Origin: a bacterium
GTDB lineage: Bacteria; Patescibacteriota; Minisyncoccia; Phycocordibacterales; Zambryskibacteraceae
Length of the DNA: 64,000 nucleotides
Direction of reading: 5' to 3'
Assembly (NCBI GenBank): GCA_030650605.1
Contig: JAUSDP010000020.1
Coordinates: forward strand, 13,486 to 77,485
Part shown: one piece after another, positions 1 through 64,000 of the stretch
How the letters are laid out: the number at the start of each line of letters is the position of its first letter
How positions within the stretch are numbered: position 1 is the first letter of the stretch
Notes under the pieces: model-generated
What the model saw: the letters and a program-made list of their open reading frames with translations, nothing else
What the model was told of the DNA's origin: nothing
The model's database searches: none
Position numbers and translations under genes: made by a program

Positions 1-489
1 CACTTCCCCAAGCCGCAATACTAACTCTGGCGCTCCGCCAAGAATTAACGGGTAAGCGTCGGCAAACTTCCGTGACCATGGTTCGATGCTACTGATTCTC
101 GCCGTAGCGACAACAGAACTCACTCCACTCAAGTAAACGCACACACGATCGCCTGCATCGACAACGACCCGACCTGGCGTGTGCTCCCATAATGGCCAAA
201 AACCGGCATCAAGGAGCCGCTTCGCAGCGGCCATCGCATCAACGCGTGCACCGGATTTTGCATCGTGGTCAGAACTCTTGATGAGGGCGAAATGCATCGC
301 GCCTGTTGCATCTGCTCGCCCCGACTTTTCACGCGCTCTCACACGCGCCAATTCACGCTTGTTAGTTCCGCAGCGTACGCATGCGTTTTCCTCGCGAAAT
401 AGATGGCTCCTGAACATCCGATCTACGTTACCTCCGCTGCCAGGATCACACCACATTCGTTTAACGGCTACTTCTGTCGACTCATTCAT
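1..489 (-). CDS. hypothetical protein, 5' partial at window edge (possible PUA/EVE-like fold); ATG overlaps upstream stop (ATGA)
   Basis: Manual minus-strand translation from ATG (revcomp 487-489) runs stop-free to position 1; not in the ORF track because it is incomplete; balanced composition. Confidence 0.35.
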   Translation of the reverse strand, partial: MNESTEVAVKRMWCDPGSGGNVDRMFRSHLFREENACVRCGTNKRELARVRAREKSGRADATGAMHFALIKSSDHDAKSGARVDAMAAAKRLLDAGFWPLWEHTPGRVVVDAGDRVCVYLSGVSSVVATARISSIEPWSRKFADAYPLILGGAPELVLRLGEV

Positions 490-941
490 GCGTTGCTTCC
501 CCTTTCGTCGCGCATCGAAGGTAATTTTTTCGAAAAACTCGCTGCAATTTCCTCAACTGACGGAATCGCTTCACCTGGTGCTGGAAATTCCAATACGTCG
601 ATCAGATTGCCATTGGCGGCAAAAACCTCCGACTCGACAACGCGACTATCTCCAGTACCAGCAAAATAACCAATGAATTCATGGCTTAAGCCTGAACAAT
701 TAAATACACGATTTTCTTGGTCATACTCAACCTTGAGTGTTTTAGCGAATCGCTTTTCTGACCCGATAGCAAAATCAAAATCTTGAGGCGTTTCCAATTG
801 CTCGTAACCTGGCTGGCAGCACTCCACTCCCGCAACGCCGCATGGAAATAGATCGTCAATTTTACAGCCACATTCGTCACTGAAAAGTCCGTCGAAGCCA
901 TTTTCTGTCAAATGTTTGATGGTGATTTTCTTCACGTCCAT
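486..941 (-). CDS. hypothetical Cys-rich protein
   Basis: 151-aa ORF; opposite-strand ORFs 179-676 and 403-669 are R/S-rich shadows. Confidence 0.4.
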   Translation of the reverse strand: MDVKKITIKHLTENGFDGLFSDECGCKIDDLFPCGVAGVECCQPGYEQLETPQDFDFAIGSEKRFAKTLKVEYDQENRVFNCSGLSHEFIGYFAGTGDSRVVESEVFAANGNLIDVLEFPAPGEAIPSVEEIAASFSKKLPSMRDERGSNA

Positions 942-1439
942 ATTTTTCTGTTCTATATTTGGTTAGTTAAACACTCAGGTCGGTTTGCGAATTTGTGCAA
1001 GTTTATATATTTCGCAATTTCAGAGTCATTGGCTTCTGCAAATTCAACGTCATCAGCACCACAATTAGGACAGACTCCGCGAGAACCATATTCATCCTCG
1101 ATGCCGCTTAGTATCTCAGTATCGTTACCAACCCAATCGCAATCAGCACAGTGAATTTTCCGTATGCGTGCATCATGACTCCTCTATCACAATTGGAACA
1201 TCCACCCAGGTCTCTTGCCCTAAAGAGTCGCTAACTAGGCACTGTAGGACCTTTGAGTTGGCATTTTTTAGTAGTCTCTGCTTACACACCATCAGAGAGT
1301 CGTCCGTCCGGTCTCGTTCGGCCAGAACGTCATCAGGCGTTACTACTTGCGTCACTACCAGCCATCTCAGCTTCATAGTCTTCTCTTATTTCTGATGATT
1401 TCTACCTCTACCGCCACCCGAAGATCGTTTTCCATTGAT

Positions 1440-1874
1440 CTAATCACAGTTCCATCCAAGTACCAGTATTACTGCACCTTCAGGAATGTCAACGTCAGAA
1501 ATTCCAAGATGATTCAAATTGGCAGAGGTTGCCTCCAGCGGATAAACGGCCTGTTGAAACAGATCCATACCACCCTCAACCAAACCAAATGTAGACAGAA
1601 AGCTGCCGTAAGCATCACGGTGTTCTTGCTTGATGTCCCAGTCCAAATTCTGCGGATCGCATGACTTGCAGAACTCTTCGTCCGTAATGCGGCTTATGAT
1701 TTTCAGACCCTGCGTAGATGGACTTAATGTTTTCACATAGCCAGACAAATAGTCGAGTCGGAATCCGTTACATGCATGTCCGCTCAGACGTTCCCATCCC
1801 TCAACATCAGAAATCGAATTCTTAAATAAGACTAGGCCCGGTGCATCGTTGTTCGGCATTTCATATTGCTGCAT
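1440..1874 (-). CDS. hypothetical protein (start chosen at MQQYEM with GAGGA RBS)
   Basis: ORF 1440-1913; internal ATG preceded by GAGGA 7 nt upstream. Confidence 0.4.
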   Translation of the reverse strand: MQQYEMPNNDAPGLVLFKNSISDVEGWERLSGHACNGFRLDYLSGYVKTLSPSTQGLKIISRITDEEFCKSCDPQNLDWDIKQEHRDAYGSFLSTFGLVEGGMDLFQQAVYPLEATSANLNHLGISDVDIPEGAVILVLGWNCD

Positions 1875-1884
1875 GCAATTATCC

Positions 1885-2091
1885 TCAGTCCAAGTTCTGC
1901 AAATTAATGCCACGCTCTTTGTTCACAATTCGCAAATTTTCTTTGTCGTAATCGTCAAGCTCTGCGCAATTCGCGTGCGTTAATCCAGCCTCGCGCAAAA
2001 TGTCGGCGGCAATAACTGGTGTCCTAGATGTCGCTTGGACAATTGCTGCAGCGAATAAAATACCTTTTGCAAATTCGGTGAGTTCTTCCAC
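1885..2091 (-). CDS. hypothetical small protein
   Basis: 68-aa ORF in a co-directional string. Confidence 0.3.
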   Translation of the reverse strand: MEELTEFAKGILFAAAIVQATSRTPVIAADILREAGLTHANCAELDDYDKENLRIVNKERGINLQNLD

Positions 2092-2119
2092 GGCGATTTT
2101 TCCTTCGGTTTCACTATAC

Positions 2120-2362
2120 TTATATGCTTTTCAGCATTGTGGCTGCCAGCCCGTGTTGGATAACATTTGTTGCGCGTTCTAAATCTGCCGCACTATTCGC
2201 AAACATCAGCACATGTACTGTGCCTGTTTCGGTATCGACCGGTGAAATTCGTGGCAGGATATGAGCAGAATTTACTACCACTCCTACCGGCAAACTTTTA
2301 AACAAGGCCGTAAGAGCACTTTCAAATTCAGGTCCGTATTTAAGTTCTTTTGGGTCGTTCAT
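2120..2362 (-). CDS. hypothetical small protein
   Basis: 80-aa ORF, co-directional. Confidence 0.3.
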   Translation of the reverse strand: MNDPKELKYGPEFESALTALFKSLPVGVVVNSAHILPRISPVDTETGTVHVLMFANSAADLERATNVIQHGLAATMLKSI

Positions 2363-2372
2363 ATTTGTCCTT

Positions 2373-2651
2373 TTAGTCCGCTATCATTTCAGAGAGTCTG
2401 GCAAGAACTTTGCGAGCGAAGATTGGAGCCGATTTTTTTGCTTCTTCTATCGTTTTAAAGCCGCCCGTTGTAAAACATAAATAGTGCAAATCAAATGCGC
2501 CGTTATCGTCCGTTACCGCCATCATTTCCTGACCGCCAAAACGAGCTACTTGCATAAGATTTGGTTTATCTCCAAACCATACTTGTTGAGGCATTCCAAA
2601 GGCAATTTGGCCTGTACCGTCAATATCGAGTTGCATGCTTTTTCCGATCAA
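2373..2651 (-). CDS. hypothetical protein
   Basis: 92-aa ORF. Confidence 0.35.
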   Translation of the reverse strand: MIGKSMQLDIDGTGQIAFGMPQQVWFGDKPNLMQVARFGGQEMMAVTDDNGAFDLHYLCFTTGGFKTIEEAKKSAPIFARKVLARLSEMIAD

Positions 2652-2845
2652 TGGCGCAATTGAAAAACCGCGAGACTAAACACTGCGATACCAATAACCG
2701 CGCCGATGACAAGATTCGCGGACGAGACACGTGGATCAACATCCACGAACATTGGGAAAAGAGACGTAATCGTAAGCATAGGGCCGCTAACTAGTCCATT
2801 TTTTGCGATGCTTCGGCGCTCCTGGTTCGTGTTTTTTGTTTTCAT
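2648..2845 (-). CDS. small membrane protein (start at MKTKNT; the longer 2648-2959 version overlaps a better-supported small ORF)
   Basis: C-terminal hydrophobic helix GAVIGIAVFSLAVF; ATG 10 nt after the stop of the 58-aa ORF. Confidence 0.3.
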   Translation of the reverse strand: MKTKNTNQERRSIAKNGLVSGPMLTITSLFPMFVDVDPRVSSANLVIGAVIGIAVFSLAVFQLRH

Positions 2846-2855
2846 ATTTTTCCGT

Positions 2856-3032
2856 TCAATTATCGTTAAACCATTCGCCAGCGGTAATTGCTGCTGACTC
2901 ACTACCATTAAATTCACGCTCAAACCAATCCGTATGATCTGGAACCACATGTTTTGCATCTAAGACGGGAAAGCCCAATTGAATCAACTCGCGTTCAACC
3001 GCCGCTACCCACGAATCCCAGCTCATACGCAT
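2856..3032 (-). CDS. hypothetical 58-aa protein, first gene downstream of promoter A1
   Basis: Not in the track (<60 aa); ATG preceded by AAGGGAAG RBS; stop-free 58 codons (MRMSWDSWVAAVERELIQLGF...). Confidence 0.35.
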   Translation of the reverse strand: MRMSWDSWVAAVERELIQLGFPVLDAKHVVPDHTDWFEREFNGSESAAITAGEWFNDN

Positions 3033-3070
3033 GTCGCTTCCCTTTAACTTAAATCTTGTTAAGATAATTG

Positions 3071-3098
3071 ATTATAGTTCGTAGATTGATACTGTCAA
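3071..3098 (-). promoter_or_regulatory. consensus sigma70 promoter A1 (TTGACA-16 nt-TATAAT) reading leftward
   Basis: Reverse complement of 3071-3098 = TTGACAgtatcaatctacgaacTATAAT; near-identical copy at 4492-4520. Confidence 0.5.
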
Positions 3099-3382
3099 GC
3101 GTTATTTGAATCAATATCCGAACTAATTGCACGAAGTGCCGCCGCTTTATTTAACACGCCCCAGGAAGTAATCGAATACACCGGACCAACTTTCTCAATG
3201 CCGACTAAAAAGAACTTTGAAGCACTCTCCAGTGCACGACTGGCCTCAAGCCGCGTGCAATGTATGTCTTGCGCGATATAGTGCGCTGTGGCCCGTTCCT
3301 TTAGCCTTTCAACGGCAAACAGCGCTACTAGGTAGCGCCGTGGATCGTACTTTTCAAAATCCTTGTAATTGGCGGTCGCCAT
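3095..3382 (-). CDS. hypothetical protein
   Basis: 95-aa ORF. Confidence 0.4.
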   Translation of the reverse strand: MATANYKDFEKYDPRRYLVALFAVERLKERATAHYIAQDIHCTRLEASRALESASKFFLVGIEKVGPVYSITSWGVLNKAAALRAISSDIDSNNA

Positions 3383-3400
3383 ACTAAAACTTTTCCATGA

Positions 3401-3640
3401 TCAAATTTCTGTCACGATAAGGTCATGCAAAGAATTGAATTCAACTTTGAGTTTCTGCTGCCTGGCGAGTTCCAGCCACCTTGCTGCCGTTGCCGATTTG
3501 TCGATCATTGGGTTCTGGTGATATCGGTCTACTGCATTAAGCCACTGTAGAACATTTGTACCAGTGAACAAGCGCACTATATCTGCCAACGACTGTTCAA
3601 GTGAATTGCTAAGCGCAAGCAAGTTATGCATTTCGTTCAT
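3401..3640 (-). CDS. hypothetical protein
   Basis: 79-aa ORF. Confidence 0.4.
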   Translation of the reverse strand: MNEMHNLLALSNSLEQSLADIVRLFTGTNVLQWLNAVDRYHQNPMIDKSATAARWLELARQQKLKVEFNSLHDLIVTEI

Positions 3641-3824
3641 GTTTTTCCTTTAATTGGCTGGGCGCAAACGATAGATGTCATCAAAAAGCGATTCTAGGTC
3701 TGCACGTGTGCCGCGAATTTTATCTATAACTTCCTTAGACCAATCAAAATATTCAATGAATCGACTAAGCTGCCAACCAATAGTTTCCCTTGATATTTAT
3801 TCTTAGTAGAGCAGTCTGACTCAT

Positions 3825-4080
3825 TTATTGAGGGGGATCTCCAAACTCGGATAACAAAGCAGTTTTTCTACCCAATGGAGCATTGCGGTGCTGAGGCTCC
3901 TGTAATTCACTATTACATTTTCTGCAGTAACCTGACGCCTTACCCTTGGTACCTTTATCTGACCAGGTAAAATAGAATTTCTTATACGTTGGATTCGCAT
4001 CAGTAATTACTTCGCCATTACCGCATTCACAGTGCAGCCCGCCAACGTCGCGATAAATTATTAAAGCGTTTTTACTCATA
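3825..4080 (-). CDS. zinc-ribbon-like small protein (start at MSKNAL with GGAG RBS)
   Basis: CxC...CxxC cysteines (HCECGNGE ... CRKCNSE); GGAG 4 nt before the ATG. Confidence 0.4.
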
Positions 4081-4170
4081 AAATCTCCAAACTTTTTTTT
4101 AAGGTTCCAAATTTCTTTAAATGAGTAATCCAAAAGCCAAATTGCCTTTTGATCTCTGGATATGCAAAAT

Positions 4171-4440
4171 TTAATTGACTCTAATTGCAAATACTTTTAC
4201 TGGTTCATTGCCGAAATGTGGGTGAACAATATCTCTCACCTCATATCCTTGCCATTTTCGAACGATAATTCGACTCGTGTCGGAATTACGAGGATAAGCC
4301 CATTTAATGAAAATTCGATCAAATGTCTTACCCTCTATTCGCTTTGCCCATTTTTCGTATAGCCGAAATTCGTCCGGTTTTGTGCCGGCTTTGATCTGTT
4401 GAAAGTACTCTCCTTTTACATGAAGATGAAGATCAGCCAT
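4171..4440 (-). CDS. hypothetical protein, possibly ASCH/PUA-like
   Basis: 89-aa ORF with AGGA RBS; first gene after promoter A2. Confidence 0.4.
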   Translation of the reverse strand: MADLHLHVKGEYFQQIKAGTKPDEFRLYEKWAKRIEGKTFDRIFIKWAYPRNSDTSRIIVRKWQGYEVRDIVHPHFGNEPVKVFAIRVN

Positions 4441-4491
4441 ATTTTTCCTAGTTATTCCAATGACGGGATTCTCGAATACATCTAATTACAG

Positions 4492-4520
4492 ATAATATAG
4501 TTCGTAGGTTGATACTGTCA
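4492..4520 (-). promoter_or_regulatory. sigma70 promoter A2 (TTGACA-17 nt-TATATT), second copy of the A1 module
   Basis: Reverse complement = TTGACAgtatcaacctacgaacTATATT; about 30 bp near-identical to 3071-3098. Confidence 0.5.
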
Positions 4521-4663
4521 ACCGATATTTTTCCAAACGTTCGGATTAATTTGACGCGATGCGGTTGATCCTATTAAGTTATACGTAACTTGATCATTTG
4601 GGACTGCACGTTGTCCTAAATATGCCGTTTTTCACATTGCATAACGTGTCATATCCCGAGTAC

Positions 4664-4691
4664 TTGACTCGGTTAAATTCTTCTGTATATT
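4664..4691 (+). promoter_or_regulatory. candidate sigma70 promoter (TTGACT-16-TATATT), divergent from A2
   Basis: TTGACTcggttaaattcttctgTATATT upstream of the plus-strand ORF. Confidence 0.35.
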
Positions 4692-4723
4692 GGTATGCAT
4701 CAGCAATAATTATTAGGATTATC

Positions 4724-5065
4724 ATGAACGCTCCAGACTATAGTAGTATGTGGACGAACCAATTGGCGGCGACCAATCGTGCCAACAACGATGCTGCAAC
4801 TTGGGAAGAAAATTCCCAAGAATGGAGTAAATATGCGAAGCAGATGGAAGCAAAGTTAAACTGGGTGACAGAGCAAAAAAGTGGTGTTAACGCCGTTCGT
4901 ACAGCATTACTTGAGGAACTAGGCAAAAATTTGCCGCAACATTCTTTGAATAAATTGGAAAATAGAATGTCTATTTTTTTTGATGGTGTAAATCAAGATA
5001 GACAAGAGCGCGGTTTAAGAGCGCTCACTCGTGATGAGTTCAATGAAAAAAAATATTTTGGATAA
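4724..5065 (+). CDS. hypothetical protein (start at MNAPDY after AGGA RBS)
   Basis: ORF 4598-5065 with internal RBS-supported ATG; followed by a strong terminator. Confidence 0.45.
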   Translation: MNAPDYSSMWTNQLAATNRANNDAATWEENSQEWSKYAKQMEAKLNWVTEQKSGVNAVRTALLEELGKNLPQHSLNKLENRMSIFFDGVNQDRQERGLRALTRDEFNEKKYFG

Positions 5066-5084
5066 TTGAAAAAATTAGAATCTA

Positions 5085-5118
5085 AAAATCCACTCAAAAT
5101 CGAGTGGATTTTTATTTT
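5085..5118. terminator. bidirectional rho-independent terminator
   Basis: 8-bp stem ATCCACTC/GAGTGGAT, 6-nt loop, T-run on both strands; sits between convergent genes. Confidence 0.6.
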
Positions 5119-5121
5119 GGA

Positions 5122-7305
5122 TTATCCGCTTACTGGCTTTCCGATTCCGCCAGTTGGCGGGCTTTCTCCGCTAGGTTTGGTCGCACTTTTTGATACCCTA
5201 CCTGGCTGCATACCTCCACGAATCTGAACGACACCCGCAGTAAAATGGCTTTTGGCTCGATCGTCCGTATCTTTTCCTATTGTCCCACTTACATGTCCGC
5301 CGACCCATGAAATTACCTGGTCCGGGATGATATGAATCAGGTTGAAGCAACCGTGAATAAGGGTTAAAACCAGAGATACGAAAACAAAGACAAAACCAAC
5401 GAACATGACAAATCCTGTCGTGCTGTTGAACTGTGCGTTTGCCATCGCTGGCGCAAACAACACCAAGAGAACTGATCCCAATACTTTCACGGCATACGAT
5501 GCGCCGAAAAATCCAAACACCATCAAAGATGGGCGCAGTAATACTCCAAACAAAAACAGATAGGCATGTTGCGATCTCTGGCCCATACCATCACCTTCTG
5601 CTTCCAAATGTGCAAATGCACCTACTGGCGCGGCGATAAGACCCTCAAGGACATTGGCGAACCATGCCATGATGCCACCGAACCAAATAATAAACGGCAG
5701 CATCGGAATGTAGACGGCCAGTGTAATTCCGAATGCAAATAGTCCGACAATAGCCATGACTGCAAAGGGTGAAAATGCATCAAGAGCACCCTTTGCTATG
5801 CCTCTAAGTGCACCGGCTCCGACAAAGTCGGCTGCCATGCCAATTACAGAGCTTTTGGCGCCTTCTGCGGCACCAACCGTAATATGCGCTGCCGTGTACC
5901 CGCCTACGGCGGCGCTGCCCATCCAAATTAGTCCGTCACCCAAATCCTTGAACTCAATAATTGGGTTGACGACGCCGTTCCCAGTAATCGTCCATCTGGC
6001 CACCATATTAGTAATGGTTTGACCAGGGCTATGAAAAAGCTTGGAAATAATTCCGTCTTCACCGGCAACAGCCGCATCTTTATTAAAGTGCTGAACATTC
6101 GCCAGGTTTTTCAATGCGGCTTTGTACGTATCACTATAGGCAAATTTGTCGGGATCCTGCGGCGCGGTGATCCCTGTTTTTCCTCCCGCTACCGCCGTAA
6201 TTGTATCGCCAATGACTGCCAGCGATTGATAAAATGATCCCAATGCCATCCAGCCCTTATTTGTAATCTCTGCTGTAATCCGGCTCATTGCTGCGTTGGA
6301 CAGCGACGAAGCTTTTGTTGATAACGCGTTCGTCACGATTTGCTCATAAATCGTGGCCGCAGCATCAAATTTCGCCTGAAAATCGATGGATCCGTTGCCG
6401 CTGATGGTCGAGTTAAGATAATCTTGGGCGAGTTGTTGCATGGAAGCGTTCATGGACGCTAATGCCGCCTTATGAGCGGCCTTCGCATCCACCACAATCG
6501 ACGACACATCGATGATATTGGAATTTGAACTCATCTCTGTCAAAGTGATCCTGACGCTTCCGCACGCGCCATCGCCTCCCGATGTTACAGGTGCCTGGCG
6601 GGAATAGCTGTAGTCCAACATATCGGCAGAATTGAATAAGGAAACATTTGTCTCCGGGCCGCCAATGTTCCCATTGATGTCTACGGAATTACTGCTTGCC
6701 ATTGAATTATCGTTTGCCACAGCCAGCATGCATAGATTTGAATTAAACATTGCCTTTGCTGTTTCTTGTGCATTCTGATGAATGACCGCTGATGCAGTGT
6801 TGAATCCGCCAAGTGATGACAGCGCTGCGGCCACTACCAAATTTGCCATGCCAATTCCCATTTTGGCAAAATACATCATGATTACTTGGGCGCCACAGTA
6901 ACCGCCAAACATCGGGACCAGAGTTGAAATACCTACGATGAACCGAATGGGAAACCAGATTGTTGAGAATCGCTGTCCCATGAATTCGCCTCCCTCTGCC
7001 GTTTGGACGGTTGCTGCCGTCACGTTATAGGCAAACCAGAAGATGCCAACAGCCAATAAGGCGGCATTGAAAGTACCGAACATGGTGCCGAGTGTTGTCC
7101 CAGATCCGGACCCTGGCAGTCCAGGTGTTTGGTAGAACGTTTCTCCAAAGGCTTCAGCGAGTACGCGTCCGGCGAGATCGGTTCCATTGCTAGCTGCATT
7201 GAGCATGCCGGACGCCGTTACACTTTGCGCTACCGCTAAGCCGCAACTTGCCATTAGCAGCAGAAATGGGATGAGATTTTTTCTTTGGAAAATGTGATGG
7301 CGCAT
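5122..7305 (-). CDS. TrbL/VirB6-like type IV secretion inner-membrane protein (extended form)
   Basis: Signal peptide, about 400-aa hydrophilic domain, then at least 6 TM helices and a Gly/Pro-rich C-terminal tail (PTGGIGKPVSG), typical of TrbL/VirB6. Confidence 0.5.
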   Translation of the reverse strand: MRHHIFQRKNLIPFLLLMASCGLAVAQSVTASGMLNAASNGTDLAGRVLAEAFGETFYQTPGLPGSGSGTTLGTMFGTFNAALLAVGIFWFAYNVTAATVQTAEGGEFMGQRFSTIWFPIRFIVGISTLVPMFGGYCGAQVIMMYFAKMGIGMANLVVAAALSSLGGFNTASAVIHQNAQETAKAMFNSNLCMLAVANDNSMASSNSVDINGNIGGPETNVSLFNSADMLDYSYSRQAPVTSGGDGACGSVRITLTEMSSNSNIIDVSSIVVDAKAAHKAALASMNASMQQLAQDYLNSTISGNGSIDFQAKFDAAATIYEQIVTNALSTKASSLSNAAMSRITAEITNKGWMALGSFYQSLAVIGDTITAVAGGKTGITAPQDPDKFAYSDTYKAALKNLANVQHFNKDAAVAGEDGIISKLFHSPGQTITNMVARWTITGNGVVNPIIEFKDLGDGLIWMGSAAVGGYTAAHITVGAAEGAKSSVIGMAADFVGAGALRGIAKGALDAFSPFAVMAIVGLFAFGITLAVYIPMLPFIIWFGGIMAWFANVLEGLIAAPVGAFAHLEAEGDGMGQRSQHAYLFLFGVLLRPSLMVFGFFGASYAVKVLGSVLLVLFAPAMANAQFNSTTGFVMFVGFVFVFVSLVLTLIHGCFNLIHIIPDQVISWVGGHVSGTIGKDTDDRAKSHFTAGVVQIRGGMQPGRVSKSATKPSGESPPTGGIGKPVSG

Positions 7306-7313
7306 GGCTATTA

Positions 7314-7709
7314 TTACCTTGGAATCATTGCTGTTGCGGGATCCAGTTGATCTTCTGGAGAAATTGCCAGACTGTCGCGAGGCGCAATATCGATTGGCGT
7401 TGAAATCATGTCTAATGCACCAAGCACCGCAATGCCGGCCGACGCCAGGCTGAATGCGCAGCTGGCTCCCGACATGGCTTCCATACCAGAAATAGCGGTT
7501 TCTGCGACCTCCGCTCTATTCCCGTTGGTCGCCTTTTCCGCTTTGGCCGCGAGCTGTTGCTGCTGAAAATGAATAGATGTTGGATTTAGCGTCACCGCCC
7601 CAGATTGCGCGTTAGATGGCAAGTTTCGCTTTTGTACAGCAAGATCGCGAATATTTGCAGCAATTTCAGGGTTAATTGTTTTAGTGAGTTCGTTTTTTGG
7701 AATAGGCAT
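7314..7709 (-). CDS. hypothetical protein
   Basis: 131-aa ORF upstream of the TrbL-like gene. Confidence 0.35.
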   Translation of the reverse strand: MPIPKNELTKTINPEIAANIRDLAVQKRNLPSNAQSGAVTLNPTSIHFQQQQLAAKAEKATNGNRAEVAETAISGMEAMSGASCAFSLASAGIAVLGALDMISTPIDIAPRDSLAISPEDQLDPATAMIPR

Positions 7710-7717
7710 GGTATCTC

Positions 7718-8368
7718 TTACATTTTTGGTTGATCGGAATGTTCTGGCGAATCGGCAATTTTGGTTATATCCAAGTGCAATTTAAATGAATAGGCGATGT
7801 AATTCTCGTCTTCATTTAATTCATCGCCCTGCGCATCGCATACCGAAAATTCAAAATTTTCAGGAGCCGCGACCGGGACACTACTGTGAAATGTATCCAG
7901 TGCTACACCTGCATAATCTTTCAATGGTAGGTTTGAAGGTAACTGCACTTCATAAACGCCCGCTACCTTCAGGTCGTCCACATCCAAATTTTCGCTGGAC
8001 GAAATTTGGATAACGTGAACAGTCACATAAATCGGAGGCTTTACCATACCTCCCTGCGAAACTAACAACGGAGGTGGCAAAAAACCGGCAGGTTTGTCAT
8101 TTAGTCGATAATCACCGTCCGCTTGAATGCTTGCAATTATTTGCATTGCATAGTCTTTAGCAAGTTCGGGTGTTTTACGATACGACAATTGTCTGTCGTC
8201 TACAAAAACAGGATATCCATCTTCGCAACCATGGCCGACAGACCAATCGTGCAGCCCAACTTCACCGCGCATCATATTGGTTTCGCTTGGAATCATAAAT
8301 GGGCCAATTTGTGAACCTGGAGCTGCTTTCGCACATATAAGCGCGTCTGGGCCGAGGTTTTCAATCAT
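7718..8368 (-). CDS. hypothetical protein
   Basis: 216-aa ORF. Confidence 0.4.
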   Translation of the reverse strand: MIENLGPDALICAKAAPGSQIGPFMIPSETNMMRGEVGLHDWSVGHGCEDGYPVFVDDRQLSYRKTPELAKDYAMQIIASIQADGDYRLNDKPAGFLPPPLLVSQGGMVKPPIYVTVHVIQISSSENLDVDDLKVAGVYEVQLPSNLPLKDYAGVALDTFHSSVPVAAPENFEFSVCDAQGDELNEDENYIAYSFKLHLDITKIADSPEHSDQPKM

Positions 8369-8569
8369 TTAAGCCTCCGATTTATACTCAGCATTGATTG
8401 CGCAAGCATCGCGTGCAAGCTGTTCAGTTTCGCCAGAAAAATTGTCACATGTACCGAGTCCACTGATTTGAAACGTGCGCATAACTTTCTCTCTTTATTG
8501 TCCGTAGGTATAATACCATACGAATATAAATGTCTATGTTTTCTAATCCCCCTAATCACAGGAAATCAA

Positions 8570-9223
8570 ATGTTAAATCACCAAACTACACAACGAATGA
8601 TGCTATTAGACGATTGGATGAACGAATTTCAGCCTATCGCCAATCCAAATGATGAAGGTGAATGGATGTGCCAGACGGTAAATGGACTCACTGCTGGGCT
8701 ATTCAATTTGAATCATCCGAGGGATCGAACGTTTGTCGCCCTATGGGAGCAGGATCATCCCGACTGCGTTTGGACCGTCACCGCTGAAGGATATGACGAG
8801 AGTATTTCAAACGGTCGTTGTCAGGTTAATTATGGCAATACACTATTAACGCGAATCCCGTGCCCGTTTGATTCCATGATTACGGTAGAAACGATGGATG
8901 ACGACGACCGTTTTATGATGGCATTGAACGACGGAAATGTTGAAAAGATTACAGAATATCTTAATTCTGGAAAGGCTCTCCCATTTGGTCAAATGGATCC
9001 AGATCACGTTCTTGCGATCGCTCGGGAGACTGATGGCGATCAACCTATGCAACAAGAAGCAGCCGATTTATTGCACCGCTTGATTGCTGCAGGAAGTCTT
9101 GCCGCAAATTCTCCATATGGTCATGATAGATTTCTTGTGGACGTGCTTACCGAAGAAGGATACGAGTGGGCCGCGAACGCACTCGATGGATCAGTTAGTT
9201 CCAGGCAAACCGCGCCTGGCTAA
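8570..9223 (+). CDS. hypothetical protein (start at MLNHQTT with AGGAAA RBS)
   Basis: ORF 8468-9223; internal RBS-supported ATG. Confidence 0.45.
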   Translation: MLNHQTTQRMMLLDDWMNEFQPIANPNDEGEWMCQTVNGLTAGLFNLNHPRDRTFVALWEQDHPDCVWTVTAEGYDESISNGRCQVNYGNTLLTRIPCPFDSMITVETMDDDDRFMMALNDGNVEKITEYLNSGKALPFGQMDPDHVLAIARETDGDQPMQQEAADLLHRLIAAGSLAANSPYGHDRFLVDVLTEEGYEWAANALDGSVSSRQTAPG

Positions 9224-9239
9224 CTTAGATTAATACTTC

Positions 9240-9560
9240 TTAGCGAATACGTTTGAGCGTAACCATAGGATTTTTTGCGGTATTGCGATCAACCATCGTG
9301 TAGCGGATCGCGGCCCCTTTCATCACACCATCCGTGTATGTCACTGTGACGATATTTCCATCAATGTGGTAACTGACGTGTTCAATCATTCCCATTGCTT
9401 CGGTCTCGCCATGGCGGAATACTACTTTGAAGGGAAGCGGACCTATTGCATTCCATTCGCCCTCTAGTGGCCCCGGCGATTTGCCACATCCGGCCAGGAA
9501 GATTAACAGTGTCATGCCTAAGCAGAATTTACTCAAAGATTTCATTGGTTTAGTTGGCAT
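9240..9560 (-). CDS. lipoprotein
   Basis: Lipobox LAGC after a hydrophobic signal sequence. Confidence 0.5.
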   Translation of the reverse strand: MPTKPMKSLSKFCLGMTLLIFLAGCGKSPGPLEGEWNAIGPLPFKVVFRHGETEAMGMIEHVSYHIDGNIVTVTYTDGVMKGAAIRYTMVDRNTAKNPMVTLKRIR

Positions 9561-9841
9561 CAAGTTTGTGCATCAATTTTTGCGTAAAGAGAGTTTATCT
9601 CTTCTTGCATCATCATATTTTCTTGGTCGTTAGCATCCATCTCGTCAGACAGGACACTAATTCGATCAAGCATTTCTTGCTTAGTCGGTTTTGGTGCAAG
9701 TGACGATGAGCTAGAAGCTATGGGCAAAGTCCCACAAAAACCTTGTGAGATCTTCACTGTCGTATTTATAGGAACATCTGGCAGTCCTTTCAAATGTGCG
9801 TTCTTGTATCCTAGCGATTCAACATTAATTGTTTTCATCAA
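9560..9841 (-). CDS. hypothetical protein
   Basis: 93-aa ORF coupled to neighbours. Confidence 0.35.
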   Translation of the reverse strand: MMKTINVESLGYKNAHLKGLPDVPINTTVKISQGFCGTLPIASSSSSLAPKPTKQEMLDRISVLSDEMDANDQENMMMQEEINSLYAKIDAQT

Positions 9842-10286
9842 TTGTTCCTTTAACCGCTTCGGATTGTGTCGCTGAAGTTGCTTGTGCCATTTCAGCGCGA
9901 CGACGTTTGGCGATTTCTTTGCTCATTTGACTGCGGCCGAATCCATCGGTAGCAAAGATTGGCTCTCGACAGGTTGGACATATCGGCACCATTGTTTGGC
10001 TGCGCCACGCCGCCTCAACCAGTTGGGCTGCCTTTAAATGAAGAGTCTTTTTTTCGATTGATGCCTGTTCATCGTACTTGCGCTGCAACTTAGCGAATGC
10101 CTTCTGGTAGTGCTCTGACAGCATTTGCAACGCCCAGAACGCCGACACCTGTTTCTTGCAGTCGTCGCACGTTACGATGTCGCCTTCGCCGTCCATCGAC
10201 AGGTGCATGTGTTTGCACTCGGTCGATGACCATGACCGCCTCGTTCTGGTCAATCGCATTTCCTCAATTTGGATTACATTACTCAT
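9825..10286 (-). CDS. zinc-finger protein (CxxC ... CxxC)
   Basis: CDDCKK ... CPTCRE motifs. Confidence 0.4.
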   Translation of the reverse strand: MSNVIQIEEMRLTRTRRSWSSTECKHMHLSMDGEGDIVTCDDCKKQVSAFWALQMLSEHYQKAFAKLQRKYDEQASIEKKTLHLKAAQLVEAAWRSQTMVPICPTCREPIFATDGFGRSQMSKEIAKRRRAEMAQATSATQSEAVKGTIDENN

Positions 10287-10538
10287 ACGGTTATGGTATT
10301 TTTTTTGGAAGAGGAAATTTTTTCATTTGGATTAAGTTTCTTAAAAACCTATTTGAAACTTTTCCAATTTAACGCTGGTGTCGACAGAGATTTAACTACA
10401 TCGACACTACTTGCCATGTTGCGTTTGCCAGATCTCACCAAAGTGAGGGGACCGCCAGCTGATAAATGGTTTTGTCTAGCGCGATCCACTGAACGTTGAA
10501 TTTTAGATTTTTGGGTGAGTGACATAAAAACTGTTCCG

Positions 10539-11102
10539 TTAATTGACAGTAATTGCTTTGTGAATCGTAACCGGGCTCATGCCATTCATCATCATCGCTA
10601 TCTGACGAATACGCGCCCTTTCTTCCGGTGTCTTTTGCTCATCATGAGTTTCTTCGCTATCGTCGAGAGAAGGCGCGTAAAGTTTATTTTTATGGATAAA
10701 TGCAGTAAGCAACTTAGTCATCTCTGCGTGAAGGGCTATTTGTAAGATCGCGAACATGAATTCCACTTCAATATGTTCAGCCGGAGTCAATTCGTAGGAA
10801 CACTTTGTTCTAACGCGTTTGACAGATCGCACCATGATTTCGTTCTTCCCGGTCACCTTCCTAACTATCTGAGCTAACAAGATGCGTTCATTTTCGCCAG
10901 AATAAGTCAACTCGACCCAAGCCCTTTTTGCGTCATTTTGGCTGACATCTTCCAAAGTAAGGCCATATTTGAGAAGCATTTTTGCCAGCATGGCTTCGGC
11001 AGCTGCTTTCTCTCCGTCTACACCTCGTTCTGCTAACGCCAAAATTTTCTTGATTCGGCGCATGACGTCATCGGACAATTTATTCATCTGTCTATTTTCC
11101 AA
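10539..11102 (-). CDS. DUF2786-like protein
   Basis: N-terminal RIKKILALAERGVDGEKAAAEAMLAKMLLKYGL resembles the DUF2786 signature common in plasmids and phages. Confidence 0.45.
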   Translation of the reverse strand: MENRQMNKLSDDVMRRIKKILALAERGVDGEKAAAEAMLAKMLLKYGLTLEDVSQNDAKRAWVELTYSGENERILLAQIVRKVTGKNEIMVRSVKRVRTKCSYELTPAEHIEVEFMFAILQIALHAEMTKLLTAFIHKNKLYAPSLDDSEETHDEQKTPEERARIRQIAMMMNGMSPVTIHKAITVN

Positions 11103-11282
11103 TAATAAGTACGAGAATGAACACTATCGCAAGCAAGGCAATTAGTTTCGCGATTTGCCAACGAGCAGCATCTTCACCAGCGTGTTTGCCACGGACGTAT
11201 GCTTTCTGTTCTGGCGTAATTGCGACGTGTTCCTCAAGGCTTCTAGTTAGGCGTTCAAAATCTGGCATAGTTTCTGGTCACG

Positions 11283-11786
11283 TTAGGACACAACTTCGAT
11301 TGGAGAAAAAATTTCGTCAATTTTCGGACGAGATAAGAACTCGTTTTTTAGGGCCACTCTTAGTCCTTTTCCTAGCGTTCCAAATAGGCCATACGATTTC
11401 CAGTTGCATGGATCTTTTTTAGTTGATGAAACAGCGTTGCACTCATACGGATTGGTTGACTCGCCAGAACATGATGGGCACCGATATTTTCCAGACGGAT
11501 AGCGCTTTTTAAACGCTTCAATATCATCAAATAGAACCACGCTCTCCAAACTTGGGAAATTCGCCTCCTGATAATAATTGGATGCCGAGTAGTCTCGCTT
11601 TGCCTCGATCGCCATCAATATATCTGGCTCTGATTGACCCAATATTCGAGAATATTCACACAGTGTTTTCGTGATAAACATTAACAGATCGTTGGCTCGC
11701 CCTTCACCCACTGCGCCAGGCCAAGAATTTCGCGCTTGGTCGGCTAATTTGTTAAGTGTTAATTGCAATTCTTCTGAACTACTCAT
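11283..11786 (-). CDS. hypothetical protein
   Basis: 167-aa ORF. Confidence 0.4.
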   Translation of the reverse strand: MSSSEELQLTLNKLADQARNSWPGAVGEGRANDLLMFITKTLCEYSRILGQSEPDILMAIEAKRDYSASNYYQEANFPSLESVVLFDDIEAFKKRYPSGKYRCPSCSGESTNPYECNAVSSTKKDPCNWKSYGLFGTLGKGLRVALKNEFLSRPKIDEIFSPIEVVS

Positions 11787-11913
11787 TTCAGTCTCCTTTT
11801 AATCATATTGATTTATACGATACATTAAAATTTAACCGTGTCAAATAATTCAAATCAAAAAGAAACGCCCTACAGGTGCTTCGTAGGGCGATAAGCAAAT
11901 TGAAATGGAAATA

Positions 11914-12894
11914 TTAATGCTTTGGACCGATGGCGCTTTCTTCTTCAGAATGTTCATGCGCAATGTGTGATCCATTATTTATCGTGGATTCATGTTTTTT
12001 TGAAGCGTCTGCCTTCTCTATTTCCATCAAGTTGGCGGAAAAGTCTGCTGTAATGGATTCAATACCGGCGATCGCCTTTCTAGCCAAACCGCTGACAAAT
12101 GATGTTGCCGTCATCTCGGTCGCTTTTGCAACATTGACGGTTTTGGCGACAAAAGCGTCACCCGCCTGAACAACGGTCGAGATTCGCGAACTTGCCGCAA
12201 CAACCGTGCGATCACGCATTTCCTTAGCTTCATGGATCGTAAATTGGATTATTTCGGCGCTAGCATCTGCAATGCTGATCGCTTTCGCTTTGGCAGTACT
12301 AATGACTTTCGCGGGAATGCCCTTGATCACAGCGGCCATTTTCCCCATGAAATTGGCGACTCGCCTCACTTCGTCAATAAATGCGGTGGTGACTTCCTGC
12401 CCGGTCTTGATTTTTTGGCTGGCCTGCGTTTTGGTGGCATCTATTTTCAATAGAACCGATTCAATAAATGGACTGTTTTTGATGTTTTCAGCAAATACTT
12501 CAAGCTTTTCTTTTGCATTTTCCATCGATTTCGAACTGCGATCAAACAGGGTTTCGGCTTGTTTTACGTTTCCATTGCGGAAAGATAATACGCCTTCAAG
12601 AGCGGCAATTCGGGAATCCAAAACATCCAATTTTGCGGCATTCACTTTGGTAAGAGCCTTTTCGGCCGCAAGTGAATCTTCTAACGCACGAATCCTGTTA
12701 CTTGCCAAACGAAGGGCTAAAGTTGATTCGTTCACGTTAAGCAAAGCGGCCTCTTCGAACTCCTCCATCTTGGCCTCGATTACGTCATAGCCTGCAGTTG
12801 CATTTAAAGGGCCATCATTGAGTTCCAAGTTGAAGTCTTCATTCCGCAGAATTGGTTCTTTTCGTACATCTTCATTTGCTATGTTCAGGCCCAT
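11914..12894 (-). CDS. coiled-coil protein
   Basis: 326 aa with long heptad-like A/L/E/K-rich stretches. Confidence 0.45.
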   Translation of the reverse strand: MGLNIANEDVRKEPILRNEDFNLELNDGPLNATAGYDVIEAKMEEFEEAALLNVNESTLALRLASNRIRALEDSLAAEKALTKVNAAKLDVLDSRIAALEGVLSFRNGNVKQAETLFDRSSKSMENAKEKLEVFAENIKNSPFIESVLLKIDATKTQASQKIKTGQEVTTAFIDEVRRVANFMGKMAAVIKGIPAKVISTAKAKAISIADASAEIIQFTIHEAKEMRDRTVVAASSRISTVVQAGDAFVAKTVNVAKATEMTATSFVSGLARKAIAGIESITADFSANLMEIEKADASKKHESTINNGSHIAHEHSEEESAIGPKH

Positions 12895-13180
12895 ATCATC
12901 ACTCCTTCATTATTGTGGGCAAGATGCCCAAAGAGAACATTCAAGTAAAATTACTTTACCGTAGATATAATAATATACTAAATATGAATCGTTTCAAAAT
13001 TCGCTTCATAAATCGTCACTTCCATAAAATAATGCAATGAGACTATGAAAAATTCATTTCTCATTGCCAAATTAAATAGCAATAGAAGTTTCTTGCTCGT
13101 GATGCGATAAACACTTAAAATTCTTCGTATGTTAGTGTATCTACGAATCAACAATTAACAAATTAAGAATACAACACTCG

Positions 13181-13927
13181 ATGAATACGAATCTGGGCAA
13201 TAAAAAATATTTCACAGTGACTTCACATAATTACGGTGCGGCTTACTTCGAGTTGCAACCCATTCTTAGGTTAATTGATGGTGAGATATTTGGTTATGAA
13301 ATTCTTTTTCGAGGTGAAAAAAAAATACCGTGGTTGGAAGTTGATCGATTAGTCGTTTCATATTTGTCTCTCAATCAGATGCATTCGACGTCTCTATTCG
13401 TCAATTTGAGCCATGAAGGATTACTTGATATCCCTGATGAGCAGTTTATTGACCTTACAAGAAAAAATAGGATTTATTTTGAGCTGACAGAATCCGAAAG
13501 CGAAGAAGCGATACACGCGGCATCCGCCATAAAAGTTAACAGACTTGCAGATCAAGGCGTCTTATTTGCGATTGATGATTATGGAAGCGGCAGAGACGGC
13601 AATCTCCGAGTTGAAGAGCTATCAAAAGTTGAAATCGTAAAAATAGATAAAGATCTTTTGATCTCCATGATGCTCGATGAGTGCATACGAAGTTCCACCG
13701 ATATTTTTTTAAAAAAATGCGTTTCACTCGGCATTCAAACCCTTGCAGAAGGCGTTGAAACAAAGGACTTACTTCAGTTTGCCCGTTCACGAAATTTCAA
13801 TTTCGCACAAGGATTTTACATCGATGAAATCACCTCTGTCCTTCCTCATGCACTTCACAGTTTTAAAACTGAAGCCATCAAACTTAATGCTAAAGATGTT
13901 TGGACCGAAACATGGGAACTTAGATGA
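13181..13927 (+). CDS. standalone EAL-domain protein (c-di-GMP phosphodiesterase family)
   Basis: EIL(EAL)xR, AIDDYGSG, KIDKDL, AEGVET and QGFY motifs in canonical order. Confidence 0.8.
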   Translation: MNTNLGNKKYFTVTSHNYGAAYFELQPILRLIDGEIFGYEILFRGEKKIPWLEVDRLVVSYLSLNQMHSTSLFVNLSHEGLLDIPDEQFIDLTRKNRIYFELTESESEEAIHAASAIKVNRLADQGVLFAIDDYGSGRDGNLRVEELSKVEIVKIDKDLLISMMLDECIRSSTDIFLKKCVSLGIQTLAEGVETKDLLQFARSRNFNFAQGFYIDEITSVLPHALHSFKTEAIKLNAKDVWTETWELR

Positions 13928-14576
13928 AGTAGAGGCTAAGAGAGCCCTAGTGGCGATCTCAAAACGCTTTGGTCTTTCACTGTCATGGGCAGTTGATTCG
14001 TCACCTGAAAATTTATATGTGATTCATCAGGTTATTACCGATGAAAAGGAAATTCTCGGTAGCGGCATGCTACGCGAGGAGGCGATAAAAGAAGTCTATT
14101 CAAAATGCCTTTCAACGATTCCGGTTCATGCTCAAACAATTGGCGAGTTCAGGGCAAATACCCTGGTTATCCCCGTAAGTGAAATCCGGGACAAACCAGA
14201 TACAAGAAGGGAGATTCCCCATTTGATCGTGATAAATGATCCTCTTCTATTTAATACAAAATTTCATAGTGACGAAACCGCACTAGAAAATGAACTTGGT
14301 CGAATTTTTGATCGAGGTTATTTTCCCAAAACCATCGATCGAAAGGAATGGATTGAGTCCGGAGTACAAGACCTAATGAAACCATTCAAAAATCATCTAA
14401 TTTTTTTCACCCTTCCAGGCAGCAAAAACGTCATTTTCTCCAAAACGTTCGATACCGATGTCGCTTTTCTTTTTCATAAAAACGAAGTTTCGAACGCGCT
14501 CAATCGCGGCGATGAGGTTCCTAATGAGGTGCTGTTGGATTACCCAGATCTTAAGAAACTATTTACCAATCACTAA
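13887..14576 (+). CDS. hypothetical protein (start uncertain; overlaps the EAL 3' end)
   Basis: ORF 13743-14576; first in-frame ATG near the EAL stop is at 13887. Confidence 0.4.
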   Translation: MLKMFGPKHGNLDEVEAKRALVAISKRFGLSLSWAVDSSPENLYVIHQVITDEKEILGSGMLREEAIKEVYSKCLSTIPVHAQTIGEFRANTLVIPVSEIRDKPDTRREIPHLIVINDPLLFNTKFHSDETALENELGRIFDRGYFPKTIDRKEWIESGVQDLMKPFKNHLIFFTLPGSKNVIFSKTFDTDVAFLFHKNEVSNALNRGDEVPNEVLLDYPDLKKLFTNH

Positions 14577-14872
14577 ATACCTGAATTTCAAATTTCAAAT
14601 CCCAATGCAATCAATTATTCAACACACTAATTCAGTTTGCCACACCTCCCGCAATGACCTGGAGACGCTAACCACGCCTCCTCATGAGCATTGCAGCATC
14701 ACACAAGGACACATCATGTCGCTGCGCATGATTGAAGCTTCCAGAGCGATTGCGGCCATTACTAAGGAATCTTTGGGCCAACACTTCATTGACCGCCGTT
14801 CTCGACGAAAGAAATTATTGAATCAAAATTTCACTGCCAATTCCGAAAACCGCCATATGAAAGAGCCAGAAA

Positions 14873-15697
14873 ATGAAATTCTTACGTAACGATGACAGCG
14901 ACCTATTTTCCTCCCGTGAGGCACGACTCGCCGCGATAAAAAATGCCGCTCCGCGAACCGAACTATTTCAAGGCGTAGCCAACACGGCCGCATTGGACAG
15001 TATTTTCAAATTACGATTTGATGTTTACTGCAAAGAAAAGAATTTCCTTCCTGCGGTCGACTATCCGGAATGCATTGAATATGATGAATACGATGCTCGT
15101 GCCGCCCATATTGCGTGCTATTCGCCTGACGACATTATTTTAGGTTGTGTGCGATTAGTCACGCCGACGACCGGACAAGATTTCCCATTTCAGTTGCATT
15201 GTGCGACTTTTCCTGACTTTATTGCCCCATTGAGAGCAGAGGCTGTTGAAATATCAAGATTAATGCTTAACAAAGTAAGGCGTAATCGTCAGAAGGATTC
15301 GTTTCTTGGCGTACCTGCCGATTTGATAGGGGATATCGATGGGGTGATTCCACGTCAAAAAACAACTTTGCAATTGCAAAATAGCCGCTTGGCTGGAAAT
15401 CAATTGCTTTTGCTATCCATGTTTCGTGCAATGTACCAACATTGTAAAGTCAATGGCATTCGATACTGGTATGCGTCCATGGAATTGCCGCTGGCCAGGC
15501 AACTTGCTGGCATGGGTTTTCGATTCACACCTATCGGTCCTGAAGCATCTTATTATGGAATAGTGACACCATTCATTGCTGACATTCTGTTCCTCGAAGA
15601 AGAAATGCAAAAAAATTCTTGGGAATTATGGCAATGGTTTTCGACGGTACTTGAAATACCTACTTTGCAGGATGAATACGATGAGATGCTAGCGTGA
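14873..15697 (+). CDS. GNAT-fold N-acyltransferase, LuxI/FeeM-like N-acyl amino acid synthase family
   Basis: KLRFDVYCKEKNFLP resembles the RxxVFxxExGW core of autoinducer or N-acyl amino acid synthases; length 274 aa. Confidence 0.55.
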   Translation: MKFLRNDDSDLFSSREARLAAIKNAAPRTELFQGVANTAALDSIFKLRFDVYCKEKNFLPAVDYPECIEYDEYDARAAHIACYSPDDIILGCVRLVTPTTGQDFPFQLHCATFPDFIAPLRAEAVEISRLMLNKVRRNRQKDSFLGVPADLIGDIDGVIPRQKTTLQLQNSRLAGNQLLLLSMFRAMYQHCKVNGIRYWYASMELPLARQLAGMGFRFTPIGPEASYYGIVTPFIADILFLEEEMQKNSWELWQWFSTVLEIPTLQDEYDEMLA

Positions 15698-15719
15698 AGA
15701 TGCTGAAAATTTCTTCTAT

Positions 15720-16220
15720 CTACCAAGGCCAAAGTTTATGAATGTGCACAAAATCGGATTCCATCACAGCTAACATTGGAGTTAGTGGCGTAATGAGATG
15801 CTCCCCTTGAAGTCGCACATTATCATACGTATTAATTGCTGGGTGTCCATTATGCTCAGTGAGTTCTATATGACGAATGTGGTCCGGAACAAAGAGAATG
15901 CGTTTTTCTTGATCCTGCCTGGGAGTTACATCAATGAGGTCACCATTGGGGCTTTTCCAGACTGAGTGAAAAATAGCTTCACAAAATTGTGCATTTTTGT
16001 CTTGACCGAGAATCCATCCAGCTTGTACGCTCCCCTCATCTTTTTCCCATTTTAGCCAAGCATTGAAATGACACATGGCGCCTTCAGGTAAAAAATGATC
16101 TGGTTTCTTGTACTTAAGTGACACTACGCTTTGTTCACTCAATTCCAAATATCGAAGGAGCACGCTTAGATGTGCATCTACCTTCTTTGGCGATCGTACG
16201 CGCAGACGGGAGCTAATCAT
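15720..16220 (-). CDS. hypothetical protein
   Basis: 166-aa ORF. Confidence 0.4.
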   Translation of the reverse strand: MISSRLRVRSPKKVDAHLSVLLRYLELSEQSVVSLKYKKPDHFLPEGAMCHFNAWLKWEKDEGSVQAGWILGQDKNAQFCEAIFHSVWKSPNGDLIDVTPRQDQEKRILFVPDHIRHIELTEHNGHPAINTYDNVRLQGEHLITPLTPMLAVMESDFVHIHKLWPW

Positions 16221-16261
16221 CAGGGGAAATTGGCTGGATCAGTGGAGGTTGATCAATCACA

Positions 16262-16543
16262 TTAGTAGTGGACAGTCATTGTCTCACCCGTTCGAACACC
16301 ACCAAATCTCTGCCATTGAAATTGCACTTCCGGCGCACGACGACGAATTGCAATTTCGAGATCGTCAATTGACGGAAATTCCGCTTCTGGGGAAATAATG
16401 TTTACACGGAGTGTTTTTGGTCCTGTGCTATCAATCTCTTTCAACTGAAACTCAGAACCCAATGCAAATTCAAGATTGACAAGATGGTCAGCAGTTGCGG
16501 TGCCAAGCGGTACAAAAAGTTGAACGTCCAAAATATCAAACAT
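16262..16543 (-). CDS. hypothetical protein
   Basis: 93-aa ORF. Confidence 0.35.
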   Translation of the reverse strand: MFDILDVQLFVPLGTATADHLVNLEFALGSEFQLKEIDSTGPKTLRVNIISPEAEFPSIDDLEIAIRRRAPEVQFQWQRFGGVRTGETMTVHY

Positions 16544-16795
16544 ACTGCGTTACTCCCTATATGAACCTCAGTTTTCCAGTTGTACTTTTACGCACTTGGT
16601 TTTTGAGTTCTTTGGTATATGTTGGTGCGTAATTGCCTTTGCGATTCCCAACTCTTTCGCCGCATCACTATTTTCGGCAGTGATGAGAAACTCATACGAC
16701 TTCGTAATCTCAATTAATACGCGATATGTAGCGCTACCAATTTCATTCACCATACTTTCCCGCTCTACTGGATCTGTGCGTTAATACTCGTCCCA

Positions 16796-17095
16796 TTACA
16801 TGAAAGGTGTCCAGGCGGCCTGTTCGTTCTTCAGGTGCTCAACCTCTATTAGCAGTGCCTCTGAGTCATTTTCAAGAGAAAACGGGTCACCAATTTTTGG
16901 TTGATTTCTGATGGAACTAACAATTTCGATCTGTCTTGAGTCGGCAAATAATACTTTTATGGTTGCCACCAACTTCAATAAGTTTGGAGGAACAACTGAC
17001 GGTGTTGGGTATCTTGCGGCATCAAATTCGTGCCCGGTCGCGTTCTTATATTCTTCGATTTTTTCTCTGCATGTGTTGTTCATATTTTTCCTCAT
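16796..17095 (-). CDS. hypothetical protein
   Basis: 99-aa ORF. Confidence 0.35.
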   Translation of the reverse strand: MRKNMNNTCREKIEEYKNATGHEFDAARYPTPSVVPPNLLKLVATIKVLFADSRQIEIVSSIRNQPKIGDPFSLENDSEALLIEVEHLKNEQAAWTPFM

Positions 17096-17301
17096 TTAAG
17101 ATATTCAACGTTGTACGTTGGATGCAAAATCATTCTGCCACGATAATTGGGGACTCGATCATCGACCAACACCCGCAGACGGCCATTCAGAGCTGATTTG
17201 ATCGTACAAAAAAAATTTGTGCCACGATCATCAATAAACTTTACGCGACCACCAATTTTTGCTGGCACTCCGTAGGTCTTTCGAATGTATTCGATACTCA
17301 C
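17092..17301 (-). CDS. hypothetical protein
   Basis: 69-aa ORF overlapping its upstream neighbour by 4 nt. Confidence 0.35.
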   Translation of the reverse strand: MSIEYIRKTYGVPAKIGGRVKFIDDRGTNFFCTIKSALNGRLRVLVDDRVPNYRGRMILHPTYNVEYLK

Positions 17302-17316
17302 GATTGTTCCTTTGAT

Positions 17317-17466
17317 TTAACGTTTTTTTGTGATTCTTGTGCAACAGATTGGGCATGTGAAGCAATCTGTATTCCCTACAGTGAATTTGTGAAATAACCA
17401 ATGTGGCGTAGATGCCCATGGATGAAGGGTTATTGCGGCTTCATATTTGCAGTTGGCACAGATCAC
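17317..17466 (-). CDS. 49-aa zinc-ribbon protein (GTG start)
   Basis: Not in the track; AAGAGGAAAA RBS then GTG; CANC ... CPIC cysteine pairs. Confidence 0.3.
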   Translation of the reverse strand: MICANCKYEAAITLHPWASTPHWLFHKFTVGNTDCFTCPICCTRITKKR

Positions 17467-17559
17467 AATTTTCCTCTTTGGTTGTTGCTGTCGCGAATAT
17501 TCTGACCGATCAAGAAAACATTTTGAGATACATCATTCGCGTCACATAACTTTGCGTTT

Positions 17560-17931
17560 CTAAATTAATACAACAAGCTCTGAGTATCCCACCAAGACTT
17601 CGTCGTGAGTGAAAAAATACAATCGGTCGCACACAGCCTGTGAGATTAGAATTCTGTCAAACTCATCATCGTTGAGATCGGGAAGGTGCGCGACCATAGC
17701 AGCGTGCGCAGCGGTAACAGGCAATTCCTTAAACCCATTTTGCTCAATAGCTCGTACTAGTGTACCAATCTCATTATCAAGTTTGCCTTTGTGGATAAGA
17801 ATCGATGCCTCCCATATTGATGCTGCGCTCACAAAAACATCGGTCGCCAGTGATATTTTTGTGCGAGCAATTTCCGCTAGTTCTGAACTAAGCCATAGTA
17901 AATATGTGTGTGTATCAAGTAGAATTCGCAT
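17560..17931 (-). CDS. vapC: PIN-domain toxin, VapC family
   Basis: MRILLDTHTYLLWL N-terminus and DRILISQA, classic VapC; GAGGGA RBS before MRILL. Confidence 0.75.
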   Translation of the reverse strand: MRILLDTHTYLLWLSSELAEIARTKISLATDVFVSAASIWEASILIHKGKLDNEIGTLVRAIEQNGFKELPVTAAHAAMVAHLPDLNDDEFDRILISQAVCDRLYFFTHDEVLVGYSELVVLI

Positions 17932-17988
17932 TTTTTGTCCCTCAACGATATTACGCACTTCTGGTTTTATTTCTGAAATTGCTCATGT

Positions 17989-18213
17989 TTATTTCAGACG
18001 TACAAATGAAATGATCGTGACGTAACGATTGCCAGACCAACTTTCTTTGTGCATTTCTTTGATGTGAATGAGTCCTTCATGGCTCATTCTTTCAGCTTCG
18101 GCGACGACAGTTTGAAATCCTTCTAGAGTCCCACCATCTGAGTTATCAGGTTTCATCACGCCTGCGCTTCCAACGTTAGTTGCATCGCAGGTTGTTTGTG
18201 CCACATTGCGCAT
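17989..18213 (-). CDS. putative cognate antitoxin (non-canonical; no recognisable AbrB, RHH or Phd fold)
   Basis: Small ORF 58 nt upstream of vapC on the same strand. Confidence 0.3.
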   Translation of the reverse strand: MRNVAQTTCDATNVGSAGVMKPDNSDGGTLEGFQTVVAEAERMSHEGLIHIKEMHKESWSGNRYVTIISFVRLK

Positions 18214-18221
18214 ATTGCTTC

Positions 18222-18436
18222 CTATTTGTTATACACCTGAATAAGCCAACCGTAACCTGGCGTTGCTTGATCGACTTTGACACGATGGCCCTGATAACAA
18301 AACGCGGCCTGGAATGCCTCAAGTTCTTCCACAACACAAAATGAAAAGCCGTCACCGAACTGACAAAAATTACTGGTCTTAATAACTCTATGTTCGCCGC
18401 CAACCTTCAAGTGTAAATTTCCAAGTTCTCTCGCCA
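18222..18436 (-). CDS. hypothetical protein (start at MARELG with AGGAGAA RBS)
   Basis: The ATG of the longer ORF (18473) lies inside the -10 of promoter B1, so the downstream RBS-supported ATG is preferred. Confidence 0.35.
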
Positions 18437-18471
18437 TGTTAGTTCTCCTAAGATTGTCTGAACGTGGCTCC

Positions 18472-18500
18472 ATAATAGTAACGGTGCGTTACTATGTCAA
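18472..18500 (-). promoter_or_regulatory. sigma70 promoter B1 with a palindromic spacer (TTGACA-TAGTAACGcaCCGTTAC-TATTAT)
   Basis: Reverse complement reads TTGACAtagtaacgcaccgttacTATTAT; spacer is the inverted repeat TAGTAACG/CGTTACTA; second copy at 20525-20553. Confidence 0.5.
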
Positions 18501-18782
18501 GAACAGAATTAACTTGTCTAATTTATTTTTGGGAAGTTCGATGTTCATCGCCGCTAACTCATCTGCCAGAACTTTGCGCATCATGTAACGCCGAACTGTG
18601 ACAGGACAACGTTCCAACTCGTAGCCCCGTCCTGCCACAACGGACGGCCAATTGTGCTTGTAATTTGTTCCAGCAACAGCATTCAAATCAGCGAGTATAT
18701 CAACCATTGGACGACCACTCGCACGTTCTATGGAGATCCAGCGTTCGAACAACCCAGGGATTCGTGTATTCGTCAAATCCAT
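18492..18782 (-). CDS. hypothetical protein
   Basis: 96-aa ORF. Confidence 0.35.
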   Translation of the reverse strand: MDLTNTRIPGLFERWISIERASGRPMVDILADLNAVAGTNYKHNWPSVVAGRGYELERCPVTVRRYMMRKVLADELAAMNIELPKNKLDKLILFLT

Positions 18783-18827
18783 CCGTTCTACCTATCTCGT
18801 AGTTAAATGCATAAGGATTCCTAATAT

Positions 18828-19121
18828 CTAATTTTCAAAGATATCCATCGTATGGATATCTTTCAGAGGGCTCGACAAGGGTATCAAGTCTTTGAGCGGA
18901 GTGTTTTTGTCGCCGCCATAAGGTATGCAATCGCCAGTCCACTCTGGCTCTAATCTAGCCAAATGTTCGAGACTTTCGATCGGTACGGCTGCATCTGTAC
19001 TTAACTCGCTATCGCGAACTATCTCGAAAGAATTTTCCTCCGCGACTAAATGCGCCTGCAGAAGGCTGTCGGCCATTACCACGGCCGTGACCTTCAGCTC
19101 AACAAAATATGGTTTCAACAT
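18828..19121 (-). CDS. hypothetical protein
   Basis: 97-aa ORF. Confidence 0.35.
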   Translation of the reverse strand: MLKPYFVELKVTAVVMADSLLQAHLVAEENSFEIVRDSELSTDAAVPIESLEHLARLEPEWTGDCIPYGGDKNTPLKDLIPLSSPLKDIHTMDIFEN

Positions 19122-19410
19122 GTCTGTTCCCGTTTGGAATTCTATAAATGATACGCTTCAATGAAAACCGAAATTTTAAATGTTCAAACTCTTCCACGAC
19201 TTTTCTCTATTTTAATTTAAAAAAACGCCTCGCCAAAAACAAGCAAATGATGAATAACACAAACGTGACGGATGATGTGCGACCTCTGATTGCAAACGCA
19301 AAAATGAGCGTCAAGAATCCACACAATACCAATAGCGTGGCGACGCCGGCCTTACTGTCAAGTAGCCGTAGTCCAAACACAACGAATATCCATCTCATCA
19401 TTTAATTCCT

Positions 19411-20436
19411 TTAGGCCGGGCCGACCAAAGTATCAAGACCTGCCCCGGCATTCAATACAAGATCGCGGCGGATTCGCTTGCAAAAATCTACGACTGCAGA
19501 CAGGTTAGATAGATCCATAAGCGCAATACGGTCAGCTAAATGAAGCACATCGTGTCCGGGAGTGATGCTTGGAGATAGCTCCTTCCGAGCACACTGAAAA
19601 CGCAACTCAACGGTCGGTGTCGGCACTTCAATAACAAAATCGAAGCGACGCTTGAGGGCACTGTCGAGCAAGCTGTCAGCATTGGTCGCTGCCACAAGCA
19701 CGCACGACGATGGAATGCGTTCAATAGCAATGAGCAATTGGTTGGTTACTCGCCGCATTTCGCCAATGTCCCGGTTGTCGTTCCGGTCCATGCCAATGCC
19801 GTCAAACTCATCCAAAAATAAGACGCACGGAGCAGTCTTCGTATATTCAAAAATACTTTGGAGGTTCTTGCCTGTCTCGCCAAGATGGCTGTCAATCAGC
19901 CCACCGTATTTGACGCGAAGAAATGGGATTGACAACTCGAACGCAAGTGCCTCGGCTAACATCGTTTTACCGTTACCAGGTGCTCCATGCAAAAGCACCT
20001 TGTGTCGAGGAACCAATCCATACGCCGCCAGATCACTGCTACGGTTATGTTCGGCAACAATTTCCATGCACTCTCGTTGAATTTCAAGCGGCAGAATGAC
20101 AGCGTCAAAACCGTGCCTTGCCTCTTCAAATTCCAGAAGTCTTTCGGGCTTGACGGCCAACTGCCGCATCTCTTTGCCGAACATTGATCGAATCTTCTTC
20201 GACACATCTGGATGGTGGGCTTCTACAGCGCTAGCAATACTCTCACCGACCACCGAAATACGATCTTTTTGATTCCATTGGAATGCCTCAATTAACTTCG
20301 GGAGCTGCTTTATCGCCGCTGTCTCAGCTAGTCGTTTTTGCACCTTGACCGGAATTGGTGGTTCGTCCAGGAGATTATTTTGAGTATTAATTTGATTATT
20401 CACTTTTGTCCTCTTAATTTGCCTTAGCAACGCCAA
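19411..20436 (-). CDS. AAA+ ATPase (classic AAA clade)
   Basis: Walker A GAPGNGKT, Walker B LFLDEFD, and second region of homology (ATNADSLLDSALKRRFD). Confidence 0.8.
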   Translation of the reverse strand: MALLRQIKRTKVNNQINTQNNLLDEPPIPVKVQKRLAETAAIKQLPKLIEAFQWNQKDRISVVGESIASAVEAHHPDVSKKIRSMFGKEMRQLAVKPERLLEFEEARHGFDAVILPLEIQRECMEIVAEHNRSSDLAAYGLVPRHKVLLHGAPGNGKTMLAEALAFELSIPFLRVKYGGLIDSHLGETGKNLQSIFEYTKTAPCVLFLDEFDGIGMDRNDNRDIGEMRRVTNQLLIAIERIPSSCVLVAATNADSLLDSALKRRFDFVIEVPTPTVELRFQCARKELSPSITPGHDVLHLADRIALMDLSNLSAVVDFCKRIRRDLVLNAGAGLDTLVGPA

Positions 20437-20524
20437 TCAACTTATCGCAGTCCATGTAAAACTTAGACTGAACCGAATTCGTTCAAAATCTCTAGCTAAT
20501 AACGTTTAGCCTTCAATTCAATTG

Positions 20525-20553
20525 AGTATAGTAACGTAGCGTTACTATGTCAA
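20525..20553 (-). promoter_or_regulatory. sigma70 promoter B2 (TTGACA-TAGTAACGctaCGTTAC-TATACT)
   Basis: Same module as B1; lies between the XRE regulator gene and the AAA ATPase gene. Confidence 0.5.
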
Positions 20554-20564
20554 GATTATTTACA

Positions 20565-20867
20565 TCAGGTAGATTCTTTTCTAGTTCTAGGGCGGGACGC
20601 TCTTTGGCGCAATTGTAATGGCGCTTTAAATGCATTCATTGTTGGCAGGGTATCAGGCACTGCAACATCTAAGCCTCCAAGCATACCAAGGGCACGAAAT
20701 TGTTTAATAAAACTCGATATGCGAATATCTTCGCCGGCTTCCAATTTTGCTAAAGTTTTTTTATTTAAGCCGGACTTAGTCGCCATCGTATCGAGAGACA
20801 TATTTTTGTCTAAGCGACGCTGACGCATACGAGACCCAAGTTCCGCAAGGATCTCACTGTCCGTCAT
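20565..20867 (-). CDS. XRE-family helix-turn-helix transcriptional regulator
   Basis: MSLDTMATKSGLNKKTLAKLEAG is a typical Cro/CI-type HTH. Confidence 0.7.
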   Translation of the reverse strand: MTDSEILAELGSRMRQRRLDKNMSLDTMATKSGLNKKTLAKLEAGEDIRISSFIKQFRALGMLGGLDVAVPDTLPTMNAFKAPLQLRQRASRPRTRKEST

Positions 20868-21064
20868 ATAGGTAGCTAGGCAATAAAGACCATGATAGTG
20901 GATTAAACAGAAACGGCAAGAAGTTACTTATCGAATGGATAGGTCGGAATCTTCACCGTCAAACTCACTCTGTCGTAGGTGGATCGATGTTGTGCCTTGA
21001 AGCCCATGGTCTTTCGAAATGGCATTAATTACGTCTTCCGAAATTTTCCATTTGATCGTCTGCG

Positions 21065-21988
21065 TTACGCAGCTTTTTCGTCACTGTCTTCCAATATTAA
21101 TCCGCCCAGAGCAAAGAACAAATCATCAAGCATTTTCGAGAGTTCGCCGGCCATTAAGATAAAGTCCGCATCAAATCTTTCTCCTTCGTCGCGTGGTTGG
21201 GCGTCTGCCTCTCCACTTAGAATATCGAGTGGTTTAATACTTTTAATCGCCAAAGTATCCGTAAGCACAAACGAAATTCGATCGTTCCAGGTTAGCGCGA
21301 GTTTTGTGCATTCTTTTCCTGCGGCAATATGCCGGTGCACATCGTCAGCGTCTAAACTATGTCTTACATACCGCACTGTCGCTTTGTCCTCTGTATGCGC
21401 CTTTAACTCGGTATCCTGATCGATCGTGAAGCCTTTCGGCGCCTCATTTCCGAGTAGCCAGGACGTCATGGCTTGCTGAGGCGAGATCTTAACGCGAACA
21501 CTTTCAAGTCCAATGTCGTTAAAAGATTTTAAAAACATTTTGATAATTTCATCCGACTTGGTTGGTGATGACGTATTAAAGATCAACCAGCCATTGACTG
21601 AATCGATCCAAACCAGAACGCTTCCAGTTAAGCTAAATGCCCGTGGCAGTAATTCGTCTGTGACCCGTTCCTTGAGTTCTTTCATGTGCTTTCGTCCAGG
21701 CTTGAAGCCTTGCTCCTCCTCAATTTCGCACGCTTTCATTTTTGTGAAATGCGTAATGACCGAGGCTGGCAGTAATTTTTTCTCGGTCTCGAATCGGAGC
21801 AATAATTGCCTATCAACGTGATGAACGAATTTCCCGTTGTCGCATGGTGAAATCCAACCCGAACTAATCATATCCATGCTCGTGCATGGCTGAAATGCAT
21901 GCGCTAACAGCATCGATTCCATCTTTTCTTGAATCAGTCTTAACTTCGCAACTGAAATTTGATAGATCTGAAGATTTCTGAAAAACAT
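21065..21988 (-). CDS. rdgC: recombination-associated protein RdgC
   Basis: N-terminus MFFRNLQIYQIS and C-terminal RFDADFILMAGEL match RdgC along its full 300-aa length. Confidence 0.9.
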   Translation of the reverse strand: MFFRNLQIYQISVAKLRLIQEKMESMLLAHAFQPCTSMDMISSGWISPCDNGKFVHHVDRQLLLRFETEKKLLPASVITHFTKMKACEIEEEQGFKPGRKHMKELKERVTDELLPRAFSLTGSVLVWIDSVNGWLIFNTSSPTKSDEIIKMFLKSFNDIGLESVRVKISPQQAMTSWLLGNEAPKGFTIDQDTELKAHTEDKATVRYVRHSLDADDVHRHIAAGKECTKLALTWNDRISFVLTDTLAIKSIKPLDILSGEADAQPRDEGERFDADFILMAGELSKMLDDLFFALGGLILEDSDEKAA

Positions 21989-22039
21989 GGGATGGTCCTT
22001 TTGCAGTGAAGTTTGTAGTTTTGTTATGTCAGAGTAAAT

Positions 22040-22660
22040 TTATCCACGCACTAATTGATGACGCGTGGAACTAGGAATAACTTCTGCGTTGTGTTGATGG
22101 ATTGAGTCCAAAGTAAAATCAACTTTTTGAACAACTTTATTGCGCCAGAAGTCAGTAAGCGATTCCATTTCAAAACATAATTGCTTGAGCTGAATGACTC
22201 CGTGAGCGCCATTCAATTTTGAGGAATCCAAAGTGGATAGAAATACTTTATGCGCTTGATTCATGGTTGTAGGCATGAAGCCCGCAATCCGCTCCATCGT
22301 TTCGCCATTAACAGCGTCAAGAATATTGAATGCTTCTTTGGAGATTGCTCCAATGTTGAGTGCCTCATCGTTTAATTTCTTAAAAAGCGTTACAAGCGTC
22401 CCACCATGTTTTACCACGGCAGTAATACTATCTTTACGATGATCCAACCTAGCGAACGCATCTTGTAGCCGTGATTTTACGAGTTCAGCTTCATCCATCC
22501 TATCCGAGAGATTCTTCGCTCGAAAACTGAATAACGCAAGCCTGGCGGACCTTCCTATCGCTAGGCTTGTTGAATCAAAATGCTGTAGGGGCTTCATGCC
22601 AACAAACAGCAAACCAACTGGTAAGCCTGCTGCTTTTTTTTTTAATTTACCTTCATTCAT
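22040..22660 (-). CDS. hypothetical protein
   Basis: 206-aa ORF, coupled (2-nt gap) to the upstream 457-aa gene. Confidence 0.45.
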   Translation of the reverse strand: MNEGKLKKKAAGLPVGLLFVGMKPLQHFDSTSLAIGRSARLALFSFRAKNLSDRMDEAELVKSRLQDAFARLDHRKDSITAVVKHGGTLVTLFKKLNDEALNIGAISKEAFNILDAVNGETMERIAGFMPTTMNQAHKVFLSTLDSSKLNGAHGVIQLKQLCFEMESLTDFWRNKVVQKVDFTLDSIHQHNAEVIPSSTRHQLVRG

Positions 22661-22661
22661 T

Positions 22662-24035
22662 TCAGCACCTCGTCGCTACGTCATTATTTTGCAAATCTTC
22701 TGGAGTCAATTGATGCAAGACATTGCCTTCAAAATCCACCACTTCGATGTGATCAAAACAGAATAAATCTTTCTGTAGTTCCGCCATTTCTTTTGCTGTT
22801 TTAAGACCGCTCTTTACAAGTTCTCGGGTTATTTTGGAATCGACCGTCACCACCAATTCATAAGCAGTAAAGATTGCGGCTATGTCGTCAGTTTCCTCAG
22901 AAATAATCGTTTCCGGATGTTGCCAATCGCAGATCTGAAGTAATTGAAATGCAGCGTGCTCTTTCATTGCTTCGGTTTGAGATGGGTATTCACGATCAAC
23001 CACTTCTACGAATTCATTTTTTGACATTGGTTCGTCGGAATTCTCCGGCCAATAAACGAGCGCCGATGAAGGCAACGCACTCCATTGCTCATGCGTCATA
23101 TCTTTTTTTGCGTCGGCTGTCACTCGTTGAAAAGTGTCTTTTTCAAGCACTGCTTTTGGCGCGTAACACATAATCCACGTGACATATTCCGGTCGAACTT
23201 TGCTACGCATTTTGTGAGATGCTTCGATCGTTTTTGCAATATCTGATCGCAATGCATCAACTCCATTGTGTAAATCATCACCAATATCCTGGCTAGCCTT
23301 TTCAAGGCTAAAATCTAAGCTTCGTGCCTCTGGTACCCTTGATGTCTTTACAGCGATGGCACCGGGAATGCAATGCTCAAGTGCGCTAGATACATTACCG
23401 TCCAGGGAAACAAGTTTTACGAATTCTGCGAATTTCCCTAAACTTTCTAGGTCACGCCATTGGTCCCCGGTTAATAAATAGTTGTCGATTGGCGCGGATG
23501 AACTGCGCTGCGATCCGCTTGTTGGCTTGTCAATTGAAACTCGCACATACATAGTCTCGGAGTCTAAGTCGAAAGGGCTTGAGTGATCTTCAGTTGTCAT
23601 GCGCAGCCGACCGGAGAAAGGCGAACGAGAAACCGTTGAAGAAAATTCTATGGACTCACCGTAAAGGGTGTTTTGATTAAAGGTAATTCTTGCTCCAGGT
23701 GACCGAGTTGCGGAAAACTGGGGATTCGCCAATTCATTCTGTTTTGCCAAATGTATTCTATTTCGCAGGTCTACACCAAAGTCATTGGCTAACTTTTTGG
23801 TTGGAAAATCGGCGATCCATTCAACACCACCAAAGTCGCAATTTTCCGGATGATTTGGGTCACATTCACCGTAAACCGACCACATAAATATATTTGGATT
23901 ATTCTCATCTTTCGTTACCGTTAGCTGCCCTCCGAACTCTCTGCTGGCGGCAGCATCTCTCGATAATTCATTACCATCATCGTCCACACCCACAACAGGA
24001 GAAACTTCAACTCCGGCGTACACTGCGAGGCTCAT
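22662..24035 (-). CDS. hypothetical protein
   Basis: 457-aa ORF, no recognisable motifs. Confidence 0.5.
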   Translation of the reverse strand: MSLAVYAGVEVSPVVGVDDDGNELSRDAAASREFGGQLTVTKDENNPNIFMWSVYGECDPNHPENCDFGGVEWIADFPTKKLANDFGVDLRNRIHLAKQNELANPQFSATRSPGARITFNQNTLYGESIEFSSTVSRSPFSGRLRMTTEDHSSPFDLDSETMYVRVSIDKPTSGSQRSSSAPIDNYLLTGDQWRDLESLGKFAEFVKLVSLDGNVSSALEHCIPGAIAVKTSRVPEARSLDFSLEKASQDIGDDLHNGVDALRSDIAKTIEASHKMRSKVRPEYVTWIMCYAPKAVLEKDTFQRVTADAKKDMTHEQWSALPSSALVYWPENSDEPMSKNEFVEVVDREYPSQTEAMKEHAAFQLLQICDWQHPETIISEETDDIAAIFTAYELVVTVDSKITRELVKSGLKTAKEMAELQKDLFCFDHIEVVDFEGNVLHQLTPEDLQNNDVATRC

Positions 24036-24227
24036 GAAAAACTCCTAAATTTCAATTTTGTACTACGTAAAGATATATCTCTACGAAATAATATATTAAA
24101 AATTGAAATTTGAAACGATTATTTGAATGGATTCATAAATGCGGTTGAAATTGACGAGCACATTATCGATACAGAATATTAACCGCGTATGCAGAAGTTC
24201 ATGAAATAACTACCCACAAAAAGAAAT

Positions 24228-24271
24228 CTTATCAAAATTGATAATACTATCAATTTTGATAAGATTGAAGT
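24228..24271. repeat. 19-bp perfect inverted repeat (AATCTTATCAAAATTGATA / TATCAATTTTGATAAGATT) with a 4-nt spacer
   Basis: Read directly from the sequence; lies in a 600-bp non-coding AT-rich region. Confidence 0.7.
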
Positions 24272-24370
24272 TGGGCGCAGCTTTGCGGCCTATAGAACGT
24301 GCAAATCAGCACTGGCGTGCCGGATTTACTGCGTGAAAAATTGAAAGAGTACATCATTTTAGGAACAAAA

Positions 24371-24429
24371 AATGTTCTCGTTTAATATGGATTGTTATCG
24401 TTTAATTCGGATGTTCTCAATTAATGTGG
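24371..24429. repeat. three tandem ~20-bp imperfect direct repeats (iteron-like): TGTTCTCGTTTAATATGG / TGTTATCGTTTAATTCGG / TGTTCTCAATTAATGTGG
   Basis: Read directly; head-to-tail with 20-bp periodicity. Confidence 0.5.
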
Positions 24430-24544
24430 GTTTTTACAACCAAACAGCGGTCGCCTGCCACCTTGTCGCCACTTTTGAACAGGACTCCACTCATCCAACA
24501 ATAAAAACACCCAGGCTCTCATGAGTCAAATGCAAACGAATTAA

Positions 24545-24584
24545 ATTGAAGTATTTACTGTGTTTAAATACAGTAAATACTTCA
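24545..24584 (-). terminator. 16-bp stem hairpin (TTGAAGTATTTACTGT ... ACAGTAAATACTTCAA), candidate terminator for the minus-strand gene ending at 24650
   Basis: Perfect 16-bp arms and 7-nt loop; T-rich tract follows on the minus strand. Confidence 0.35.
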
Positions 24585-24649
24585 AGCCCCAAGCAATGGA
24601 ATATTCTACGGCGATGTGCAGAATATTCTACGATGTGTGCCCATCCCCT

Positions 24650-25297
24650 TTATTTTTTAGCAGTGCTATCTGCTTGAAGGGTCGAACTCAAGGGCTTTTT
24701 TTCTGATAGAGAATTGTCAGTATCTGGATATTGCACAATTGGGTCCATGCTTAAATAAGTTTTGGCGCTGGGCGTAACTTCATGATTTCTATCTGATTGT
24801 TCCCAGGGAACAAGGTAACCGGCAAGTCGTAACGATATTGAAATCAAAAATACACACACTATTATTGCAGTAAGAATTGACAACACTATCAAGACTGGTG
24901 AAATATGTTTCCCATTATCAATATGCGGTTGCGATGATCTCACGCCCGAATAAGCATCATCATCCTTGTGGTCGCCGTCAAACGCTGTTAACAAAATATG
25001 ATATGCGTCTGTGTAAGCTTTCATTGCCAATTCATTATTTGCAAATATTAAGATGGTTTTGGCATTAAAAACTAGATCCGAATATTCAGGATTATCGTCA
25101 TTTTTTTGAACTAAGAGAGTAGCCGACCGCTCCCCATACGACTCTTCAATTTTAATGAAATGAAGAATGCCGTGGGGACTAGCAAAAAGTAACTTTCTGG
25201 AAGGTCCATCTCCAGTTACGGTCACTGCGTCAAAAAGGCAGCCTTCAATGTGACCGACTCCGTTACTTGTTGGTGCCGAAATATCTAAAATCTCCAT
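24650..25297 (-). CDS. hypothetical protein with a C-terminal transmembrane segment
   Basis: 215 aa; hydrophobic stretch ISPVLIVLSILTAIIVCVFLISISL. Confidence 0.45.
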   Translation of the reverse strand: MEILDISAPTSNGVGHIEGCLFDAVTVTGDGPSRKLLFASPHGILHFIKIEESYGERSATLLVQKNDDNPEYSDLVFNAKTILIFANNELAMKAYTDAYHILLTAFDGDHKDDDAYSGVRSSQPHIDNGKHISPVLIVLSILTAIIVCVFLISISLRLAGYLVPWEQSDRNHEVTPSAKTYLSMDPIVQYPDTDNSLSEKKPLSSTLQADSTAKK

Positions 25298-25323
25298 GAA
25301 AAATCCTATGTCCTAAATCAGTG

Positions 25324-25749
25324 TTAAGGGGCAATACCTGGCACACGATGATCATCATCCTCAGCGGGAAGCATCGCTTTTACGATTGCACTTTGCTTTG
25401 CAATATCGTCAGGGTAGTTTCGTTCAATTGATACCACTAATTTGCGTACGTTATCGGTGAATTCAGTCATGGGATCAGTAACCGAATTAATTACGTGCGC
25501 AAGCTGAAATTCAAGTGTGTGTTCTGCATCCATGATAAATCCGGCCACATTTTTCAATGGGTGATCAGATATTGGATCCCAGACAGTTATCTTTAGCTCC
25601 TCAATTAACTCCTCATCATCAGAGTACATAGCATCTATCACTTCGTCTTGGCGCGTTTCGTCCCAATTTGAAAGAAACTGGCTCAAAGCCATTCTTAAAC
25701 AATATGATTTAATATTAAAACTTGGCTTTTGACTGTTGCTGTCGCCCAT
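25324..25749 (-). CDS. hypothetical acidic protein
   Basis: 141-aa ORF. Confidence 0.4.
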   Translation of the reverse strand: MGDSNSQKPSFNIKSYCLRMALSQFLSNWDETRQDEVIDAMYSDDEELIEELKITVWDPISDHPLKNVAGFIMDAEHTLEFQLAHVINSVTDPMTEFTDNVRKLVVSIERNYPDDIAKQSAIVKAMLPAEDDDHRVPGIAP

Positions 25750-25806
25750 TATTTACGCTCTTTTTCAAAATTTTATTGTAACGATCAGTCGTCATTATTT
25801 AGAGAC

Positions 25807-26316
25807 CTAAGGACTACTCCGAACGGCATTCGGATCTTCATTGTCGTCGTCATGATCGACCACAGCATTTGAATCATTGTCTTCCAAAGGCAATTCACGT
25901 TTCACAAATTGATAGTGCTCTGAAATAGTCTGGGGATCTCCCTCTTCAATAGCGCTTAAGAGTAGGCGTACGTTGTCAACCAGCTTGCCAAGTGATTGAT
26001 GATCCTGAGATTTTGTAGAGAATGGAGGATTCCATTTTCCGGTGTCTACATTCATAATCCGCGCAACATCGATGTGTTGATATAGTTGTGTTTGCCAATC
26101 GACGCCATCAAATAAAACCCTAAGATCGAGAAAAATACCGGCCGCTTTAGCTAGCTCCGCTGGCACAGCGCAATCATTTTCGTCAGCAACCAACTTGACA
26201 GCCTTAGTGTCATTCAATGCTGAGAACGCTGATGCAACTAATAGGGCCTTATATGGCATAGGCAAGGCAACGATAGCTGCGTCAAAGAGTGCTTCAGCTT
26301 GTTTCAAATTTTTCAT
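25807..26316 (-). CDS. hypothetical acidic protein
   Basis: 169-aa ORF. Confidence 0.4.
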   Translation of the reverse strand: MKNLKQAEALFDAAIVALPMPYKALLVASAFSALNDTKAVKLVADENDCAVPAELAKAAGIFLDLRVLFDGVDWQTQLYQHIDVARIMNVDTGKWNPPFSTKSQDHQSLGKLVDNVRLLLSAIEEGDPQTISEHYQFVKRELPLEDNDSNAVVDHDDDNEDPNAVRSSP

Positions 26317-26519
26317 ACAATTTTTTCGATAGATTTACGCCAAACCAAATCGTCAACAAGTTTCATCTCGCCAAACCATTGGAAAGTTACTTTGTCAGCT
26401 TTTCCGTCGTTGACAACATCAACAACAACGTATTGCAACCCAGCGTTATATAGCCCCGTTTCGGCCTCACCTGATTCGATCATTGCCTTAATCAGGGCTT
26501 CGATTTCTTCTTGATCCAT
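26313..26519 (-). CDS. hypothetical small protein
   Basis: 68-aa ORF overlapping its upstream neighbour by 4 nt. Confidence 0.3.
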   Translation of the reverse strand: MDQEEIEALIKAMIESGEAETGLYNAGLQYVVVDVVNDGKADKVTFQWFGEMKLVDDLVWRKSIEKIV

Positions 26520-26534
26520 AGTTTTTGCACCTCT

Positions 26535-27806
26535 TTAAAAACCTGCACGTTGCATTTCACCGCGTTTGGCTTCCAGCTTGGGGATATATTCTTGTCTTGC
26601 CTGTGACGCTAAAATTGCGCCAAGATAGATGCCTATTTTTTCTTGACGTTTTAAGTTTTCTAGCGCGAGGTAATTGGACTGTGCTTGCATAAACATAGAT
26701 TCACGCGCTACCGCTTCAGGTGTAGCCGCCGACATTGCGGTATACCATTCAGCGTTCCCATATCGACGCATAACGTCGATATCCATTAAGTCCATCCACG
26801 ATATTCCTTTGGGATATCCGCCTGCCGCTGCTGCACGCTTATTGTAGAAATCCTTGGCGCCTGGTGAATTGACCGTAATGGTACTCATCAAGGTTTTTGT
26901 GATGGCCTGCGGAGTTGAGTTGGCAGCAGATTCAGTGAATGGCTCTTTTGCCAATAAAAGAACTTGTTCCAACTCTTTTTGTAGACCAAAATATTGGCCA
27001 CCAAATGCACTTTTGGCCTGTTTTTCGGTCAGTGCTGCACCAAGCGCAGAGCCACCGCCAATATTACGTAAATACGCATTGACCGCATCCATTTGGCGGT
27101 CGTCAAATGTTCTTGTCGCGATACCTCGTTTAACTGAGCCAGCACCTCTAAATAATGTCTCTGGATCAACGTCGCCATTGGGATAACCACCCTCGCCTCT
27201 GCAATATTGTTTGGTTCCGGGTCCATTAGATTCATCTGCGGTACAGTACAAATTGCCGTCGACATGCTGTTTTGCTGTACGCGCATTGCTAATTTCTCGC
27301 GATGGACTATTTGCGGGTCCCACTTCTCTCACCGCTAGTGCTACTGCTGCTGTGCCAGGTTGTACGCGACCACCGCCACCGCCACTACCAAAGCGGCCAT
27401 AGGACCCCGCCACACTACGTCCCGTCTCATCGATGATGTCAGACATACTGCCAGTGGTACACGGATCCGCCGCTAATTGATATTTATCGGCGACCTCCGC
27501 ATTCTGTTTAATCCTAATGGCTTCTAACTGCCCATCCTGTAATTGTTTTGTTTGTTGTTCGGCTGCTGCCATCGCCTTGTCCGAGCTGGCACCTACGGCG
27601 GCGGCAGTTTGATTGATCGCGCCTATGGTGGTATTGAAATTATAGTTAGTTAAATTGGCCGCTGCTAACATCGCTTCCTGCCAAATTGCAGTCGCGATGT
27701 CAGTCACATTGGTATCCATAACACCTAAATACGCCCACGCCCCACCGGATGTCACAATTAACGATCCGGCGACAGAGATTGCAATGATTTTTTTTCGGAG
27801 TCTCAT
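26535..27806 (-). CDS. secreted protein with an N-terminal coiled coil, possibly transfer-related
   Basis: Signal peptide; coiled-coil Q/A/E-rich region; Gly-rich middle. Confidence 0.45.
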   Translation of the reverse strand: MRLRKKIIAISVAGSLIVTSGGAWAYLGVMDTNVTDIATAIWQEAMLAAANLTNYNFNTTIGAINQTAAAVGASSDKAMAAAEQQTKQLQDGQLEAIRIKQNAEVADKYQLAADPCTTGSMSDIIDETGRSVAGSYGRFGSGGGGGRVQPGTAAVALAVREVGPANSPSREISNARTAKQHVDGNLYCTADESNGPGTKQYCRGEGGYPNGDVDPETLFRGAGSVKRGIATRTFDDRQMDAVNAYLRNIGGGSALGAALTEKQAKSAFGGQYFGLQKELEQVLLLAKEPFTESAANSTPQAITKTLMSTITVNSPGAKDFYNKRAAAAGGYPKGISWMDLMDIDVMRRYGNAEWYTAMSAATPEAVARESMFMQAQSNYLALENLKRQEKIGIYLGAILASQARQEYIPKLEAKRGEMQRAGF

Positions 27807-28294
27807 TTAAAAATGCTCCTGACGGTTTCTAAAATTGAATTCGAAGGAACCTGCGCGGCCATTGGCGTAACAATGTTGTTGATCGTTTGAGTCGGGTTCT
27901 GAATAATATTTCCAACATTATTGATTTTTCCTAGAGTGTCACCGGCTCGCACTCTCGCCTGGTCACAAAATCTTGAAAATTGATTGTTAATGACCTGACC
28001 CATGACGCGGGAGACAATGGGACCGACTAAAGAAGGAAGTGGGAGATCCGAAGTGCCAGGAACAATAGCTGGTATTGACTTGAGCATATTGAAGCATTGG
28101 GTATTTGCATCACGAAGAGAGTCTTGTGTTCGCGCTACATATCCATCGATCGCATTCATACTTCTGTTCATTGCGGAGTTTCCTGAGTCAGCCATTTTTT
28201 GACCTGTCCCGCAAGTAACCGTCCCCGCGTTTACTTGTAGTGTTAGGATAGGTACCAGGACGGCGATCACAAATTTTCGTATTAACATTTTCAT
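27803..28294 (-). CDS. secreted small protein
   Basis: Signal peptide MKMLIRKFVIAVLVPILTLQVNA; 4-nt overlap with the next gene. Confidence 0.4.
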   Translation of the reverse strand: MKMLIRKFVIAVLVPILTLQVNAGTVTCGTGQKMADSGNSAMNRSMNAIDGYVARTQDSLRDANTQCFNMLKSIPAIVPGTSDLPLPSLVGPIVSRVMGQVINNQFSRFCDQARVRAGDTLGKINNVGNIIQNPTQTINNIVTPMAAQVPSNSILETVRSIFK

Positions 28295-29274
28295 GCTCCT
28301 TTGTTTTTGTCTTTTTCTGCGTTCGGTTGATCATTTCCATATTGCGTCAGCATTTCTGCATACGAATCAGCAGCTGCAATCAACGCGGCATAACTAGATT
28401 GTGAATATTTCTCAACAACTGTCATGACGGTTTCAATACCGCCCTTTTTTAAATCGTTTTTGGCGGCGTCGAATTTTGCTACATTTGTAGACGCCAAATC
28501 ATCAAGTCGTCCTTTGTTAAAACGAGCAATACGCTCATATTCGGCAGAAACGATGGCGCTAGCGCGATTTAGAAGCGATTGTCGATACCCTATGGCAGCG
28601 CTTGGTGCAATAGAGCGCACATCATCTTCGCTAGAAAATGCCAACTTGTGCGTTAGCTTGAGCAGTCTGGCGATCAACTCCGCATGATCTTCTTGAAAGA
28701 AATCGAACTCTCTCACGTTGTCGATAAAACGCTGGCTTGCGTCCATAGCGGTTAATCGCATCGCAGAAATACCATCCAATGGATCATTGATTCTATGGTT
28801 CCAATCCAATGCACCAATCTCCACGGAAAACGACTTAAATTCACGCATTCCGGCAACAGCAGTCAACAACGCTATTGAATCCGATATGTCGGAACTGTTT
28901 CTGTTCTTCCACGCATCACATACCATTCCATTGAGAATATTTGCCGTCATTGCGGTTGCCCAAGGACCTTCCGCAGATACCAGTTCAGCCATCGCAGGCA
29001 AGTGTTTACCCGACGTCGTGAGCAATTCAGAAACAATCTTTTTTTTCAGTGCGTCCGACGAAGCCGTGCCTGGTTTCGCGATCACAGCTTCTAAGATCGG
29101 TTGCAAAGCCTTCAATGCTGACAATCGCTTTTTAATGTCAAGGCTTAAAAAATGATTGTCAGTCGCGGCCTTTGTGGTGGGAAGAGTCGATGAATTATCG
29201 TCACTCTTCCCTACGTCGTTTGCCGAAGAAGTAGTGTTGGCATCCATCGAATTTACAGATTGCGTGGCTTCCAT
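28291..29274 (-). CDS. hypothetical protein
   Basis: 327-aa ORF. Confidence 0.45.
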   Translation of the reverse strand: MEATQSVNSMDANTTSSANDVGKSDDNSSTLPTTKAATDNHFLSLDIKKRLSALKALQPILEAVIAKPGTASSDALKKKIVSELLTTSGKHLPAMAELVSAEGPWATAMTANILNGMVCDAWKNRNSSDISDSIALLTAVAGMREFKSFSVEIGALDWNHRINDPLDGISAMRLTAMDASQRFIDNVREFDFFQEDHAELIARLLKLTHKLAFSSEDDVRSIAPSAAIGYRQSLLNRASAIVSAEYERIARFNKGRLDDLASTNVAKFDAAKNDLKKGGIETVMTVVEKYSQSSYAALIAAADSYAEMLTQYGNDQPNAEKDKNKGA

Positions 29275-29687
29275 TCTTTTGTCTCGCGATCGCCAAGGGG
29301 CGTTGTGAAGTATTCATAAATTTGATCTAGATTTGCTTTAACTCCATATGACAAAGGAGTGCCATCTAAAAGCAAATCTACTGAAAGTTGCGTCAACACA
29401 TATTTAAACAAAGGATGTTTATGTAGTACTTCAGCCGGCATAAAAATAGATTTTCCGAAAATTCCATTTTCATCCTCGGTGTACTGCACTTCGGATTCAA
29501 CATCAATGTTCACATTTGCATATTGACGCAAACGTGGGATTGCATAAAACGCGACCAATGGCAAAAATCCTCTAGGTGAAAACACTTCAGATACCGTTAG
29601 ATCAGTGCCATTGAGCGAAAATCTAATATTTAATTCCTCATAAATTGCCGTGAGAAAGGCTGCTGGAGAATCAATATTTAATTTCAT
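29253..29687 (-). CDS. hypothetical protein (possibly translated from a leaderless mRNA)
   Basis: 144-aa ORF; TTTACA-17-ATATAAT ends 3-4 nt before the ATG. Confidence 0.45.
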   Translation of the reverse strand: MKLNIDSPAAFLTAIYEELNIRFSLNGTDLTVSEVFSPRGFLPLVAFYAIPRLRQYANVNIDVESEVQYTEDENGIFGKSIFMPAEVLHKHPLFKYVLTQLSVDLLLDGTPLSYGVKANLDQIYEYFTTPLGDRETKEWKPRNL

Positions 29688-29723
29688 ATAATTATATATC
29701 TACGAACAGTTTAATGTAAAAAA

Positions 29724-30179
29724 TTAAGGACGTGAAGACATCAATTCGTTTTCCTGATCGACTGTCATATCCTCATCCAGTTCAAGCTCAGATTTGGTTT
29801 TAAAAGTTTTTCTAGTGAAAGTGATAATTCTGTTTGAAACATTCGTCAGATATTCACTCATCGCATCCTCAACCGTAATGGGGTCGGCGAACATTCTCTC
29901 TTTTACGACCTGCACGATGTCTTTTGGAAACACATCTTCCGGAAAAACTTTATTCACGCACAAGTTGAAAGGTAACTGTGTTTCGTGGCCGTTATTGATC
30001 CAAATTTCAGCATCCAATTTAACATCCTTCTTGCCGCGTGCCATATCAATGGCGGCCTCCCTGAGCATACTTGCCGCCAGACGCGAAATAGCGCGATCCA
30101 TATTTTCATCACTTTCCAAGAGTGCCAGCTGCAGTGGATCTCGGTCACGTATTTCTGAGCTAAAGTTAGTTTGTTGCAT
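29724..30179 (-). CDS. hypothetical protein
   Basis: 151-aa ORF. Confidence 0.4.
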   Translation of the reverse strand: MQQTNFSSEIRDRDPLQLALLESDENMDRAISRLAASMLREAAIDMARGKKDVKLDAEIWINNGHETQLPFNLCVNKVFPEDVFPKDIVQVVKERMFADPITVEDAMSEYLTNVSNRIITFTRKTFKTKSELELDEDMTVDQENELMSSRP

Positions 30180-30369
30180 TTGTCACTCCCACAGGTGTAC
30201 GGAGCGAGCGCAACATATTTTCTTCAATATCGTCACCCAACTCCATTTCACGACGAACAACAGACGAATTTTCATTATTAACAAAAACGCGATTGAAATA
30301 CTCTTGTTGAACAGTAGTCATTGATGAGCGGAGTCTTCGAATGATTACTTGATTGATTGATACGGTCAT
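30166..30369 (-). CDS. hypothetical small protein
   Basis: 67-aa ORF coupled to neighbours. Confidence 0.3.
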   Translation of the reverse strand: MTVSINQVIIRRLRSSMTTVQQEYFNRVFVNNENSSVVRREMELGDDIEENMLRSLRTPVGVTNATN

Positions 30370-30380
30370 ATCATCTCCCT

Positions 30381-32711
30381 TTAATGTTGGCCAGAACGCG
30401 CCGAAAAAACTTCACTATCTTCTATCTCAGAAACTTCATTTAAGTCCAGATTATTTTGATTTTCAAATGCAATACTCGCTTTTACGCAAAACGTGTTCAT
30501 CAAGTTAACTATTAGGACTCGGTCTAATGCTTTTGGATAGCGATCGTCATCTGCTGATTCATCACGATTTGCACGAACCAGAAAATCATCGATCCAACCT
30601 CGCTCTTTCATTTTTTCATAAGTCCAGGTCTCGAAACTACGAGCAAACATCTCCACTGGTGTCGCCCAATAATCTCCACGCGCTGTATCCTTTTTAACAG
30701 ATGCGAGCAGAAAATTTGTATGAAAAACAGAAGATGAAAAATAATCACGCCAAAAGAATTCCGGTTTCGGACCACACATCTTTGCTTGAACCATTTGTTC
30801 AGATAAAGTGACGATGGATGAAGCTAATGCCACTGAAAACGCAGTGTCGCCACTATTCGAAAAATGTTTAGCTAGTTCAGGCAAACTACCTTCTGACAAC
30901 GCCAAATCTATCATTTCAGCCGCATTCTCCCAACTTTGAGAATGGGAGACGCCAGTTGCTATCAACGCGCAGGCTACTTTATCTTTTAGAATCGATACTT
31001 TGTGAACTAGCGAGTTCGCGCATTTCTTTTCTGCGTCCGAATCGTCAAACTTTCGAATATAAATACGACGCATTGCCTCATCTAAAGCGTGGCAGGCATC
31101 GCCAAATTCTCTTATTGATTGTGGTGCTCTCGCATTGTGCCCTGCGGCGACAAACTCTCGTGGCATTTCCATGCTGATGTTATATATTTTTTGACGGCCA
31201 CGTCGCTGATCTTTATTAATAAAAAACTGAGACGCCATGAAACGCCCGGACTGAGAAATTTGCATATTATTTGTGCGCATAGCCACAATGGCGTGCTTTG
31301 CCAACATATAATCCAATGCATGTCCCCATTCGTGCGCAAGTGAGCCTGCACCACTCATCCGGGTGAGATGAATTACTTCGCGACCGGGTTCAAAATGTGC
31401 GGCGGCACCTGAGCGCCCTCTGGCACCAAAACTTAACGCCAATGCACCATCAAAGCCAATTTTCTTCTTCCCTATATCCATAATGGACACTAAGGCCGAA
31501 AACGCATCGTAAGCGCGATTCATCACTTCTTGGCGCTCTTGTTGCGGCAACCAATTTCCAAATTCAATAGCGCGAAATCCAAAATCTCCCATCAATTGTT
31601 CTGCTGTTACATCGAGTTGACAACGCCAATCAACCCCAACTTTTCTGACGTTTTCAAGGTGCGCTATTTTTGTACCATCCGCATCAATGTCTTCACTACT
31701 TTCTGACTTTTTCTGACGGGGAGCAACAAATTTTTCGGGAAATAGAATTGCCCATTTTTTCTCTTCTAGTTCCGTCTCATCCTCGATCTGAAAAAGATCC
31801 CGATGGCGAATTTTCTGATGGATGGGTGCGTCCACTTCGTGGTACCAACTGGAGAGCAGGCAATTGAACTGCCGGCCAAAGAGTCTTGATATATCTCGCC
31901 AGTTCCCAGTTGTTTCGATCCAATCAATATTGCCTGTTTTGGTATTTGTTTCACAGATCAATAAGTCGCATTCGCTTAGCGCTAGAAGGTATCTATCGTG
32001 GACATCTTTCGTTGTCTTCGGAAGTGGTTCAGCAAAAATGGAATTCTTTAAAACCGTCAATGTTTCAATATAAAGAAGTGCGTCTTTCGCAAATTTTGCT
32101 TCGGTTTCGTACAGTTTTTTAATATTCGAGTTGATTTTCCGACGAAGAACCCGGATTGCAAAAAGTGCCTCAGCACCGACACCGAGTGCTTTTGCATCGT
32201 CAGCAGTAACGGAAGGCCAAATATTGTCACGCATCACAGAGTTCGTTTTTTCGACTTCGGTCATGCCTTCGAGATCGGAGTAAATCAATACTTTAGAGAA
32301 AAAGTCTTTCCTTGCGCCGCCAATTTTCTCACCAAAATCCTCAATACGTTCTGCGTTTTCTGTTGTTCTAGTTCGTGTCTTTTCCCGAGATTTAGATGCC
32401 TTCTTCGTTAAAGCGTCATTCTTCTTTACCATGGCAGCATAAGCTAGAGCATCAATAAAGATCTGAGTATTTGGAATTTCTTGAATTAAGGACCTTAAAT
32501 CAACATCAATATGCGGAAACCAGCTTTTACAGTCGGATAGCGTAAAAGATGTACCAGGCTTTTTACACGTAAAGCCATTCGCAAACACATCAAAATTTTC
32601 GTTGGTAGAGAGATCTGCCCCTCTCACAAATAAGCGCGTTGGAGCATCTCTCTGCGATCCAGGGATCACAGAGAGATGTATACCAAACGCAGACAGATCA
32701 GGCCATTTCAT
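30381..32711 (-). CDS. large multidomain polyvalent-type protein with an HExxH zincin-like metallopeptidase motif
   Basis: 776 aa; HEWGHALDYM (HExxH) preceded by a Gly-rich segment; this architecture recurs in plasmid and phage polyvalent proteins. Confidence 0.45.
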   Translation of the reverse strand: MKWPDLSAFGIHLSVIPGSQRDAPTRLFVRGADLSTNENFDVFANGFTCKKPGTSFTLSDCKSWFPHIDVDLRSLIQEIPNTQIFIDALAYAAMVKKNDALTKKASKSREKTRTRTTENAERIEDFGEKIGGARKDFFSKVLIYSDLEGMTEVEKTNSVMRDNIWPSVTADDAKALGVGAEALFAIRVLRRKINSNIKKLYETEAKFAKDALLYIETLTVLKNSIFAEPLPKTTKDVHDRYLLALSECDLLICETNTKTGNIDWIETTGNWRDISRLFGRQFNCLLSSWYHEVDAPIHQKIRHRDLFQIEDETELEEKKWAILFPEKFVAPRQKKSESSEDIDADGTKIAHLENVRKVGVDWRCQLDVTAEQLMGDFGFRAIEFGNWLPQQERQEVMNRAYDAFSALVSIMDIGKKKIGFDGALALSFGARGRSGAAAHFEPGREVIHLTRMSGAGSLAHEWGHALDYMLAKHAIVAMRTNNMQISQSGRFMASQFFINKDQRRGRQKIYNISMEMPREFVAAGHNARAPQSIREFGDACHALDEAMRRIYIRKFDDSDAEKKCANSLVHKVSILKDKVACALIATGVSHSQSWENAAEMIDLALSEGSLPELAKHFSNSGDTAFSVALASSIVTLSEQMVQAKMCGPKPEFFWRDYFSSSVFHTNFLLASVKKDTARGDYWATPVEMFARSFETWTYEKMKERGWIDDFLVRANRDESADDDRYPKALDRVLIVNLMNTFCVKASIAFENQNNLDLNEVSEIEDSEVFSARSGQH

Positions 32712-32722
32712 GTTACTTAAAG

Positions 32723-33052
32723 CTATCCGCGAGGAGCAAAAGAATTTTCATGCTCGGTACTAATTAGGATGTTTTCCTTGACGGAAGTACCAGGCATAAA
32801 TGCCGCCATATCATCAGCAGAAGCCTGTTGCTGAAACATTTTTTCTGCTTTATCCAAAAAACCATTAATAGATTTCGCTGCAGTTTCGTAGTTTTCGGCA
32901 CATTGCTCGGCCAAGCCAGTGCTTACTGGTATTCCAAGACGACTGCCTACCAACACGATATCGTGCAAGTCTTTACCAGCTCCGCGAAATTTACCGATAC
33001 CATTCGCGATTTTTAGCGCTTCATTCATCATCATAACAACTCCTCTTCTCAC
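32723..33052 (-). CDS. hypothetical protein
   Basis: 109-aa ORF. Confidence 0.35.
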   Translation of the reverse strand: MRRGVVMMMNEALKIANGIGKFRGAGKDLHDIVLVGSRLGIPVSTGLAEQCAENYETAAKSINGFLDKAEKMFQQQASADDMAAFMPGTSVKENILISTEHENSFAPRG

Positions 33053-33055
33053 ATT

Positions 33056-33709
33056 TTACGACTGAATATTTTTACATTTTGGATATGCGTTACAACCCAA
33101 AAAGGTTTTATTGTTCTTGCTACTTAAGCGGGTTTCCATCTTTCCTTCGCCGCATTTGGAACAGGTTTCGCCATGACCTGGCAATGAATCAAACTGAGGG
33201 CGTTCTTTTTTAGCGTACCCTCCTTTTTCGCGCTTACTTTGAATGTGAGTACCATCAATTTCAAGCATGAGGGCGCGATCCACTACTTGCTGAACATATT
33301 TTTCAATTCCACTCATAAACGCTACAGGAGTCGTTTTTCCTTCTGCCACATTTTGCAATCCAAATTCCAATAAGGCGGTTCGCCCTGGATCCCCTAGGCC
33401 CTCATCAATAAAAGAATCCAACTCGATTGCCAATGGTGAGGCATCCAAATATTTTCCATCGCGAAGAACCAAACCATCCGCAACGACTTTTTCAATCACG
33501 TCAGGTCTGGTTCTTTCCGTACCCAAACCTTTTGTCTTCATTAAAATTGATCGCATCCGATCATCAGTGACGAATTTATGGACGCCAACCATGTCATCCA
33601 ATAGCGTCGCATCGGTATATCTTGAAGGCGGAGCGGTCTTTCTTGCATCTACCCGACCACCACGAACCGATACCTGTTGGCCGGCCTGAAATGGAAGTTG
33701 AGTGGCCAC
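33056..33709 (-). CDS. C-terminal fragment of a type IA DNA topoisomerase (Topo III-like) with a Zn-ribbon; GTG start right after a TAG
   Basis: KTAPPSRYTDATLL ... TKGLGTERTRPDVIEKV matches the PPxRYTEAxL ... GIGTPATRAxII region; C-terminal CSKCG ... CNAYPKC zinc ribbon. Confidence 0.6.
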   Translation of the reverse strand: MATQLPFQAGQQVSVRGGRVDARKTAPPSRYTDATLLDDMVGVHKFVTDDRMRSILMKTKGLGTERTRPDVIEKVVADGLVLRDGKYLDASPLAIELDSFIDEGLGDPGRTALLEFGLQNVAEGKTTPVAFMSGIEKYVQQVVDRALMLEIDGTHIQSKREKGGYAKKERPQFDSLPGHGETCSKCGEGKMETRLSSKNNKTFLGCNAYPKCKNIQS

Positions 33710-33715
33710 CTATTC

Positions 33716-33886
33716 AATCTCCGTACTTTTTTCAGGCTTTATCCTAGCGAAGTCGTATTTCACCAGATCAGGCGCTATTGACTCAACAAGGCTTTCTTGA
33801 TCAACCTCGGCAGTGCGAACATCTTGTTCGCCGTCAGCTCCAAAAACCAATGTTTTGTCGCTATTGGACGGTGTTATTGACATAGT
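33716..33886 (-). CDS. 57-aa ORF immediately upstream of the topo C-terminal fragment
   Basis: Not in the track; AAGGAATAACT-ATG RBS; ends in TAG directly followed by the GTG of the next ORF. Confidence 0.3.
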
Positions 33887-33892
33887 TATTCC

Positions 33893-34198
33893 TTAATGTG
33901 GATGGCTGTTTCTGGTTAGCTCGTCTCGTTGAACAAGTGCATTTTCAAATACTAAAACTTCGTTTTTCAATTTCTGAACAAAATGTTCTAGCCGGTTATC
34001 CTCGCTGAGCAAAAACAAAGAGAACCGTTCCAAACCTTTACGATCGGTTCTAATACCAATGTCTTCTTGATCTAATAGCTCCGATGCCTTCGATAAGAGA
34101 ATGCACTCATCTTCATCTGGCAAACGTTGCCGGAAATAGTTTTCCGCCGCCTGCTCAGAATGATAACGTTCCAAATCTTCGTATTGAATTTCATTCAT
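33893..34198 (-). CDS. hypothetical protein
   Basis: 101-aa ORF, 4-nt overlap with ardC. Confidence 0.4.
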   Translation of the reverse strand: MNEIQYEDLERYHSEQAAENYFRQRLPDEDECILLSKASELLDQEDIGIRTDRKGLERFSLFLLSEDNRLEHFVQKLKNEVLVFENALVQRDELTRNSHPH

Positions 34199-35172
34199 TT
34201 TGGGCTTATGGAAAACGTTTCTTCCTCATCCATTAGAGAAGAAATGCTGTCAAAATCAAAAGTAAAGTCGCTGAGATCAATTTCATTCATAGGAACGTAA
34301 TCGGGGTTATTTGTGAACTGCATCAAATAATCACTCGATTTTTCTGCCTCGGCCGCAGCTCTGAAGAAAACGTTTTTATCATTGTCGATCGCTTCCATCC
34401 AATCGCCGATATAACTTACGTGCTTATCGAGCTTATAAGAAACGCCAAAATCTGAGCATAAATAGACCGAAGTCAATTCTGCGACAAGTTCTTCTGCTGC
34501 ATAAGTTTTCATGTCACGATCCATGCGACCAGACGCCTTCGTCCAGTGAGCCATTTCATGTAGTAGGGTCGCGTAATATCCTTCCGTGTCATGAAATGAT
34601 TCTTTGGCTGGCATAGAAATCAAATCTTGACTCGGTATGTAACATGGGACATCTCTCATTCCAAACTCAAGGACGGCGCCAGATGCAGCGACCATCGCTT
34701 CAATTGCGTCATTTGAATGAATCTTAAGATCTGGAACGATAACCTCGGGCATGGAGGTCATTTGTTGAGCATTAAATACAGTGGCGTAAAAAGGACAAGG
34801 GCGATCGAGCTTCTTGTTTACGTAAACTGGCTTACCGGTTGCGGGATCGGTCTCATCAGTTTTGACACTTTTAGTGAACGACCAATATTCAATTGTTGTC
34901 CCCTTCTCTCCCTTTTTAACACTCACTTCAAGTTTTTTGGCTTGGTTGAAAGTCATCCAGCGAGAGTCGGTATAACCTCGCGCTAGAGCGACCATACCGA
35001 GCACAACTCGATTCCCTCCACGATAGCGCTTTCCGGTCGTCGGATTGAGTGGAGACATAACTGAAACAGCGCGTGCAGATGAAACGCTCCAATCCGGTTC
35101 CCAAGGCTTAAAGCCTAGGCTCAATTGATTAACAATTTCCTTGGAAAGGTTTTCGCGCAACTCTTTTGACAT
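34195..35172 (-). CDS. ardC: ArdC-family antirestriction / ssDNA-binding protein with a C-terminal zincin-like metallopeptidase
   Basis: N-terminal DUF1738-like region and C-terminal LLHEMAHWTKASGRMDRD (HExxH) as in ArdC; AGAGGA RBS. Confidence 0.8.
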   Translation of the reverse strand: MSKELRENLSKEIVNQLSLGFKPWEPDWSVSSARAVSVMSPLNPTTGKRYRGGNRVVLGMVALARGYTDSRWMTFNQAKKLEVSVKKGEKGTTIEYWSFTKSVKTDETDPATGKPVYVNKKLDRPCPFYATVFNAQQMTSMPEVIVPDLKIHSNDAIEAMVAASGAVLEFGMRDVPCYIPSQDLISMPAKESFHDTEGYYATLLHEMAHWTKASGRMDRDMKTYAAEELVAELTSVYLCSDFGVSYKLDKHVSYIGDWMEAIDNDKNVFFRAAAEAEKSSDYLMQFTNNPDYVPMNEIDLSDFTFDFDSISSLMDEEETFSISPK

Positions 35173-35383
35173 CACATCCTCTGTTTATTAATTTCGTATA
35201 TGTAATATTACACGGAAATTATAATAAAAGGAATTATGAAACGATACAAAATTAATTGGCGTACTAGCTACTCTACGAAATTCTATGGTGATTTTTTGTT
35301 TGGTTGCCGCTTCTCAAAAATTAATGCCTCACGGCCAATATAGCGAGATCGAGTTCCTACCTGCCGGCACCTTTAACTTCTTT

Positions 35384-35717
35384 TTCTCACCCCTGCACGC
35401 AGGGTATAACCATCCGAGCAACGTGTTGGTGGCACACGATCACTTCTCAACCCTGCACGCAGGGGGGATAACATGGCTGTCGGTGCTGGCGTCGTCATGT
35501 TTAATTTCTCACCCCTGCACGCAGGGGGGTAACAAACCGGTGTGGCACAACTCTTTACGTCTTCCATTCTCACCTCCGCACGCAGGGGGATAACAAGGTT
35601 AGTACAGTCGGTTGGTTTTCTGCCCTATTCTCACCCCTGCATGCAGGGGGATAACAGCATTGCAAATTGCCGGAGGATCGCCGGACCCGTTCTCACCCCT
35701 GCACGCAGGGGGATAAC
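35384..35717 (-). CRISPR. CRISPR array: 6 repeats of 27-29 nt (consensus GTTCTCACCCCTGCACGCAGGGGGATAAC on the plus strand) with 5 spacers of 32-33 nt; I-E-like hairpin repeat. Strand is uncertain: minus is inferred from the cas operon orientation and the degenerate distal repeat
   Basis: Repeats at 35384-35410 (degenerate, AGGGTATAAC), 35444-35472, 35505-35533, 35566-35594 (two substitutions), 35627-35655 (one substitution) and 35689-35717; spacers are unique. Confidence 0.85.
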
Positions 35718-35738
35718 TCTCATTATAACCTGATGATT

Positions 35739-36068
35739 TTAATCAATAATTTTGATGTCTTCACTTGTGCCAAGTTTTACATTACTATTTACGGTTAAAT
35801 ATTTTATTAGTTGTAGTCCGTGATTATCACAAACCTGTCTCGCATTTTGACCATGACTTGCAACAATAAAACCTGTTTCTGTTTTGGCAGCAAAAATGCA
35901 AATTGCCGAACATTCCGTATTTTTGATTTCATCCCAAATTTGCTTTGTTTTTCGTGAAGATAATTTCCAAACAAAAGTGCCTGGCCGAATCTCCAACATT
36001 ATCCGTTGCAGGTAACCAGTTAAACTTTTAGGGGCCTTTTTTATGTCCAAAACAACTAAACTAGTCAT
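35739..36068 (-). CDS. cas2: Cas2, I-E-like
   Basis: 109 aa; MTSLVVLD ... ETGF pattern aligns to I-E Cas2; 4-nt overlap with cas1. Confidence 0.85.
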   Translation of the reverse strand: MTSLVVLDIKKAPKSLTGYLQRIMLEIRPGTFVWKLSSRKTKQIWDEIKNTECSAICIFAAKTETGFIVASHGQNARQVCDNHGLQLIKYLTVNSNVKLGTSEDIKIID

Positions 36069-36889
36069 TTATCAGACCTCATTAAATGTTCGATAATATT
36101 AATAATTTTTGAAGCAGTGTTATCTCGCCTAAAGACATCTCTACACAACACTCGAATTCCAGATTCATTTACATTTATATTAGTTGAATATAATTCGATC
36201 GCAGCAGGAACAATTGTCTTAAATTTAATCGTGTCAGCAATATCAAATACAAATGATCGTGGATCGCCAGAATGAATGAACCCAATCGCCGGTGAATATC
36301 CAAGTGCAAGAATCGCAGCTTCGACCAATCCATAAAGCGCAGCGTTTGCTGTACTTATTGCGCGATTTAACGGATCTGACAACGAAGAACGTTGATCTCT
36401 TCCTAGCCATTTAACATTGTATCTTGCAGAAATTTCACGATACAAATCATAAACTTTTGCACCTTCGATCCCACGCAGTTGATCAATACTTCTTCCAGCT
36501 GGAGGTTCAACATCAAACATCTCCCGATAAATATTTCTCGCCATCTCCAAACGTCGCGATGGATCTAAATGAATGGAAGCTTGATGTAACAATTTTTGCG
36601 CTACAGCCCCACCTGGATTGCCAGCCGAATAACATCTAACTCCTGCCTCACCAATCCAAAGTATTAAACATCCCGATTCGGCACATGCCTTGACTGCGGC
36701 ATGTGTAACAACAGTCCCAGGTTCAATACAGATAACGCTTGTTGCACCGACAGGAAAATGTATTTTGCTATCGCCTTGTCGTAAAACGACCGCGTGCCCA
36801 TCAAGTTCAAGCACACCATATTCTGCATAAATAAAAGTTACCCGATCCACGATAGGGATCGGGTAATCTATCAACGAACGTCCACTCAA
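36065..36889 (-). CDS. cas1: Cas1 integrase, I-E-like
   Basis: 274 aa; long collinear similarity to E. coli Cas1 (GEAGVRCYSAG ... LRGIEGAKVY ... GFIHSGDPRSFVFDIAD). Confidence 0.9.
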   Translation of the reverse strand: MSGRSLIDYPIPIVDRVTFIYAEYGVLELDGHAVVLRQGDSKIHFPVGATSVICIEPGTVVTHAAVKACAESGCLILWIGEAGVRCYSAGNPGGAVAQKLLHQASIHLDPSRRLEMARNIYREMFDVEPPAGRSIDQLRGIEGAKVYDLYREISARYNVKWLGRDQRSSLSDPLNRAISTANAALYGLVEAAILALGYSPAIGFIHSGDPRSFVFDIADTIKFKTIVPAAIELYSTNINVNESGIRVLCRDVFRRDNTASKIINIIEHLMRSDK

Positions 36890-37602
36890 GCGATTAATTC
36901 CTTGGACATTACCCGATCAGTTTTTCTCCAATACGGCGGCCGGATACACGCCTGAACAGTGGCATAGGAAAATCCTGCTTTACCTGGCTCATCCAAAGGC
37001 AATACACGTAAGCGCCAATCATCTTCACGGTCATGTGATGACACATCAATGCTTGCTACACGACCGTAACCATTGCGTCCGACTTTGCCAATGTATTTAA
37101 TATGCTGAGTGAGATAATACTCAATGGCGTCAATGTCTCCAACGCCATACGCCGTAATATCACGGACCCAACGGCTTGCAGTCAACCATTGATAACCACG
37201 TTGTTGACCGCTAGCGGTTTTAATCCCAAACGTTTCAGGATCAATACCTCGCACGTTCCCATTTTTCAGAAAGCCTGAAACCCACACACCATCGGGCGTA
37301 TCTTCTGTATACAAATCCTTGAAGTACATCTCCGGATCAGATTTACGAATTTGATTCGACAGCATGATGTCACTCGATGCGGCCACAATCAATTTTGACG
37401 TTTTCCACACCCAGTCCTTGCCATCGGTGCGTGCAAGAAAATCTGACATATGCTGATCGGTCTTGGCCCAGCAATCATCCTCGCCAGCACGCTCCATTTC
37501 CTGCACGCTTGCATAGGCCAGAAGAGCATCCAGATGAATCGGATATTCCGAATCCATAAAAAGCGGCGAAGCAAGAGTGATCTTAACTTTAAAAGGCTGC
37601 AT
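36886..37602 (-). CDS. csf3: Cas5-group RAMP, Csf3-like
   Basis: N-terminal ASPLFMD ... HLD RAMP motif and C-terminal Gly-rich loop GKVGRNGYGRV; position matches csf3 in type IV-A; 4-nt overlap with cas1. Confidence 0.55.
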   Translation of the reverse strand: MQPFKVKITLASPLFMDSEYPIHLDALLAYASVQEMERAGEDDCWAKTDQHMSDFLARTDGKDWVWKTSKLIVAASSDIMLSNQIRKSDPEMYFKDLYTEDTPDGVWVSGFLKNGNVRGIDPETFGIKTASGQQRGYQWLTASRWVRDITAYGVGDIDAIEYYLTQHIKYIGKVGRNGYGRVASIDVSSHDREDDWRLRVLPLDEPGKAGFSYATVQACIRPPYWRKTDRVMSKELIA

Positions 37603-37631
37603 AAAAATGCTCCTGATTGAGGTGTTGATTT

Positions 37632-38846
37632 CTATCGAGCTAATTTTTTAGCAGCAGCTTTGGCTTCTTTTTCAAGTGCCTTTGCCGCCTTTTCTTCAGC
37701 TGCTTTCAGCGCTTTTTCTTCGGCTTTGCGCTCCTTATCAACCGCTTTGGCCGCTTTTTCTTCGTCAGTGGCAATCACTGGTGGCTTCATGATGGCGTCC
37801 AGACGCTCTCCACTCAATTCAGACGCAGCAATTTTCCACGCATTCAAATAGACAGCAATTGATGGATCAGCTTTGATCAACGAGTTATTGTTAAAAATCG
37901 TATCGGTCACATCAACATTGTCACCAGTATTAATCGCGATCGCCACATCATTGAGGCGAATACGGCCAAGTCCATTACGAGTTTGTCCACCGATGGACGT
38001 TTTTGCCAGTCCATCAAGACTTAACAAAAATAGACCAATTTGTGCATCGGTAACATCGGTCAATTCAACAGTAAAATCAAAATCAACGCCTGGATCTACA
38101 AATTCAAATGCACTCCACGCTTTAGTGCTGTTGCGACTTCCTTTTTCTTCTGCGTCCTTCGCTAGCTGATCCTCAATGATCAACCGCTGACGTGCATTAA
38201 ATTGAACTTCAAAGTCCGTTACAACACCTTCCATCCGATCTACATCAAGAAGTGCACTAACGTCATCGCCGCGTCGAAATGCCGCCCCGCGCGAAATATT
38301 CATGCCCGATGTTGCTTTCCCTACTCCCCGTGGGTGACCTACAGAAAAGCCAGATGATCGCAGACTATCCATGACGGGCACTGCATCAAGAACACGCATA
38401 CGACGACGCAACATACGCGGACCACCACCAAAAAGTCCAACATAAGGATGTGACGATACCTCCTTATATTCAGCAAACGTCAGATCGCGAGAATCGGGCT
38501 TTCCTGTCACAGCGCCGCAAGTAATTGCAGAGTACGTTTGCAAAGTGATCTTTTGATTCTTCTCACGAAGAACATTGACAAGAATTTGAGCACCCTGACG
38601 ACGCAAACGACCTGCAATATTATTCGCGGCAATGACAGCGACACCATAATCGAGTCCATCGACAGATCCAGGGGCAAAACGACGACGCTGAATACCGGCA
38701 CAGGCGATGCCTCCTTTGGTTCCGTTTTTAACAAGGCCATAGCCGGTTGAATCGCTTACTTCGTAGCGGAAGGTTTCTGGTGATGCGATGTGCAATGGAG
38801 ACAAAGTAGTCAAGATTGCGTGGATGGTGACTGATTTTTTGGACAT
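37632..38846 (-). CDS. csf2: Cas7-group RAMP, Csf2-like backbone protein, with an unusual Lys/Ala/Glu-rich C-terminal tail
   Basis: N-terminal TTLSPLHIASPE (Cas7 signature); about 350-aa RAMP body; C-terminal EEKAAKAVDKERKAEEKALKAAEEKAAKALEKEAKAAAKKLAR. Confidence 0.55.
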   Translation of the reverse strand: MSKKSVTIHAILTTLSPLHIASPETFRYEVSDSTGYGLVKNGTKGGIACAGIQRRRFAPGSVDGLDYGVAVIAANNIAGRLRRQGAQILVNVLREKNQKITLQTYSAITCGAVTGKPDSRDLTFAEYKEVSSHPYVGLFGGGPRMLRRRMRVLDAVPVMDSLRSSGFSVGHPRGVGKATSGMNISRGAAFRRGDDVSALLDVDRMEGVVTDFEVQFNARQRLIIEDQLAKDAEEKGSRNSTKAWSAFEFVDPGVDFDFTVELTDVTDAQIGLFLLSLDGLAKTSIGGQTRNGLGRIRLNDVAIAINTGDNVDVTDTIFNNNSLIKADPSIAVYLNAWKIAASELSGERLDAIMKPPVIATDEEKAAKAVDKERKAEEKALKAAEEKAAKALEKEAKAAAKKLAR

Positions 38847-38902
38847 GATATTAAGCTTTCTAGTTGAGTTAAATGAACAGCTAATAAATTACAAATACGG
38901 GA

Positions 38903-39670
38903 TTAATCACTGGTTTCTGCAGGTGTGAAATCATCGATACCGGCACCTGGGGTCAATAAGAATCGTAGTCCCCATGTTTCGCCTAGCGTCAAATTTCTCA
39001 AAAATTCAATTTCATTCTTAAATTGTTTCAATAGATCAGCATGTATTTCCGCTTTCGCTGGATCTGAAGGCATGTTGAGACGAAGCGTTCCATGTCCGAT
39101 TTCTTTCAAATCGGCAGACAAACGAAGAAATGGATGGACCAATGTTTTCGCCGTTGCTTCAAATCCAAACGCTTTACCAACCTGCTGACTGACCTCGACG
39201 GCCTGCATCAAAATGGCATGTCTGATTTTTACATCCCGCAGTCCAACCCGTACATAAAACAATTCGGGAGAGAAATTCACGGGCGCTCGCCATGCCATAT
39301 GTTGATTATTTGCCGTGGCATACACCGCCACAAAGGGTTCTTGCGGTGGATTAGTCAATGCGGAAGAAATTTCGAGCCACTTGCGAAATGGAATATAGGC
39401 AGACTTGGTAAATACGCCATATCCTGTTTCTTTCAATGCAGTTGCACTCATCAAAGTGGCGCAATATCCACACATCAAATCACTACCACGTGCAGCGAGA
39501 GACAAGTCATCCATGAAAGCTGCAGATACTGAGAACGGGCTAGACAGATCACCAACGGCAATATGCAATCCGCAAAAAGCACAGCAACCTTCTTTTTTGG
39601 AAGCAACCCCTTCAGGCGATTCACCTCGGGACTGCGTCACAATCACAGAGGAAGTTATAGTTAAGCTCAT
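38903..39670 (-). CDS. csf1: Csf1-like zinc-finger small subunit (Cas8-like)
   Basis: CCAFCG ... CGYC zinc finger; ATG overlaps the cas6 stop (ATGA) with GGAGGA RBS; position matches csf1. Confidence 0.5.
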   Translation of the reverse strand: MSLTITSSVIVTQSRGESPEGVASKKEGCCAFCGLHIAVGDLSSPFSVSAAFMDDLSLAARGSDLMCGYCATLMSATALKETGYGVFTKSAYIPFRKWLEISSALTNPPQEPFVAVYATANNQHMAWRAPVNFSPELFYVRVGLRDVKIRHAILMQAVEVSQQVGKAFGFEATAKTLVHPFLRLSADLKEIGHGTLRLNMPSDPAKAEIHADLLKQFKNEIEFLRNLTLGETWGLRFLLTPGAGIDDFTPAETSD

Positions 39671-40416
39671 CGTTCTATCCTCCGACGAATCAATCCATAT
39701 CCACGCGAACGCAGTTTTCCTGCCATCCAAGGACCATTTAGTGAAATGTTGGTACAAAAGGTAATATTCTTAAAAGCCGCTGCAGGAATCCCGGGCTTAA
39801 TCGGAATTGGTACTGACTCTCCTTCTAAAATATCCAAAATAAGACTGTCGTCAGATGGGATACCATGCTCTAGAAGATGTGGCGTACCAAGGTCTTCATC
39901 GAGCCACCGAGCCATAGAGATCAGACCGTTTAAAATTTCTTTTTTAATTTCAGGCGCTCGCTCTTGAGCCGTCACACCAAAAAAGTGAGAAAGCTTCGCC
40001 GGTTTTTTTGACACGATCAATTTACGGATGGAGTAAAGGATCGGTTCGCTCATTTGAAGCTCACAATCACCGTGTTTAAATTCCATACGGTATGGCCCAC
40101 CGAGATGTTTGGACAGTGCTGTCACGATCGACGCAGTATGTTCTGCCAATAAGTCCGTGCCAGATTTGCCAATACCATAGATGCGAATAAATCCGTTTCC
40201 ACCATCAAAAATAATGCTTGGAGGTAGACCGAAACCTTCTCCCTTGCGATCATCTCCATAACGACCCTGGAGTGTTTTACCATCTGGGCCGCGAGCGAAA
40301 ATAGCAGGATCAATTGATCGACCATCACAAGCCTTGGCCACTAACGATCGGGCATCTTCAGGATAGATCTGCTGCCCTTTTAGTACTTCAGGAAATAACA
40401 AAAGTTCTTTATACAT
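39667..40416 (-). CDS. cas6: Cas6 endoribonuclease (Cas6e/Csf5-like)
   Basis: C-terminal Gly-rich loop AGKLRSRGYGLI resembles Cas6e GxxKSMGCGLL; first gene of the operon. Confidence 0.6.
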   Translation of the reverse strand: MYKELLLFPEVLKGQQIYPEDARSLVAKACDGRSIDPAIFARGPDGKTLQGRYGDDRKGEGFGLPPSIIFDGGNGFIRIYGIGKSGTDLLAEHTASIVTALSKHLGGPYRMEFKHGDCELQMSEPILYSIRKLIVSKKPAKLSHFFGVTAQERAPEIKKEILNGLISMARWLDEDLGTPHLLEHGIPSDDSLILDILEGESVPIPIKPGIPAAAFKNITFCTNISLNGPWMAGKLRSRGYGLIRRRIER

Positions 40417-40574
40417 GTTGTGTGTCCAATTATTTGTTTAGTTGGTGTAACGAATATTACTCTACAAAAAAAATATAGCAAGTAGGAATTTAATTTTAAT
40501 AAGTAAATACACTTGATGAAATTTTCTTTATTTGGGCTATAATTTGCCCATATTAACCAATGCCGAGGATTCTC
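40417..40574. promoter_or_regulatory. divergent promoter region between the cas operon (minus) and dinG (plus)
   Basis: AT-rich 158 bp; TATAAT at about 40538 on the plus strand; TTGCTA-16-TAATAT on the minus strand. Confidence 0.35.
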
Positions 40575-42872
40575 ATGAACGCAGCCGCACAGCGAAATGT
40601 ACAAGTGCCTTTGGTAGATCCCGTCAAAAACCACGTCGGGGCCTCGATCTCAGATGCTTATCGCAGTCTTATTCGTTTTGCCATTAATGCAAAACTACCT
40701 CCGAAAGCAGTAGAACTTGAAGGTATTCCTCGTGTAAGCGTGTTTTTCCCGCCTGCGTTATTCGCTCAAATCTCAGAAATCGCTGAACTTCATCAACTGT
40801 CATATCAATCTACAGTAGCTGGGCTGGCGATAGCCGGTGCAGAAAAAATAGCCGAAAAAAATGAATTGGTAGAACAATTCAAAAGTGATGTTCCATTTAG
40901 GGCGCGTCCGGAACAAGTTCTTTTCTACCAATCAATTATGGCCGGGCTGTCATCATCTAAAATCGTCGTTGCAGAAGCCTCTACTGGCGCAGGCAAGGGA
41001 CGTGCATTGATGGCTGCCGCTATCGCATCAGCTCAAAACGGAAAACTCCCTGTCATCGTCGCAGCACCAACAATCGTCGTCGTTAATCAACTATGGGCTG
41101 AACTGCAGGTACTTCGCACGCAAGACAATATGGGACCGCTTATTTCAGCAACGATCCTACCTGGCTCTGCAGATCTGGCAGATGACGTCAAACTTTTGGA
41201 GTGGGCAAACGATCCTGATTTTAATCAACTCGATCCTGCGGTGACAGAATGGATCCTTAAGGGTGGACCTCACAAAGCTAACGATGCGATGGCGCAAGTA
41301 GCCAAAGAACAAGGAATTACCCTTTGCTGGATGATGTCCGACTTGCAAGAGATTGCAACTAACTTCCCTTCTGATGACTATGTTTTAACGACGAATAGCG
41401 AAGACAAGACAACGCTCTCGCAATCGCGAGAATTGTTAGCCAAAATTCGTGAAGCCGCCAATCGGAAAGACGTCGATAAAAATATGAACACGGTTCACGC
41501 CGGTGCGGACATTATCCTTTGCACCCACGCCATGTTAGCGCTTGGACAAATGACAAAATGGGTTGTGCTCCCGCAACCAAAAGTGCTGATCGTCGACGAA
41601 GCCCATCTTCTAGAAGAAACAATTTCAAGAATGAATAGTCAGCAAATTTCACTATTTTCGATTAGTTATCGCCTAAGCCGTTTTTGCCGCGCAACAGGGG
41701 CAGGAAAAGGAACCGTAGCCAGGGACACTCAAGCAAAGGCCAAACAGTTCCTGCGTACTTGTATGGAAATGTCAAACAATGATATTCGTCAAAAACTCAA
41801 TGACGATCCGTCTAAATATGACACTGTTCAAAAGGGATTGGCCAGTCTCGCCAATATGGTTAAAAACAAGGTTTTTAAGTCGGATCCAACCATTCAAAAA
41901 GATATGTATTCTCTTTTGTCTGGCACAGCCAATATGATGGAGAAGGATCGGTCCAAAAACAGTACGCATCTTCAATTCTCTCCTGATAGGCGGTACCCAT
42001 TGATCAGTGTCGGAGCCGATACGATCGGAATGCAGGCTGGAGCCATTTGGAAGACCGTAGACGGTGGTGCCGTACTTGCGTCGGCTACCATGTACATCAC
42101 CGATGAATATGGCAACCAGAAGTGCGATTACGTGGTTCGAAATCTTTCAATCCCGCTCTCCAGGCTGGACACCCCTCTTCCTGTCGTGAGCAGCTATATT
42201 TACACCCTTCCAACACTATACTTACCAAAAAAAGAAAACTATGCGGCACTGTCTCGCCCAGCATTGAAAGAGAGGGAGGACCCTCAAGTGGAGAAAGAAT
42301 GGTTGAAAAATATTGCTGATGTTGTCGCCAAAAATGCTAAAACATGCAAAGGCGGAACGCTGGTACTCACAAATTCCTATGACCAGATTGACGAGATCTC
42401 CACGCAACTGAAAGAAAAATACCCTGAGATCGCGGCCAGAGTCATTGTCCAGGTACGCAAGGCAAAATTTTCAGCCGCAGTGAACGCATTCACTCTGGCG
42501 CATAGCAATGGCGTAAAGCCGATTTTGATTGGGCTTGGCCCGGCCTGGACAGGGCTCAATTTGTCGCAAGATGTATCCGATCCTAAAAAAGATACTCTGC
42601 TGATGGACCTTGTCATCGCCTGTAGCCCGATCGGACTGAACCAAACTGCGACAATGCTTCGCCGTATTGAGCAAACCAATACAAGTGCGATAGCGAAAGA
42701 AGGACTACTTATTTTAAAACAAGGGCTTGGGCGGTTGATTCGTCGCGATGGTGTTGAAGGACGTCGAATTTGGATCTTGGATGGCAGAATCTGGTCAGAT
42801 AATTGGCTGAAGCAATTTACGGGGCCGGCTAAACGTTTGTTGGGTAAATATAAAAATGTGGATTATTTTTAG
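40575..42872 (+). CDS. csf4: DinG-family (Rad3/XPD-like) SF2 helicase, CasDinG/Csf4-like
   Basis: Walker A AEASTGAGKGRA; DEAH box VDEAHLLEE; about 766 aa; GAGGA RBS; divergent from the cas operon. Confidence 0.8.
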   Translation: MNAAAQRNVQVPLVDPVKNHVGASISDAYRSLIRFAINAKLPPKAVELEGIPRVSVFFPPALFAQISEIAELHQLSYQSTVAGLAIAGAEKIAEKNELVEQFKSDVPFRARPEQVLFYQSIMAGLSSSKIVVAEASTGAGKGRALMAAAIASAQNGKLPVIVAAPTIVVVNQLWAELQVLRTQDNMGPLISATILPGSADLADDVKLLEWANDPDFNQLDPAVTEWILKGGPHKANDAMAQVAKEQGITLCWMMSDLQEIATNFPSDDYVLTTNSEDKTTLSQSRELLAKIREAANRKDVDKNMNTVHAGADIILCTHAMLALGQMTKWVVLPQPKVLIVDEAHLLEETISRMNSQQISLFSISYRLSRFCRATGAGKGTVARDTQAKAKQFLRTCMEMSNNDIRQKLNDDPSKYDTVQKGLASLANMVKNKVFKSDPTIQKDMYSLLSGTANMMEKDRSKNSTHLQFSPDRRYPLISVGADTIGMQAGAIWKTVDGGAVLASATMYITDEYGNQKCDYVVRNLSIPLSRLDTPLPVVSSYIYTLPTLYLPKKENYAALSRPALKEREDPQVEKEWLKNIADVVAKNAKTCKGGTLVLTNSYDQIDEISTQLKEKYPEIAARVIVQVRKAKFSAAVNAFTLAHSNGVKPILIGLGPAWTGLNLSQDVSDPKKDTLLMDLVIACSPIGLNQTATMLRRIEQTNTSAIAKEGLLILKQGLGRLIRRDGVEGRRIWILDGRIWSDNWLKQFTGPAKRLLGKYKNVDYF

Positions 42873-43130
42873 AAAGCTCATTTACCCTCATTATTTTTTT
42901 AAAATTCAACCTTCGCTGAACCAGTTCCAATTAAGGCGGTCATGCAAACGTCTCTAGTTGCCACTGCTTAATGAGCAGTTGCAATTCCAGCGAAATTTTA
43001 AGCAATCCAGGCCGGCCCACTTCCTAGTATTGCTGCAATCCTGATCATTTCTTAAAAAAACTAGCGTTGGTGTGGAATATATATATAATTGATTCATTAG
43101 TGAGGCATAAACAAATTTAATGCATCACAA

Positions 43131-43463
43131 ATGAATCAGAAAGCTTCCATGAAAAACTCCTTCATACCCTCATTCCAGTGTGAATCTGCCCTTGAAGACA
43201 TGGGTAGTAAGTTGCGCATTGCGCGACTTCGCCGTAACGAGTCGGTGCAAATCGCCGCGCAACGTCTTGGCATCTCTCGCGCCAAGTATCAACGGCTTGA
43301 AAATGGCGACTCGAACGTATCCGCTGGCGCATTGATTGAAGCGCTCATCCTGTACGGCTTTGAATCGCAGGTATTTGCCCTGGCGGACCCAGATTTAGAT
43401 GAAACTGGAAAAAGGTTAGAAAAACAATTGCTCCCAAAACGAGGACGTACTCATGCAAAGTAA
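43131..43463 (+). CDS. hipB: HipB-like XRE HTH antitoxin (start uncertain)
   Basis: LRIARLRRNESVQIAAQRLGISRAKYQRLENG is an XRE HTH; overlaps the downstream hipA by 11 nt. Confidence 0.7.
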   Translation: MNQKASMKNSFIPSFQCESALEDMGSKLRIARLRRNESVQIAAQRLGISRAKYQRLENGDSNVSAGALIEALILYGFESQVFALADPDLDETGKRLEKQLLPKRGRTHAK

Positions 43464-44775
43464 ATCGAAATTAATAGAAACACCACTCTATGTTTACAAG
43501 ACGGGCGAGGATCTCCCTATATTAATTGGAGAACTTGGCTTTATTTCCGACACGCAGAATGAGTTCCTTGCACAATTTAATTACGATGCGTCGTACATAA
43601 TTCGACCTGATGCATTCGCAATCGATCCGTTGAATATGCCGTTGGCTGCACCAACCAAAGAATACAGCACCACAAATAGGTATCACGTTCTTGGAGCATT
43701 GTTTGACGCAGCTCCAGATGCTTGGGGCCGTAAGGTAATCAGTGCGAAAGTTGGCGTTTCCCAGGCATCAGAAAAAACCATTCTGTTAAAGGGAAACGGA
43801 ATGGGTGTCGGTGAGCTTTTCTTTTCAGCATCCCTGCTTGAAAGTAACCCCACTTTTCTTAAAATTCCAACTATTGACCAAATTGAGCAACTGGCCAGCC
43901 CGATCACGCAAGTAGATGAAGGGGCTAAATTTAATCCAGCTTGGGAAAATCTATTGATCAGTTCCTGGGACATTGGCGGGGCCAGGCCGAAGGCAATTGT
44001 TTTGGACGAATCGGGCGAGCACTGGATTGCAAAATTTCCTCGCAAGGGTGAAACATATGATCGCCAACGCGTCGAATGGGCGAACCTTGAAATGGCGGCC
44101 GACATTGGCATGGATGTACCGGAACGCAGGCTTATCGAGACGCAATATGGCGCCGTATTGCTGGTCAAACGATTTGATCGCAGCTTGGACAAGAAAAGCC
44201 ACTATCTGAGCGCAGCATCAGTCATCAGTCCGTCGCCGACAATTGATAAACGTCAAATCGATGCTCCAATCGGACAGGCAACGTTTTCCTATGCACGTAT
44301 CGCCGACACGATACAACGAATCTCAAATTATCCTAGTCGGGATCTGCAGGAACTTTATGCAAGAATGGTTTTCAATGTTCTTACCCACAATACGGACGAC
44401 CATCTAAAAAATACAGGCTTTCTAAGAGTAAAAGATGCACGGGATCCATATGCATATCGACTGTCGCCATTGTTCGATGTGGTGACCCAGGAGGGATCTC
44501 TAAAGCACATGCTACAGATCGGGAAAGCTGGGCGCGAGAGCACTATAGAAAATGCACTCTCCAACGTGCGTCGCATGAGAATAAAAGAGGACGCGGCGCA
44601 AAAAATCGTGCAAATAGCGCGATCTGTGTTTGATCGCCGAGCAGAATATTACGACAGAGCCGGATTGCAATCAGATGAAGTTGAGGCATTGGAAAGGTGT
44701 TTCACATGGCTGAGATCTGCTCGGGTTGCGGATGTTGAAATTGAAGACGAAGAGAGTGGATCGGCACCGCGATAG
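43453..44775 (+). CDS. hipA: HipA-family serine/threonine kinase toxin
   Basis: DIGGARPKAIV and VLTHNTDDHLKNTGF motifs (HipA P-loop-like and catalytic motifs). Confidence 0.85.
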   Translation: MQSKSKLIETPLYVYKTGEDLPILIGELGFISDTQNEFLAQFNYDASYIIRPDAFAIDPLNMPLAAPTKEYSTTNRYHVLGALFDAAPDAWGRKVISAKVGVSQASEKTILLKGNGMGVGELFFSASLLESNPTFLKIPTIDQIEQLASPITQVDEGAKFNPAWENLLISSWDIGGARPKAIVLDESGEHWIAKFPRKGETYDRQRVEWANLEMAADIGMDVPERRLIETQYGAVLLVKRFDRSLDKKSHYLSAASVISPSPTIDKRQIDAPIGQATFSYARIADTIQRISNYPSRDLQELYARMVFNVLTHNTDDHLKNTGFLRVKDARDPYAYRLSPLFDVVTQEGSLKHMLQIGKAGRESTIENALSNVRRMRIKEDAAQKIVQIARSVFDRRAEYYDRAGLQSDEVEALERCFTWLRSARVADVEIEDEESGSAPR

Positions 44776-44789
44776 TTTATCGTGCGTAT

Positions 44790-44880
44790 TTTTCCTCTCA
44801 AAACAACATAAATTACAAATTGAGAGGAAAAATACTGCTTTACTCCATCTAAATATTACATCTCAAATTTGAGAAATAAT
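44790..44880. promoter_or_regulatory. palindromic operator-like elements upstream of the second hipBA pair
   Basis: CCTCTCAA-N17-TTGAGAGG inverted repeat and the perfect 14-bp palindrome TCTCAAATTTGAGA; further TCTCAAA/AGAAA half-sites up to 44990. Confidence 0.4.
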
Positions 44881-45030
44881 GTTTGCATTGTGGGCTCATT
44901 CTATCTATATTTATCAAATACGAGAAACGATGTAACGAAAAAGTCAAAAATAATCATTATTTCTCAAAAATTAGAAATAATTGTGAACATCGCTCATAAC
45001 TTATTAAAGATTTATCAGATTTAGACAATT

Positions 45031-45336
45031 ATGGCTGGCAAATTCCCTAAAATTACCAATCCTCCATCACCTCAAATTTCCTCAGCGCAGGAATTAGGGC
45101 TATGGATACGCGCACGCCGCATTGCGGCCGGCATTCGTATTGATGATGCCGCCGCACTTTCTAACGTGTCGGTGCAATTGTTGTCGGATTTGGAAAATGG
45201 CAATCGCTCGGTCGGTATCGATAAAGTGTTTGCGGTAATCAATTGCTTAGGGCTGGACCTGATGGTAAAGCCACGCGGTGAAGATCTCGACGACAGAGAT
45301 GCAGAAACTGAGGCTGACAATGCTCCCAAAAACTAA
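45031..45336 (+). CDS. hipB: HipB-like XRE HTH antitoxin (second copy)
   Basis: LWIRARRIAAGIRIDDAAALSNVSVQLLSDLENG. Confidence 0.7.
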   Translation: MAGKFPKITNPPSPQISSAQELGLWIRARRIAAGIRIDDAAALSNVSVQLLSDLENGNRSVGIDKVFAVINCLGLDLMVKPRGEDLDDRDAETEADNAPKN

Positions 45337-46696
45337 CGAACTGATTATCTGGATCGAAAATATTCGGGTAGGTGCGCTTGAGGTCAATGAGCTGGGGCAA
45401 TTCCGACTGAATTATGAGTCCGCCTGGGTCGCATCCCCCACTGGCTATCCAATTTCACCAACACTTCCTCTTGCAGGCAGCGAGGATTCTGCCGAAATAC
45501 ACTCCGCAAAAGTACGTTTCTTCTTTTCGAATCTATTGCCAGAGGGAAAAAGCCTTGACGAAGCCGTCCTGGCGAATGGACTATCGAAGTCAAATGTCTT
45601 CGGCCTGCTTCACGCCTTGGGCAAAGAGAGTGCCGGCGCATTAATGCTCTTGCCTCCAAGTCAGCACCCAGAAACGCTTACTAGCGATAGTGATTTGCGC
45701 GAAATCACCAATGCTGAACTTTCCGAGCGAATTCGGGCGATGCCCAACGTCCCCTTTTCCGTTTGGGATGGCAAAGTGCGTATGTCCATCGCCGGATACC
45801 AAGCCAAACTGGCCGTCCACAAGACTCAAGATGGACGCCTGTGGTTAGCGAGCGGGAAGAGCGCTTCCACGCACATTTTAAAGCCTCAGGCGAGCGCATT
45901 GAATGAATGCCAAGTCGCCAATGAGTATTTCTGCATGCGCTTAGCCGCTATGTCAGGCATCGAGTCGGCCGAGGTTGATATTCTGCGCGTGCCAGAACCT
46001 ATCTTAGTGATCAAACGATTTGATCGCCAGCTGATCAGTGGCGTTGCACGCCGCTTGCATATCATTGATGCCTGCCAGGCGCTCAACAAGTCACCAGAAC
46101 AAAAATATGAACGCAATTTCGGAGCCGGCGAACACGTAAAACACATCCGGGATGGCGTCTCGATTAAAAACTTGTTCTCGATCACCGACTTAGCAACCAA
46201 TAAGGCCGATATGACCTTGCGCCAGTTGCGCTGGCTTATTTTTCAGCACTTGATCGGCAACTCGGATGCACACGGAAAAAACATGTCGTTTTACGTGGCG
46301 CGTGATGGGCTGAAAATGGCTCCAGCCTACGATCAACTCAGTGTAACTATCTACCCGACAATCAATCATGAATTTGCCATGGCAATTGGTGATGAGTTCC
46401 TGGAAGAGGCAATTCGGGCTTACCAGTGGGCCGACTTCGCCATTCAAGTCGGACTCAACCCTGGCTTGGTCGCACGCACGATTAAACATGTCGCTAACAA
46501 AGCAAATCGTGCGCTGCCAACTCTCTTGGCAGATCCGATATTGACTGATGTTGAGAAGAACTTTCTCAACAGGTTGGCGAATCAAATCCAGGTGCGAGTT
46601 GAAAAGTTTTTGGAAATTGCAAAAATTCTTCCTGGCGTTGCTCGCGATATCGCTGATGAAGACGTTGCTGTAACTCTTACTGATATTTGCAAATAA
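45320..46696 (+). CDS. hipA: HipA-family kinase toxin (second, divergent paralogue)
   Basis: SIAGYQAKLAV and LIGNSDAHGKNMSF motifs; GAGG RBS before MLPKTNE; overlaps hipB by 17 nt. Confidence 0.85.
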   Translation: MLPKTNELIIWIENIRVGALEVNELGQFRLNYESAWVASPTGYPISPTLPLAGSEDSAEIHSAKVRFFFSNLLPEGKSLDEAVLANGLSKSNVFGLLHALGKESAGALMLLPPSQHPETLTSDSDLREITNAELSERIRAMPNVPFSVWDGKVRMSIAGYQAKLAVHKTQDGRLWLASGKSASTHILKPQASALNECQVANEYFCMRLAAMSGIESAEVDILRVPEPILVIKRFDRQLISGVARRLHIIDACQALNKSPEQKYERNFGAGEHVKHIRDGVSIKNLFSITDLATNKADMTLRQLRWLIFQHLIGNSDAHGKNMSFYVARDGLKMAPAYDQLSVTIYPTINHEFAMAIGDEFLEEAIRAYQWADFAIQVGLNPGLVARTIKHVANKANRALPTLLADPILTDVEKNFLNRLANQIQVRVEKFLEIAKILPGVARDIADEDVAVTLTDICK

Positions 46697-46704
46697 AAAA
46701 ATGA

Positions 46705-46730
46705 ATTCAAAATTTTGAATCCTTCAATCG
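46705..46730 (-). terminator. AT-rich palindrome (TTCAAAATTTTGAA core), candidate minus-strand terminator
   Basis: Perfect 14-bp palindrome flanked by an A-run on plus and a T-run on minus; follows the 92-aa minus-strand gene. Confidence 0.3.
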
Positions 46731-46754
46731 CAAACGTTTCTGAACATTGAAATA

Positions 46755-47033
46755 TCAACGTGGCAATTGAATCGGAATGCCATATCCCATCTTAAATCGA
46801 TCTCGAATCGTTGGTTCACGTTTCAGTATAGATCGCCATTCAGCATCATCCTCAATCAGCCAGAAATACCGTTGAGCGGAAACGAAGTCACACCCAGTTT
46901 GCTCATGAAAATGAATCGCTGCGTCTTCACATCCCCACCGCGTGTCGTGGTACAACGGATCAAAATATTTCCGTTCAAGATAGCGTCTCAAATTACGCAA
47001 GAGTAGTCTTACTGACTTATGATTTCTCATCAC
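46755..47033 (-). CDS. hypothetical protein
   Basis: 92-aa ORF downstream of the GHKL gene. Confidence 0.35.
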   Translation of the reverse strand: MMRNHKSVRLLLRNLRRYLERKYFDPLYHDTRWGCEDAAIHFHEQTGCDFVSAQRYFWLIEDDAEWRSILKREPTIRDRFKMGYGIPIQLPR

Positions 47034-47087
47034 TCAAATACCTTCTAATAACCGTCACTCACGAAAATTATCAAAGCTGCGATTCAC

Positions 47088-48803
47088 CTATTGACGTGCA
47101 TTCTTTTCTTGCACTCTTGTGGGCAATTTTAGAGCAATCTTCGCTATTTGTTTCGCGTGGTATCCAACTTCTTTTGACGGCACAATGGCAATCTTTGCCA
47201 ATCCTGATAAGTAATGCCGCATCATCCCATTAACGATGAATCCAAATTGGTATTTCAGAATACAGGAGTGGAAGCGTGCATAGAAATTTCGGTCGTGCGG
47301 ATGGCTCTCAATACTACTTTCATCATGGCAGTATTCGTGTGCCATTAATGCCACCAATACGTGCGGGCCGCTCTCACGAATGCCCCTCAATTCCTTTCGG
47401 TTAATCGCAATATAAGAATGTCCATCAGTCCAAGCGTTCATTTGATTCGATACGCCTATGATTATTCGCCGCTTCTTGCGCTCAAAAAGAACTGACATGT
47501 CCCTGTTGTATCGGTTAAGTCCAACAAGAACAAGTTTTTCTTCGGCAGTTAATTCGCTTTCCTTCACAAGCGTATTTAGACCATCCATCTCATGAACGAG
47601 GTCCGAAAATAACACGAAAGTTGGACTAGCGTTTGTGCCGCTTAATGCCCTGAACAAAGACGTAATGACATGTTCAAAATTATCTTCATTACTTTCAAGC
47701 CCACATGTGCGCATGAATTCCGGCATGATGACATTGGCACGACCCAGTTGTTGCACCCGCTCTGCCACCATCGAATGGCGCCCGTTATAGAGCGTATAGA
47801 TATTATTGATAAACAGATCTTTCGGACTACGATTCTCTCCAAATATGTTTGGAATAAACCGGACTGTTTCAATATTTTTACATATGTTATGGTTGAATCT
47901 CTCCCTACTGCCTAAAATCATTTTCATCAACAGATAACACTCGTTGCTATCCAATTTTTTTGCACTGAGAATTCGATTGTTAAATTGTGTTTGTAGCGTT
48001 GCTAGAATGCATTTCCAAACGTGACACTCGCGTCTAAGAATCTCGTTGCGTGCCATATTGACAGTCAGAGGATGCTTAGTAACGATCGTTCCTGTAAGGC
48101 CAAACGTGGATCCCGGATAATAAGTAACGAAGGCACCTCGGTTATATACTTTCAAATTACATTGATCCGAATCAAATTTGTACCAGGCATTCTCATCCTC
48201 CACTGACCACTCAATTTCTAAAGGCGGAGTGTTAATCTGCATCCCATTGACGAAAACTGGTACAGACACGAATTTGACCATCGCTTTGATTGAATTGCCA
48301 TAGTCGCATTCCTCATCAAATCCAGAGAAATCGTGCTGATCATAAAACTCACCTTTGATCACGCACCCAGGCGCTGCGTCCTTGAACGTTGTCAACTCAT
48401 AGCCAAGATCACCACGCCGATGAATATCAACGTGCATGCCGAAAAACCCACTACGCCAATCCGTTTTGGCGAACGACATAATTTGTCCGCGCCCAATGCG
48501 AAATTTGCCGAAATAGGCATCATCTTTTTTGTGCGGCGTCCCAAATATTTCGAAGAAAGTCTCAATTTCTTCTCTCGAAGAAAACCCCTTCCCATTGTCC
48601 GCGATTGAAAATCCAACTTCGTTAATAAGCACGTCTATTCGAGTTGCCCCGGCATCTACTGAATTCATAATCAATTCGCACAAGGCTTTACTGCTACTTC
48701 CAGCCTGTTCTTTGATCAACGTCAGAATAATGGCTGGGTGAACGCCAAATTGTCGCGCTTCAGAAGTATTGTTGACGGTGGCAAGACTGCTTGATTTAGA
48801 CAT
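47088..48803 (-). CDS. GHKL-superfamily (Hsp90/MutL/histidine-kinase-like) ATPase
   Basis: N-box ELIMNSVDAGAT and G1 box ADNGKGF; ATG at 48803 overlaps the upstream stop by 8 nt (ATGTCTAA). Confidence 0.7.
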   Translation of the reverse strand: MSKSSSLATVNNTSEARQFGVHPAIILTLIKEQAGSSSKALCELIMNSVDAGATRIDVLINEVGFSIADNGKGFSSREEIETFFEIFGTPHKKDDAYFGKFRIGRGQIMSFAKTDWRSGFFGMHVDIHRRGDLGYELTTFKDAAPGCVIKGEFYDQHDFSGFDEECDYGNSIKAMVKFVSVPVFVNGMQINTPPLEIEWSVEDENAWYKFDSDQCNLKVYNRGAFVTYYPGSTFGLTGTIVTKHPLTVNMARNEILRRECHVWKCILATLQTQFNNRILSAKKLDSNECYLLMKMILGSRERFNHNICKNIETVRFIPNIFGENRSPKDLFINNIYTLYNGRHSMVAERVQQLGRANVIMPEFMRTCGLESNEDNFEHVITSLFRALSGTNASPTFVLFSDLVHEMDGLNTLVKESELTAEEKLVLVGLNRYNRDMSVLFERKKRRIIIGVSNQMNAWTDGHSYIAINRKELRGIRESGPHVLVALMAHEYCHDESSIESHPHDRNFYARFHSCILKYQFGFIVNGMMRHYLSGLAKIAIVPSKEVGYHAKQIAKIALKLPTRVQEKNARQ

Positions 48804-49500
48804 AGGCGTAAAGTTTAAAAAAGAAGGGGATGTTCTTCGTTTCGCATGCGCTACGTAATGCACTGACCCAACTCATTTTCATTGGCCGCGCATGGGGGCC
48901 AGATTCACCTCCAACCACGATCCAATCCAATGTTTCACCGAATTGACCATGTGTCTCAGGCAGAGATACGGGACCAAGTAAGGGCTCCATACTCAACCAA
49001 CGCGTTGCAGCTGGCGTACCCAATAACTTTGCTATATCGCGGTCTGCTTCATCTTGGTTAACCACAGAGATACCCAACCAAACATTCGAATAGCCACATC
49101 CCCAATCTGCCGGAAGCATGTCTGCCACATTACCGATGCGCTTGGTGAGAATCAACCAATCCAGATTTGGTGTTGATCTGACGAGTGCCCAAAGATCATC
49201 GCGCCAGGTTGTATCAACTCGATTATCAAATACGTCGGAGAGTGAGGCGCAAAAAACACGACGCTTACGACCATGCATCGCAAAAAAATCGGGATGCCCG
49301 GAATTCCAACGAATTGGTAACTTCCAGTTTGCGGCGCTGGTACGTTGACGAGTTTCCTTCGGGCCCCAGACTATCTTCATAGTGCGTGATGGAGTGCTTA
49401 CTTCTGCATAGCAGTGATCGCATCCAGGCGAAATCTTGGAGCATCCAATCCACGGATTGAAAGTGCTATCTGTCCAAGAAATATTTGTTTCAGCGGCCAC
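48796..49500 (-). CDS. phage Gp37/Gp68-family protein (DUF5131, three-Cys motif)
   Basis: ISWTDSTFNPWIGCSKISPGCDHCYAE matches the family signature WTxxTWNPxxGCxxxSxGCxxCYA. Confidence 0.75.
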   Translation of the reverse strand: MAAETNISWTDSTFNPWIGCSKISPGCDHCYAEVSTPSRTMKIVWGPKETRQRTSAANWKLPIRWNSGHPDFFAMHGRKRRVFCASLSDVFDNRVDTTWRDDLWALVRSTPNLDWLILTKRIGNVADMLPADWGCGYSNVWLGISVVNQDEADRDIAKLLGTPAATRWLSMEPLLGPVSLPETHGQFGETLDWIVVGGESGPHARPMKMSWVSALRSACETKNIPFFFKLYAYV

Positions 49501-49553
49501 TGTTTTTCCTAATGACGTAGGGGGGTCGGAGTAATCAAATTATTGATTAAAGC

Positions 49554-49988
49554 TTATGCAGCTTTCAGGGTGACTTTTAATTCGATGCCATTCGCCGCTG
49601 GTAATTTGATGACGTCACCTGGTTTAGCGTGGATGTGATGCCTACCTTTTGAAAGCACCGTTCCTTGTTCCAGTATTTGATATTCGATGACGGCATCAAC
49701 GTCAACAGTGCGTGCGCTTTCGTCTTGAACGTATATGACCTTACCGGACATTCCAGATTCAATTTTTACCTGCTTATATTGAACTTCACCAAGATTCGAA
49801 TTGACTTCGTTGGCAATACTTTGTGATGCTATCGCCCCAAAGAACGCTTCACTCCCTGGCCGGGTGGTCACTTCGAATTGTTTTATTGGTTCCTTGCCTT
49901 TGTTGGCGGTAATTTGGAATTGCACACCATCTTGTGCACTTGCTGCGACTGCAAAAAAACAAAAAAACACAGAAATTAACTTTTTCAT
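49554..49988 (-). CDS. periplasmic/secreted protein
   Basis: Signal peptide MKKLISVFFCFFAVAASAQ. Confidence 0.45.
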   Translation of the reverse strand: MKKLISVFFCFFAVAASAQDGVQFQITANKGKEPIKQFEVTTRPGSEAFFGAIASQSIANEVNSNLGEVQYKQVKIESGMSGKVIYVQDESARTVDVDAVIEYQILEQGTVLSKGRHHIHAKPGDVIKLPAANGIELKVTLKAA

Positions 49989-50099
49989 CTTAGCTCCGTT
50001 TTACCCCAGGGCTCGCGAGGTGCCGATTGAGCGATTGCTCGGAATTTTTCACAGCGCCTTTTCATAATGTGTCCGTAGCGTCCCTATTCATACTGAGCT

Positions 50100-51620
50100 C
50101 TATTGCTTCATACGAACAACATTACGTTTCTCAATCGACTCACCTTCATCCGTACTTTCTGGCTTACTACCTTCGGATACGTGCCATCCAGGATCAATTG
50201 TTTCCGTCGTATTTGACTTGAATATATCAAGGCCAGCTTCAGCTTCTATTTGAATAGAGTTGTATCGATAGTCTGGATAGAACTGAGACAAGTAGCGACG
50301 ACAAATGGAGTCATATACTTTCGCTTCGTCGCCAGTTAGCGCGCTCTTCGGTGGGACATTGCCAGTGGGAATAATGGCGTGATGCGCAGAACCTTGATCA
50401 ATTAATTTTTGTGCATTCCAGCATCCTGAGACCTGAGACAAATCAGCTTTTGCTGTCAAGCCAGCTAATATTGGTGCTATATTCTTCAAGATATCAGTTG
50501 AATCGGCGTGTTGTGACTCAGGCACATGCCGCGCATCGGTTCCGATGTAACTAATCGCCTTATGTTTTTCATAGAGTCCTTGCGCGGCCTTGGCTACTTG
50601 TTTCGCGGTCATACCGTGTTTCTTACCCACGGCTGAGCCCAGCGCACTCCCAGAAAAAGGCAAAGGTGGCGGCTGTTTCTTCTCTTCGATAGTGGCTCGC
50701 GTGATAGTCGTAGCCACGTGGGCAGCTAGAATATTTTTTAGAATAGCCTCGGCAACTTGCTTGTCGATAATTCGTCCATGCGCATCGATACCGAGCATGC
50801 TTCCACCTTCTTTACGCGACTGCCAGGCCAATTCGTGCCCACTCTCCAACGTGATAACGGGCACGTAATAGTCTTGCTTCACGAATTTTTGAATATCAAG
50901 CGTTCGTTTGACGACGAGTCGTGTCACTGGCGTGCGCACACGCCCCACAGGAACAACCGTCTTGGCCGATATTGAATAAGACCTAGAACCTGCCATGCCT
51001 ATCATCCAATCAGCCTTAGCTCGGCACTCGCCAGCAAAACGGCCTTGAACAAATTCAGACTCTCCATTCGAGCGACGCGGGGCATCTATAACGCGACGCA
51101 AGGATTTATCGTCCAGACTGGTAATCAGTACACGCTCAACAGGCTTTTGCGAGCCGTCAGGATTTATTCCGGCCCACTCAATGAGTTCGTCGGCCAAATA
51201 TTGCCCTTCGCGGTCAATATCTCCCGCGTTGACGATAATTTTGGCGTCTTTTAAGAGCTTCGTCACAATCGCCAATTGCGGCATCGGCACAGGATCCCCG
51301 CTACGACTCAGCTTAATGCGTCCTTTTTCATCACGCTCAGACTTTGGACGTTTAATCCATTTCGAGTCTTCCACCATTAAATAAGGTATCGCTTCTTTCG
51401 CGAAAAATTTTCCCTTGAGTGCTTCTGGTAAGTAGGCATCAGGTTCAGCTTGCTCAACCAAGTGCCCTATCGCATGCGTGACAATATCGCCGTTCTTCAA
51501 CAGGTAATAGCCTGGGAACCGTTTATCAACACCGAAATATTCTGCGAGGGCTTTTGCCACAGACGGTTTTTCTGTGAGCCAAGTTCTTGTCACCATTAGA
51601 TTAGGCTTCTCCGCAGACAA
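50100..51620 (-). CDS. N-terminal 506-aa portion of a type IA DNA topoisomerase (Topo III-like): Toprim plus catalytic-Tyr domains, lacking the C-terminal third
   Basis: LMVTRTWLTEKPSVAKALAEYFG (Toprim start), NAGDIDREGQ, AISYIGTDARHV (active-site Tyr region), HHAIIPTGN; ends where the 33056-33709 fragment begins. Confidence 0.7.
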   Translation of the reverse strand: MSAEKPNLMVTRTWLTEKPSVAKALAEYFGVDKRFPGYYLLKNGDIVTHAIGHLVEQAEPDAYLPEALKGKFFAKEAIPYLMVEDSKWIKRPKSERDEKGRIKLSRSGDPVPMPQLAIVTKLLKDAKIIVNAGDIDREGQYLADELIEWAGINPDGSQKPVERVLITSLDDKSLRRVIDAPRRSNGESEFVQGRFAGECRAKADWMIGMAGSRSYSISAKTVVPVGRVRTPVTRLVVKRTLDIQKFVKQDYYVPVITLESGHELAWQSRKEGGSMLGIDAHGRIIDKQVAEAILKNILAAHVATTITRATIEEKKQPPPLPFSGSALGSAVGKKHGMTAKQVAKAAQGLYEKHKAISYIGTDARHVPESQHADSTDILKNIAPILAGLTAKADLSQVSGCWNAQKLIDQGSAHHAIIPTGNVPPKSALTGDEAKVYDSICRRYLSQFYPDYRYNSIQIEAEAGLDIFKSNTTETIDPGWHVSEGSKPESTDEGESIEKRNVVRMKQ

Positions 51621-51930
51621 TCAAAGGCACGTCTTTGACAAATTCAGCAAAAGCAATTATTTCGCGTTGTCTCAATTCACCTTCGATCACTTCAATGACG
51701 TCATTCGAATTTATATTAATATCGGTTTCAAAAAATTCTGTTCGTCCGTCTTCGTGACTAATGGAGTAATCAATAGAAAGGCGTCGACTAACGGCATCAT
51801 CCAGAATTGTTAGTGACCCTCGCACGGGTTGTTCTTGACCGACTGGCTTGGTTCCCCATTGAAAATGCGTGTGTCGCTGTCTCTCGCGAGGGATTCCGCA
51901 TTTATCAAAAAAGCCTGTAATGGTTAGCAT
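51601..51930 (-). CDS. hypothetical protein
   Basis: 109-aa ORF overlapping the topo start by 20 nt. Confidence 0.3.
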   Translation of the reverse strand: MLTITGFFDKCGIPRERQRHTHFQWGTKPVGQEQPVRGSLTILDDAVSRRLSIDYSISHEDGRTEFFETDININSNDVIEVIEGELRQREIIAFAEFVKDVPLIVCGEA

Positions 51931-51982
51931 AAAATCTCCTTTTAATTATCGAATGATAGTATATATACGAACTAAAAACAAT

Positions 51983-52225
51983 TCAATTTGAAGGACTTCG
52001 AACCAATGCACTCAACTGAATTTCAGACAATTGAGAGATTGCGATATTTGTCCAACCGCTATAAATCATAAGCCCATACACATCGGCAAGTGCCTTGACG
52101 TTGGGGCCCAAAGTCAACCCACCTTGCTCCAATTTTCTCCAAAGATTAATGGCCGCTTCAATTTCTTGAATTGAAAAAGTAACTTTTTGGGTCACATTTC
52201 CAGCATGAGTCGTTAGCATTTCCAT
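51983..52225 (-). CDS. small protein, DUF3717-like
   Basis: FSIQEIEAAINLWR motif. Confidence 0.4.
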   Translation of the reverse strand: MEMLTTHAGNVTQKVTFSIQEIEAAINLWRKLEQGGLTLGPNVKALADVYGLMIYSGWTNIAISQLSEIQLSALVRSPSN

Positions 52226-52243
52226 TATTAGTCCTTTTTTGTT

Positions 52244-52801
52244 TTAGGCGCATCCATACTGTTTTTTTCCGTCAACAATTCTAAAACGTCCCCCACGCGG
52301 TCCAACGAGACAATCAGAAACGTCAGTTGCAACAAGCCCAGTTTTTTTATGGCGATAATCCCAGGGCGGCACGGGATCAACATCATGCCAAAGACCGATA
52401 TGTCCATTTTTTGCTTGCAATTGGAGAAGTGGCAAAGTCACGTCATGGTTATACCTTGTGTAGACCCAGGCCAAACCTCGTTCAACTTGAGCACGATTTA
52501 CGTCAATTCCACCGCATTGCACAATCGCGATCGTTCTTTTTTTCTCGCGAATAGTTTGTTCCATTCCTGTTACATGCACGATAGCTTCTTTGCCATAGCA
52601 CATGTCGGATAGTGATTTTTTTGATGCTTGACCAAAAGCTTGTGTTTTCTCCGGCGCATCGACATTTGCTAGTCGAATCCTTAACGGACTACCGTTTTCC
52701 ATCACGTCCAGTGTGTCACCATCCAACACGCCAATGACTTTGCTTGCATAGCAGGGAAAACAAAGCAAAGCACCTACGATGAGCACATAATATTTTTTCA
52801 T
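52244..52801 (-). CDS. nuc: secreted thermonuclease (staphylococcal nuclease-like)
   Basis: Signal peptide; VLDGDTLDV ... RLANVDAPE ... AFGQ SNase core. Confidence 0.8.
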   Translation of the reverse strand: MKKYYVLIVGALLCFPCYASKVIGVLDGDTLDVMENGSPLRIRLANVDAPEKTQAFGQASKKSLSDMCYGKEAIVHVTGMEQTIREKKRTIAIVQCGGIDVNRAQVERGLAWVYTRYNHDVTLPLLQLQAKNGHIGLWHDVDPVPPWDYRHKKTGLVATDVSDCLVGPRGGRFRIVDGKKQYGCA

Positions 52802-52901
52802 TTTTGTGTAATTTTTCTAAATTCTAGCCGCCGCCCCTCAGTGGGTCGCTGAGCCAATATGCAGTGCACGACGAATATTCACTTTCCTCATGCGCGAGCG
52901 A

Positions 52902-53396
52902 TCAGGCAATCACCCCTTCAAAAGAACATTGAAAATTTGGCGACGGATTAATGTCGATAAGCTTCATCGGCGAATATTCCTTCAATTTGTGACGCCACAA
53001 GATATCGCTCTTTTGCGCTTGCTCACTCAATACCATTGTCGGCATTGATCCAAAAGTTTCCAAGACAACTTGGATAACAGAGACACTACATAAATCGGAG
53101 CAAACGTCTGGCCAAATTCTAATTTCGGCAGAATTGACATCGACCGCTTGACCTTCAAACTTTTTGAATTCACCATGCAACGATTCCAGTGTCGGCCCGA
53201 ACTTCCAAAGTGAAAATGATTCACTGGAAATAAGTGGGCGACTAAAATGATCTAACATGACACGATGTGCCACATACATCAACTTGATCAATTTGAATCC
53301 ACTTAAAGAAATGCCACGTTCGGCCGCAACTATAAGAAAAGTTTTTGCAATTGCTCTAGTTTGAAAGTTGATTTTTGCATTCATCGGAATCACCAT
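52902..53396 (-). CDS. Panacea-domain (DUF4065, SocA-like) putative antitoxin
   Basis: FKLIKLMYVAHRVMLDHFSRPLISSESFSLWKFGP matches the DUF4065 core KLxKLLYxA ... G.PL....F.AW..GP. Confidence 0.55.
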   Translation of the reverse strand: MVIPMNAKINFQTRAIAKTFLIVAAERGISLSGFKLIKLMYVAHRVMLDHFSRPLISSESFSLWKFGPTLESLHGEFKKFEGQAVDVNSAEIRIWPDVCSDLCSVSVIQVVLETFGSMPTMVLSEQAQKSDILWRHKLKEYSPMKLIDINPSPNFQCSFEGVIA

Positions 53397-53492
53397 TGGT
53401 TTAGAAAAAAAGTATTTCGATGAATTAACAATACAGGAAATTTTGACCGTGTCAAATTTAAGGATTTAATTCGGGTACAAATGAAAGCTTTT

Positions 53493-54179
53493 TTATGAGC
53501 ATCCATACGTAAAATTAGTATTTTGATGCGACTCTTCTTCACATCTTAATTTGAGCAGGAACGATAGTTCGCCAAGGAATCGTTCGGCGGCAAGGTTAGA
53601 CGGCCATGGAGACCAGGGTGCGCAGTCATATATTTTGACAAGTGGATCGACCACCAAAATAGGATGCATGATACCAAGTACATCACGTACTTCGTGATGC
53701 GTCCATCCTGCACAATGGACTGCTTCGGATGCAGCCGCGATCAAATCGGCACGTTTGTGAATAAGATGAATATCTGGACGCCATGCCGGCAGGTCATAGC
53801 GAGTACAAATAGCTGACATTAGTCGGTCACTAACATCTTTGAAGGGTTGACCAAGAACACCCTTCAAAGGTGAAATGCAATCAAATCCAATAAAGCCTTC
53901 CTCTGCATCATGTAGAAGTTCGTGAAGCGCTTCCTCAGGCGTCAGTGGCGAATTGGACCATTCGCGACGTAGTGCAAGAACTGTCAAGCAATGTTGGGCT
54001 ACAGAGAGGGGTTCTGTCCATGCCGACTCCCCTCCCCAGCGATAAGTACGCGAAAGGCGTATTGCAAGGTCTGAATCAAGCCAATCTTCAGATGATGGGT
54101 TGATAAGATCAAGGCGCAGACCCGAGGGCAAACGTGTCCATGCTCTTGGTCTTGCCGCGCCAATTTTCATTTCTCTCAT
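53493..54179 (-). CDS. HD-domain phosphohydrolase, YfbR-like (5'-deoxynucleotidase family)
   Basis: SVAQHCLTVLAL ... ALHELLHDAEEGFIGFD parallels YfbR HSxxVA ... LLHDxxExxxGD. Confidence 0.5.
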   Translation of the reverse strand: MREMKIGAARPRAWTRLPSGLRLDLINPSSEDWLDSDLAIRLSRTYRWGGESAWTEPLSVAQHCLTVLALRREWSNSPLTPEEALHELLHDAEEGFIGFDCISPLKGVLGQPFKDVSDRLMSAICTRYDLPAWRPDIHLIHKRADLIAAASEAVHCAGWTHHEVRDVLGIMHPILVVDPLVKIYDCAPWSPWPSNLAAERFLGELSFLLKLRCEEESHQNTNFTYGCS

Positions 54180-54343
54180 GCCTTAATGGTTCAAATACCC
54201 TCAATCTATTCCAAGCATCAGGGATTTAAACGTTTACCCTGCGTAACGGTTGATTATTGAAAATATCAACAGCATCGAAAACGAAAAAGCGATAGGTCGC
54301 AGAAACACAAAAAGCAAAGCAATATTCATATTTTCTTCCGTGC

Positions 54344-54682
54344 TTAGGATGGTGAAACGACTTCGACTTCGTAAGATTCAAACAAAGACTTACAAAGATC
54401 ATGATCCACAACGCTGCCCGGATCATAAATGGAGGCATTCGTATCCCATGCTTTAATAAAATGGTCTGATTCATCTTGGTCAGCTACCAATATATCCATT
54501 TGACAATTTGTCGTAGCGCCCTGGACGACACCCCCGGCAGCTCCGATAAATACTTTTGGCACAAACGAATTACCGCTCAAAATATTTTTACATTCGGCTA
54601 TTTGTCTATCAAGATTGCGAAATGAATCAAAAAAAATGGAAAGTGCCGTAACTTGCACATCCGTTAGTTGAATTAATTTCAT
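54344..54682 (-). CDS. hypothetical protein
   Basis: 112-aa ORF. Confidence 0.3.
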   Translation of the reverse strand: MKLIQLTDVQVTALSIFFDSFRNLDRQIAECKNILSGNSFVPKVFIGAAGGVVQGATTNCQMDILVADQDESDHFIKAWDTNASIYDPGSVVDHDLCKSLFESYEVEVVSPS

Positions 54683-54687
54683 GAATA

Positions 54688-54906
54688 TTATCCTCGCGGC
54701 CCAAAGCTACATTCATCAGAATTCTCATCATCATCGTCATTCATTAACGATGGCAAAGCATCAAGATGCATTTTTATGTTCTGAAATCTACTATCCAAAG
54801 TAGACGATGACAAATCCACGGTCACACCAGGTACATTTGATAAATGACCGGAAAATTGCGCAAAGATATTGTTTGCCTTAGCTTTGATAGTTTGTAGATT
54901 ATTCAT
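54688..54906 (-). CDS. hypothetical small protein
   Basis: 72-aa ORF. Confidence 0.3.
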   Translation of the reverse strand: MNNLQTIKAKANNIFAQFSGHLSNVPGVTVDLSSSTLDSRFQNIKMHLDALPSLMNDDDDENSDECSFGPRG

Positions 54907-55186
54907 GATTTGACTCCTCGATTAGTACACAAAACGACTCAATCAGAGCGATCATTTTTAAAACGACCCCACTGAATGCCACACGACCAGCGCTCAAATC
55001 ACTCAAAAAACTGGCGAAAATGAGCGCTTCTTCCTTGAACTCGGCAAGTATTTTCTTATCCTGTTCCTCGCATCTTTTTGCGGCATCCAATTCAGCATTT
55101 GAAATCATGCTAAAAACTTTATCAAGCCGCGAAATAATGGCTGAAAAATTCACTTCCGTGACCACCATTGAGTTTTCCATTTTCAA
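54899..55186 (-). CDS. hypothetical small protein
   Basis: 95-aa ORF overlapping by 8 nt. Confidence 0.3.
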   Translation of the reverse strand: MKMENSMVVTEVNFSAIISRLDKVFSMISNAELDAAKRCEEQDKKILAEFKEEALIFASFLSDLSAGRVAFSGVVLKMIALIESFCVLIEESNHE

Positions 55187-55252
55187 TTACTTTCTTTACG
55201 CATATTACGTACTATACGATAAATAAACTACAAATATAATCTATTTGTAAGC

Positions 55253-58200
55253 TCAAGCAGCCAATTTTTCAATCAAATTTGGTTCTTCGCTGGTGCCAAA
55301 AACAATCTCGTTCGCACGATCTCGATGAGACGCCGCCGCAACGAATTTGGCCCCCAGTTTTGTCATCTGCTTCACGATCTCTTCGAGGTTATCCGCAGAA
55401 GTAGTAGCAGACATACGATCACGATTTCCGCTAAATTCCCCACCCTTGACGAGATTCAACAAGTCTTTATTTTCAAAGAACCTTCCTCCTGCAGTTTTAG
55501 TGCCAGGGACTGTAATTTTAACCACACCAAGACGCTGATCAAATGCGATCGTCGTGGTCAAATCCTTACGCCCCAAAAGAGTATGTTCAGCCGGCTCGTC
55601 AGTCCGAATCAAAGCAGATCCGCTGTCACTCTCAGCTACTAAAAATCGAAGATACTCGTAGGCGCATCGTGCGTCCGGCAAATCAATAGGAAAGTTTTTG
55701 ATGTCTTCGATTTTTATTGAAGATTTCACGAACACACCGCGCTGACGTCGACCTTCATCATCCGTATAAACAACCGCTGATCCCAAGTTTTTCTGTGAGG
55801 CGATTTCAGCAGCTCTGAATAAATTCCCTGTCAACGCATTAGTCGAGCGCGTCATAAATCCTTTGGGTGCAGTATCAAACGCATCTTTAGTTTGCCCTTC
55901 TTTATAGCCATAGAGCTCCGTTACTTGAGCAAAGGAAGCATCACTATGCAAATGATAGAACGACACCCGTTCGCATTTGTCTTGCCCAGGAATTGCAACG
56001 AGCGCGACATATTTCCCCAAATTGTGCTCCTGCCCATCTGGCGGGAATTCAACGTCAACTACTACACCTCGTTTATTGCCATCAAGTTTTGTGCTCCATT
56101 CAATCAAATTTCCCGGACAAGTGCGCGTTAGAGCTGTATTCAAAAACTCTTTACGTTCATCGAGTTTTTTAACGATATTATCCTTCTCGCTGCTCATTGC
56201 CTCTTCTACAGTTTTAAACGCGATCGGCAATGCTGCTGCCTTTGCGCGATCTATCGTTTTATTGACAGCAGTCATAAATGGCTTAACATTCAATGTTGGT
56301 TCTGCCCAAGCATAGATTTTTTCTTTTTTCAATCCACGCACAGCAAAACTGGCCACACCAGAAGATACATACGCCTGAACCGTGGCATATCGAATGGGAT
56401 CTCGTTCTTCTTTCCATTCAATAATTGATAAATAGACCGGATGATCAAAAACAGAGTCATACCGTTCTTTTTCAACTCCCACCATTATTTCCGAATGAAC
56501 TATTTTCCCCTTGATATCGAGTTCTCGCGATTTCAAGGGGTTGATACCTTGTTCGTCCAGTTCCTTCAATTGGCGCTCGAATTCATCAGTAACGTCTTTA
56601 ATCACCCGTTTTTGATCTAAAACAGAGAGCAACGCAATTCGCCCAAACAATTTATTGGCGAAATAACATTCATCTTGATTGCGCCCCTCAGTTTCCAGTT
56701 CGCTATCCAATTCGATATCAAGAATTGAGGCAATTTCAGGATTATTCTCTAAGAATTCTTTACACACTTTATTGCCAAATCCATTGAGAAGATCTGGCAC
56801 GTCCACGATTTCCGCTGAGTTCCGTCGATTAGATTGGGTATTTGCTGACAACCTGCGCAATTTTCTATTTTGCATGGCCAGTGGACGGAGTTCAAAAGGT
56901 AATCCGCTCGAAACCGATGTGATCCTTGGAGAGCAAACTTGCCCCTTCCGATTGACTCGCCCAAAGAACTGCACGCGATCATTCACATCCTCTGCAATTT
57001 GCAGTTCAAAAAAATGGCGCTGACGCTGGTCTGCAAATCGTTCAGAAGCATGGGCGGACATTCCTGTCGAACCCGCTTTAGTAAGAATCATTGCATCAGC
57101 CTGACCATTATTAAAGTTGTAGATAGCGTCGAGTCTATAATCTGGCCTCGGCAATACCAGCATATTGTTGTCCGTACCAATTCGAACACTCACCTTACGT
57201 CCAGACACTTCAGACACGCTAAACCCGCCAGATTCAGCTCCAGAACCTTTCGTACCCGCTTCTTCTATTTTTTGAGCTATCGCGTCGATTGGCGATAACG
57301 GTAATGATGGCAAGGCATCGATCAGTGCGGAAATCCGTGCTTCGTTATCTTTGTAATTTTTATGAAAAACGGCAGCGGCGTCAGCGCTCATTCCAGGCGG
57401 GACAATTGTTGTAGCAGAATTTTCGCTAACGTTTCCATAAAAATCTGTCGTTTTAATTGATGACAAACGTCTTAACATTCGCTTTAACACATGACGAAAA
57501 TCAATGATTGGAATTTCTTTCACGCCCTTCATCAAGTTATCAACAGAGTTTTCGGTGAACGCATTTTTTGTTGCAACTTGCGCTGCGCTCACTTCGGCAA
57601 ACAACACATCTTCACCGGGTTCCTCAACATTTAACGTATCACCGCCAATGTTATATAAAGACTCCATTAGTATCTGTTCGTTTGTTTGTTCAAGTGCGAT
57701 CACTGGTTTACGACCCTCACGTATTGCCTTGATCGCTTCATCTGCCACAAAGTCCGTTTTGATTGCCAACGCAAACTGACGCTGCAGGTTATAGAGTCTG
57801 GAACCAAAATTGACGTAATTCACGCCCATGCGCGAACCTTTACGTTGTTCTGGCGAAAGGGTTTCCATGCTATTTTTTATATCTGCCTGCAAGCGATCAA
57901 CCATTATTTTTGACACGTCGCCAGAGAGATACGACATGCCACGCAATATCTCGGAAACCTTGTCTGCTAGCGCTTCATTCCGCTCAACATTTTTTTCATC
58001 AATCAAAACATTGAATTCCAAATCGGACAAATCATGTTCACGACGAATCAGCGCTCCATCCGCAGCTAATTGAGCCGATAAAACCTCTTGCAATGGCTCA
58101 CCACCAATTTCTAAAACGTCCGCTAGCTTGTCCATCGTTACAGATTCAGGAAATGCTTTTGCATACACCTGCATATTTTTCGCGCCTTTGCAGTACGTAG

Positions 58201-60574
58201 CAGATGAATATACGGTACTGCTGGACTCGTTCACTGCGTCAGCAATATTGAAACCAACATTCGATGCACCTGCAGCTTCGTGTGACTCATCCAAAATCAG
58301 CAAGGTGTCCTCACCGCAAACGCGTCTCAGGAACGCAGATTTCTCCGTTCCGAGTCGATTTACCTGCGAGTAAGTGGCGAATAGCAGGTTATATCCCTGC
58401 GTTGTCATCGGATCACTCCCATTCACAATGCGCTTGAACTCAGTCCGAGGTGTCGGCTTAATTGCGACTTCATTATTTTGGTCGAGCACCGGGGTGTCTG
58501 CATTCATTATTAGTGGCGTAAACAAAGAGGTGGAATTGATGTCTTCAACATCACGCCAAAAATCGGTAAACAGATTCGGTTTCTTTGTCATGAATACGAC
58601 CGGTTTGCCAATTAAGGCTGCATAGCGAGCAATACCAGCCAAGGTGCGGCCTTTTCCGATCCCAGTCTGATCACCAAGGATGAATCCACGTCCACCTTCA
58701 AACCGATGAATAGCCAAAGCAATGGCGTCAATTTGTTCGGGCGAGTACGCTTTCAACTCTTCATTTCCAACTTGAAGCTTGTCTTTCACGAAATCGTCCG
58801 TTGACAAACCGGTTTTGAAATTGAAGTTCTCCAACGCCTGTGCAATTGGAGCCTCTAAATTGCGCGGCACCATCGTCGATGCCTCGCCAGTTTTTGATTG
58901 TGAAATATAAGGTGCCTGAAATTCATTTATTTTGAATTCCTCTTTTTTAGGCTCATCGACAATTTCAGCATCACCGCCAGGTACAGGATTAATCAGATCG
59001 TTTTCGTCGACGCCAAACAAATCGATTTCAGGAATATCACCTCCTGCGCCCATATCGTCTTTTTCATTCATCACATTTAGAACGCCTATCATGTGATTCC
59101 ACGCTTCTGACCACGTACGTACGACCGGCAACTTCTCTGAGATGATTTTGTCGTTGATATGAAATATCGTGTCACCAATCTGTATTTCTGGTTCTTTGAA
59201 TCTTGCAGCTGCGTCTTCGGCATGACGGCGACGGCCGATCGAGATCATTCTCGTCGGGAATTCGGCACCCTGTTTTGCATACAAACGACCGTCAAACTCT
59301 GTAATATCTTCAATTTCATAGTGATCAGAAAGCCACTTAAAAAACGTTCGCGATGATCCATGGATTTCACCTGCGTTTTTCTCGAATTTATTTTCGTTGT
59401 CGGCACCCACGATGAAAATACCCCGACCTTCATCAATTCGTTGTGAGAGTGCGTGCAAGACTATCTGATAGTCAAGACGATGTACTTGCAATTTATCGAC
59501 TGTAATCACTTTATCCAACCCGCCAAATGGGGGATTAGCAATAACTGCGTCTACTTGCAAAGGGGCTTTGTTATAGAGCGTATTCCCTTCAATTACTTGC
59601 ATATTTGCGCGGAGTTGGTTCACTTGCGCGACACGTTTAGGGTCAATCTCAAATCCGAAAATCTTTGCTGATTCTGGCAGACTCATCACTAACGAACCGT
59701 TACCTATTGTCGGCTCAAGCACGCTCTTTTCTTCCATTGAACCGAGAAGCATCTGTGCCAGGATTGACATCGGCAATGGTGTTGAATATTGTTGATTGAT
59801 AACTGACGTAGAACTACGAAAGTTCAATGCTGGCTGATTCTCGTTGAGCTTTACAGCGAACGTAAAGGCATTTTCGTCTACGCCGGGCATGCCGTGCTGC
59901 TTGCGTTGAAGCGCTGCTTCTACGGCCTCCTGTACGTGCCTTAAACGGATGTCATCAAGACGCATGAAACCTGATTCACTTGAAACCACAGACGCAAATC
60001 GCCGAAGATCGTTTGAACGCAGTACCTCGCCATTCACCATGCGCAAGACAAATCCATCAGCACATAAAGCTAAATTTTTTTCATCAGCCGCACGCAGGAA
60101 TACAGCTGGATCTACAACAGATGCGCTTTCGCGAATGGCGCGGCCTTCATTGTCTTTGACAAACCGACCCGTCTCACCTTCAAAAACATTTTGCCCAAGA
60201 TAATTGAGCCCAACAGGCGCCACATCTCGCAAATCACTAGAGGCTGACTTTGTGTCATCCTCTGTTTTAGCTCTCATGAATACTTGATTTTGAGCCATCT
60301 TAATTGGGATAGCTCGCGGAAAAATCACACGAATAGTTGGCATGGATAACTTCTCGCCAGCTTTGAGCGGGCGCATAAGATACTTTCCGCTCCTGGAAAC
60401 GGAGTATCCAGATTCTTGGGCTGTAGACCATTCATTCATTGCTGAGGTCAATCCAGAAATCACCATCGCGGTTTCGCCCGAGGGCAATTTAGTTACGAAT
60501 AATTTGGCGGAGTGATGCTTCGTATCAATCCAATCCATCATTGGAATTGCTGGTTTTGTCGCTTGAACTGACAT
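55253..60574 (-). CDS. giant N6-adenine DNA methyltransferase plus Sbn/SNF2-type helicase fusion (P1 DarB-like)
   Basis: MTase motif I LEPTIGNGSL and motif IV IANPPFGG; helicase motif I GDQTGIGKGRT (strawberry-notch type) and DExH LILDESHEAAG; 1773 aa. Confidence 0.75.
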   Translation of the reverse strand: MSVQATKPAIPMMDWIDTKHHSAKLFVTKLPSGETAMVISGLTSAMNEWSTAQESGYSVSRSGKYLMRPLKAGEKLSMPTIRVIFPRAIPIKMAQNQVFMRAKTEDDTKSASSDLRDVAPVGLNYLGQNVFEGETGRFVKDNEGRAIRESASVVDPAVFLRAADEKNLALCADGFVLRMVNGEVLRSNDLRRFASVVSSESGFMRLDDIRLRHVQEAVEAALQRKQHGMPGVDENAFTFAVKLNENQPALNFRSSTSVINQQYSTPLPMSILAQMLLGSMEEKSVLEPTIGNGSLVMSLPESAKIFGFEIDPKRVAQVNQLRANMQVIEGNTLYNKAPLQVDAVIANPPFGGLDKVITVDKLQVHRLDYQIVLHALSQRIDEGRGIFIVGADNENKFEKNAGEIHGSSRTFFKWLSDHYEIEDITEFDGRLYAKQGAEFPTRMISIGRRRHAEDAAARFKEPEIQIGDTIFHINDKIISEKLPVVRTWSEAWNHMIGVLNVMNEKDDMGAGGDIPEIDLFGVDENDLINPVPGGDAEIVDEPKKEEFKINEFQAPYISQSKTGEASTMVPRNLEAPIAQALENFNFKTGLSTDDFVKDKLQVGNEELKAYSPEQIDAIALAIHRFEGGRGFILGDQTGIGKGRTLAGIARYAALIGKPVVFMTKKPNLFTDFWRDVEDINSTSLFTPLIMNADTPVLDQNNEVAIKPTPRTEFKRIVNGSDPMTTQGYNLLFATYSQVNRLGTEKSAFLRRVCGEDTLLILDESHEAAGASNVGFNIADAVNESSSTVYSSATYCKGAKNMQVYAKAFPESVTMDKLADVLEIGGEPLQEVLSAQLAADGALIRREHDLSDLEFNVLIDEKNVERNEALADKVSEILRGMSYLSGDVSKIMVDRLQADIKNSMETLSPEQRKGSRMGVNYVNFGSRLYNLQRQFALAIKTDFVADEAIKAIREGRKPVIALEQTNEQILMESLYNIGGDTLNVEEPGEDVLFAEVSAAQVATKNAFTENSVDNLMKGVKEIPIIDFRHVLKRMLRRLSSIKTTDFYGNVSENSATTIVPPGMSADAAAVFHKNYKDNEARISALIDALPSLPLSPIDAIAQKIEEAGTKGSGAESGGFSVSEVSGRKVSVRIGTDNNMLVLPRPDYRLDAIYNFNNGQADAMILTKAGSTGMSAHASERFADQRQRHFFELQIAEDVNDRVQFFGRVNRKGQVCSPRITSVSSGLPFELRPLAMQNRKLRRLSANTQSNRRNSAEIVDVPDLLNGFGNKVCKEFLENNPEIASILDIELDSELETEGRNQDECYFANKLFGRIALLSVLDQKRVIKDVTDEFERQLKELDEQGINPLKSRELDIKGKIVHSEIMVGVEKERYDSVFDHPVYLSIIEWKEERDPIRYATVQAYVSSGVASFAVRGLKKEKIYAWAEPTLNVKPFMTAVNKTIDRAKAAALPIAFKTVEEAMSSEKDNIVKKLDERKEFLNTALTRTCPGNLIEWSTKLDGNKRGVVVDVEFPPDGQEHNLGKYVALVAIPGQDKCERVSFYHLHSDASFAQVTELYGYKEGQTKDAFDTAPKGFMTRSTNALTGNLFRAAEIASQKNLGSAVVYTDDEGRRQRGVFVKSSIKIEDIKNFPIDLPDARCAYEYLRFLVAESDSGSALIRTDEPAEHTLLGRKDLTTTIAFDQRLGVVKITVPGTKTAGGRFFENKDLLNLVKGGEFSGNRDRMSATTSADNLEEIVKQMTKLGAKFVAAASHRDRANEIVFGTSEEPNLIEKLAA

Positions 60575-60615
60575 GATTGGTTCCTATTATTTATAACTAA
60601 ACTAAATTTTTGTCG

Positions 60616-60647
60616 AAAAAAAGCGCACTCTGAAGTGCGCTTTTTTT
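60616..60647. terminator. bidirectional rho-independent terminator (AAAAAAGCGCACTctgaAGTGCGCTTTTTTT)
   Basis: 7-bp GC-rich stem, 4-nt loop, A-run and T-run flanks. Confidence 0.7.
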
Positions 60648-60664
60648 ACTTGTTACGTCAACGA

Positions 60665-61513
60665 TTACTTGGCACCAGGTACGGCCGCCGCAGGGTCAAT
60701 TGAAAATTCACCATCTTCATAACTGGCACCACCTTCATCAGATTCTGACGCGACATGATGCTGGTCGGACTCTTCATGTTCTGCTGCTGTCGTTTTGTAG
60801 TGAGCCTCAATGCGCCCCAAAATTTCTTTAAAGTAGCTGATGCCAACAGATTTGCGAGCCTTCGCAAACATTTCTTTGTTTTCTGCGCGTTTGAAATCAG
60901 CACCTTCGAGTTTCGCGTATTTTTCGTCCACTAAAACTTTCACAACATCGTAATGCTTGACGCCTTCGGCGACTTTGACTTCAAGCCCATTCTGTTTGAC
61001 CGAAACATTGTGTTTGGCATACAGCGGACCATCTGGATCTTTTGGATTTGCTTCGAGTGATGACCACGCGCCGATTTCGACTTCTTCGCCAGGGATCGCA
61101 TATTCGAGTTTTTGGATGAGTTTTTGTGCGAGGTCGCTACCCATGTCTAAAGTCAGGATGGTATTTTCCTTCACTCCACCGACTTCGTCTTGTAAGAAAA
61201 CACGCAAGTTTTCGTATTTGTTTTTTGTAGCTGGATCTTCGTTTTCACGGTAAAAGACATTTTTCAATTTGCCAGAGATGCTAAAACCGACTGGAACTTT
61301 GGCTTCTTTCAGATGCTTGCGAGCCTTGGCTGTCGCTGAATCTGTGCCCAAGCCGGAAAAAGATTTCTTTACAACGGCCTCGCCGACCAGAGCTTTTGCA
61401 TCTGCGTAGGCTTTTTTGTTTGCCGCAGTTTCTAACGTAAGCGAACCAAGGAAGCTGGAAAAGCCTACATAGTTAGTTGTCGTACCTTCACCAGAATTTG
61501 TGTTAATTGCCAT
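60665..61513 (-). CDS. hypothetical protein with an acidic C-terminus (start at MAINTN with AGGAG RBS)
   Basis: ORF 60665-61558; AGGAGtatgaaaATG supports the internal start. Confidence 0.5.
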   Translation of the reverse strand: MAINTNSGEGTTTNYVGFSSFLGSLTLETAANKKAYADAKALVGEAVVKKSFSGLGTDSATAKARKHLKEAKVPVGFSISGKLKNVFYRENEDPATKNKYENLRVFLQDEVGGVKENTILTLDMGSDLAQKLIQKLEYAIPGEEVEIGAWSSLEANPKDPDGPLYAKHNVSVKQNGLEVKVAEGVKHYDVVKVLVDEKYAKLEGADFKRAENKEMFAKARKSVGISYFKEILGRIEAHYKTTAAEHEESDQHHVASESDEGGASYEDGEFSIDPAAAVPGAK

Positions 61514-61887
61514 TTTCATACTCCTATAGGATTTCAAAGTTAATTTTTTGCCGCCCAACTCGCAGACATCTTCAACTTGCCACGCCTGCTCGTTGTGCGG
61601 CTTTCAACGACAGGATTACTACCATGCAATCAAAACATCTTTCGTTTAGATATACATTTACGAACTAATATAACCGTTTGCAATCCACTCTGCAAGTTTT
61701 TTTGCAACGATCCATAAATTATTTTTGAATCGATTCATAATTAAACAAATGAGATGGGGCCCGCTCGGCATTAAATGTCGTTAGCGGCGAGCATCGAGCA
61801 GTTTTTCGGCTTTTTATGTTGTTTGTTTAAATCCGTGTCTTGGGGGCGCCAGCAACCTCGTATTACAGCTGGCACCAAAACGAAATA

Positions 61888-62139
61888 TTAGTGATTTTGG
61901 TATGCAAGCCGCGCCGCATCAATCCCATCTCCGACATTGATTCCGTCACCATTTTCCCAACCAACAAAAGAAGGTTGAGTGCAACCGGTCAGGAGTGTTG
62001 AAACTTGACGAATGTATTCGCGGGCCAGTTGCAACTCAATGCAAATCGAAACCAAGTCATCGTTTGTGAGTTGCTCAGTGCATCCAGTGGCGGCCGTTTC
62101 CAGCGCTACATCATTTATTTTCGTCACGATAAACCTCAT
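61888..62139 (-). CDS. hypothetical protein
   Basis: 83-aa ORF. Confidence 0.3.
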   Translation of the reverse strand: MRFIVTKINDVALETAATGCTEQLTNDDLVSICIELQLAREYIRQVSTLLTGCTQPSFVGWENGDGINVGDGIDAARLAYQNH

Positions 62140-62154
62140 TAGTAGTAAATGGCA

Positions 62155-62553
62155 TTAGTGGCAAGATGTCTCTGACATCAGTAATGGTGTTTTATGATGC
62201 GCGGTTTGCGCCGAAAAAAAGCTACCCGAACATATAACGGTCTTACCTAGGAAGGGACGTAAAGATTTGTAAGTGGATCTACCATTTAGTACCAATTGAA
62301 CCGAGGATATATTCCTCTGCGCCGGCTCCGAATAATGTTCCATTTTTTGCTCCAAAATGCAGACTGGCCGTGGAAGCACAAGAATGAAATACGTTTCCTC
62401 TTCATCTCCAGCTTCGATACTTTCATAATTTGGACGGCCAGGGTATGTCACTGATTTCAACCTTCCTGTGAGTACACCTTCGCTATAACTGAGACAGTTA
62501 TGCGCAAAAGACAGGACCGGAAATAGCAATTGAAGGATAAAAAAATATTTCAT
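62155..62553 (-). CDS. secreted protein
   Basis: Signal peptide MKYFFILQLLFPVLSFA. Confidence 0.4.
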   Translation of the reverse strand: MKYFFILQLLFPVLSFAHNCLSYSEGVLTGRLKSVTYPGRPNYESIEAGDEEETYFILVLPRPVCILEQKMEHYSEPAQRNISSVQLVLNGRSTYKSLRPFLGKTVICSGSFFSAQTAHHKTPLLMSETSCH

Positions 62554-62655
62554 TTATAGATACGTTGCGACGGTATCCCGTCAGCTATTCGGTTTAAAGT
62601 CCAATTCGGATCGAGTCACTCTCACTATTAAGTCAAAATCTAGTGCATCCATTAT

Positions 62656-63549
62656 TCACTTATGCTCGTAAGATCGATGCACCGGAGGGATTTTGTACGT
62701 CTGGTAGTCCCATATCCCAAGAATTCTCCCGAGGTCTTTAAAGAGCAAAAAACGCTCCAAATGGTAGTCTGTCAAACTATGAGAAGCGTTTGGATTTTCA
62801 AATATTTGACACGCCAAATTAACAGCAAAATCTTTCCGCTTGCAGTATTCAGAGAGTAAAACGAACGATCTCTCCATGTGTGATGAACTCGTAACCAGAC
62901 AAATCCCTTTGGTGGAGTGCTTCTCCCAAATGTCCATTGATAAAATAATGCTCTCAACGGTGTCCCTGGATTTATCTTCAACGATGATATCCTCTGCAGC
63001 GACACCATGCGCCATCAACCAATGCCGCATAACTTCGGCTTCAGTAATCCCTTTAGCTATACCTCCTCCGGAGACAATCACTTTCAATTCCGGATTATTT
63101 TGATACAGCTGGCGAGTAACTTCCAAACGCCCCAATAACTCTACAGATGGCTCAGCATTTGGGCTAAGTACGTTTGCCAGCACCAAGATGAAATCAACAG
63201 CGTGCAACTGTTGATCGATGTTGAAATTTGCCTCTGTCACACTCATGAATTTACGTGCTAACTCGGTGAGCTTACTGTGAGGAAGATACGTCGCCAAGTC
63301 CGATAGCAATATGTTAGCAACCGCAGGCGTTTTAATCCATGTTTCCCGCTGCAATAGGCGTCCATCGACAAGCCATGCCAGCCGACTAATGGGATCAATC
63401 ATTCGATCATTTTGACTAAAACTTGACTGCAAAGCGCGTAATGATTGCATGTCTTCAAACGCAATAATTTTGGCGGCCTCATTAAGTTGCCATTTTAAAG
63501 AATCTATATTGACAGGCTTTTTTTTCTTGAACATTTCAAGCAAATTCAT
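62656..63549 (-). CDS. DUF218 (ElyC/SanA/YdcF family) protein
   Basis: VIVSGGGIAKG ... EAEVMRHWL ... VEDKSRDTVESI is the DUF218 core. Confidence 0.65.
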   Translation of the reverse strand: MNLLEMFKKKKPVNIDSLKWQLNEAAKIIAFEDMQSLRALQSSFSQNDRMIDPISRLAWLVDGRLLQRETWIKTPAVANILLSDLATYLPHSKLTELARKFMSVTEANFNIDQQLHAVDFILVLANVLSPNAEPSVELLGRLEVTRQLYQNNPELKVIVSGGGIAKGITEAEVMRHWLMAHGVAAEDIIVEDKSRDTVESIILSMDIWEKHSTKGICLVTSSSHMERSFVLLSEYCKRKDFAVNLACQIFENPNASHSLTDYHLERFLLFKDLGRILGIWDYQTYKIPPVHRSYEHK

Positions 63550-63604
63550 ATTTTTCCTTTAGGACTTTAGGCAAGACACGTGATAGTTTTACTAGGATCT
63601 AATA

Positions 63605-64000
63605 TCAAGCGACCATCAAATGCTTTTCGGCGTAAACGCACACCTCTGCGGCCATCACGTCGAGCAATCCCAAATCGTCTTTACTGTCAAACGTGAGGGA
63701 TCTCTTTTCGAAGTCTCGCTGGCAAGATCCTGCTGGATAGATTGCCGATAAAGCCTGTCTCGCGAACTTGCCAGGCAATTTTTCGTAGACGCGTTTGCGC
63801 AACCCCATGTCTTGGGCTGTAGTGGTCAATGCCCAAAGTTCAAGGGGAGACGCAGTATTCACCAAAAGCTGCTCGATCGTTCCTAATTTGGTTTTATACA
63901 GAACTAAGAATGGCGCACCTGTTGGCGTTGGGCCCAAGCATTCGTATTTAAACCGCTCCAACGCAGTTGCGGAAAATCCAAAACGTAAGCGAAGCTCTTC
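63605..64000 (-). CDS. hypothetical protein, 5' partial (reading frame stays open to the window edge)
   Basis: The track's M at 63961 is a TTG; the frame is stop-free upstream to position 64000. Confidence 0.35.
   Translation of the reverse strand, partial: EELRLRFGFSATALERFKYECLGPTPTGAPFLVLYKTKLGTIEQLLVNTASPLELWALTTTAQDMGLRKRVYEKLPGKFARQALSAIYPAGSCQRDFEKRSLTFDSKDDLGLLDVMAAEVCVYAEKHLMVA

Follow-up and report, generated by a model that had tools for sequence, protein, structure and literature searches.

The closest described relatives of the enzyme considered here are the TraE/plasmid TopB proteins (IncP-1 and others), which are Topo III-type type IA topoisomerases of conjugative elements and consist of one polypeptide of ~650-750 aa. 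Archaea offer natural examples of type IA topoisomerases whose two polypeptides are encoded separately: Nanoarchaeum equitans and Methanopyrus kandleri have two-polypeptide reverse gyrases, and in the M. kandleri enzyme the break lies elsewhere than at the boundary between the helicase and topoisomerase domains (PMC8185306). Concerning the gene neighbourhood, Krishnan, Burroughs, Iyer and Aravind (2018) described ardC as the immediate downstream neighbour of a single topo IA gene in plasmids and conjugative elements (PMC6222260).

In the window (the whole 64,000-nt stretch of DNA analysed), the topoisomerase is encoded instead by two genes, topN and topC, split past the GW motif (Table 1). Over its N part the enzyme shares 34% identity with annotated TraE genes, and its modelled fold is that of E. 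coli Topo III, but the split enzymes group in a large clade of their own, apart from the full-length plasmid TraE/TopB clade, and no description of a split plasmid TopB was found in the literature. Unlike the reverse gyrases, which are archaeal, chromosomal and ATP-dependent, with each case in one lineage, topN and topC encode a Topo III that comes from a bacterial mobile element, lacks a helicase module, is broken at a different site and is distributed over more than 100 protein clusters. As in the neighbourhood of Krishnan et al., the first conserved gene after the topoisomerase N-part is ardC; here, however, the halves enclose ardC together with two small ORFs, and the ardC operon ends with topC.

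The two minus-strand ORFs reported in the earlier note are present, and their alignment gave the contiguous, non-overlapping Topo III coverage in N-to-C order that it had proposed. The ORF ends also stand, but the start of topN is more likely the ATG at 51596 (MVTRTW..., matching homologues P0001 and P0002) than the TTG at 51620. In Pfam, topN matches Toprim and positions 9-299 of 411 of the Topoisom_bac profile, and topC matches positions 299-410 of 411 and Zn_ribbon_Top1. In NCBIfam TIGR01056 (topB) they cover 3-451 and 458-643, respectively, and in the alignment to E. coli Topo III structures TopN residues 12-490 correspond to residues 2-457 and TopC residues 4-151 to residues 463-611. By these three independent measures the halves are adjacent without overlap, with a gap of ~5 residues. 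TopN ends 27 residues after the GW motif and keeps all catalytic residues (E, DxD and Tyr do not vary among the 23 aligned TopN family members), whereas the conserved PPxRYT and GLGTExTR core motifs are found on TopC. Judged from their sequences, topN and topC complement each other to make up a single Topo III-like type IA topoisomerase, encoded on the same strand and in N-to-C order.

Table 1. Features of the split topoisomerase region and its surroundings (positions in the window).
Feature	Position	Strand	Description
LPD1-domain polyvalent-type protein	30381..32711	-	776 aa; conserved downstream neighbour of topC
topC	33056..33709	-	217 aa; PPSRYTDATLL, GLGTERTRP, C4 Zn ribbon; rest of Topo IA core
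57-aa conserved small ORF	33710..33883	-	homologues of 50-57 aa in L001, L008, L095; dN/dS 0.29
101-aa conserved ORF	33893..34198	-	between ardC and topC; homologues in L001, L008, L095; dN/dS 0.084
ardC	34195..35175	-	ArdC-N ssDNA-binding domain and zincin metallopeptidase; dN/dS 0.037
ardC upstream region	35176..35256	-	near-palindrome TTTCCGTGTAATATTACATATACGAAA; conserved in alignment of window, L001, L095, L008
Variable cargo slot	35257..50099		topN stop codon to conserved ardC upstream region; 14.8 kb in window
Type IV-A1 CRISPR-Cas locus	35381..42872		within block 35258-43036
CRISPR array	35381-35717		6 repeats
cas1e, cas2e	35739-36889	-	own cas1-cas2 of the CRISPR-Cas locus
csf5, csf1, csf2, csf3	36886-40416	-	type IV-A1 CRISPR-Cas
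dinG/csf4	40560-42872	+	type IV-A1 CRISPR-Cas
hipBA pair 1	43131..44775	+	HTH 110 aa; HipA 440 aa
hipBA pair 2	45031..46696	+	HTH 101 aa; HipA 472 aa
GHKL ATPase and DUF5131 gene pair	47088..49500	-	GHKL 47088-48863 (HATPase_c_3); DUF5131 48796-49500 (8.6e-76)
144-aa protein	49554..49988	-	hydrophobic N-terminus, sequence MKKLISVFFCFFAVAASAQ...
topN	50100..51596	-	498 aa; Toprim, active-site Tyr region, HHAIIPT; N-terminal part of Topo III-like enzyme
109-aa ORF	51601..51930	-	stop 4 nt before topN start; conserved upstream neighbour of topN
Strawberry-notch-type helicase and N6 methylase region	55253..60574	-	1773 aa; conserved upstream of topN module

The short form of TopN is the norm, down to 34% identity. 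Among its 120 best homologues (34-94% identity), 107 are 468-530 aa long, 11 are full length (at least 635 aa) and two are shorter fragments, and the C-terminus lies 20-40 residues past GW in all 18 aligned short homologues. Wherever the sequence of a relative extends far enough past topN, a stand-alone topC (215-217 aa in the homologues) follows. The distance between the genes is -4 nt in L099 (an ATGA stop/start overlap), 1.3 kb in L098, 1.6 kb in L001, 2.3 kb in L008, 3.0 kb in L010 and 3.5 kb in L097. L001, whose TopN is 85% identical, has the order topN-ardC-orf104-orf50-topC without the defence block. Compared with the closest relative, topN has a dN/dS of 0.036 and topC one of 0.022, with synonymous sites near saturation; both genes are under strong purifying selection.

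These data bear on the main proposal of the earlier note, in which a 16.4-kb defence/anti-defence module recently inserted into an intact plasmid topB and left two inactive fragments. The halves are indeed correctly ordered on the same strand around mobile-looking cargo, and relative to L001 the defence block was added between them; this part holds, but the block did not cause the split. Cargo-free relatives are split at the same residue, the great majority of the best homologues are short, and both halves have dN/dS of 0.02-0.04. The same two-gene arrangement without an insert, named beforehand in that note as evidence against its proposal, is found in L099 and in L001, where 25 bp stand in place of 14.8 kb. 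A recent interruption by cargo is refuted by these two relatives, and we give it practically no credence. From the predominance of short TopN, the cargo-free split relatives and the selection on both halves, the split is best read as an old gene fission in a large family of conjugative-element topoisomerases, and not as a gene broken by its cargo.

The insertion itself, 14.8 kb at 35257-50099, is smaller than the proposed 16.4 kb, and ardC, previously counted as part of it, is conserved backbone located between topN and topC in L001, L008, L010 and L095. By blastn, window positions 50099 and 35256 correspond to L001 positions 11498 and 11524. The slot holds no gene in L001, one in L008, three in L010, at least six in L095 and about 17 in the window, where its predicted content is a mosaic of defence modules: a type IV-A1 CRISPR-Cas locus, two hipBA pairs and the GHKL/DUF5131 pair. 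The earlier inventory of the interval (ardC, type IV-A CRISPR-Cas with dinG, two hipBA pairs, GHKL and DUF5131) was right in what it listed but overlooked cas1, cas2, the 6-repeat array and the 144-aa protein; the latter probably carries an N-terminal signal peptide and had no Pfam or PADLOC match. The DUF5131 protein matches the PADLOC candidate families PDC-M41B and PDC-M30B. The 7.8-kb block 35258-43036, which includes the CRISPR-Cas locus, is absent from the closest relative L095 (blastn of the window against L095/L096), where hipBA pair 1 is directly beside ardC (window 44793-43037 = L095 1982-3729, 86%).

Mobile elements can carry cargo hotspots flanked by conserved core genes, as in the variable regions of SXT-family ICEs or the defence hotspots of P2/P4. 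The topN-ardC slot resembles them in that one fixed intergenic position carries differing defence or toxin-antitoxin cargo among relatives, but it differs in lying between two halves of one enzyme. Since a handful of relatives was compared, the slot is not established as a general hotspot.

Neither a target-site duplication nor any direct, inverted, terminal inverted or att-like repeat flanks the slot. The short direct repeats or att-like sites suggested previously were thus not found at the junctions, where the best match is 10 nt and was equalled or beaten by 67 of 500 shuffles. Furthermore, the topN-topC interval contains no recombinase domain apart from Cas1 (the earlier note had seen no recombinase at the junctions), and the added DNA is located in the topN-ardC spacer, outside coding sequence; all of this also speaks against an interrupted topB. 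There was no sign of transposition or site-specific integration of the cargo, which probably entered by recombination between related elements via their conserved flanks.

ardC and the two small ORFs form a conserved backbone between the topoisomerase halves. The region upstream of ardC is the probable promoter or operator of an ardC-to-topC operon and is the recurrent right-hand edge of the slot, with the junction 35256/35257 found in two independent comparisons. Around this module, the element family has the backbone order strawberry-notch helicase/methylase, topN, topC, LPD1 protein, IcmS-like protein and TraW. The helicase keeps its position in L008, L011, L094, L097, L099 and L102, and the LPD1 protein in L008, L010, L095, L098 and a Cupriavidus plasmid. 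ORFs of 99-110 aa occupy the position of the 109-aa ORF, which has no Pfam match, in L001, L008, L010, L096 and the Cupriavidus plasmid.

The homologues of the 57-aa ORF share the motif DGxQ(D/N)V..(A/S)EVD. In the window its TAG directly abuts the GTG of topC, as described before, which suggests translational coupling of topC; here and in L095 the ORF is in frame with topC across this TAG. This single in-frame TAG, together with the 4-nt overlap of the halves in L099, could also be taken as a trace of covalent joining after synthesis, through a split intein or through read-through or frameshifting across the junction. Such joining is extremely improbable, since a 1-nt spacer in L001 and L008 shows that the frame relation is not conserved, whole genes lie between the halves (on opposite strands in Cupriavidus), and the short TopN tail past GW and the alignment of TopC to Topo III from its 4th residue leave no room for intein halves.

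The position of ardC would be accounted for if a duplicated topB had decayed in a complementary way, with two flanking copies each losing the other half and persisting as pseudogene remnants, because ardC is known directly downstream of plasmid topo IA genes (PMC6222260). A tandem duplicate degenerating in this way could conceivably have given rise to the first fission, although the ATGA-overlap form of L099 offers a simpler origin. As a description of the present state, the decayed duplicate offered as an alternative in the earlier note is very unlikely: the halves retain no overlap, and each is single-copy, intact in all relatives and under strong purifying selection.

An artificial TopN-TopC fusion was modelled with AlphaFold2 (pLDDT 88, pTM 0.82). 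Confidence is low only at residues 482-499, where the halves meet, and in the linker that leads to the Zn ribbon, and the model superimposes on E. coli Topo III 1d6m with a TM of 0.89 and an rmsd of 3.3 Å. The predicted structure is a complete canonical Topo III toroid in which the break falls in the only disordered loop; as a fusion and not a complex was modelled, it indicates compatibility of the halves, not binding.

In the three complete Cupriavidus plasmids with a split TopN, one TopC is also present, 36-65 kb away on the opposite strand, and each gene retains its own flanking synteny. As a counterpoint to a two-subunit enzyme, the halves belong to different transcription units here and are distant in Cupriavidus, so balanced expression would be harder than for adjacent genes. 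This layout, the embedding of topC in the ardC operon and the lack of topC within 10 kb downstream of topN in the Burkholderia contigs L011 and L012 would fit separate functions without reassembly, for example with TopN acting alone in DNA nicking or DNA binding and TopC working with ArdC as a Zn-ribbon protein that binds ssDNA. We consider this unlikely, since topN and topC co-occur in every replicon that could be checked and their identities to the window drop in parallel (TopN/TopC 85/78, 68/57, 50/35, 45/36, 43/36, 38/31 and 36/34%). Moreover, fused and split forms interchange within one and the same backbone (a single 678-aa topoisomerase gene in L102, two overlapping genes in L099), the core motifs missing from TopN are both on TopC, and the fused model is complete.

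The fission most likely yields a two-subunit enzyme, in which the TopN and TopC polypeptides would assemble non-covalently. TopN would supply the Toprim and catalytic tyrosine domains along with the rest of the arch, and TopC the C-terminal part of the topoisomerase core and the Zn ribbon. By analogy with solved type IA enzymes, the TopC part would comprise most of domain IV with the PPxRYT and GLGTExTR motifs, as well as a single beta strand, at residues 513-522 of the model, that would belong to the domain II arch.

Comparisons among relatives suggest a history in four steps. A single fission would have occurred at the base of the large clade, in the disordered acidic loop just past GW; a few full-length genes nest within the split clade, and the tally (one fission, three re-fusions) is provisional because the neighbour-joining tree has no support values. 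The simplest surviving form would be the ATGA overlap of topN and topC. Genes would then have accumulated between the halves, in the subclade of the window as an ardC-orf101-orf57 operon with topC as its last, translationally coupled gene. Finally, the lineage of the window would have gained the 14.8-kb defence mosaic in the space from the topN stop codon to the probable promoter of ardC. Hence, TopN and TopC are quite likely the paired subunits of a Topo III-like enzyme that is split by nature, whose genes were separated by an old fission and whose inter-gene space serves as a slot for variable cargo.

The two minus-strand ORFs that the earlier note had proposed as halves of one topoisomerase III gene are both present in the window (coordinates are collected in the table below), and their products together cover one type IA core. 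In Pfam, the N-terminal ORF carries the Toprim domain and positions 9-299 of the 411 of Topoisom_bac, and the C-terminal ORF carries positions 299-410 together with a Top1 zinc ribbon. In the NCBIfam topB model, positions 3-451 are covered by the former and 458-643 by the latter, with scores of 288 bits for TopN and 109 bits for TopC, each far under the cut-off of 515.75 bits. Alignment with the solved E. coli Topo III gave the same partition, residues 2-457 corresponding to 12-490 of the N ORF and residues 463-611 to 4-151 of the C ORF. According to these three comparisons, TopN and TopC are adjacent, non-overlapping halves of one enzyme, as had been proposed, and this joint coverage is not due to chance. 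No single polypeptide holds the four-domain core, which is shared by two ORFs located 16.4 kb apart.

Regarding the catalytic residues, the glutamate E17 and the acidic DxD motif D134/D136 (506-aa ORF numbering) are invariant in 23 family members. Y358 of the KAISYIGTD motif, which aligns with the active-site tyrosine (domain III) of E. coli Topo III in LITYPRSD, is also invariant in the family. The C-terminal core motifs of Topo III, tested as PPxR(Y/F)T(E/D)A(T/S)L and G(I/L)GT..TR, were found in TopC only, as PPSRYTDATLL and GLGTERTRP, both invariant among four TopC sequences.

Features of the topoisomerase region and its cargo (window coordinates unless a locus is named)
Feature	Coordinates	Strand	Remarks
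Surrounding regions	21065-32711 and 52244-60574	-
topN ORF	50100-51620	-	likely start ATG at 51596 (MVTRTW..., the start shared with its closest homologues), 498 aa
Cargo, 1st along the minus strand			144-aa probable secreted protein
Cargo, 2nd	47088-49500	-	DUF5131 + GHKL ATPase
Cargo, 3rd			92-aa ORF
Cargo, 4th	45031-46696	+	hipBA-2
Cargo, 5th	43131-44775	+	hipBA-1
Cargo, 6th			dinG/csf4
Cargo, last			csf5-csf1-csf2-csf3-cas1-cas2 + array
Type IV-A1 locus	35381-42872
cas1 (I-E type)	36065-36889
cas2 (I-E type)	35739-36068
ardC upstream stretch	35176-35256		L001 11524-11604; L095 3810-3894
ardC	34195-35175	-
orf101	33893-34198	-
Small ORF (orf57)	33710-33883	-
topC	33056-33709	-
topC of L099	11524-12066
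topC of L098	12870-13754
Split halves of NZ_CP038637.1	12887-14314 and 55655-56293		Cupriavidus plasmid

Compared with the closest relative (L095/L096, from one JGI metagenome), dN/dS was 0.036 for topN, 0.022 for topC and 0.037 for ardC, with dS values of 1.0-1.6. In more distant relatives the synonymous sites are saturated, and protein identity is still 68-85% for TopN and 57-78% for TopC. No internal stops were found in the topN or topC copies of the four lineages compared. Moreover, the identities of TopN and TopC to the window proteins drop in parallel across the relatives, as expected if the pair has been inherited and constrained together. Judged from these substitution patterns, topN and topC are functional genes, and the suggestion that they could stem from a decayed duplicate is contradicted by the low dN/dS of both halves and by their intact reading frames.

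The separation of the halves had been explained by the insertion of a 16.4-kb defence/anti-defence module into an intact plasmid topB. The relatives' loci argue against this origin, since L001, which lacks the defence block, is split at the same place, and L099 is split without any insert; the two-gene arrangement with no insert appears several times over in related replicons. Furthermore, ardC, which was counted as inserted cargo, lies between the halves in L001, L008 and L010 and belongs to the backbone.

Arrangement of the two halves in related loci
Locus	TopN identity to window	Arrangement	Gap between halves
L001	85%	topN-ardC-orf104-orf50-topC	1.6 kb
L008	68%	topN-orf240-ardC-orf99-orf54-topC-orf97-LPD1	2.3 kb
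L010	50%	topN, three ORFs, ardC, orf201, topC, LPD1 further on	3.0 kb
L097	43%	topN, four ORFs, topC	3.5 kb
L098	36%	topN, two ORFs, topC, orf, LPD1	1.3 kb
L099	38%	topN/topC overlap in ATGA, nothing between	-4 nt

The halves can also be much further apart. Three complete Cupriavidus plasmids (NZ_CP038637.1, NZ_OP484953.1 and NZ_AP025174.1) carry one topN and one topC each, on opposite strands and 36, 41 and 65 kb apart, whose products show 43-45% (TopN) and ~36% (TopC) identity to those of the window. Each half stays with its own conserved neighbours, which are a strawberry-notch helicase gene and two small ORFs before topN, and two small ORFs and the gene of an LPD1 protein after topC. Both products are named 'DNA topoisomerase' in RefSeq. 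A fourth Cupriavidus plasmid, NZ_CP080768.1, encodes a full-length relative of 655 aa (P0077).

The TopN search returned 1166 significant homologues. Among the best 120 of them, with identities from 94% down to 34%, 107 proteins are 468-530 aa long, 11 are full-length proteins of 635-702 aa, and the other two are fragments of smaller size. When 18 short TopN-type proteins were aligned with five full-length ones, all 18 stopped 20-40 residues past the GW motif, and the Toprim glutamate, the DxD motif and the active-site tyrosine were invariant throughout. The stand-alone close homologues of TopC have 215-217 aa. A TopC profile search against 1.8 billion representative proteins gave, among the top 150 matches, a few dozen short proteins (~160-290 aa) starting at the profile start, and the other matches were mostly full-length topoisomerases matched at approximately residues 460-690.

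Among the matches listed, the scan of genome contigs with the TopN alignment found only chromosomal TopB genes with the canonical TYPRTD pattern (31-37% identity), which served as a source of outgroups. Two loci from the metagenome scan with the TopC alignment were uninformative: L100 encodes a distant topoisomerase with its N and C parts next to each other, probably in a single gene, and L101 is a weak match with 23% identity. Megablast of window positions 49000-52500 and 30000-54000 against PLSDB gave no match, so there is no near-identical reference plasmid in this database. It should also be noted that the C-terminus of TopC differs among lineages, as the translated L099 protein (180 aa) lacks a Cys-rich zinc-ribbon motif and the L098 protein has 294 aa; the small subunit thus does not always include the zinc ribbon.

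A neighbour-joining tree of the N part, rooted on chromosomal TopB, placed the clade of full-length plasmid enzymes as sister to one large, almost wholly split clade, with three full-length lineages nested inside the latter. One of these nested lineages, P0048 (678 aa, from locus L102), is encoded in the backbone Sbn-top-106-73-151-IcmS-407-238-TraW, the same one that holds the overlapping topN and topC in L099. Hence, the one-gene and two-gene forms are interchangeable orthologues. This topology suggests one fission with occasional re-fusion, and the number of events is provisional because the tree carries no support values.

To place the break in the structure, TopN was fused directly to TopC and modelled by AlphaFold2 with an alignment of 32 rows, natural full-length relatives among them. 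This artificial fusion forms the toroid in the model, with a mean pLDDT of 88 and a pTM of 0.82, and its superposition on E. coli Topo III (1d6m) gave a TM score of 0.89 and an rmsd of 3.3 A. Only two stretches fall below a pLDDT of 50, residues 482-499 (TopN tail and junction) and 663-670 (zinc-ribbon linker); since the first coincides with the junction, the break is predicted to lie inside a disordered acidic loop. TopN ends in two long strands followed by a short helix, and TopC begins with a strand (residues 513-522) and then a helical region, so modelled, the two subunits would share a large composite interface. A split intein (N-intein of ~100 aa, C-intein of ~35 aa) was considered and rejected. 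There is no space for it, because the TopN tail past the Topo III alignment has only 16-27 residues and TopC aligns with Topo III from its residue 4. The best-supported picture is that of a widespread, anciently fissioned and probably heterodimeric Topo III of a conjugative-element family, with the gap between the subunit genes serving as a cargo slot.

Concerning the operon context, a conserved 109-aa ORF precedes topN, its stop codon lying 4 nt from the topN start, and topC closes the series ardC-orf101-orf57-topC. Between the stop of orf57 or its counterpart and the topC start there are 0 nt in the window and in L095, and 1 nt in L001 and L008, and in L010 the ORF before topC (201 aa) runs 4 nt into its start. 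As the reading frame between the small ORF and topC is not conserved, this spacing indicates putative translational coupling and not read-through. Between orf101 and topC, this small ORF is conserved at a length of 50-57 aa, with the motif DGxQ(D/N)V..(A/S)EVD and a dN/dS of 0.29, and may be a coupling ORF or encode a small partner protein. Consensus scans for promoters and terminators near topN and topC gave counts at or under shuffle expectation and, consequently, were not used for operon definition. The surrounding regions resemble the part of a conjugative element that serves anti-restriction or establishment, and their products include SNase, a SocA/Panacea protein, DUF3717, RdgC, TraW (NCBIfam conj_TraW), an LPD1 polyvalent-type protein and a strawberry-notch helicase of 1773 aa that has an N6-methylase region.

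The part of the insertion reading that stands is the presence of cargo inserted between two halves that were already separate. By blastn, window 51989-50099 matches L001 9606-11498 and window 35256-32852 matches L001 11524-13912, so that 14.84 kb (35257-50098) occupy in the window what is a topN-ardC spacer of 25 bp in L001. L095 matches window 44793-43037, which contains the first hipBA pair, with 86% DNA identity, and window 35257-28000 with 81%; the CRISPR-Cas block, 7.8 kb between those two matches, is missing from it. The right-hand edge, 35256/35257, is identical in both comparisons and is the start of a conserved region of ~80 nt upstream of ardC with the near-palindrome TTTCCGTGTAATATTACATATACGAAA. 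This stretch has been retained in lineages with saturated synonymous sites, is probably the operator or promoter of the ardC-to-topC operon, and marks a fixed edge of the cargo slot.

The content of the slot is variable. L095 has different upstream cargo (MarR, PhD/DUF6036 and the shared hipBA pair), L008 has one ORF and L010 has three. The search for repeats or att-like sequences at the junctions gave nothing in support of a site-specific insertion, as direct or inverted repeats next to the cargo, its modules or the two topoisomerase genes did not exceed shuffle level, only CRISPR repeats and short chance pairs being found, and Cas1 is the only recombinase domain found at the junctions or in the cargo. 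We infer that recombination through the conserved flanks brought about the exchange of this cargo. The TopN tail (KPESTDEGES) resembles the C-terminal end of the 57-aa ORF (KPEKSTEIE), and this likeness was discarded as an att site or duplication. It is absent from L001, and its best DNA match of 10 nt was equalled or beaten in 67 of 500 shuffles, as expected by chance.

The cargo of the window is a nested mosaic. The DUF5131 protein, whose gene overlaps the start of that of the 591-aa GHKL ATPase, matches the PADLOC candidate defence families PDC-M41B and PDC-M30B, and the ATPase matched no PADLOC model. The two hipBA pairs are in tandem; the counterpart of the first adjoins ardC in L095 (86% DNA identity), and the second has no counterpart in the available part of the L095 contig, which suggests a stepwise accretion of cargo. 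The CRISPR-Cas locus belongs to type IV-A, since csf1-csf4 (csf4 being of the DinG family) score over the NCBIfam equivalog cut-offs and the array has six repeats; csf5 is under its cut-off, yet it matches the PADLOC typeIV_Cas6 models. This locus has its own I-E-type cas1 and cas2 directly between csf3 and the array. Type IV loci have been reported to be almost always devoid of adaptation genes and to borrow type I-E Cas1-Cas2 in trans (PMC7038947), so a linked IV-A/Cas1-2e unit is unusual and bears on that hypothesis. The array gave no blastn match in PLSDB, and thus no protospacer or related array there.

The closest annotated relatives of the split enzyme are the plasmid TraE/TopB proteins (~34% identity), which are single polypeptides, whereas here there are two genes. 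A neighbourhood of topo IA followed by ArdC-N has been published for plasmids (PMC6222260), in which ardC comes after the topoisomerase gene and not between its halves as in the window. The only known natural type IA enzymes made of two polypeptides are the archaeal reverse gyrases of N. equitans and M. kandleri (PMC8185306), and searches of open-access text revealed no description of a Topo III from a plasmid or ICE that is split or fissioned.

Whether the fission is adaptive and not neutral is a different matter, and an adaptive origin seems quite unlikely. Under that reading, a DNA-cleaving enzyme would be active only during the establishment of the incoming single strand. The halves would belong to separate transcription units, helicase/methylase-topN and ardC-topC, both probably in the early, anti-restriction part of the element, and activity would need the expression of both; another possibility is that the recipient cell receives or assembles the two smaller subunits independently, alongside ArdC and polyvalent proteins. 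The tolerated gap would later have turned into a protected site where defence cargo can land.

The split Topo III is of moderate interest with regard to how topoisomerases work, and of practical use in annotation. The distance between topoisomerase halves is no indicator of gene integrity, and 'DNA topoisomerase' ORFs of ~500 and ~210 aa on plasmids and ICEs should not be annotated as pseudogenes or insertion scars. In this large natural Topo III family the break has a fixed place, a loop that joins the arch to the C-terminal core, and together with its natural re-fused controls in the same backbone the family offers a ready-made test of covalent continuity in the opening of the toroid gate. 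It could also help to probe the role of plasmid TopB/TraE, and the topN-ardC spacer behaves like a slot for cargo in these conjugative elements, which form a poorly known family.

What the first reader, a model, noticed from the sequence alone, without database searches (positions are those of the whole stretch)
35384..42872. Type IV-A-architecture CRISPR-Cas (cas6-csf1-csf2-csf3 plus divergent CasDinG) with its own I-E-type cas1-cas2 fused into the operon
Reading the minus strand from 40416 to 35384 gives a Cas6 with a Cas6e-like Gly-rich loop, a Zn-finger small protein, a Cas7 (SPLHIAS N-motif), a Cas5-like RAMP, then Cas1 and Cas2 and a 6-repeat array. A 766-aa DEAH/DinG helicase is divergently encoded upstream. 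There is no Cas3, Cse1 or Cse2, so this is not a type I-E system. The zinc-finger Csf1, the Cas7/Cas5/Cas6 order and the DinG together match type IV-A, which is known to be plasmid-borne. Type IV loci usually lack an adaptation module and borrow the host's. Here csf3/cas1 and cas1/cas2 overlap by 4 nt each, so the adaptation module looks like an integral part of the effector operon. The repeats are I-E-like, matching the I-E-like Cas1 and the Cas6e-like Cas6.
Basis: partly seen in the sequence, partly recalled or inferred. Interest (0 to 1): 0.85.

Follow-up and report, generated by a model that had tools for sequence, protein, structure and literature searches.

The report
Type IV-A CRISPR with own Cas1-Cas2
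A conjugative element of an uncultured bacterium carries a complete type IV-A1 CRISPR-Cas system whose operon also encodes its own I-E-type spacer-acquisition genes; this is rare in sequenced plasmids, but here it proves to be one member of a sizeable, mostly metagenomic lineage.

Summary
On the minus strand, 40416 to 35384 encodes cas6/csf5, csf1, csf2, csf3, cas1, cas2 and a 6-repeat array. A CasDinG gene is divergent at 40560-42872. Csf1, Csf2, Csf3, Csf4, Cas1e and Cas2e all pass NCBIfam's curated cut-offs. The cas6/csf1, csf3/cas1 and cas1/cas2 junctions each overlap by 4 nt. No Cas3, Cse1 or Cse2 was found in the 64 kb.

The window also carries IncI/Dot-type transfer genes (DotA/TraY, TraW) and ArdC, so the host is a conjugative element.

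The architecture is not a one-off:
- 10 of 11 contig look-ups with relatives of this Cas1 (47-98% identity) returned type IV-A loci, most with the same gene order.
- These Cas1 proteins form clades separate from Cas1 of true I-E loci, and they co-diverge with Csf3 (rho 0.81).
- Every cas1-bearing array has the I-E-like 61-bp period. Five of nine leaders share an IHF-like motif 19-23 nt upstream of repeat 1.
- Rhodoferax antarcticus keeps a truncated cas1 fused to its array, which looks like decay in progress.

This lineage is absent from 72,556 PLSDB plasmids.

In this window the array is small and eroded, and its spacers have no detectable targets.

Interest is moderate.

The parts
40560..42872 (+). 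csf4 / CasDinG helicase (770 aa, or 765 aa from the ATG at 40575). Walker A motif (ASTGAGKG) and DEAH box (VDEAHLL) are present.
   Evidence: NCBIfam cas_csf4 460.7 bits against a cut-off of 400; PADLOC Csf4_1_IVA1 2.8e-147. Closest solved structure is P. oleovorans IV-A1 DinG, 8rfj_K, 3.6e-58. Motifs read from the translation.
40417..40559 (.). Divergent intergenic region between cas6 and dinG, with promoter-like hexamers facing both ways.
   Evidence: Plus strand 40516-40543 (ATGAAA-16-TATAAT, 10/12). Minus strand 40499-40472 (TTAAAA-16-TATATT, TG-extended). These are consensus matches only; the count over the whole region is not above shuffled expectation.
39667..40416 (-). cas6 / csf5 crRNA endoribonuclease (249 aa).
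   Evidence: NCBIfam cas6_csf5 6.4e-26 (91.6 bits, below the 150 cut-off); PADLOC typeIV_Cas6 8.7e-26; precomputed Pfam PF28248 Cas6_csf5 on the identical Logan gene. Weak match to Csf5 chains 8rc3_M and 9n3y_H.
38903..39670 (-). csf1, the Cas8-like large subunit (255 aa) with a CxxC...CxxC zinc finger. Its ATG overlaps the cas6 stop (ATGA).
   Evidence: NCBIfam cas8u_csf1 233.7 bits against a cut-off of 140; PADLOC typeIV_Cas8 2.4e-54. Junction sequence. Gene call of 255 aa on L001.
37632..38846 (-). csf2, the type IV Cas7 backbone subunit (404 aa), with a Lys/Ala/Glu-rich C-terminal tail of about 45 aa.
   Evidence: NCBIfam cas7_csf2 280.9 bits against a cut-off of 130. PDB Csf2 chains 9n3y_C, 7xfz_C and 8rc3_A at 1e-20 to 2e-18.
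36886..37602 (-). csf3, the type IV Cas5 (238 aa).
   Evidence: NCBIfam cas5_csf3 160.3 bits against a cut-off of 140; PADLOC typeIV_Cas5 8.8e-43.
36065..36889 (-). cas1, I-E-type integrase (274 aa). Its TTG start overlaps the csf3 stop (TTGA). The catalytic residues are conserved as E142, H206 and D219 (equivalent to E. coli E141, H208, D221).
   Evidence: NCBIfam cas1_ECOLI 281.7 bits against a cut-off of 215.6. E. coli Cas1 structures 3nkd and 5ds4 at about 8e-76, with residue alignment. Junction sequence.
35739..36068 (-). cas2, I-E type (109 aa). It overlaps cas1 by 4 nt. Its last roughly 20 codons double as the CRISPR leader.
   Evidence: NCBIfam Cas2e 49.7 bits against a cut-off of 33.15; Pfam Cas_Cas2CT1978 2.6e-17.
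35718..35830 (-). Leader. Only 21 nt separate the cas2 stop codon from repeat 1. An IHF-like motif, AAAATTATTGATT (35753-35741), ends 23 nt upstream of repeat 1 and overlaps the cas2 stop codon. Promoter-like hexamers lie at 35830-35801 and 35773-35746.
   Evidence: Sequence. An IHF-like motif in the same orientation lies 19-23 nt upstream of repeat 1 in the window, L023, L105, L106 and L110. Promoter-like sites are consensus matches only.
35384..35717 (-). CRISPR array.

Repeats: R1 35690-35717, R2 35628-35655, R3 35567-35594, R4 35506-35533, R5 35444-35472, R6 35384-35410.

Spacers: S1 35656-35689, S2 35595-35627, S3 35534-35566, S4 35473-35505, S5 35411-35443.

The period is 60-62 bp. All six repeats are distinct.
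   Evidence: R1, R2 and R4 fold into a 6-bp G+C stem with a 4-nt loop (-10.6 to -11.8 kcal/mol). R3 does not fold (-4.6, z-score about 0). R5 and R6 fold weakly.

Best explanation
This is a self-contained type IV-A1 CRISPR-Cas system carried by a conjugative element of an uncultured bacterium. The contig also encodes IncI/Dot-type transfer genes.

Gene layout (shown): one minus-strand operon encodes Csf5 (Cas6), Csf1, Csf2, Csf3, Cas1e and Cas2e and runs straight into the CRISPR array. CasDinG is transcribed divergently from the shared intergenic region.

Proposed mechanism (inferred):
1. The pre-crRNA is made by read-through from the cas operon, or from a promoter inside the 3' end of cas2.
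2. Csf5 cuts at the repeat hairpins.
3. Csf1, Csf3, Csf5 and several Csf2 subunits assemble on each crRNA.
4. The complex binds matching double-stranded DNA and recruits CasDinG.
5. As in the studied IV-A1 and IV-A3 systems, this silences or destabilises rival mobile elements without cutting them.

What differs from the studied systems: new spacers are inserted by the element's own Cas1e-Cas2e integrase at the cas2-proximal repeat. Insertion would use an I-E-style leader with an IHF-like site that overlaps the end of cas2. The system therefore would not need a host I-E system in trans.

Status of each step:
- Shown here: the identity of the parts, their linkage, and the recurrence and co-divergence of this arrangement.
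- Inferred: transcription, crRNA processing, interference and autonomous adaptation.

In this particular copy the array looks old and partly eroded, so adaptation is probably infrequent or dormant.
For: Identity of the parts:
- Six of the seven proteins pass curated family cut-offs. The seventh, Csf5, is supported by three independent profile sets.
- Catalytic or signature residues are intact in Cas1, CasDinG and Csf1. In Cas1 they are E142, H206 and D219. CasDinG keeps its Walker A motif and DEAH box, and Csf1 keeps its Zn finger.

Operon fusion:
- 4-nt overlaps join cas6/csf1, csf3/cas1 and cas1/cas2.
- 21 nt separate the cas2 stop codon from repeat 1.

Recurrence:
- The same gene order is found in L002-4, L102/103, L105, L106, L108, L109, L110, L022 and L023. 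A second IV-A architecture that ends in dinG-cas1-cas2 is found in L104 and L111.
- Of 11 contig look-ups with relatives of this Cas1, only P0045 was a true I-E locus.

A dedicated Cas1 lineage:
- In a neighbour-joining tree, the 62-leaf clade that holds the window's Cas1 has 32 leaves of known IV-A context and none of known I-E context. A separate 92-leaf clade has 53 I-E leaves and no IV-A leaves.
- Pairwise Cas1 identity tracks Csf3 (Spearman 0.81), Csf1 (0.71) and Csf2 (0.66).

Signs that adaptation works in the lineage:
- All cas1-bearing arrays have a 61-bp period, hold 12-42 repeats and lie just downstream of cas2. Where checked, they also have degenerate distal repeats and a mostly-G 29th nucleotide, as in I-E.
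- IV-A1 loci without cas1 have array periods of 66 or 60 bp.
- An IHF-like motif sits 19-23 nt upstream of repeat 1 in 5 of 9 leaders.

Mobile-element context: DotA/TraY (413.5 bits), TraW and ArdC.
Against: - No experiment or RNA data is available.
- The window's own array is small, with 5 spacers. All 6 repeats differ from one another, whereas in several relatives (L002, L023, L106) every repeat is identical.
- Repeat 3 has lost its hairpin.
- The 29th nucleotide is C, T, T, A, G, A rather than mostly G. This argues against recent I-E-style acquisition in this copy.
- The five spacers match nothing in the window, the fetched loci, PLSDB, the phage collection or IMG/VR. No target or PAM can therefore be named.
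- Promoter-like sites are not more frequent than in shuffled sequence.
- The trees are neighbour-joining without support values, and 30 leaves of the 62-leaf clade have unknown context.
Confidence: 0.85

Rival explanations
1. The cas1-cas2-array block is the leftover of a type I-E locus that landed next to a type IV-A operon by chance. The two modules would be neighbours, not one system.
For: Cas1, Cas2, the repeat shape and the 61-bp period are all I-E type. The nearest true I-E Cas1 (P0045, in loci L005-7) is 54% identical, no further away than some IV-A-linked Cas1 proteins.
Against: - The csf3/cas1 junction is a 4-nt overlap.
- The same junction and gene order recur over Cas1 identities of 47-98%.
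- The Cas1 proteins co-diverge with Csf3, Csf1 and Csf2.
- They cluster apart from Cas1 of true I-E loci.
- No I-E effector remnant is present in the window.
Confidence: 0.03
2. The locus is a decaying copy. The effector may still use the few old spacers, but adaptation is dead, and the copy is on the same path as the Rhodoferax antarcticus locus, which has already lost most of cas1 and all of cas2.
For: - All six repeats differ, repeat 3 no longer folds, and repeats 5 and 6 carry indels.
- There are only 5 spacers, against 11-41 in relatives.
- There is no G preference at nucleotide 29.
- The closest named relative, R. antarcticus ANT.BR (Csf2 61%, Csf3 69%), has cas1 cut at residue 86 and fused to an array with a triplicated spacer.
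Against: - All seven ORFs are full length, with catalytic residues intact.
- The leader motif is conserved.
- Repeats 1, 2 and 4 still form the canonical hairpin.
- A second sample (Logan SRR13727527) carries the same locus, with the other six Cas proteins 100% identical and Cas1 99.6% (one substitution).
Confidence: 0.3
3. The system is a minimal type I-E variant that has swapped Cas3 for a DinG helicase, rather than a type IV system.
For: The adaptation module, repeat architecture and spacer length are I-E-like.
Against: - The effector proteins match Csf1, Csf2 and Csf3 above curated cut-offs.
- They give no match to Cse1, Cse2, Cas7e, Cas5e or Cas6e models or sequences.
- Csf2 aligns to solved IV-A Csf2 chains.
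Confidence: 0.01

Closest known systems
Type IV-A1 CRISPR-Cas of Pseudomonas oleovorans and P. aeruginosa PA83 (structures 8rc3/8rfj, 7xfz-7xg4, 9n3y)
   Same: It has the same set of effector genes: csf5, csf1, csf2, csf3 and dinG. The effector genes are followed by an array on a mobile element. Csf2 and DinG align to those solved chains. In these systems CasDinG-dependent, nuclease-free interference has been shown (PMC11519345, PMC11656645).
   Different: - Sequence distance is large. Csf1 and DinG are about 27-29% identical to the P. oleovorans locus L020, and tblastn with Csf2 found no hit there.
- The studied systems have no cas1-cas2.
- Here cas1-cas2 are translationally coupled to csf3, and the array has the I-E period.
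Type IV-A3 of Klebsiella plasmids, which acquires spacers in trans through the host I-E Cas1-Cas2e (Benz et al., bioRxiv 10.1101/2023.06.23.546257)
   Same: A type IV-A effector is paired functionally with an I-E-type integrase. The repeats are I-E-like, the leader carries an IHF site, and spacers are 33 nt long.
   Different: In Klebsiella the integrase is chromosomal and borrowed from the host. Here it is encoded inside the type IV operon of the mobile element itself. The variant also differs: A1 here (Csf1 with a zinc finger) against A3.
Type IV loci with recaptured adaptation modules (Moya-Beltran et al. 2021, CRISPR J 4:656). This paper was not held by the tools; its content is cited from my memory of the abstract.
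   Same: As I recall, that survey reports that the adaptation module and array were lost in the type IV ancestor and regained by type IV systems on several occasions. It also reports unusually heterogeneous repeats. Both features fit this locus.
   Different: I could not check whether the csf3-cas1e-cas2e lineage found here is among the loci they describe. The monophyly and co-divergence seen here point to long joint inheritance rather than many recent captures.
Canonical type I-E adaptation module (E. coli Cas1-Cas2; 3nkd, 5ds4)
   Same: Cas1 aligns over 262 residues at 8e-76, with E141, H208 and D221 conserved. Cas2 is of the Cas2e family. The repeat unit is 61 bp and the leader has an IHF-like motif.
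   Different: - There is no Cas3 or Cascade.
- Cas1 lacks the roughly 30-residue C-terminal tail.
- Cas1 has D and F where E. coli has K211 and Y217.
- The leader is compressed into the 3' end of cas2.

Membership tests
Type IV CRISPR-Cas | Csf2, the type IV-specific Cas7 and the signature gene of the type | tested here: met
   NCBIfam cas7_csf2 1.5e-83, 280.9 bits against a cut-off of 130. Aligns to solved Csf2 chains.
Type IV CRISPR-Cas | Csf3 (Cas5) and Csf1 (small Cas8-like large subunit) | tested here: met
   Csf3 160.3 bits against 140; Csf1 233.7 bits against 140. CxxC...CxxC motif visible in the translation.
Type IV CRISPR-Cas | No effector nuclease (no Cas3 HD domain, Cas10 or HNH) | tested here: met
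   No Cas3 or Cas10 hit above noise for the locus proteins or for the ten largest other ORFs tested. tblastn with a I-E Cas3 found nothing in the window. DinG is 770 aa with no extra nuclease domain in Pfam.
Subtype IV-A | CasDinG (Csf4) helicase | tested here: met
   NCBIfam cas_csf4 460.7 bits against 400; PADLOC Csf4_1_IVA1 2.8e-147. Matches PDB 8rfj_K.
Subtype IV-A | Own Cas6-family endoribonuclease and an adjacent CRISPR array | tested here: met
   Csf5-type Cas6, below the NCBIfam cut-off but supported by PADLOC and Pfam PF28248. Six-repeat array at 35384-35717.
Variant IV-A1 | Csf1 present, and gene order cas6-csf1-csf2-csf3 with dinG alongside | tested here: met
   Order read. The best dinG hit and the only variant-specific csf1 and cas6 hits in PADLOC are the IVA1 models.
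Subtype IV-A | Carried by a plasmid, ICE or prophage | tested here: met
   DotA/TraY (TIGR04346, 413.5 bits), TraW, ArdC, a topoisomerase and a polyvalent-protein domain lie in the same window. Whether the element is a plasmid or an ICE was not resolved. No tRNA gene is present in the window.
Subtype IV-A | crRNA-guided, DinG-dependent interference | not testable with these tools
   This needs plasmid-interference or CRISPRi assays. No protospacer was found for any of the five spacers.
I-E-type adaptation module | Cas1e and Cas2e family membership with the catalytic residues present | tested here: met
   cas1_ECOLI 281.7 bits against 215.6; Cas2e 49.7 bits against 33.15. E142, H206 and D219 align to E. 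coli E141, H208 and D221.
I-E-type adaptation module | Repeat-plus-spacer unit of about 61 bp, and a leader with an IHF site next to repeat 1 | tested here: met
   Periods of 60-62 bp here and 61 bp in all cas1-bearing relatives. An IHF-like motif ends 23 nt upstream of repeat 1, at a position conserved in 5 of 9 leaders. IHF binding itself was not tested.
I-E-type adaptation module | PAM-derived G as the last repeat nucleotide, and polarised acquisition at the leader end | tested here: inconclusive
   Nucleotide 29 is mostly G in L023, L106, L110, L105 and L022, but reads C, T, T, A, G, A in the window. The window's repeats all differ, so there is no sign of recent duplication of repeat 1.
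Type I-E CRISPR-Cas (as a whole system) | Cascade genes cse1, cse2, cas7e, cas5e and cas6e, plus cas3 | tested here: not met
   None detected in the window.

The most novel reading that the evidence does not exclude
This Cas1e-Cas2e is not an occasional add-on. It would be a dedicated type IV-A adaptation module that has been inherited together with the Csf genes across a large, mostly uncultured branch of IV-A.

On this reading, autonomy in adaptation is ancestral for that branch. The cas1-less IV-A1 loci that have shaped the 'type IV borrows its integrase' picture, and the half-deleted Rhodoferax copy, would be secondary losses.

The clade-wide K211D and Y217F changes in Cas1 would then mark a spacer-selection rule tuned to the Csf complex rather than to Cascade.
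Probability: 0.4. Interest if true: 0.55.

Novelty: new member of a known kind. Interest (0 to 1): 0.4.

Why it matters
Type IV-A systems are usually described as lacking Cas1-Cas2. The one tested case (IV-A3) borrows a host I-E integrase.

A compact seven-gene operon that carries its own integrase is a ready natural model. It allows three questions to be asked:
- Can a type IV system adapt autonomously?
- How is self-targeting of the carrier plasmid avoided?
- Are the PAM choices of the integrase and of the Csf effector matched?

The survey also shows that curated plasmid collections miss this lineage entirely. No Csf2 relative and no Cas1 above 49% identity were found in 72,556 PLSDB records. 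This helps explain why the 'no adaptation module' generalisation persists.

For this particular locus the result is confirmatory rather than surprising.

Tried and rejected
- **Megablast of the locus against PLSDB:** no match.
- **tblastn of Csf2 against PLSDB at E <= 1e-20:** no match. The Cas1 query hit only records annotated as ordinary I-E or left unannotated, at no more than 49% identity.
- **Spacer targets:** none were found in five places.
  - In the window and all fetched loci, using blastn-short.
  - In PLSDB and in the phage collection, using the five spacers concatenated at E <= 1.
  - In IMG/VR, using exact patterns with every sixth base free.
- **Genome-collection scan with a 49-sequence Csf2 alignment:** A 15-sequence alignment worked but returned only 14 loci.
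- **Metagenome scan with a Cas1 alignment:** Only 2 of the 80 loci (L022, L023) were IV-A.
- **Key survey paper:** the survey of type IV adaptation modules (Moya-Beltran 2021), the 2020 classification paper and Faure 2019 are not held by the paper tools. The supplement of Pinilla-Redondo 2020 that lists the exceptions is not held either.
- **Structure prediction:** not run, because six of the seven proteins already pass curated profile cut-offs.
- **Rejected readings:** a I-E variant with DinG, and a chance juxtaposition of two systems. Reasons are given under the rival explanations.

Full report

Yes. The ORF list shows a run of six co-directional genes on the minus strand:
- cas6 at 40416-39667
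- csf1 at 39670-38903
- csf2 at 38846-37632
- csf3 at 37602-36886
- cas1 at 36889-36065
- cas2 at 36068-35739

A 770-aa helicase gene is divergent at 40560-42872. Three junctions are 4-nt overlaps. cas6/csf1 is ATGA, csf3/cas1 is TTGA with a TTG start, and cas1/cas2 overlap by coordinates.

Repeat 1 begins 21 nt after the cas2 stop codon. The array runs from 35717 to 35384, with six repeats of about 28 nt and five spacers of 33-34 nt. The repeat core occurs six times in the window against zero expected, and nowhere else.

**2. What are the genes?**

NCBIfam scores against curated cut-offs:
- Csf1 233.7 / 140
- Csf2 280.9 / 130
- Csf3 160.3 / 140
- Csf4 (CasDinG) 460.7 / 400
- Cas1e 281.7 / 215.6
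- Cas2e 49.7 / 33.15

The Cas6 matches the type IV Csf5 model at 6.4e-26, below that model's cut-off. It also matches PADLOC typeIV_Cas6 (8.7e-26) and carries the precomputed Pfam family Cas6_csf5.

PADLOC's best model for DinG is the IV-A1 one, and the only variant-specific models matched by Csf1 and Cas6 are also IV-A1.

Csf2 and DinG align to the solved IV-A1 complexes of P. aeruginosa and P. oleovorans. Cas1 aligns to E. coli Cas1 at 8e-76 and keeps the catalytic E, H and D residues. DinG keeps its Walker A and DEAH motifs, and Csf1 keeps its zinc finger.

No Cas3, Cse1, Cse2, Cas7e, Cas5e or Cas6e is detectable in the 64 kb.

**3. Context**

The window encodes several genes typical of conjugative elements:
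- DotA/TraY (5122-7305) and TraW (26535-27806), both IncI/Dot-type transfer proteins
- ArdC (34195-35175)
- a polyvalent-protein domain
- a topoisomerase
- RdgC
- a large Sno-like helicase/methylase
- two HipBA-like modules

There is no tRNA gene. The G+C content is 44%.

The identical Csf2 and Csf3 are on record from a 164,825-bp NCBI MAG contig labelled only '[bacterium]', where Csf3 is annotated as hypothetical. The same locus is on a 10.6-kb Logan contig from SRR13727527.

The carrier is thus a conjugative plasmid or ICE of an uncultured bacterium. Its closest named relative is a Rhodoferax locus.

**4. Is the fusion a one-off?**

No. I took relatives of this Cas1 and looked up their contigs. 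Ten of eleven look-ups returned type IV-A loci.

Loci with the same order as the window (dinG, cas6-csf1-csf2-csf3-cas1-cas2, array):
- L002-4, from JGI, with Cas1 65% identical, on a contig with ParA and a relaxase
- L102/103, from ENA and NCBI GCA_027385275.1
- L105, from NCBI GCA_000205605.2
- L106
- L108
- L109
- L110
- L022 and L023

Two further loci, L104 and L111, show a different IV-A layout that ends in dinG-cas1-cas2. Only P0045 (54% identical) sits in a true I-E locus with cas3, cse1, cse2, cas7e, cas5e and cas6e.

Matching of contig lengths between the Cas1, Csf2 and Csf3 hit lists adds about twenty more linked pairs.

In a neighbour-joining Cas1 tree:
- The 62-leaf clade containing the window has 32 leaves of known IV-A context and none of known I-E context.
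- A 40-leaf clade has 3 IV-A leaves and no I-E leaves.
- A 92-leaf clade has 53 I-E leaves and no IV-A leaves.

Pairwise Cas1 identity correlates with that of Csf3 (Spearman 0.81), Csf1 (0.71) and Csf2 (0.66). On a Csf2 tree, cas1-bearing loci are spread over most of the sampled diversity, with cas1-less loci interspersed. These trees carry no support values and should be read as indicative.

**5. Loss caught in progress**

The closest locus from a cultured organism is Rhodoferax antarcticus ANT.BR (Csf2 61%, Csf3 69%). Its csf3 is followed by a cas1 that stops at residue 86, exactly where a 61-bp-period array starts. cas2 is gone, and the first three spacers are identical.

The other IV-A1 loci found in 185,579 species genomes (L009-L012, L014) have no cas1. 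The arrays examined among them have periods of 66 bp (L009, L010) or 60 bp (L014).

None of 72,556 PLSDB plasmids holds a Csf2 relative at E <= 1e-20, or a Cas1 more than 49% identical. The lineage is therefore essentially metagenomic. This fits the literature's wording that type IV loci lack adaptation genes 'almost exclusively' (PMC7038947), 'frequently' (PMC11519345) or 'in many cases' (PMC11656645).

From memory, the abstract of Moya-Beltran et al. 2021 (CRISPR J 4:656) states that adaptation modules were regained by type IV systems several times, and that type IV repeats are unusually heterogeneous. That paper was not available to check.

**6. How the adaptation side probably works**

All cas1-bearing relatives have arrays directly after cas2, with a 61-bp unit and 12-42 repeats. 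In several relatives (L002, L023, L106) every repeat is identical, and where the arrays were inspected the distal repeats are degenerate. The 29th nucleotide is mostly G. These features match E. coli I-E, where that G comes from the PAM (10.1101/2023.06.23.546257).

The space between cas2 and repeat 1 is only 21-72 nt, so the leader must extend into cas2.

An IHF-like motif (WATCAANNNNTTR, at most one mismatch) lies 19-23 nt upstream of repeat 1. It has the same orientation in the window, L023, L105, L106 and L110. By my rough estimate, the chance of one such hit in a given 5-nt window is well below 1% per leader.

In the window the motif is AAAATTATTGATT at 35753-35741, overlapping the cas2 stop codon.

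Promoter-like hexamers lie inside the 3' end of cas2 and in the cas6/dinG intergenic region. However, such sites are no more frequent than in shuffled sequence.

**7. State of this copy**

The array is short. All six repeats differ from one another. Repeats 1, 2 and 4 keep a 6-bp G+C stem with a 4-nt loop, repeat 3 no longer folds, and repeats 5 and 6 are weakened by indels. Nucleotide 29 reads C, T, T, A, G, A.

No spacer has a match in the window, the fetched loci, PLSDB, the phage collection or IMG/VR.

All seven genes are intact. I therefore rate the system as probably functional for interference, but with rare or dormant adaptation. Outright decay is a live rival at about 0.3.

**8. Comparison and verdict**

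On the effector side this works like the studied IV-A1 systems. On the adaptation side it works like I-E.

It passes every testable membership feature of type IV, subtype IV-A and variant A1, and of the I-E adaptation module. It fails the test for a whole I-E system.

The kind is type IV-A with its own adaptation module. It is acknowledged in the literature as a rare exception and has, to my knowledge, not been studied experimentally. This locus is a new member of that kind. It is a correct and well-read finding of moderate interest.

The more interesting result is the size and coherence of the lineage it belongs to.

Noticed in passing
window 37635-37775 (minus strand; Csf2 residues ~358-404): Csf2 ends in a tail of about 45 aa rich in Lys, Ala and Glu (…EEKAAKAVDKERKAEEKALKAAEEKAAKALEKEAKAAAKKLAR). 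The solved IV-A1 Csf2 proteins (347-359 aa) lack this tail. The consensus of the closest homologues also shows a K/A-rich end. It may be a non-specific DNA-binding tail.
   Followed up: no
window 43131-44775 and 45031-46696 (+); L109 1-1395: Two HipB/HipA-like toxin-antitoxin pairs sit directly downstream of dinG. A HipA/HTH pair is also next to dinG in the unrelated relative L109. This may be a recurrent neighbour of these IV-A loci, or a coincidence.
   Followed up: partly
window 19411-20436 (-): An AAA ATPase matches PADLOC IetA at 4.5e-72 (the Iet plasmid/phage defence system). No large protease-like IetS partner ORF is evident next to it.
   Followed up: no
L102 5523-5555 versus L102 224-256 (also L103 241-273): The oldest spacer of a related IV-A array with cas1-cas2 matches the cas6/csf5 gene of its own element with 3 mismatches. 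This looks like targeting of a rival, closely related IV-A element. It fits the idea of competition between mobile elements.
   Followed up: partly
L008 11928-12400 (Rhodoferax antarcticus ANT.BR, NZ_MSYM01000020.1): cas1 is truncated after 86 codons exactly at the first CRISPR repeat, and cas2 is absent. The first three repeat-spacer units are identical 61-bp copies, and the remaining repeats are heterogeneous. This appears to be a deletion or recombination derivative of the cas1-cas2-bearing form.
   Followed up: yes
L104 3761-10081 (GCA_028873515.1) and L111 2587-9078: A second type IV-A layout places cas1-cas2 directly after dinG. In L111 the order is csf3, an unassigned gene, a Cas6e-family gene (PF08798), cas7, dinG, cas1, cas2. 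Their Cas1 proteins are 55-59% identical to the window's. L104 has an 18-repeat array with a 61-bp period.
   Followed up: partly
window 36065-36889 (Cas1 residues D209, F215): Where E. coli Cas1 has K211 and Y217, the window's Cas1 has D and F. The consensus of the IV-A-linked Cas1 proteins shows the same two residues. From memory of the Cas1-Cas2-protospacer structures, these two residues contact the PAM-complementary bases. The protein also lacks the roughly 30-residue C-terminal tail. This could mean a different spacer-selection motif.
   Followed up: no
window 50100-51620 (-) and 33056-33709 (-): A 506-aa Toprim/topoisomerase core is 16 kb away from a separate 217-aa protein. The core matches Pfam Topoisom_bac at 1.8e-57 and PADLOC DpdF at 2.6e-38. 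The 217-aa protein ends in a topoisomerase-type Cys4 zinc finger. Whether this is a split topoisomerase or two unrelated genes was not examined.
   Followed up: no
window 47088-48863 (-) and 55253-60574 (-): Two large cargo genes. One is a 591-aa GHKL-type ATPase (HATPase_c_3) of unknown role. The other is a 1773-aa protein that combines an N6-methylase domain with Strawberry-notch-like helicase domains.
   Followed up: no

Follow-up and report, generated by a model that had tools for sequence, protein, structure and literature searches.

A CRISPR array that begins almost immediately behind the cas2 gene of its own operon raises two connected questions, namely where its leader lies and which of its strands is made into crRNA. 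In the window, as the whole stretch of 64,000 nucleotides analysed here is called, the cas2-proximal repeat of such an array ends at 35717, 21 nt from the cas2 stop codon at 35739-35741 (TTA on the plus strand, TAA as the gene is read). The original prediction gave these coordinates correctly, and held in addition that no room for a leader is left on the cas side, that the strand of the array is ambiguous, and that crRNA arises either by read-through from cas2 or by convergent transcription from an AT-rich region on the ardC side. The follow-up leads to a different picture. The array is very likely part of an IV-A1-like locus that is borne by a plasmid or ICE and has its own I-E-derived cas1-cas2; it runs on the minus strand co-directionally with the cas genes, and has a leader of about 60 bp at 35718-35777.

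The array (minus strand, 35384-35717), delineated by a repeat-family search, consists of six direct repeats and five spacers with a period of 60-62 nt. Counted from cas2 outwards, R1 (35690-35717) has the canonical sequence GTTATCCCCCTGCGTGCAGGGGTGAGAA and is followed by R2 (35628-35655), R3 (35567-35594), R4 (35506-35533), R5 (35444-35472) and the cas2-distal R6 (35384-35410); the intervening spacers of 33-34 nt occupy 35656-35689, 35595-35627, 35534-35566, 35473-35505 and 35411-35443. Parsed as a 28-nt repeat and a 33-nt spacer, the unit equals the ruler of I-E Cas1-Cas2, and the locus shows the features of I-E arrays, that is, a palindromic repeat of 28/29 nt, spacers of 32/33 nt, and an adjacent, co-directional cas1e-cas2e pair. 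No two of the six repeats are identical. The terminal repeat is degenerate, reading GGGTATAAC in place of GGGGGATAAC, and hairpin stability drops away from cas2 (-11.8, -11.8, -4.6, -10.6, -7.3 and -8.0 kcal/mol from R1 to R6), the hairpin being lost in R3 (z about 0) and weakened in R5 and R6. Because all six repeats differ and the R3 hairpin is lost, part of the array may be non-functional. A scan of 35100-36100 against Rfam returned no CRISPR-DR family, its sole match being a chance miRNA.

The genes next to the array combine a type I-E adaptation module with type IV-A effector genes. The cas2e gene (35739-36068, minus strand) encodes 109 aa that match Pfam PF09707 and TIGR01873 over residues 5-87, the latter above its cut-off at 3e-13, and cas1e (36065-36889, minus strand) encodes a full-length Cas1 of 274 aa that matches TIGR03638 at 5e-84, also above cut-off. 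Its residues E142, H206 and D219, which we take to be the counterparts of the catalytic E141, H208 and D221 of E. coli Cas1, are invariant in the clade alignment. The effector block (36886-40416, minus strand) comprises csf3/cas5 (36886-37602), csf2/cas7 (37632-38846), csf1/cas8 (38903-39757) and csf5/cas6 (39667-40416), whose csf effector genes match the NCBIfam models TIGR03114, TIGR03115 and TIGR03116 above their cut-offs; csf5, with 91.6 bits, falls short of its cut-off of 150 and is backed by the PADLOC model Cas6_2_IVA1. Divergent from this operon lies the gene of the csf4/CasDinG helicase (40560-42872, plus strand), which matches TIGR03117 at 9e-138, above cut-off, and PADLOC Csf4_1_IVA1 at 2.8e-147.

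The locus therefore has the type IV-A gene set of csf1, csf2, csf3, a Cas6-like csf5, a CasDinG helicase and a CRISPR array, and departs from the usual, descriptive and non-strict type IV-A feature of lacking an adaptation module in that its operon ends in cas1e-cas2e. The label type IV-A3, given to it originally, has to be exchanged for IV-A1-like. The best subtype-specific PADLOC models are Csf4_1_IVA1, Cas6_2_IVA1 and Csf1_1_IVA1, and the order is that of IV-A1 loci, with a divergent dinG followed by csf5-csf1-csf2-csf3-array and with a Csf5-type Cas6 and Csf1 both present. Subtype IV-A3, a Klebsiella/Enterobacteriaceae clade with a Cas6e-like nuclease, was rejected on these models and on a tblastn search of Csf2 against 72,556 plasmids (E <= 1e-5), in which none of the 15 records retrieved is from Klebsiella. 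Since Csf2 is only 25-29% identical to that of known IV-A1 plasmids, the window locus represents a distant IV-A1 branch. For Csf1, Csf2 and Csf3 the highest scores are those of AFERR-type models (named after Acidithiobacillus ferrooxidans), and Csf4 is matched by a model of this type as well. A megablast search of 35100-36900 against plasmids gave no match, and the window, a fragment of a mobile element, is represented in metagenome contigs only.

All Cas1 relatives examined (55-98% identity), with the exception of contig L180, lie in type IV-A loci, namely L001, L162, L163, L164/165, L168, L170, L171, L174, L177, L181 and L182. In each of these but L182, where the genes are ordered differently, cas1-cas2 forms the end of the csf operon, and in every relative that reaches beyond cas2 an array follows 21-72 nt past cas2 in the same direction; nine related type IV-A loci have such a co-directional array behind cas1e-cas2e. 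Scans of genomes and metagenomes with the Cas1 alignment recovered a single close locus, L002; nearly all other loci were ordinary I-E loci with 45-50% identity, which were reused as an I-E background set. Degenerate terminal repeats stand at the cas2-distal end in L163, L164, L174, L002 and the window; the degenerate repeat at 35384 had thus been recognized properly as a trailer-type repeat, and it pointed in the right direction. Strong repeat heterogeneity within the array is common to the window, L163 and L170.

The repeat itself says little about its strand, and the original prediction was right that it is nearly symmetric. Identity to oriented reference repeats (14-22 on the minus strand versus 13-22 on the plus strand) and hairpin folding (-11.8 kcal/mol on either strand) were both discarded as strand tests. 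A third candidate was the base that follows plus-strand GATAAC, an A in four of the five spacer-adjacent repeats of the window; it was rejected as a PAM-derived base because relatives show no conservation there and have their first-base bias at the other end. Acquisition in I-E systems is polarised to the leader end, and the spacer unit starts with the G of the AAG PAM. Read in the direction of cas, the first spacer base is G in 31/42 cases in L170, A in 9/12 in L164 and A or G in 16/21 in L163, with a weaker bias to C at the opposite spacer end in L170 (17/42) and L002 (9/17); the five spacers of the window have no first-nucleotide bias. The PAM side could not be used for orientation, because searches with 97 spacers yielded no protospacer. 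Local BLAST against the window and every other locus returned self-hits only, concatenated spacers gave one weak and uninformative match in PLSDB (30/33 in a Variovorax megaplasmid, with no adjacent AAG), and five exact 24-mers from the window spacers, together with the repeat core, had no match in viral contigs.

The flanks of the array are far less symmetric than its repeats. When all 127,880 60-mers of the window were scored with a matrix derived from 103 independent leaders of I-E type, the minus-strand segment 35718-35777 (-1 to -60 from repeat 1) ranked first with +21.6 bits, 5 sd above the null mean (-39.8, sd 12.1), as against -55.8 for the opposite, ardC-side flank, which is lower than 91% of random window positions. 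The segment can be aligned both with leaders from related loci and with that of E. coli K-12 CRISPR-1, and contains three elements at conserved places. At the junction of leader and repeat lies GAGA/G (35718-35721, minus strand; the last slash of each such motif marks the junction), a form of the (A/T)AGA/G common to the window, L163, L164, L171 and E. coli (TTTAGA/G); it corresponds to positions -1 to -4 of the E. coli leader, which are a Cas1-Cas2 contact (PMC10011333). Directly after the cas2 stop comes a predicted IHF-like site, AATCATCAGGTTA (35726-35738, minus strand, -21 to -9), with one mismatch to WATCAANNNNTTR. Perfect consensus sites occur at the identical -21 in L163, L164 and L177, and near-matches as good as that of the window occur at about 8.5e-4 of positions (109 found versus 102 expected). 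The third element, TTGGCAC (35767-35773, minus strand, -56 to -50), is a putative upstream Cas1-Cas2 motif resembling the IAS, and falls within Leu-Gly-Thr codons of cas2. The pattern T(T/C)GG(C/T) is found at -54 to -57 in seven leaders (the window, L163, L177, L170, L171, L181 and, as TTGGTGG, E. coli), and the consensus of the 103 I-E leaders has TTGGTAG at -56 to -50; the E. coli IAS has been placed at -50 to -53 (PMC5224486), and an upstream leader element at -50 to -55 (PMC10011333). The sequence next to repeat 1 therefore carries both a predicted IHF site and a predicted upstream motif. Leader design is not uniform across the clade, since L168, L170 and L182 score poorly on the I-E matrix.

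What looked like a missing leader is thus a complete I-E-type leader that overlaps the end of cas2, whose last 12 codons and stop overprint the distal 36-40 nt or so. The core of Cas2 ends in GLQLI (35805-35819) and is followed by a tail of 21 aa (35742-35804) that runs into the leader. Among relatives the tail varies from 7 to 21 aa and the stop codon drifts, and yet the array keeps its distance: five loci whose Cas2 ranges from 95 to 109 aa all have exactly 351 nt between the start of cas2 and repeat 1, and from the core motif to repeat 1 there are 102 nt in four distinct loci, regardless of tail length. In the window, the stop is placed 10-14 codons later than in most relatives, so that the reading frame covers the distal leader and no more than 21 nt stay non-coding. 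Two other lineages, L163 and L164, have the same overlap. In this lineage, then, the leader follows the Cas2 core at a fixed distance.

Because a leader lies on the cas2 side, the arrays of relatives are co-directional with cas, and degenerate repeats are cas2-distal, the array is assigned to the minus strand, and by homology with these loci transcription would proceed in the same direction. A consensus scan yielded a sigma-70-like promoter candidate, TTGGCA-16-AATTAT (35746-35773, minus strand), with a predicted start about 20 nt before repeat 1, and a second candidate, GTGATA-18-TAAAAT (35801-35830, minus strand). Such candidates are weak evidence on their own, as five sites were found versus 3.1 expected from shuffles, with weak matches (9/12). 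A TATAAT at -10 to -5 was rejected as a promoter, having no usable -35 and being part of the GTTAnAAT..AG(A/T) of the I-E leader consensus. No terminator was found between cas2 and the array, and minus-strand promoter-like sites are present inside the cas2 3' end. Minus-strand pre-crRNA may accordingly stem from transcription that continues out of the cas operon, from a promoter within the 3' end of cas2, or from both, and Csf5 would cut past the hairpin, leaving UGAGAA(N) as the 5' handle. New spacers of 33 bp would be inserted at the cas2-proximal repeat by Cas1-Cas2, probably assisted by an IHF-like bending protein, so that the most decayed repeat, on the ardC side, would be the oldest. Of the two sources of crRNA proposed at the outset, co-directional expression from the cas2 side fits all the evidence, and convergent transcription is contradicted by it.

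That second source has some points in its favour. If 35180-35383 were the true leader, plus-strand transcription would converge on cas2 and produce crRNA with a GAUAAC handle; the plus-strand repeat does end in GATAAC, akin to the ATAAAC of I-E repeats, folds as stably as its complement, and is mostly followed by the A noted above. The description of this flank as AT-rich is correct for 35150-35300 (27-28% GC) and fails for 35300-35383, adjacent to the array (49-53% GC); the cas2 3' end is itself AT-rich, at 32-36% GC over 35700-35950. Beyond the array's far end lies ardC (34195-35175, minus strand), and 35176-35383, with no strand assigned, is simply the array trailer and ardC upstream region. 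Apart from its poor score on the leader matrix, this flank offers a best IHF match with three mismatches, no TYGGY motif near -56 and, in the consensus scan of 35180-35383, no plus-strand promoter-like site that faces the array; nor was a terminator-like hairpin found in 35176-35383. Convergent transcription would moreover set the most degenerate repeat beside the leader, the reverse of all relatives, and related and reference IV-A1 loci all have co-directional arrays, which makes this reading most improbable. It is scarcely credible, too, that both strands are transcribed, the minus-strand crRNA guiding Csf and a plus-strand antisense RNA from the ardC side regulating the level of crRNA or cas2. 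The equal hairpin stability would accommodate this, and plus-strand promoter-like sites do exist at 35776-35805, but they are directed away from the array, none faces it from the ardC side, and relatives suggest no conserved element there.

Given a minus-strand array with a cas2-side leader, it may still be asked whether the leader is in use. An inherited leader now out of use for adaptation, a cas2 extension that is a neutral or damaging accident, and crRNA made by passive read-through only would together describe a decaying remnant. The small size of the array, the divergence of its repeats, the damaged hairpins of R3, R5 and R6, the mismatch in an IHF-like site that is perfect in relatives, and spacers without a first-nucleotide bias all agree with decay. 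Against this, leader and first repeat are identical in L001 and L162, two near-identical loci that come from other samples, the three residues invariant in the clade stand in a full-length Cas1, the upstream motif has been retained despite its coding role, and L163 and L164 keep the overlap together with a perfect IHF site. Repeat heterogeneity, furthermore, is reportedly a property of type IV arrays (Moya-Beltran et al. 2021). A remnant is thus unlikely, and the minus-strand system is presumably active at present. Whether the overlap contributes anything is a separate matter; that transcription or translation of cas2 competes or couples with leader bending, integration and pre-crRNA initiation is a somewhat speculative proposal and rather doubtful.

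Comparison with known systems places most of these features. The I-E CRISPR-1 locus of E. coli K-12 has, like the window, a 28-nt palindromic repeat with a 33-nt spacer, a hairpin in the same register, and an array downstream of and co-directional with cas1-cas2, and both leaders combine TTGG(T/C) close to -56 with an IHF region rich in A/T (about -9 to -35) and with AGA/G at the junction (PMC5224486, PMC10011333). The two differ in the effector (Cascade and Cas3 in E. coli, type IV-A Csf and DinG in the window), in the distance from cas2 stop to repeat 1 (105 versus 21 nt), and in the 60-bp core leader, none of which is coding in E. coli, whereas the upstream motif lies within cas2 codons in the window. 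From Cas2 core to repeat 1 the window has 102 nt, as compared to a median of 138 nt in 113 I-E loci. Overprinting itself has a parallel in the I-E locus L092 (metagenome contig Ga0180009_10026324), where a cas2 tail extends 36 aa past the core motif, the stop is 20 nt before repeat 1, and TCGGT lies inside the reading frame; unlike the window, L092 has a canonical I-E repeat, a Cas2 70% identical to that of E. coli, and no type IV link.

Plasmid IV-A3 arrays of Klebsiella pneumoniae use the host's Cas1-Cas2e in trans, with a conserved 65-bp I-E-like leader that lies between cas genes and array and bears Cas1-Cas2e and IHF motifs (Pinilla-Redondo 2020, PMC7038947; Newire 2020, PMC7434947; Benz 2023 preprint). 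They share with the window a type IV-A effector, an I-E-like repeat and leader, and 33-bp spacers, but lack the cas1-cas2 that they borrow from the host and that the window has as the last genes of its operon. The IV-A1 loci on plasmid 1 of Aromatoleum aromaticum EbN1 and on P. aeruginosa plasmids have the window's gene order, a co-directional array about 113 and 44 nt after csf3, respectively, and repeats of the form GT..TCCCC...GGGG.T.GA.. shared with the window; unlike the window, they lack cas1-cas2. Type IV loci that recaptured adaptation modules were reportedly described by Moya-Beltran et al. in the CRISPR J in 2021; such loci would resemble the window in being type IV-A systems on mobile elements with their own cas1-cas2 and heterogeneous repeats.

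The seemingly missing leader and ambiguous strand are therefore mostly ordinary, and the array can be counted as a compact example of a familiar kind. That a first repeat lies close behind cas2 is no sign that a leader is missing, for leader elements may underlie the variable C-terminal tail of Cas2; searches for leaders in intergenic sequence only, or orientation from the repeat only, would fail at this locus, whereas scoring the flanks with an I-E leader matrix can orient arrays. The locus is one of a sizeable group of related IV-A1-like systems, most of them metagenomic, and this clade has in cis the I-E-type integrase and leader logic for which the IV-A3 plasmids of Klebsiella turn to their hosts in trans. 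Should the overlap of cas2 and leader prove functional, the locus would be an adaptive type IV-A module that is fully autonomous, regulates itself and resides on a mobile element. The clade is consistent with reports that I-E adaptation and type IV-A interference are compatible, and its members are natural candidates for studying autonomous type IV adaptation.

The CRISPR array consists of six direct repeats at 35384-35717 with a spacing of 60-62 nt, and it follows a series of minus-strand genes: csf5 (39667-40416), csf1 (38903-39757), csf2 (37632-38846), csf3 (36886-37602), cas1e (36065-36889; TIGR03638, 5e-84) and cas2e (35739-36068; Pfam PF09707, TIGR01873). The csf4 gene, encoding the CasDinG helicase (40560-42872), diverges on the plus strand, and ardC (34195-35175, minus) lies beyond the array. 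The measurements in the original prediction are right, namely the 21-nt gap between the cas2 stop codon (35739-35741) and the nearest repeat end (35717), the degenerate far repeat (35384-35410) and the AT-rich stretch at 35150-35300 (27-28% GC), and they were taken to mean that no leader exists on the cas side. Overlooked were the AT-rich composition of the cas2 3' end (32-36% GC) and the 49-53% GC of the 80 nt bordering the far repeat. That the repeat alone leaves the strand ambiguous is confirmed: the minus reading is only slightly closer in identity to eight oriented reference repeats, hairpin energy is equal on both strands, and Rfam holds no family matching the repeat region. Judged from the sequence of the whole locus, the array belongs to the minus strand and has its leader at the cas2 side; compact and of I-E type, this leader is partly concealed beneath an extended cas2 reading frame.

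The absence of a leader is contradicted by a position matrix built from 103 non-redundant leaders of ordinary I-E loci (-60 to -1, counted upstream from the cas2-proximal repeat 1 on the cas-gene strand), none of them from the type IV clade. Minus-strand 35718-35777 scores +21.6 bits, higher than any other of the 127,880 60-mers that the window offers on its two strands (null mean -39.8, sd 12.1). When the 110 nt preceding repeat 1 are aligned for eight loci, one of them the K-12 CRISPR-1 leader of E. coli, three elements prove to be shared: near -56 the motif T(T/C)GG(C/T), between -21 and -9 an IHF-type site, and at the repeat an (A/T)AGA|G junction. These agree in position with the mapped elements of the E. 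coli leader, where the IHF site spans -9 to -35, the Cas1-Cas2 contact -1 to -4 and the upstream element -50 to -55 (PMC10011333), and where the integrase anchoring site occupies -50 to -53 (PMC5224486). The IHF site is perfect (WATCAANNNNTTR) in the related loci L163, L164 and L177, and has one mismatch in the window (AATCATCAGGTTA); because one-mismatch matches to the consensus are frequent in the window (109, with 102 expected), the evidence lies in where the site falls and in how the whole leader scores rather than in the IHF motif alone. The window site begins immediately 3' of the cas2 stop codon, and the upstream motif, TTGGCA, supplies the codons for Leu-Gly-Thr in the Cas2 tail, whereas the same motif is non-coding in L171, in the close relative L002, in L181 and in E. 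coli.

How cas2 came to cover part of the leader is seen in related loci. A plasmid search with the window found no close match, and the exact window Cas2 and a 98% identical Cas1 each occur on a metagenome contig (L001 and L162, respectively) that ends at the first repeat. Cas1 homologues are numerous, and the eleven inspected for locus context (55-98% identity) lie in type IV-A loci (L163, L164/165, L168, L170, L171, L172, L174-176, L177-179, L181 and L182), with contig L180 as the exception. Apart from L182, whose gene order differs, these type IV-A loci all have cas1-cas2 as the final genes of the csf operon. Where the contig of a related type IV-A locus reaches past cas2, an array of 28-nt repeats and 33-nt spacers begins 21-72 nt after the stop codon, co-directional with the cas genes. 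The minus-strand reading of the window repeat (GTTATCCCCCTGCGTGCAGGGGTGAGAA) is in register with the cas-direction repeats of L163 (GGTTGCCCCATGCGTGCATGGGTAAGAA) and L002 (GTATTCCCCGCACATGTGGGGATTAAAG) and with the I-E repeat of E. coli.

Strict spacing accompanies this arrangement. In the window, L163, L164, L174 and L182, the cas2 start codon and repeat 1 are exactly 351 nt apart, while Cas2 length varies from 95 to 109 aa and the gap from 21 to 63 nt. Measured from the conserved C-terminal motif G(L/V)xL(I/V) that marks the end of the Cas2 core, repeat 1 lies 102 nt away in the window, L163, L164/165 and L174/175, and 101 nt away in L170, with a Cas2 tail past the motif of 7 to 21 aa across type IV-linked loci. 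Thus the cas2 stop codon drifts within a segment of fixed length. The core-to-repeat distance of 102 nt in this clade stands against 138 nt as the median of 113 I-E loci. If the tail has its normal 7 aa, just a ~60-bp core leader remains, as L174 shows with a gap of 63 nt; IV-A3 is reported to have a conserved leader of comparable size, 65 bp (PMC7434947). Both the shorter core-to-repeat distance and the longer window tail (21 aa versus 7-11) therefore contribute to the 21-nt gap, the second shortest among 128 loci with detectable cas2 and array (median 93 nt). In the ordinary I-E locus L092 (2560-2760), cas2 likewise enters the leader, with a 36-aa tail ending 20 nt before repeat 1, so the overlap is a sporadic feature and no new design specific to the type IV clade.

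Array polarity points the same way. Degenerate terminal repeats lie at the cas2-distal end in L163, L164, L174 and L002, and in the window hairpin stability from cas2 outward runs -11.8, -11.8, -4.6, -10.6, -7.3 and -8.0 kcal/mol, with repeat quality also declining. Read along the cas direction, spacer units of 33 nt begin with G in 31/42 cases in L170, with A in 9/12 in L164, and with A or G in 16/21 in L163, and show a weaker bias at the last base (C in 17/42 in L170 and 9/17 in L002). The first-base bias is characteristic of I-E systems, where acquisition carries the final PAM base in along with the spacer (PMC10011333; Benz preprint); the five window spacers are too few for it to appear. 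Co-directional arrays also follow csf3 in the IV-A1 systems of Aromatoleum aromaticum EbN1 (~113 nt; gene order as in the window) and a P. aeruginosa plasmid (~44 nt).

The original prediction allowed for convergent transcription from the AT-rich ardC side. This is very unlikely: on the plus strand, the 60 nt flanking the far repeat (35324-35383) score -55.8, below 91% of random positions, and within the far flank the best IHF match has three mismatches, the upstream motif is missing at the right distance, and no promoter-like site faces the array. On the cas2 side no terminator-like structure was detected before the array, so that read-through from the cas operon would be the simplest source of pre-crRNA. 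A consensus scan found two minus-strand sigma-70-like sites within the cas2 3' end, GTGATA-18-TAAAAT (35830-35801) and TTGGCA-16-AATTAT (35773-35746); such sites are no more numerous than in shuffled sequence and hence are weak evidence for promoters. In E. coli, a weak leader promoter starts the CRISPR-1 transcript ~50 nt before repeat 1 (PMC10011333), and by analogy the equivalent site would fall inside the window cas2. Nor was a terminator detected between array and ardC, making read-through into ardC possible; the csf operon, cas1-cas2, array and ardC share the minus strand (34195-40416), and this anti-restriction gene could be co-transcribed with the CRISPR locus.

Several other features of these loci deserve mention. 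Beyond ardC lie a topoisomerase III-like ORF (33056-33709, minus; 217 aa) matched only over the C-terminal third (profile ~456-648 plus zinc ribbon), which looks truncated or split, and a 776-aa protein (30381-32711, minus) with a CLCA_X-like region and a C-terminal LPD1 large polyvalent-protein domain; this protein's nearness to ardC and to the topoisomerase fragment is consistent with a conjugative element's leading region. A pair of genes for an HTH protein and a HipA-like kinase (43131-44775, plus; hipBA-type toxin-antitoxin) adjoins the CasDinG gene and occupies the same place in L001 (1294-2938), L163 (1235-2851) and L168 (1816-3395), suggesting conserved linkage. In the arrays of L163 (11167-12474) and L170 (11138-13731), blocks of two or three repeat subtypes alternate (for example GGTTG..GGGTAAGAA and GGTCG..GGATAGGAA), and one L170 spacer is present twice (S10 = S36), which suggests block duplication or inter-array recombination, not simple leader-end growth. 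L170 spacers 15 (12021-12053) and 30 (12937-12969) share a same-strand overlap of 17-19 nt and thus come from one target region, ~16 nt apart, reminiscent of repeated or primed acquisition. The identical Cas1 (P0033) occurs in the full type IV-A locus L181 and on contig L180, where cas1-cas2-array (10001-11240) follow ~10 kb of small genes that lack annotation and include no csf gene; the latter may represent an adaptation module with array that stands alone on a different mobile element. L182 (4587-11078) has the type IV-A order csf3, unknown gene, Cas6e-like protein (PF08798), csf2 and dinG, and also ends in cas1e-cas2e and an array, linking the I-E adaptation module to more than one IV-A architecture.

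The assignment to IV-A3 is unsupported. A plasmid search with Csf2 gave no Klebsiella match; its counterparts on IV-A1 plasmids (Aromatoleum, Pseudomonas, Thioalkalivibrio) share 25-29% identity with it. Among subtype-specific models, Csf4_1_IVA1, Cas6_2_IVA1 and Csf1_1_IVA1 fit best, and AFERR-type models are the top matches for Csf1, Csf2 and Csf3. Moya-Beltran et al. (2021) reportedly described adaptation modules as independently recaptured and type IV arrays as having unusually heterogeneous repeats, a description that fits the heterogeneity within the arrays of the window, L163 and L170. Type IV loci have been said almost always to lack adaptation genes (PMC7038947; PMC8175902; Benz preprint), or in a later review only "in many cases" (PMC11656645). 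The puzzle of a leaderless array of ambiguous strand resolves as ordinary. The array is short and decayed, its present activity putative; pre-crRNA would come from the minus strand, and IHF-dependent leader use would be predicted. The context holds moderate interest, being a clade of IV-A1-like systems that possess their own integrase and leader, both of I-E type.
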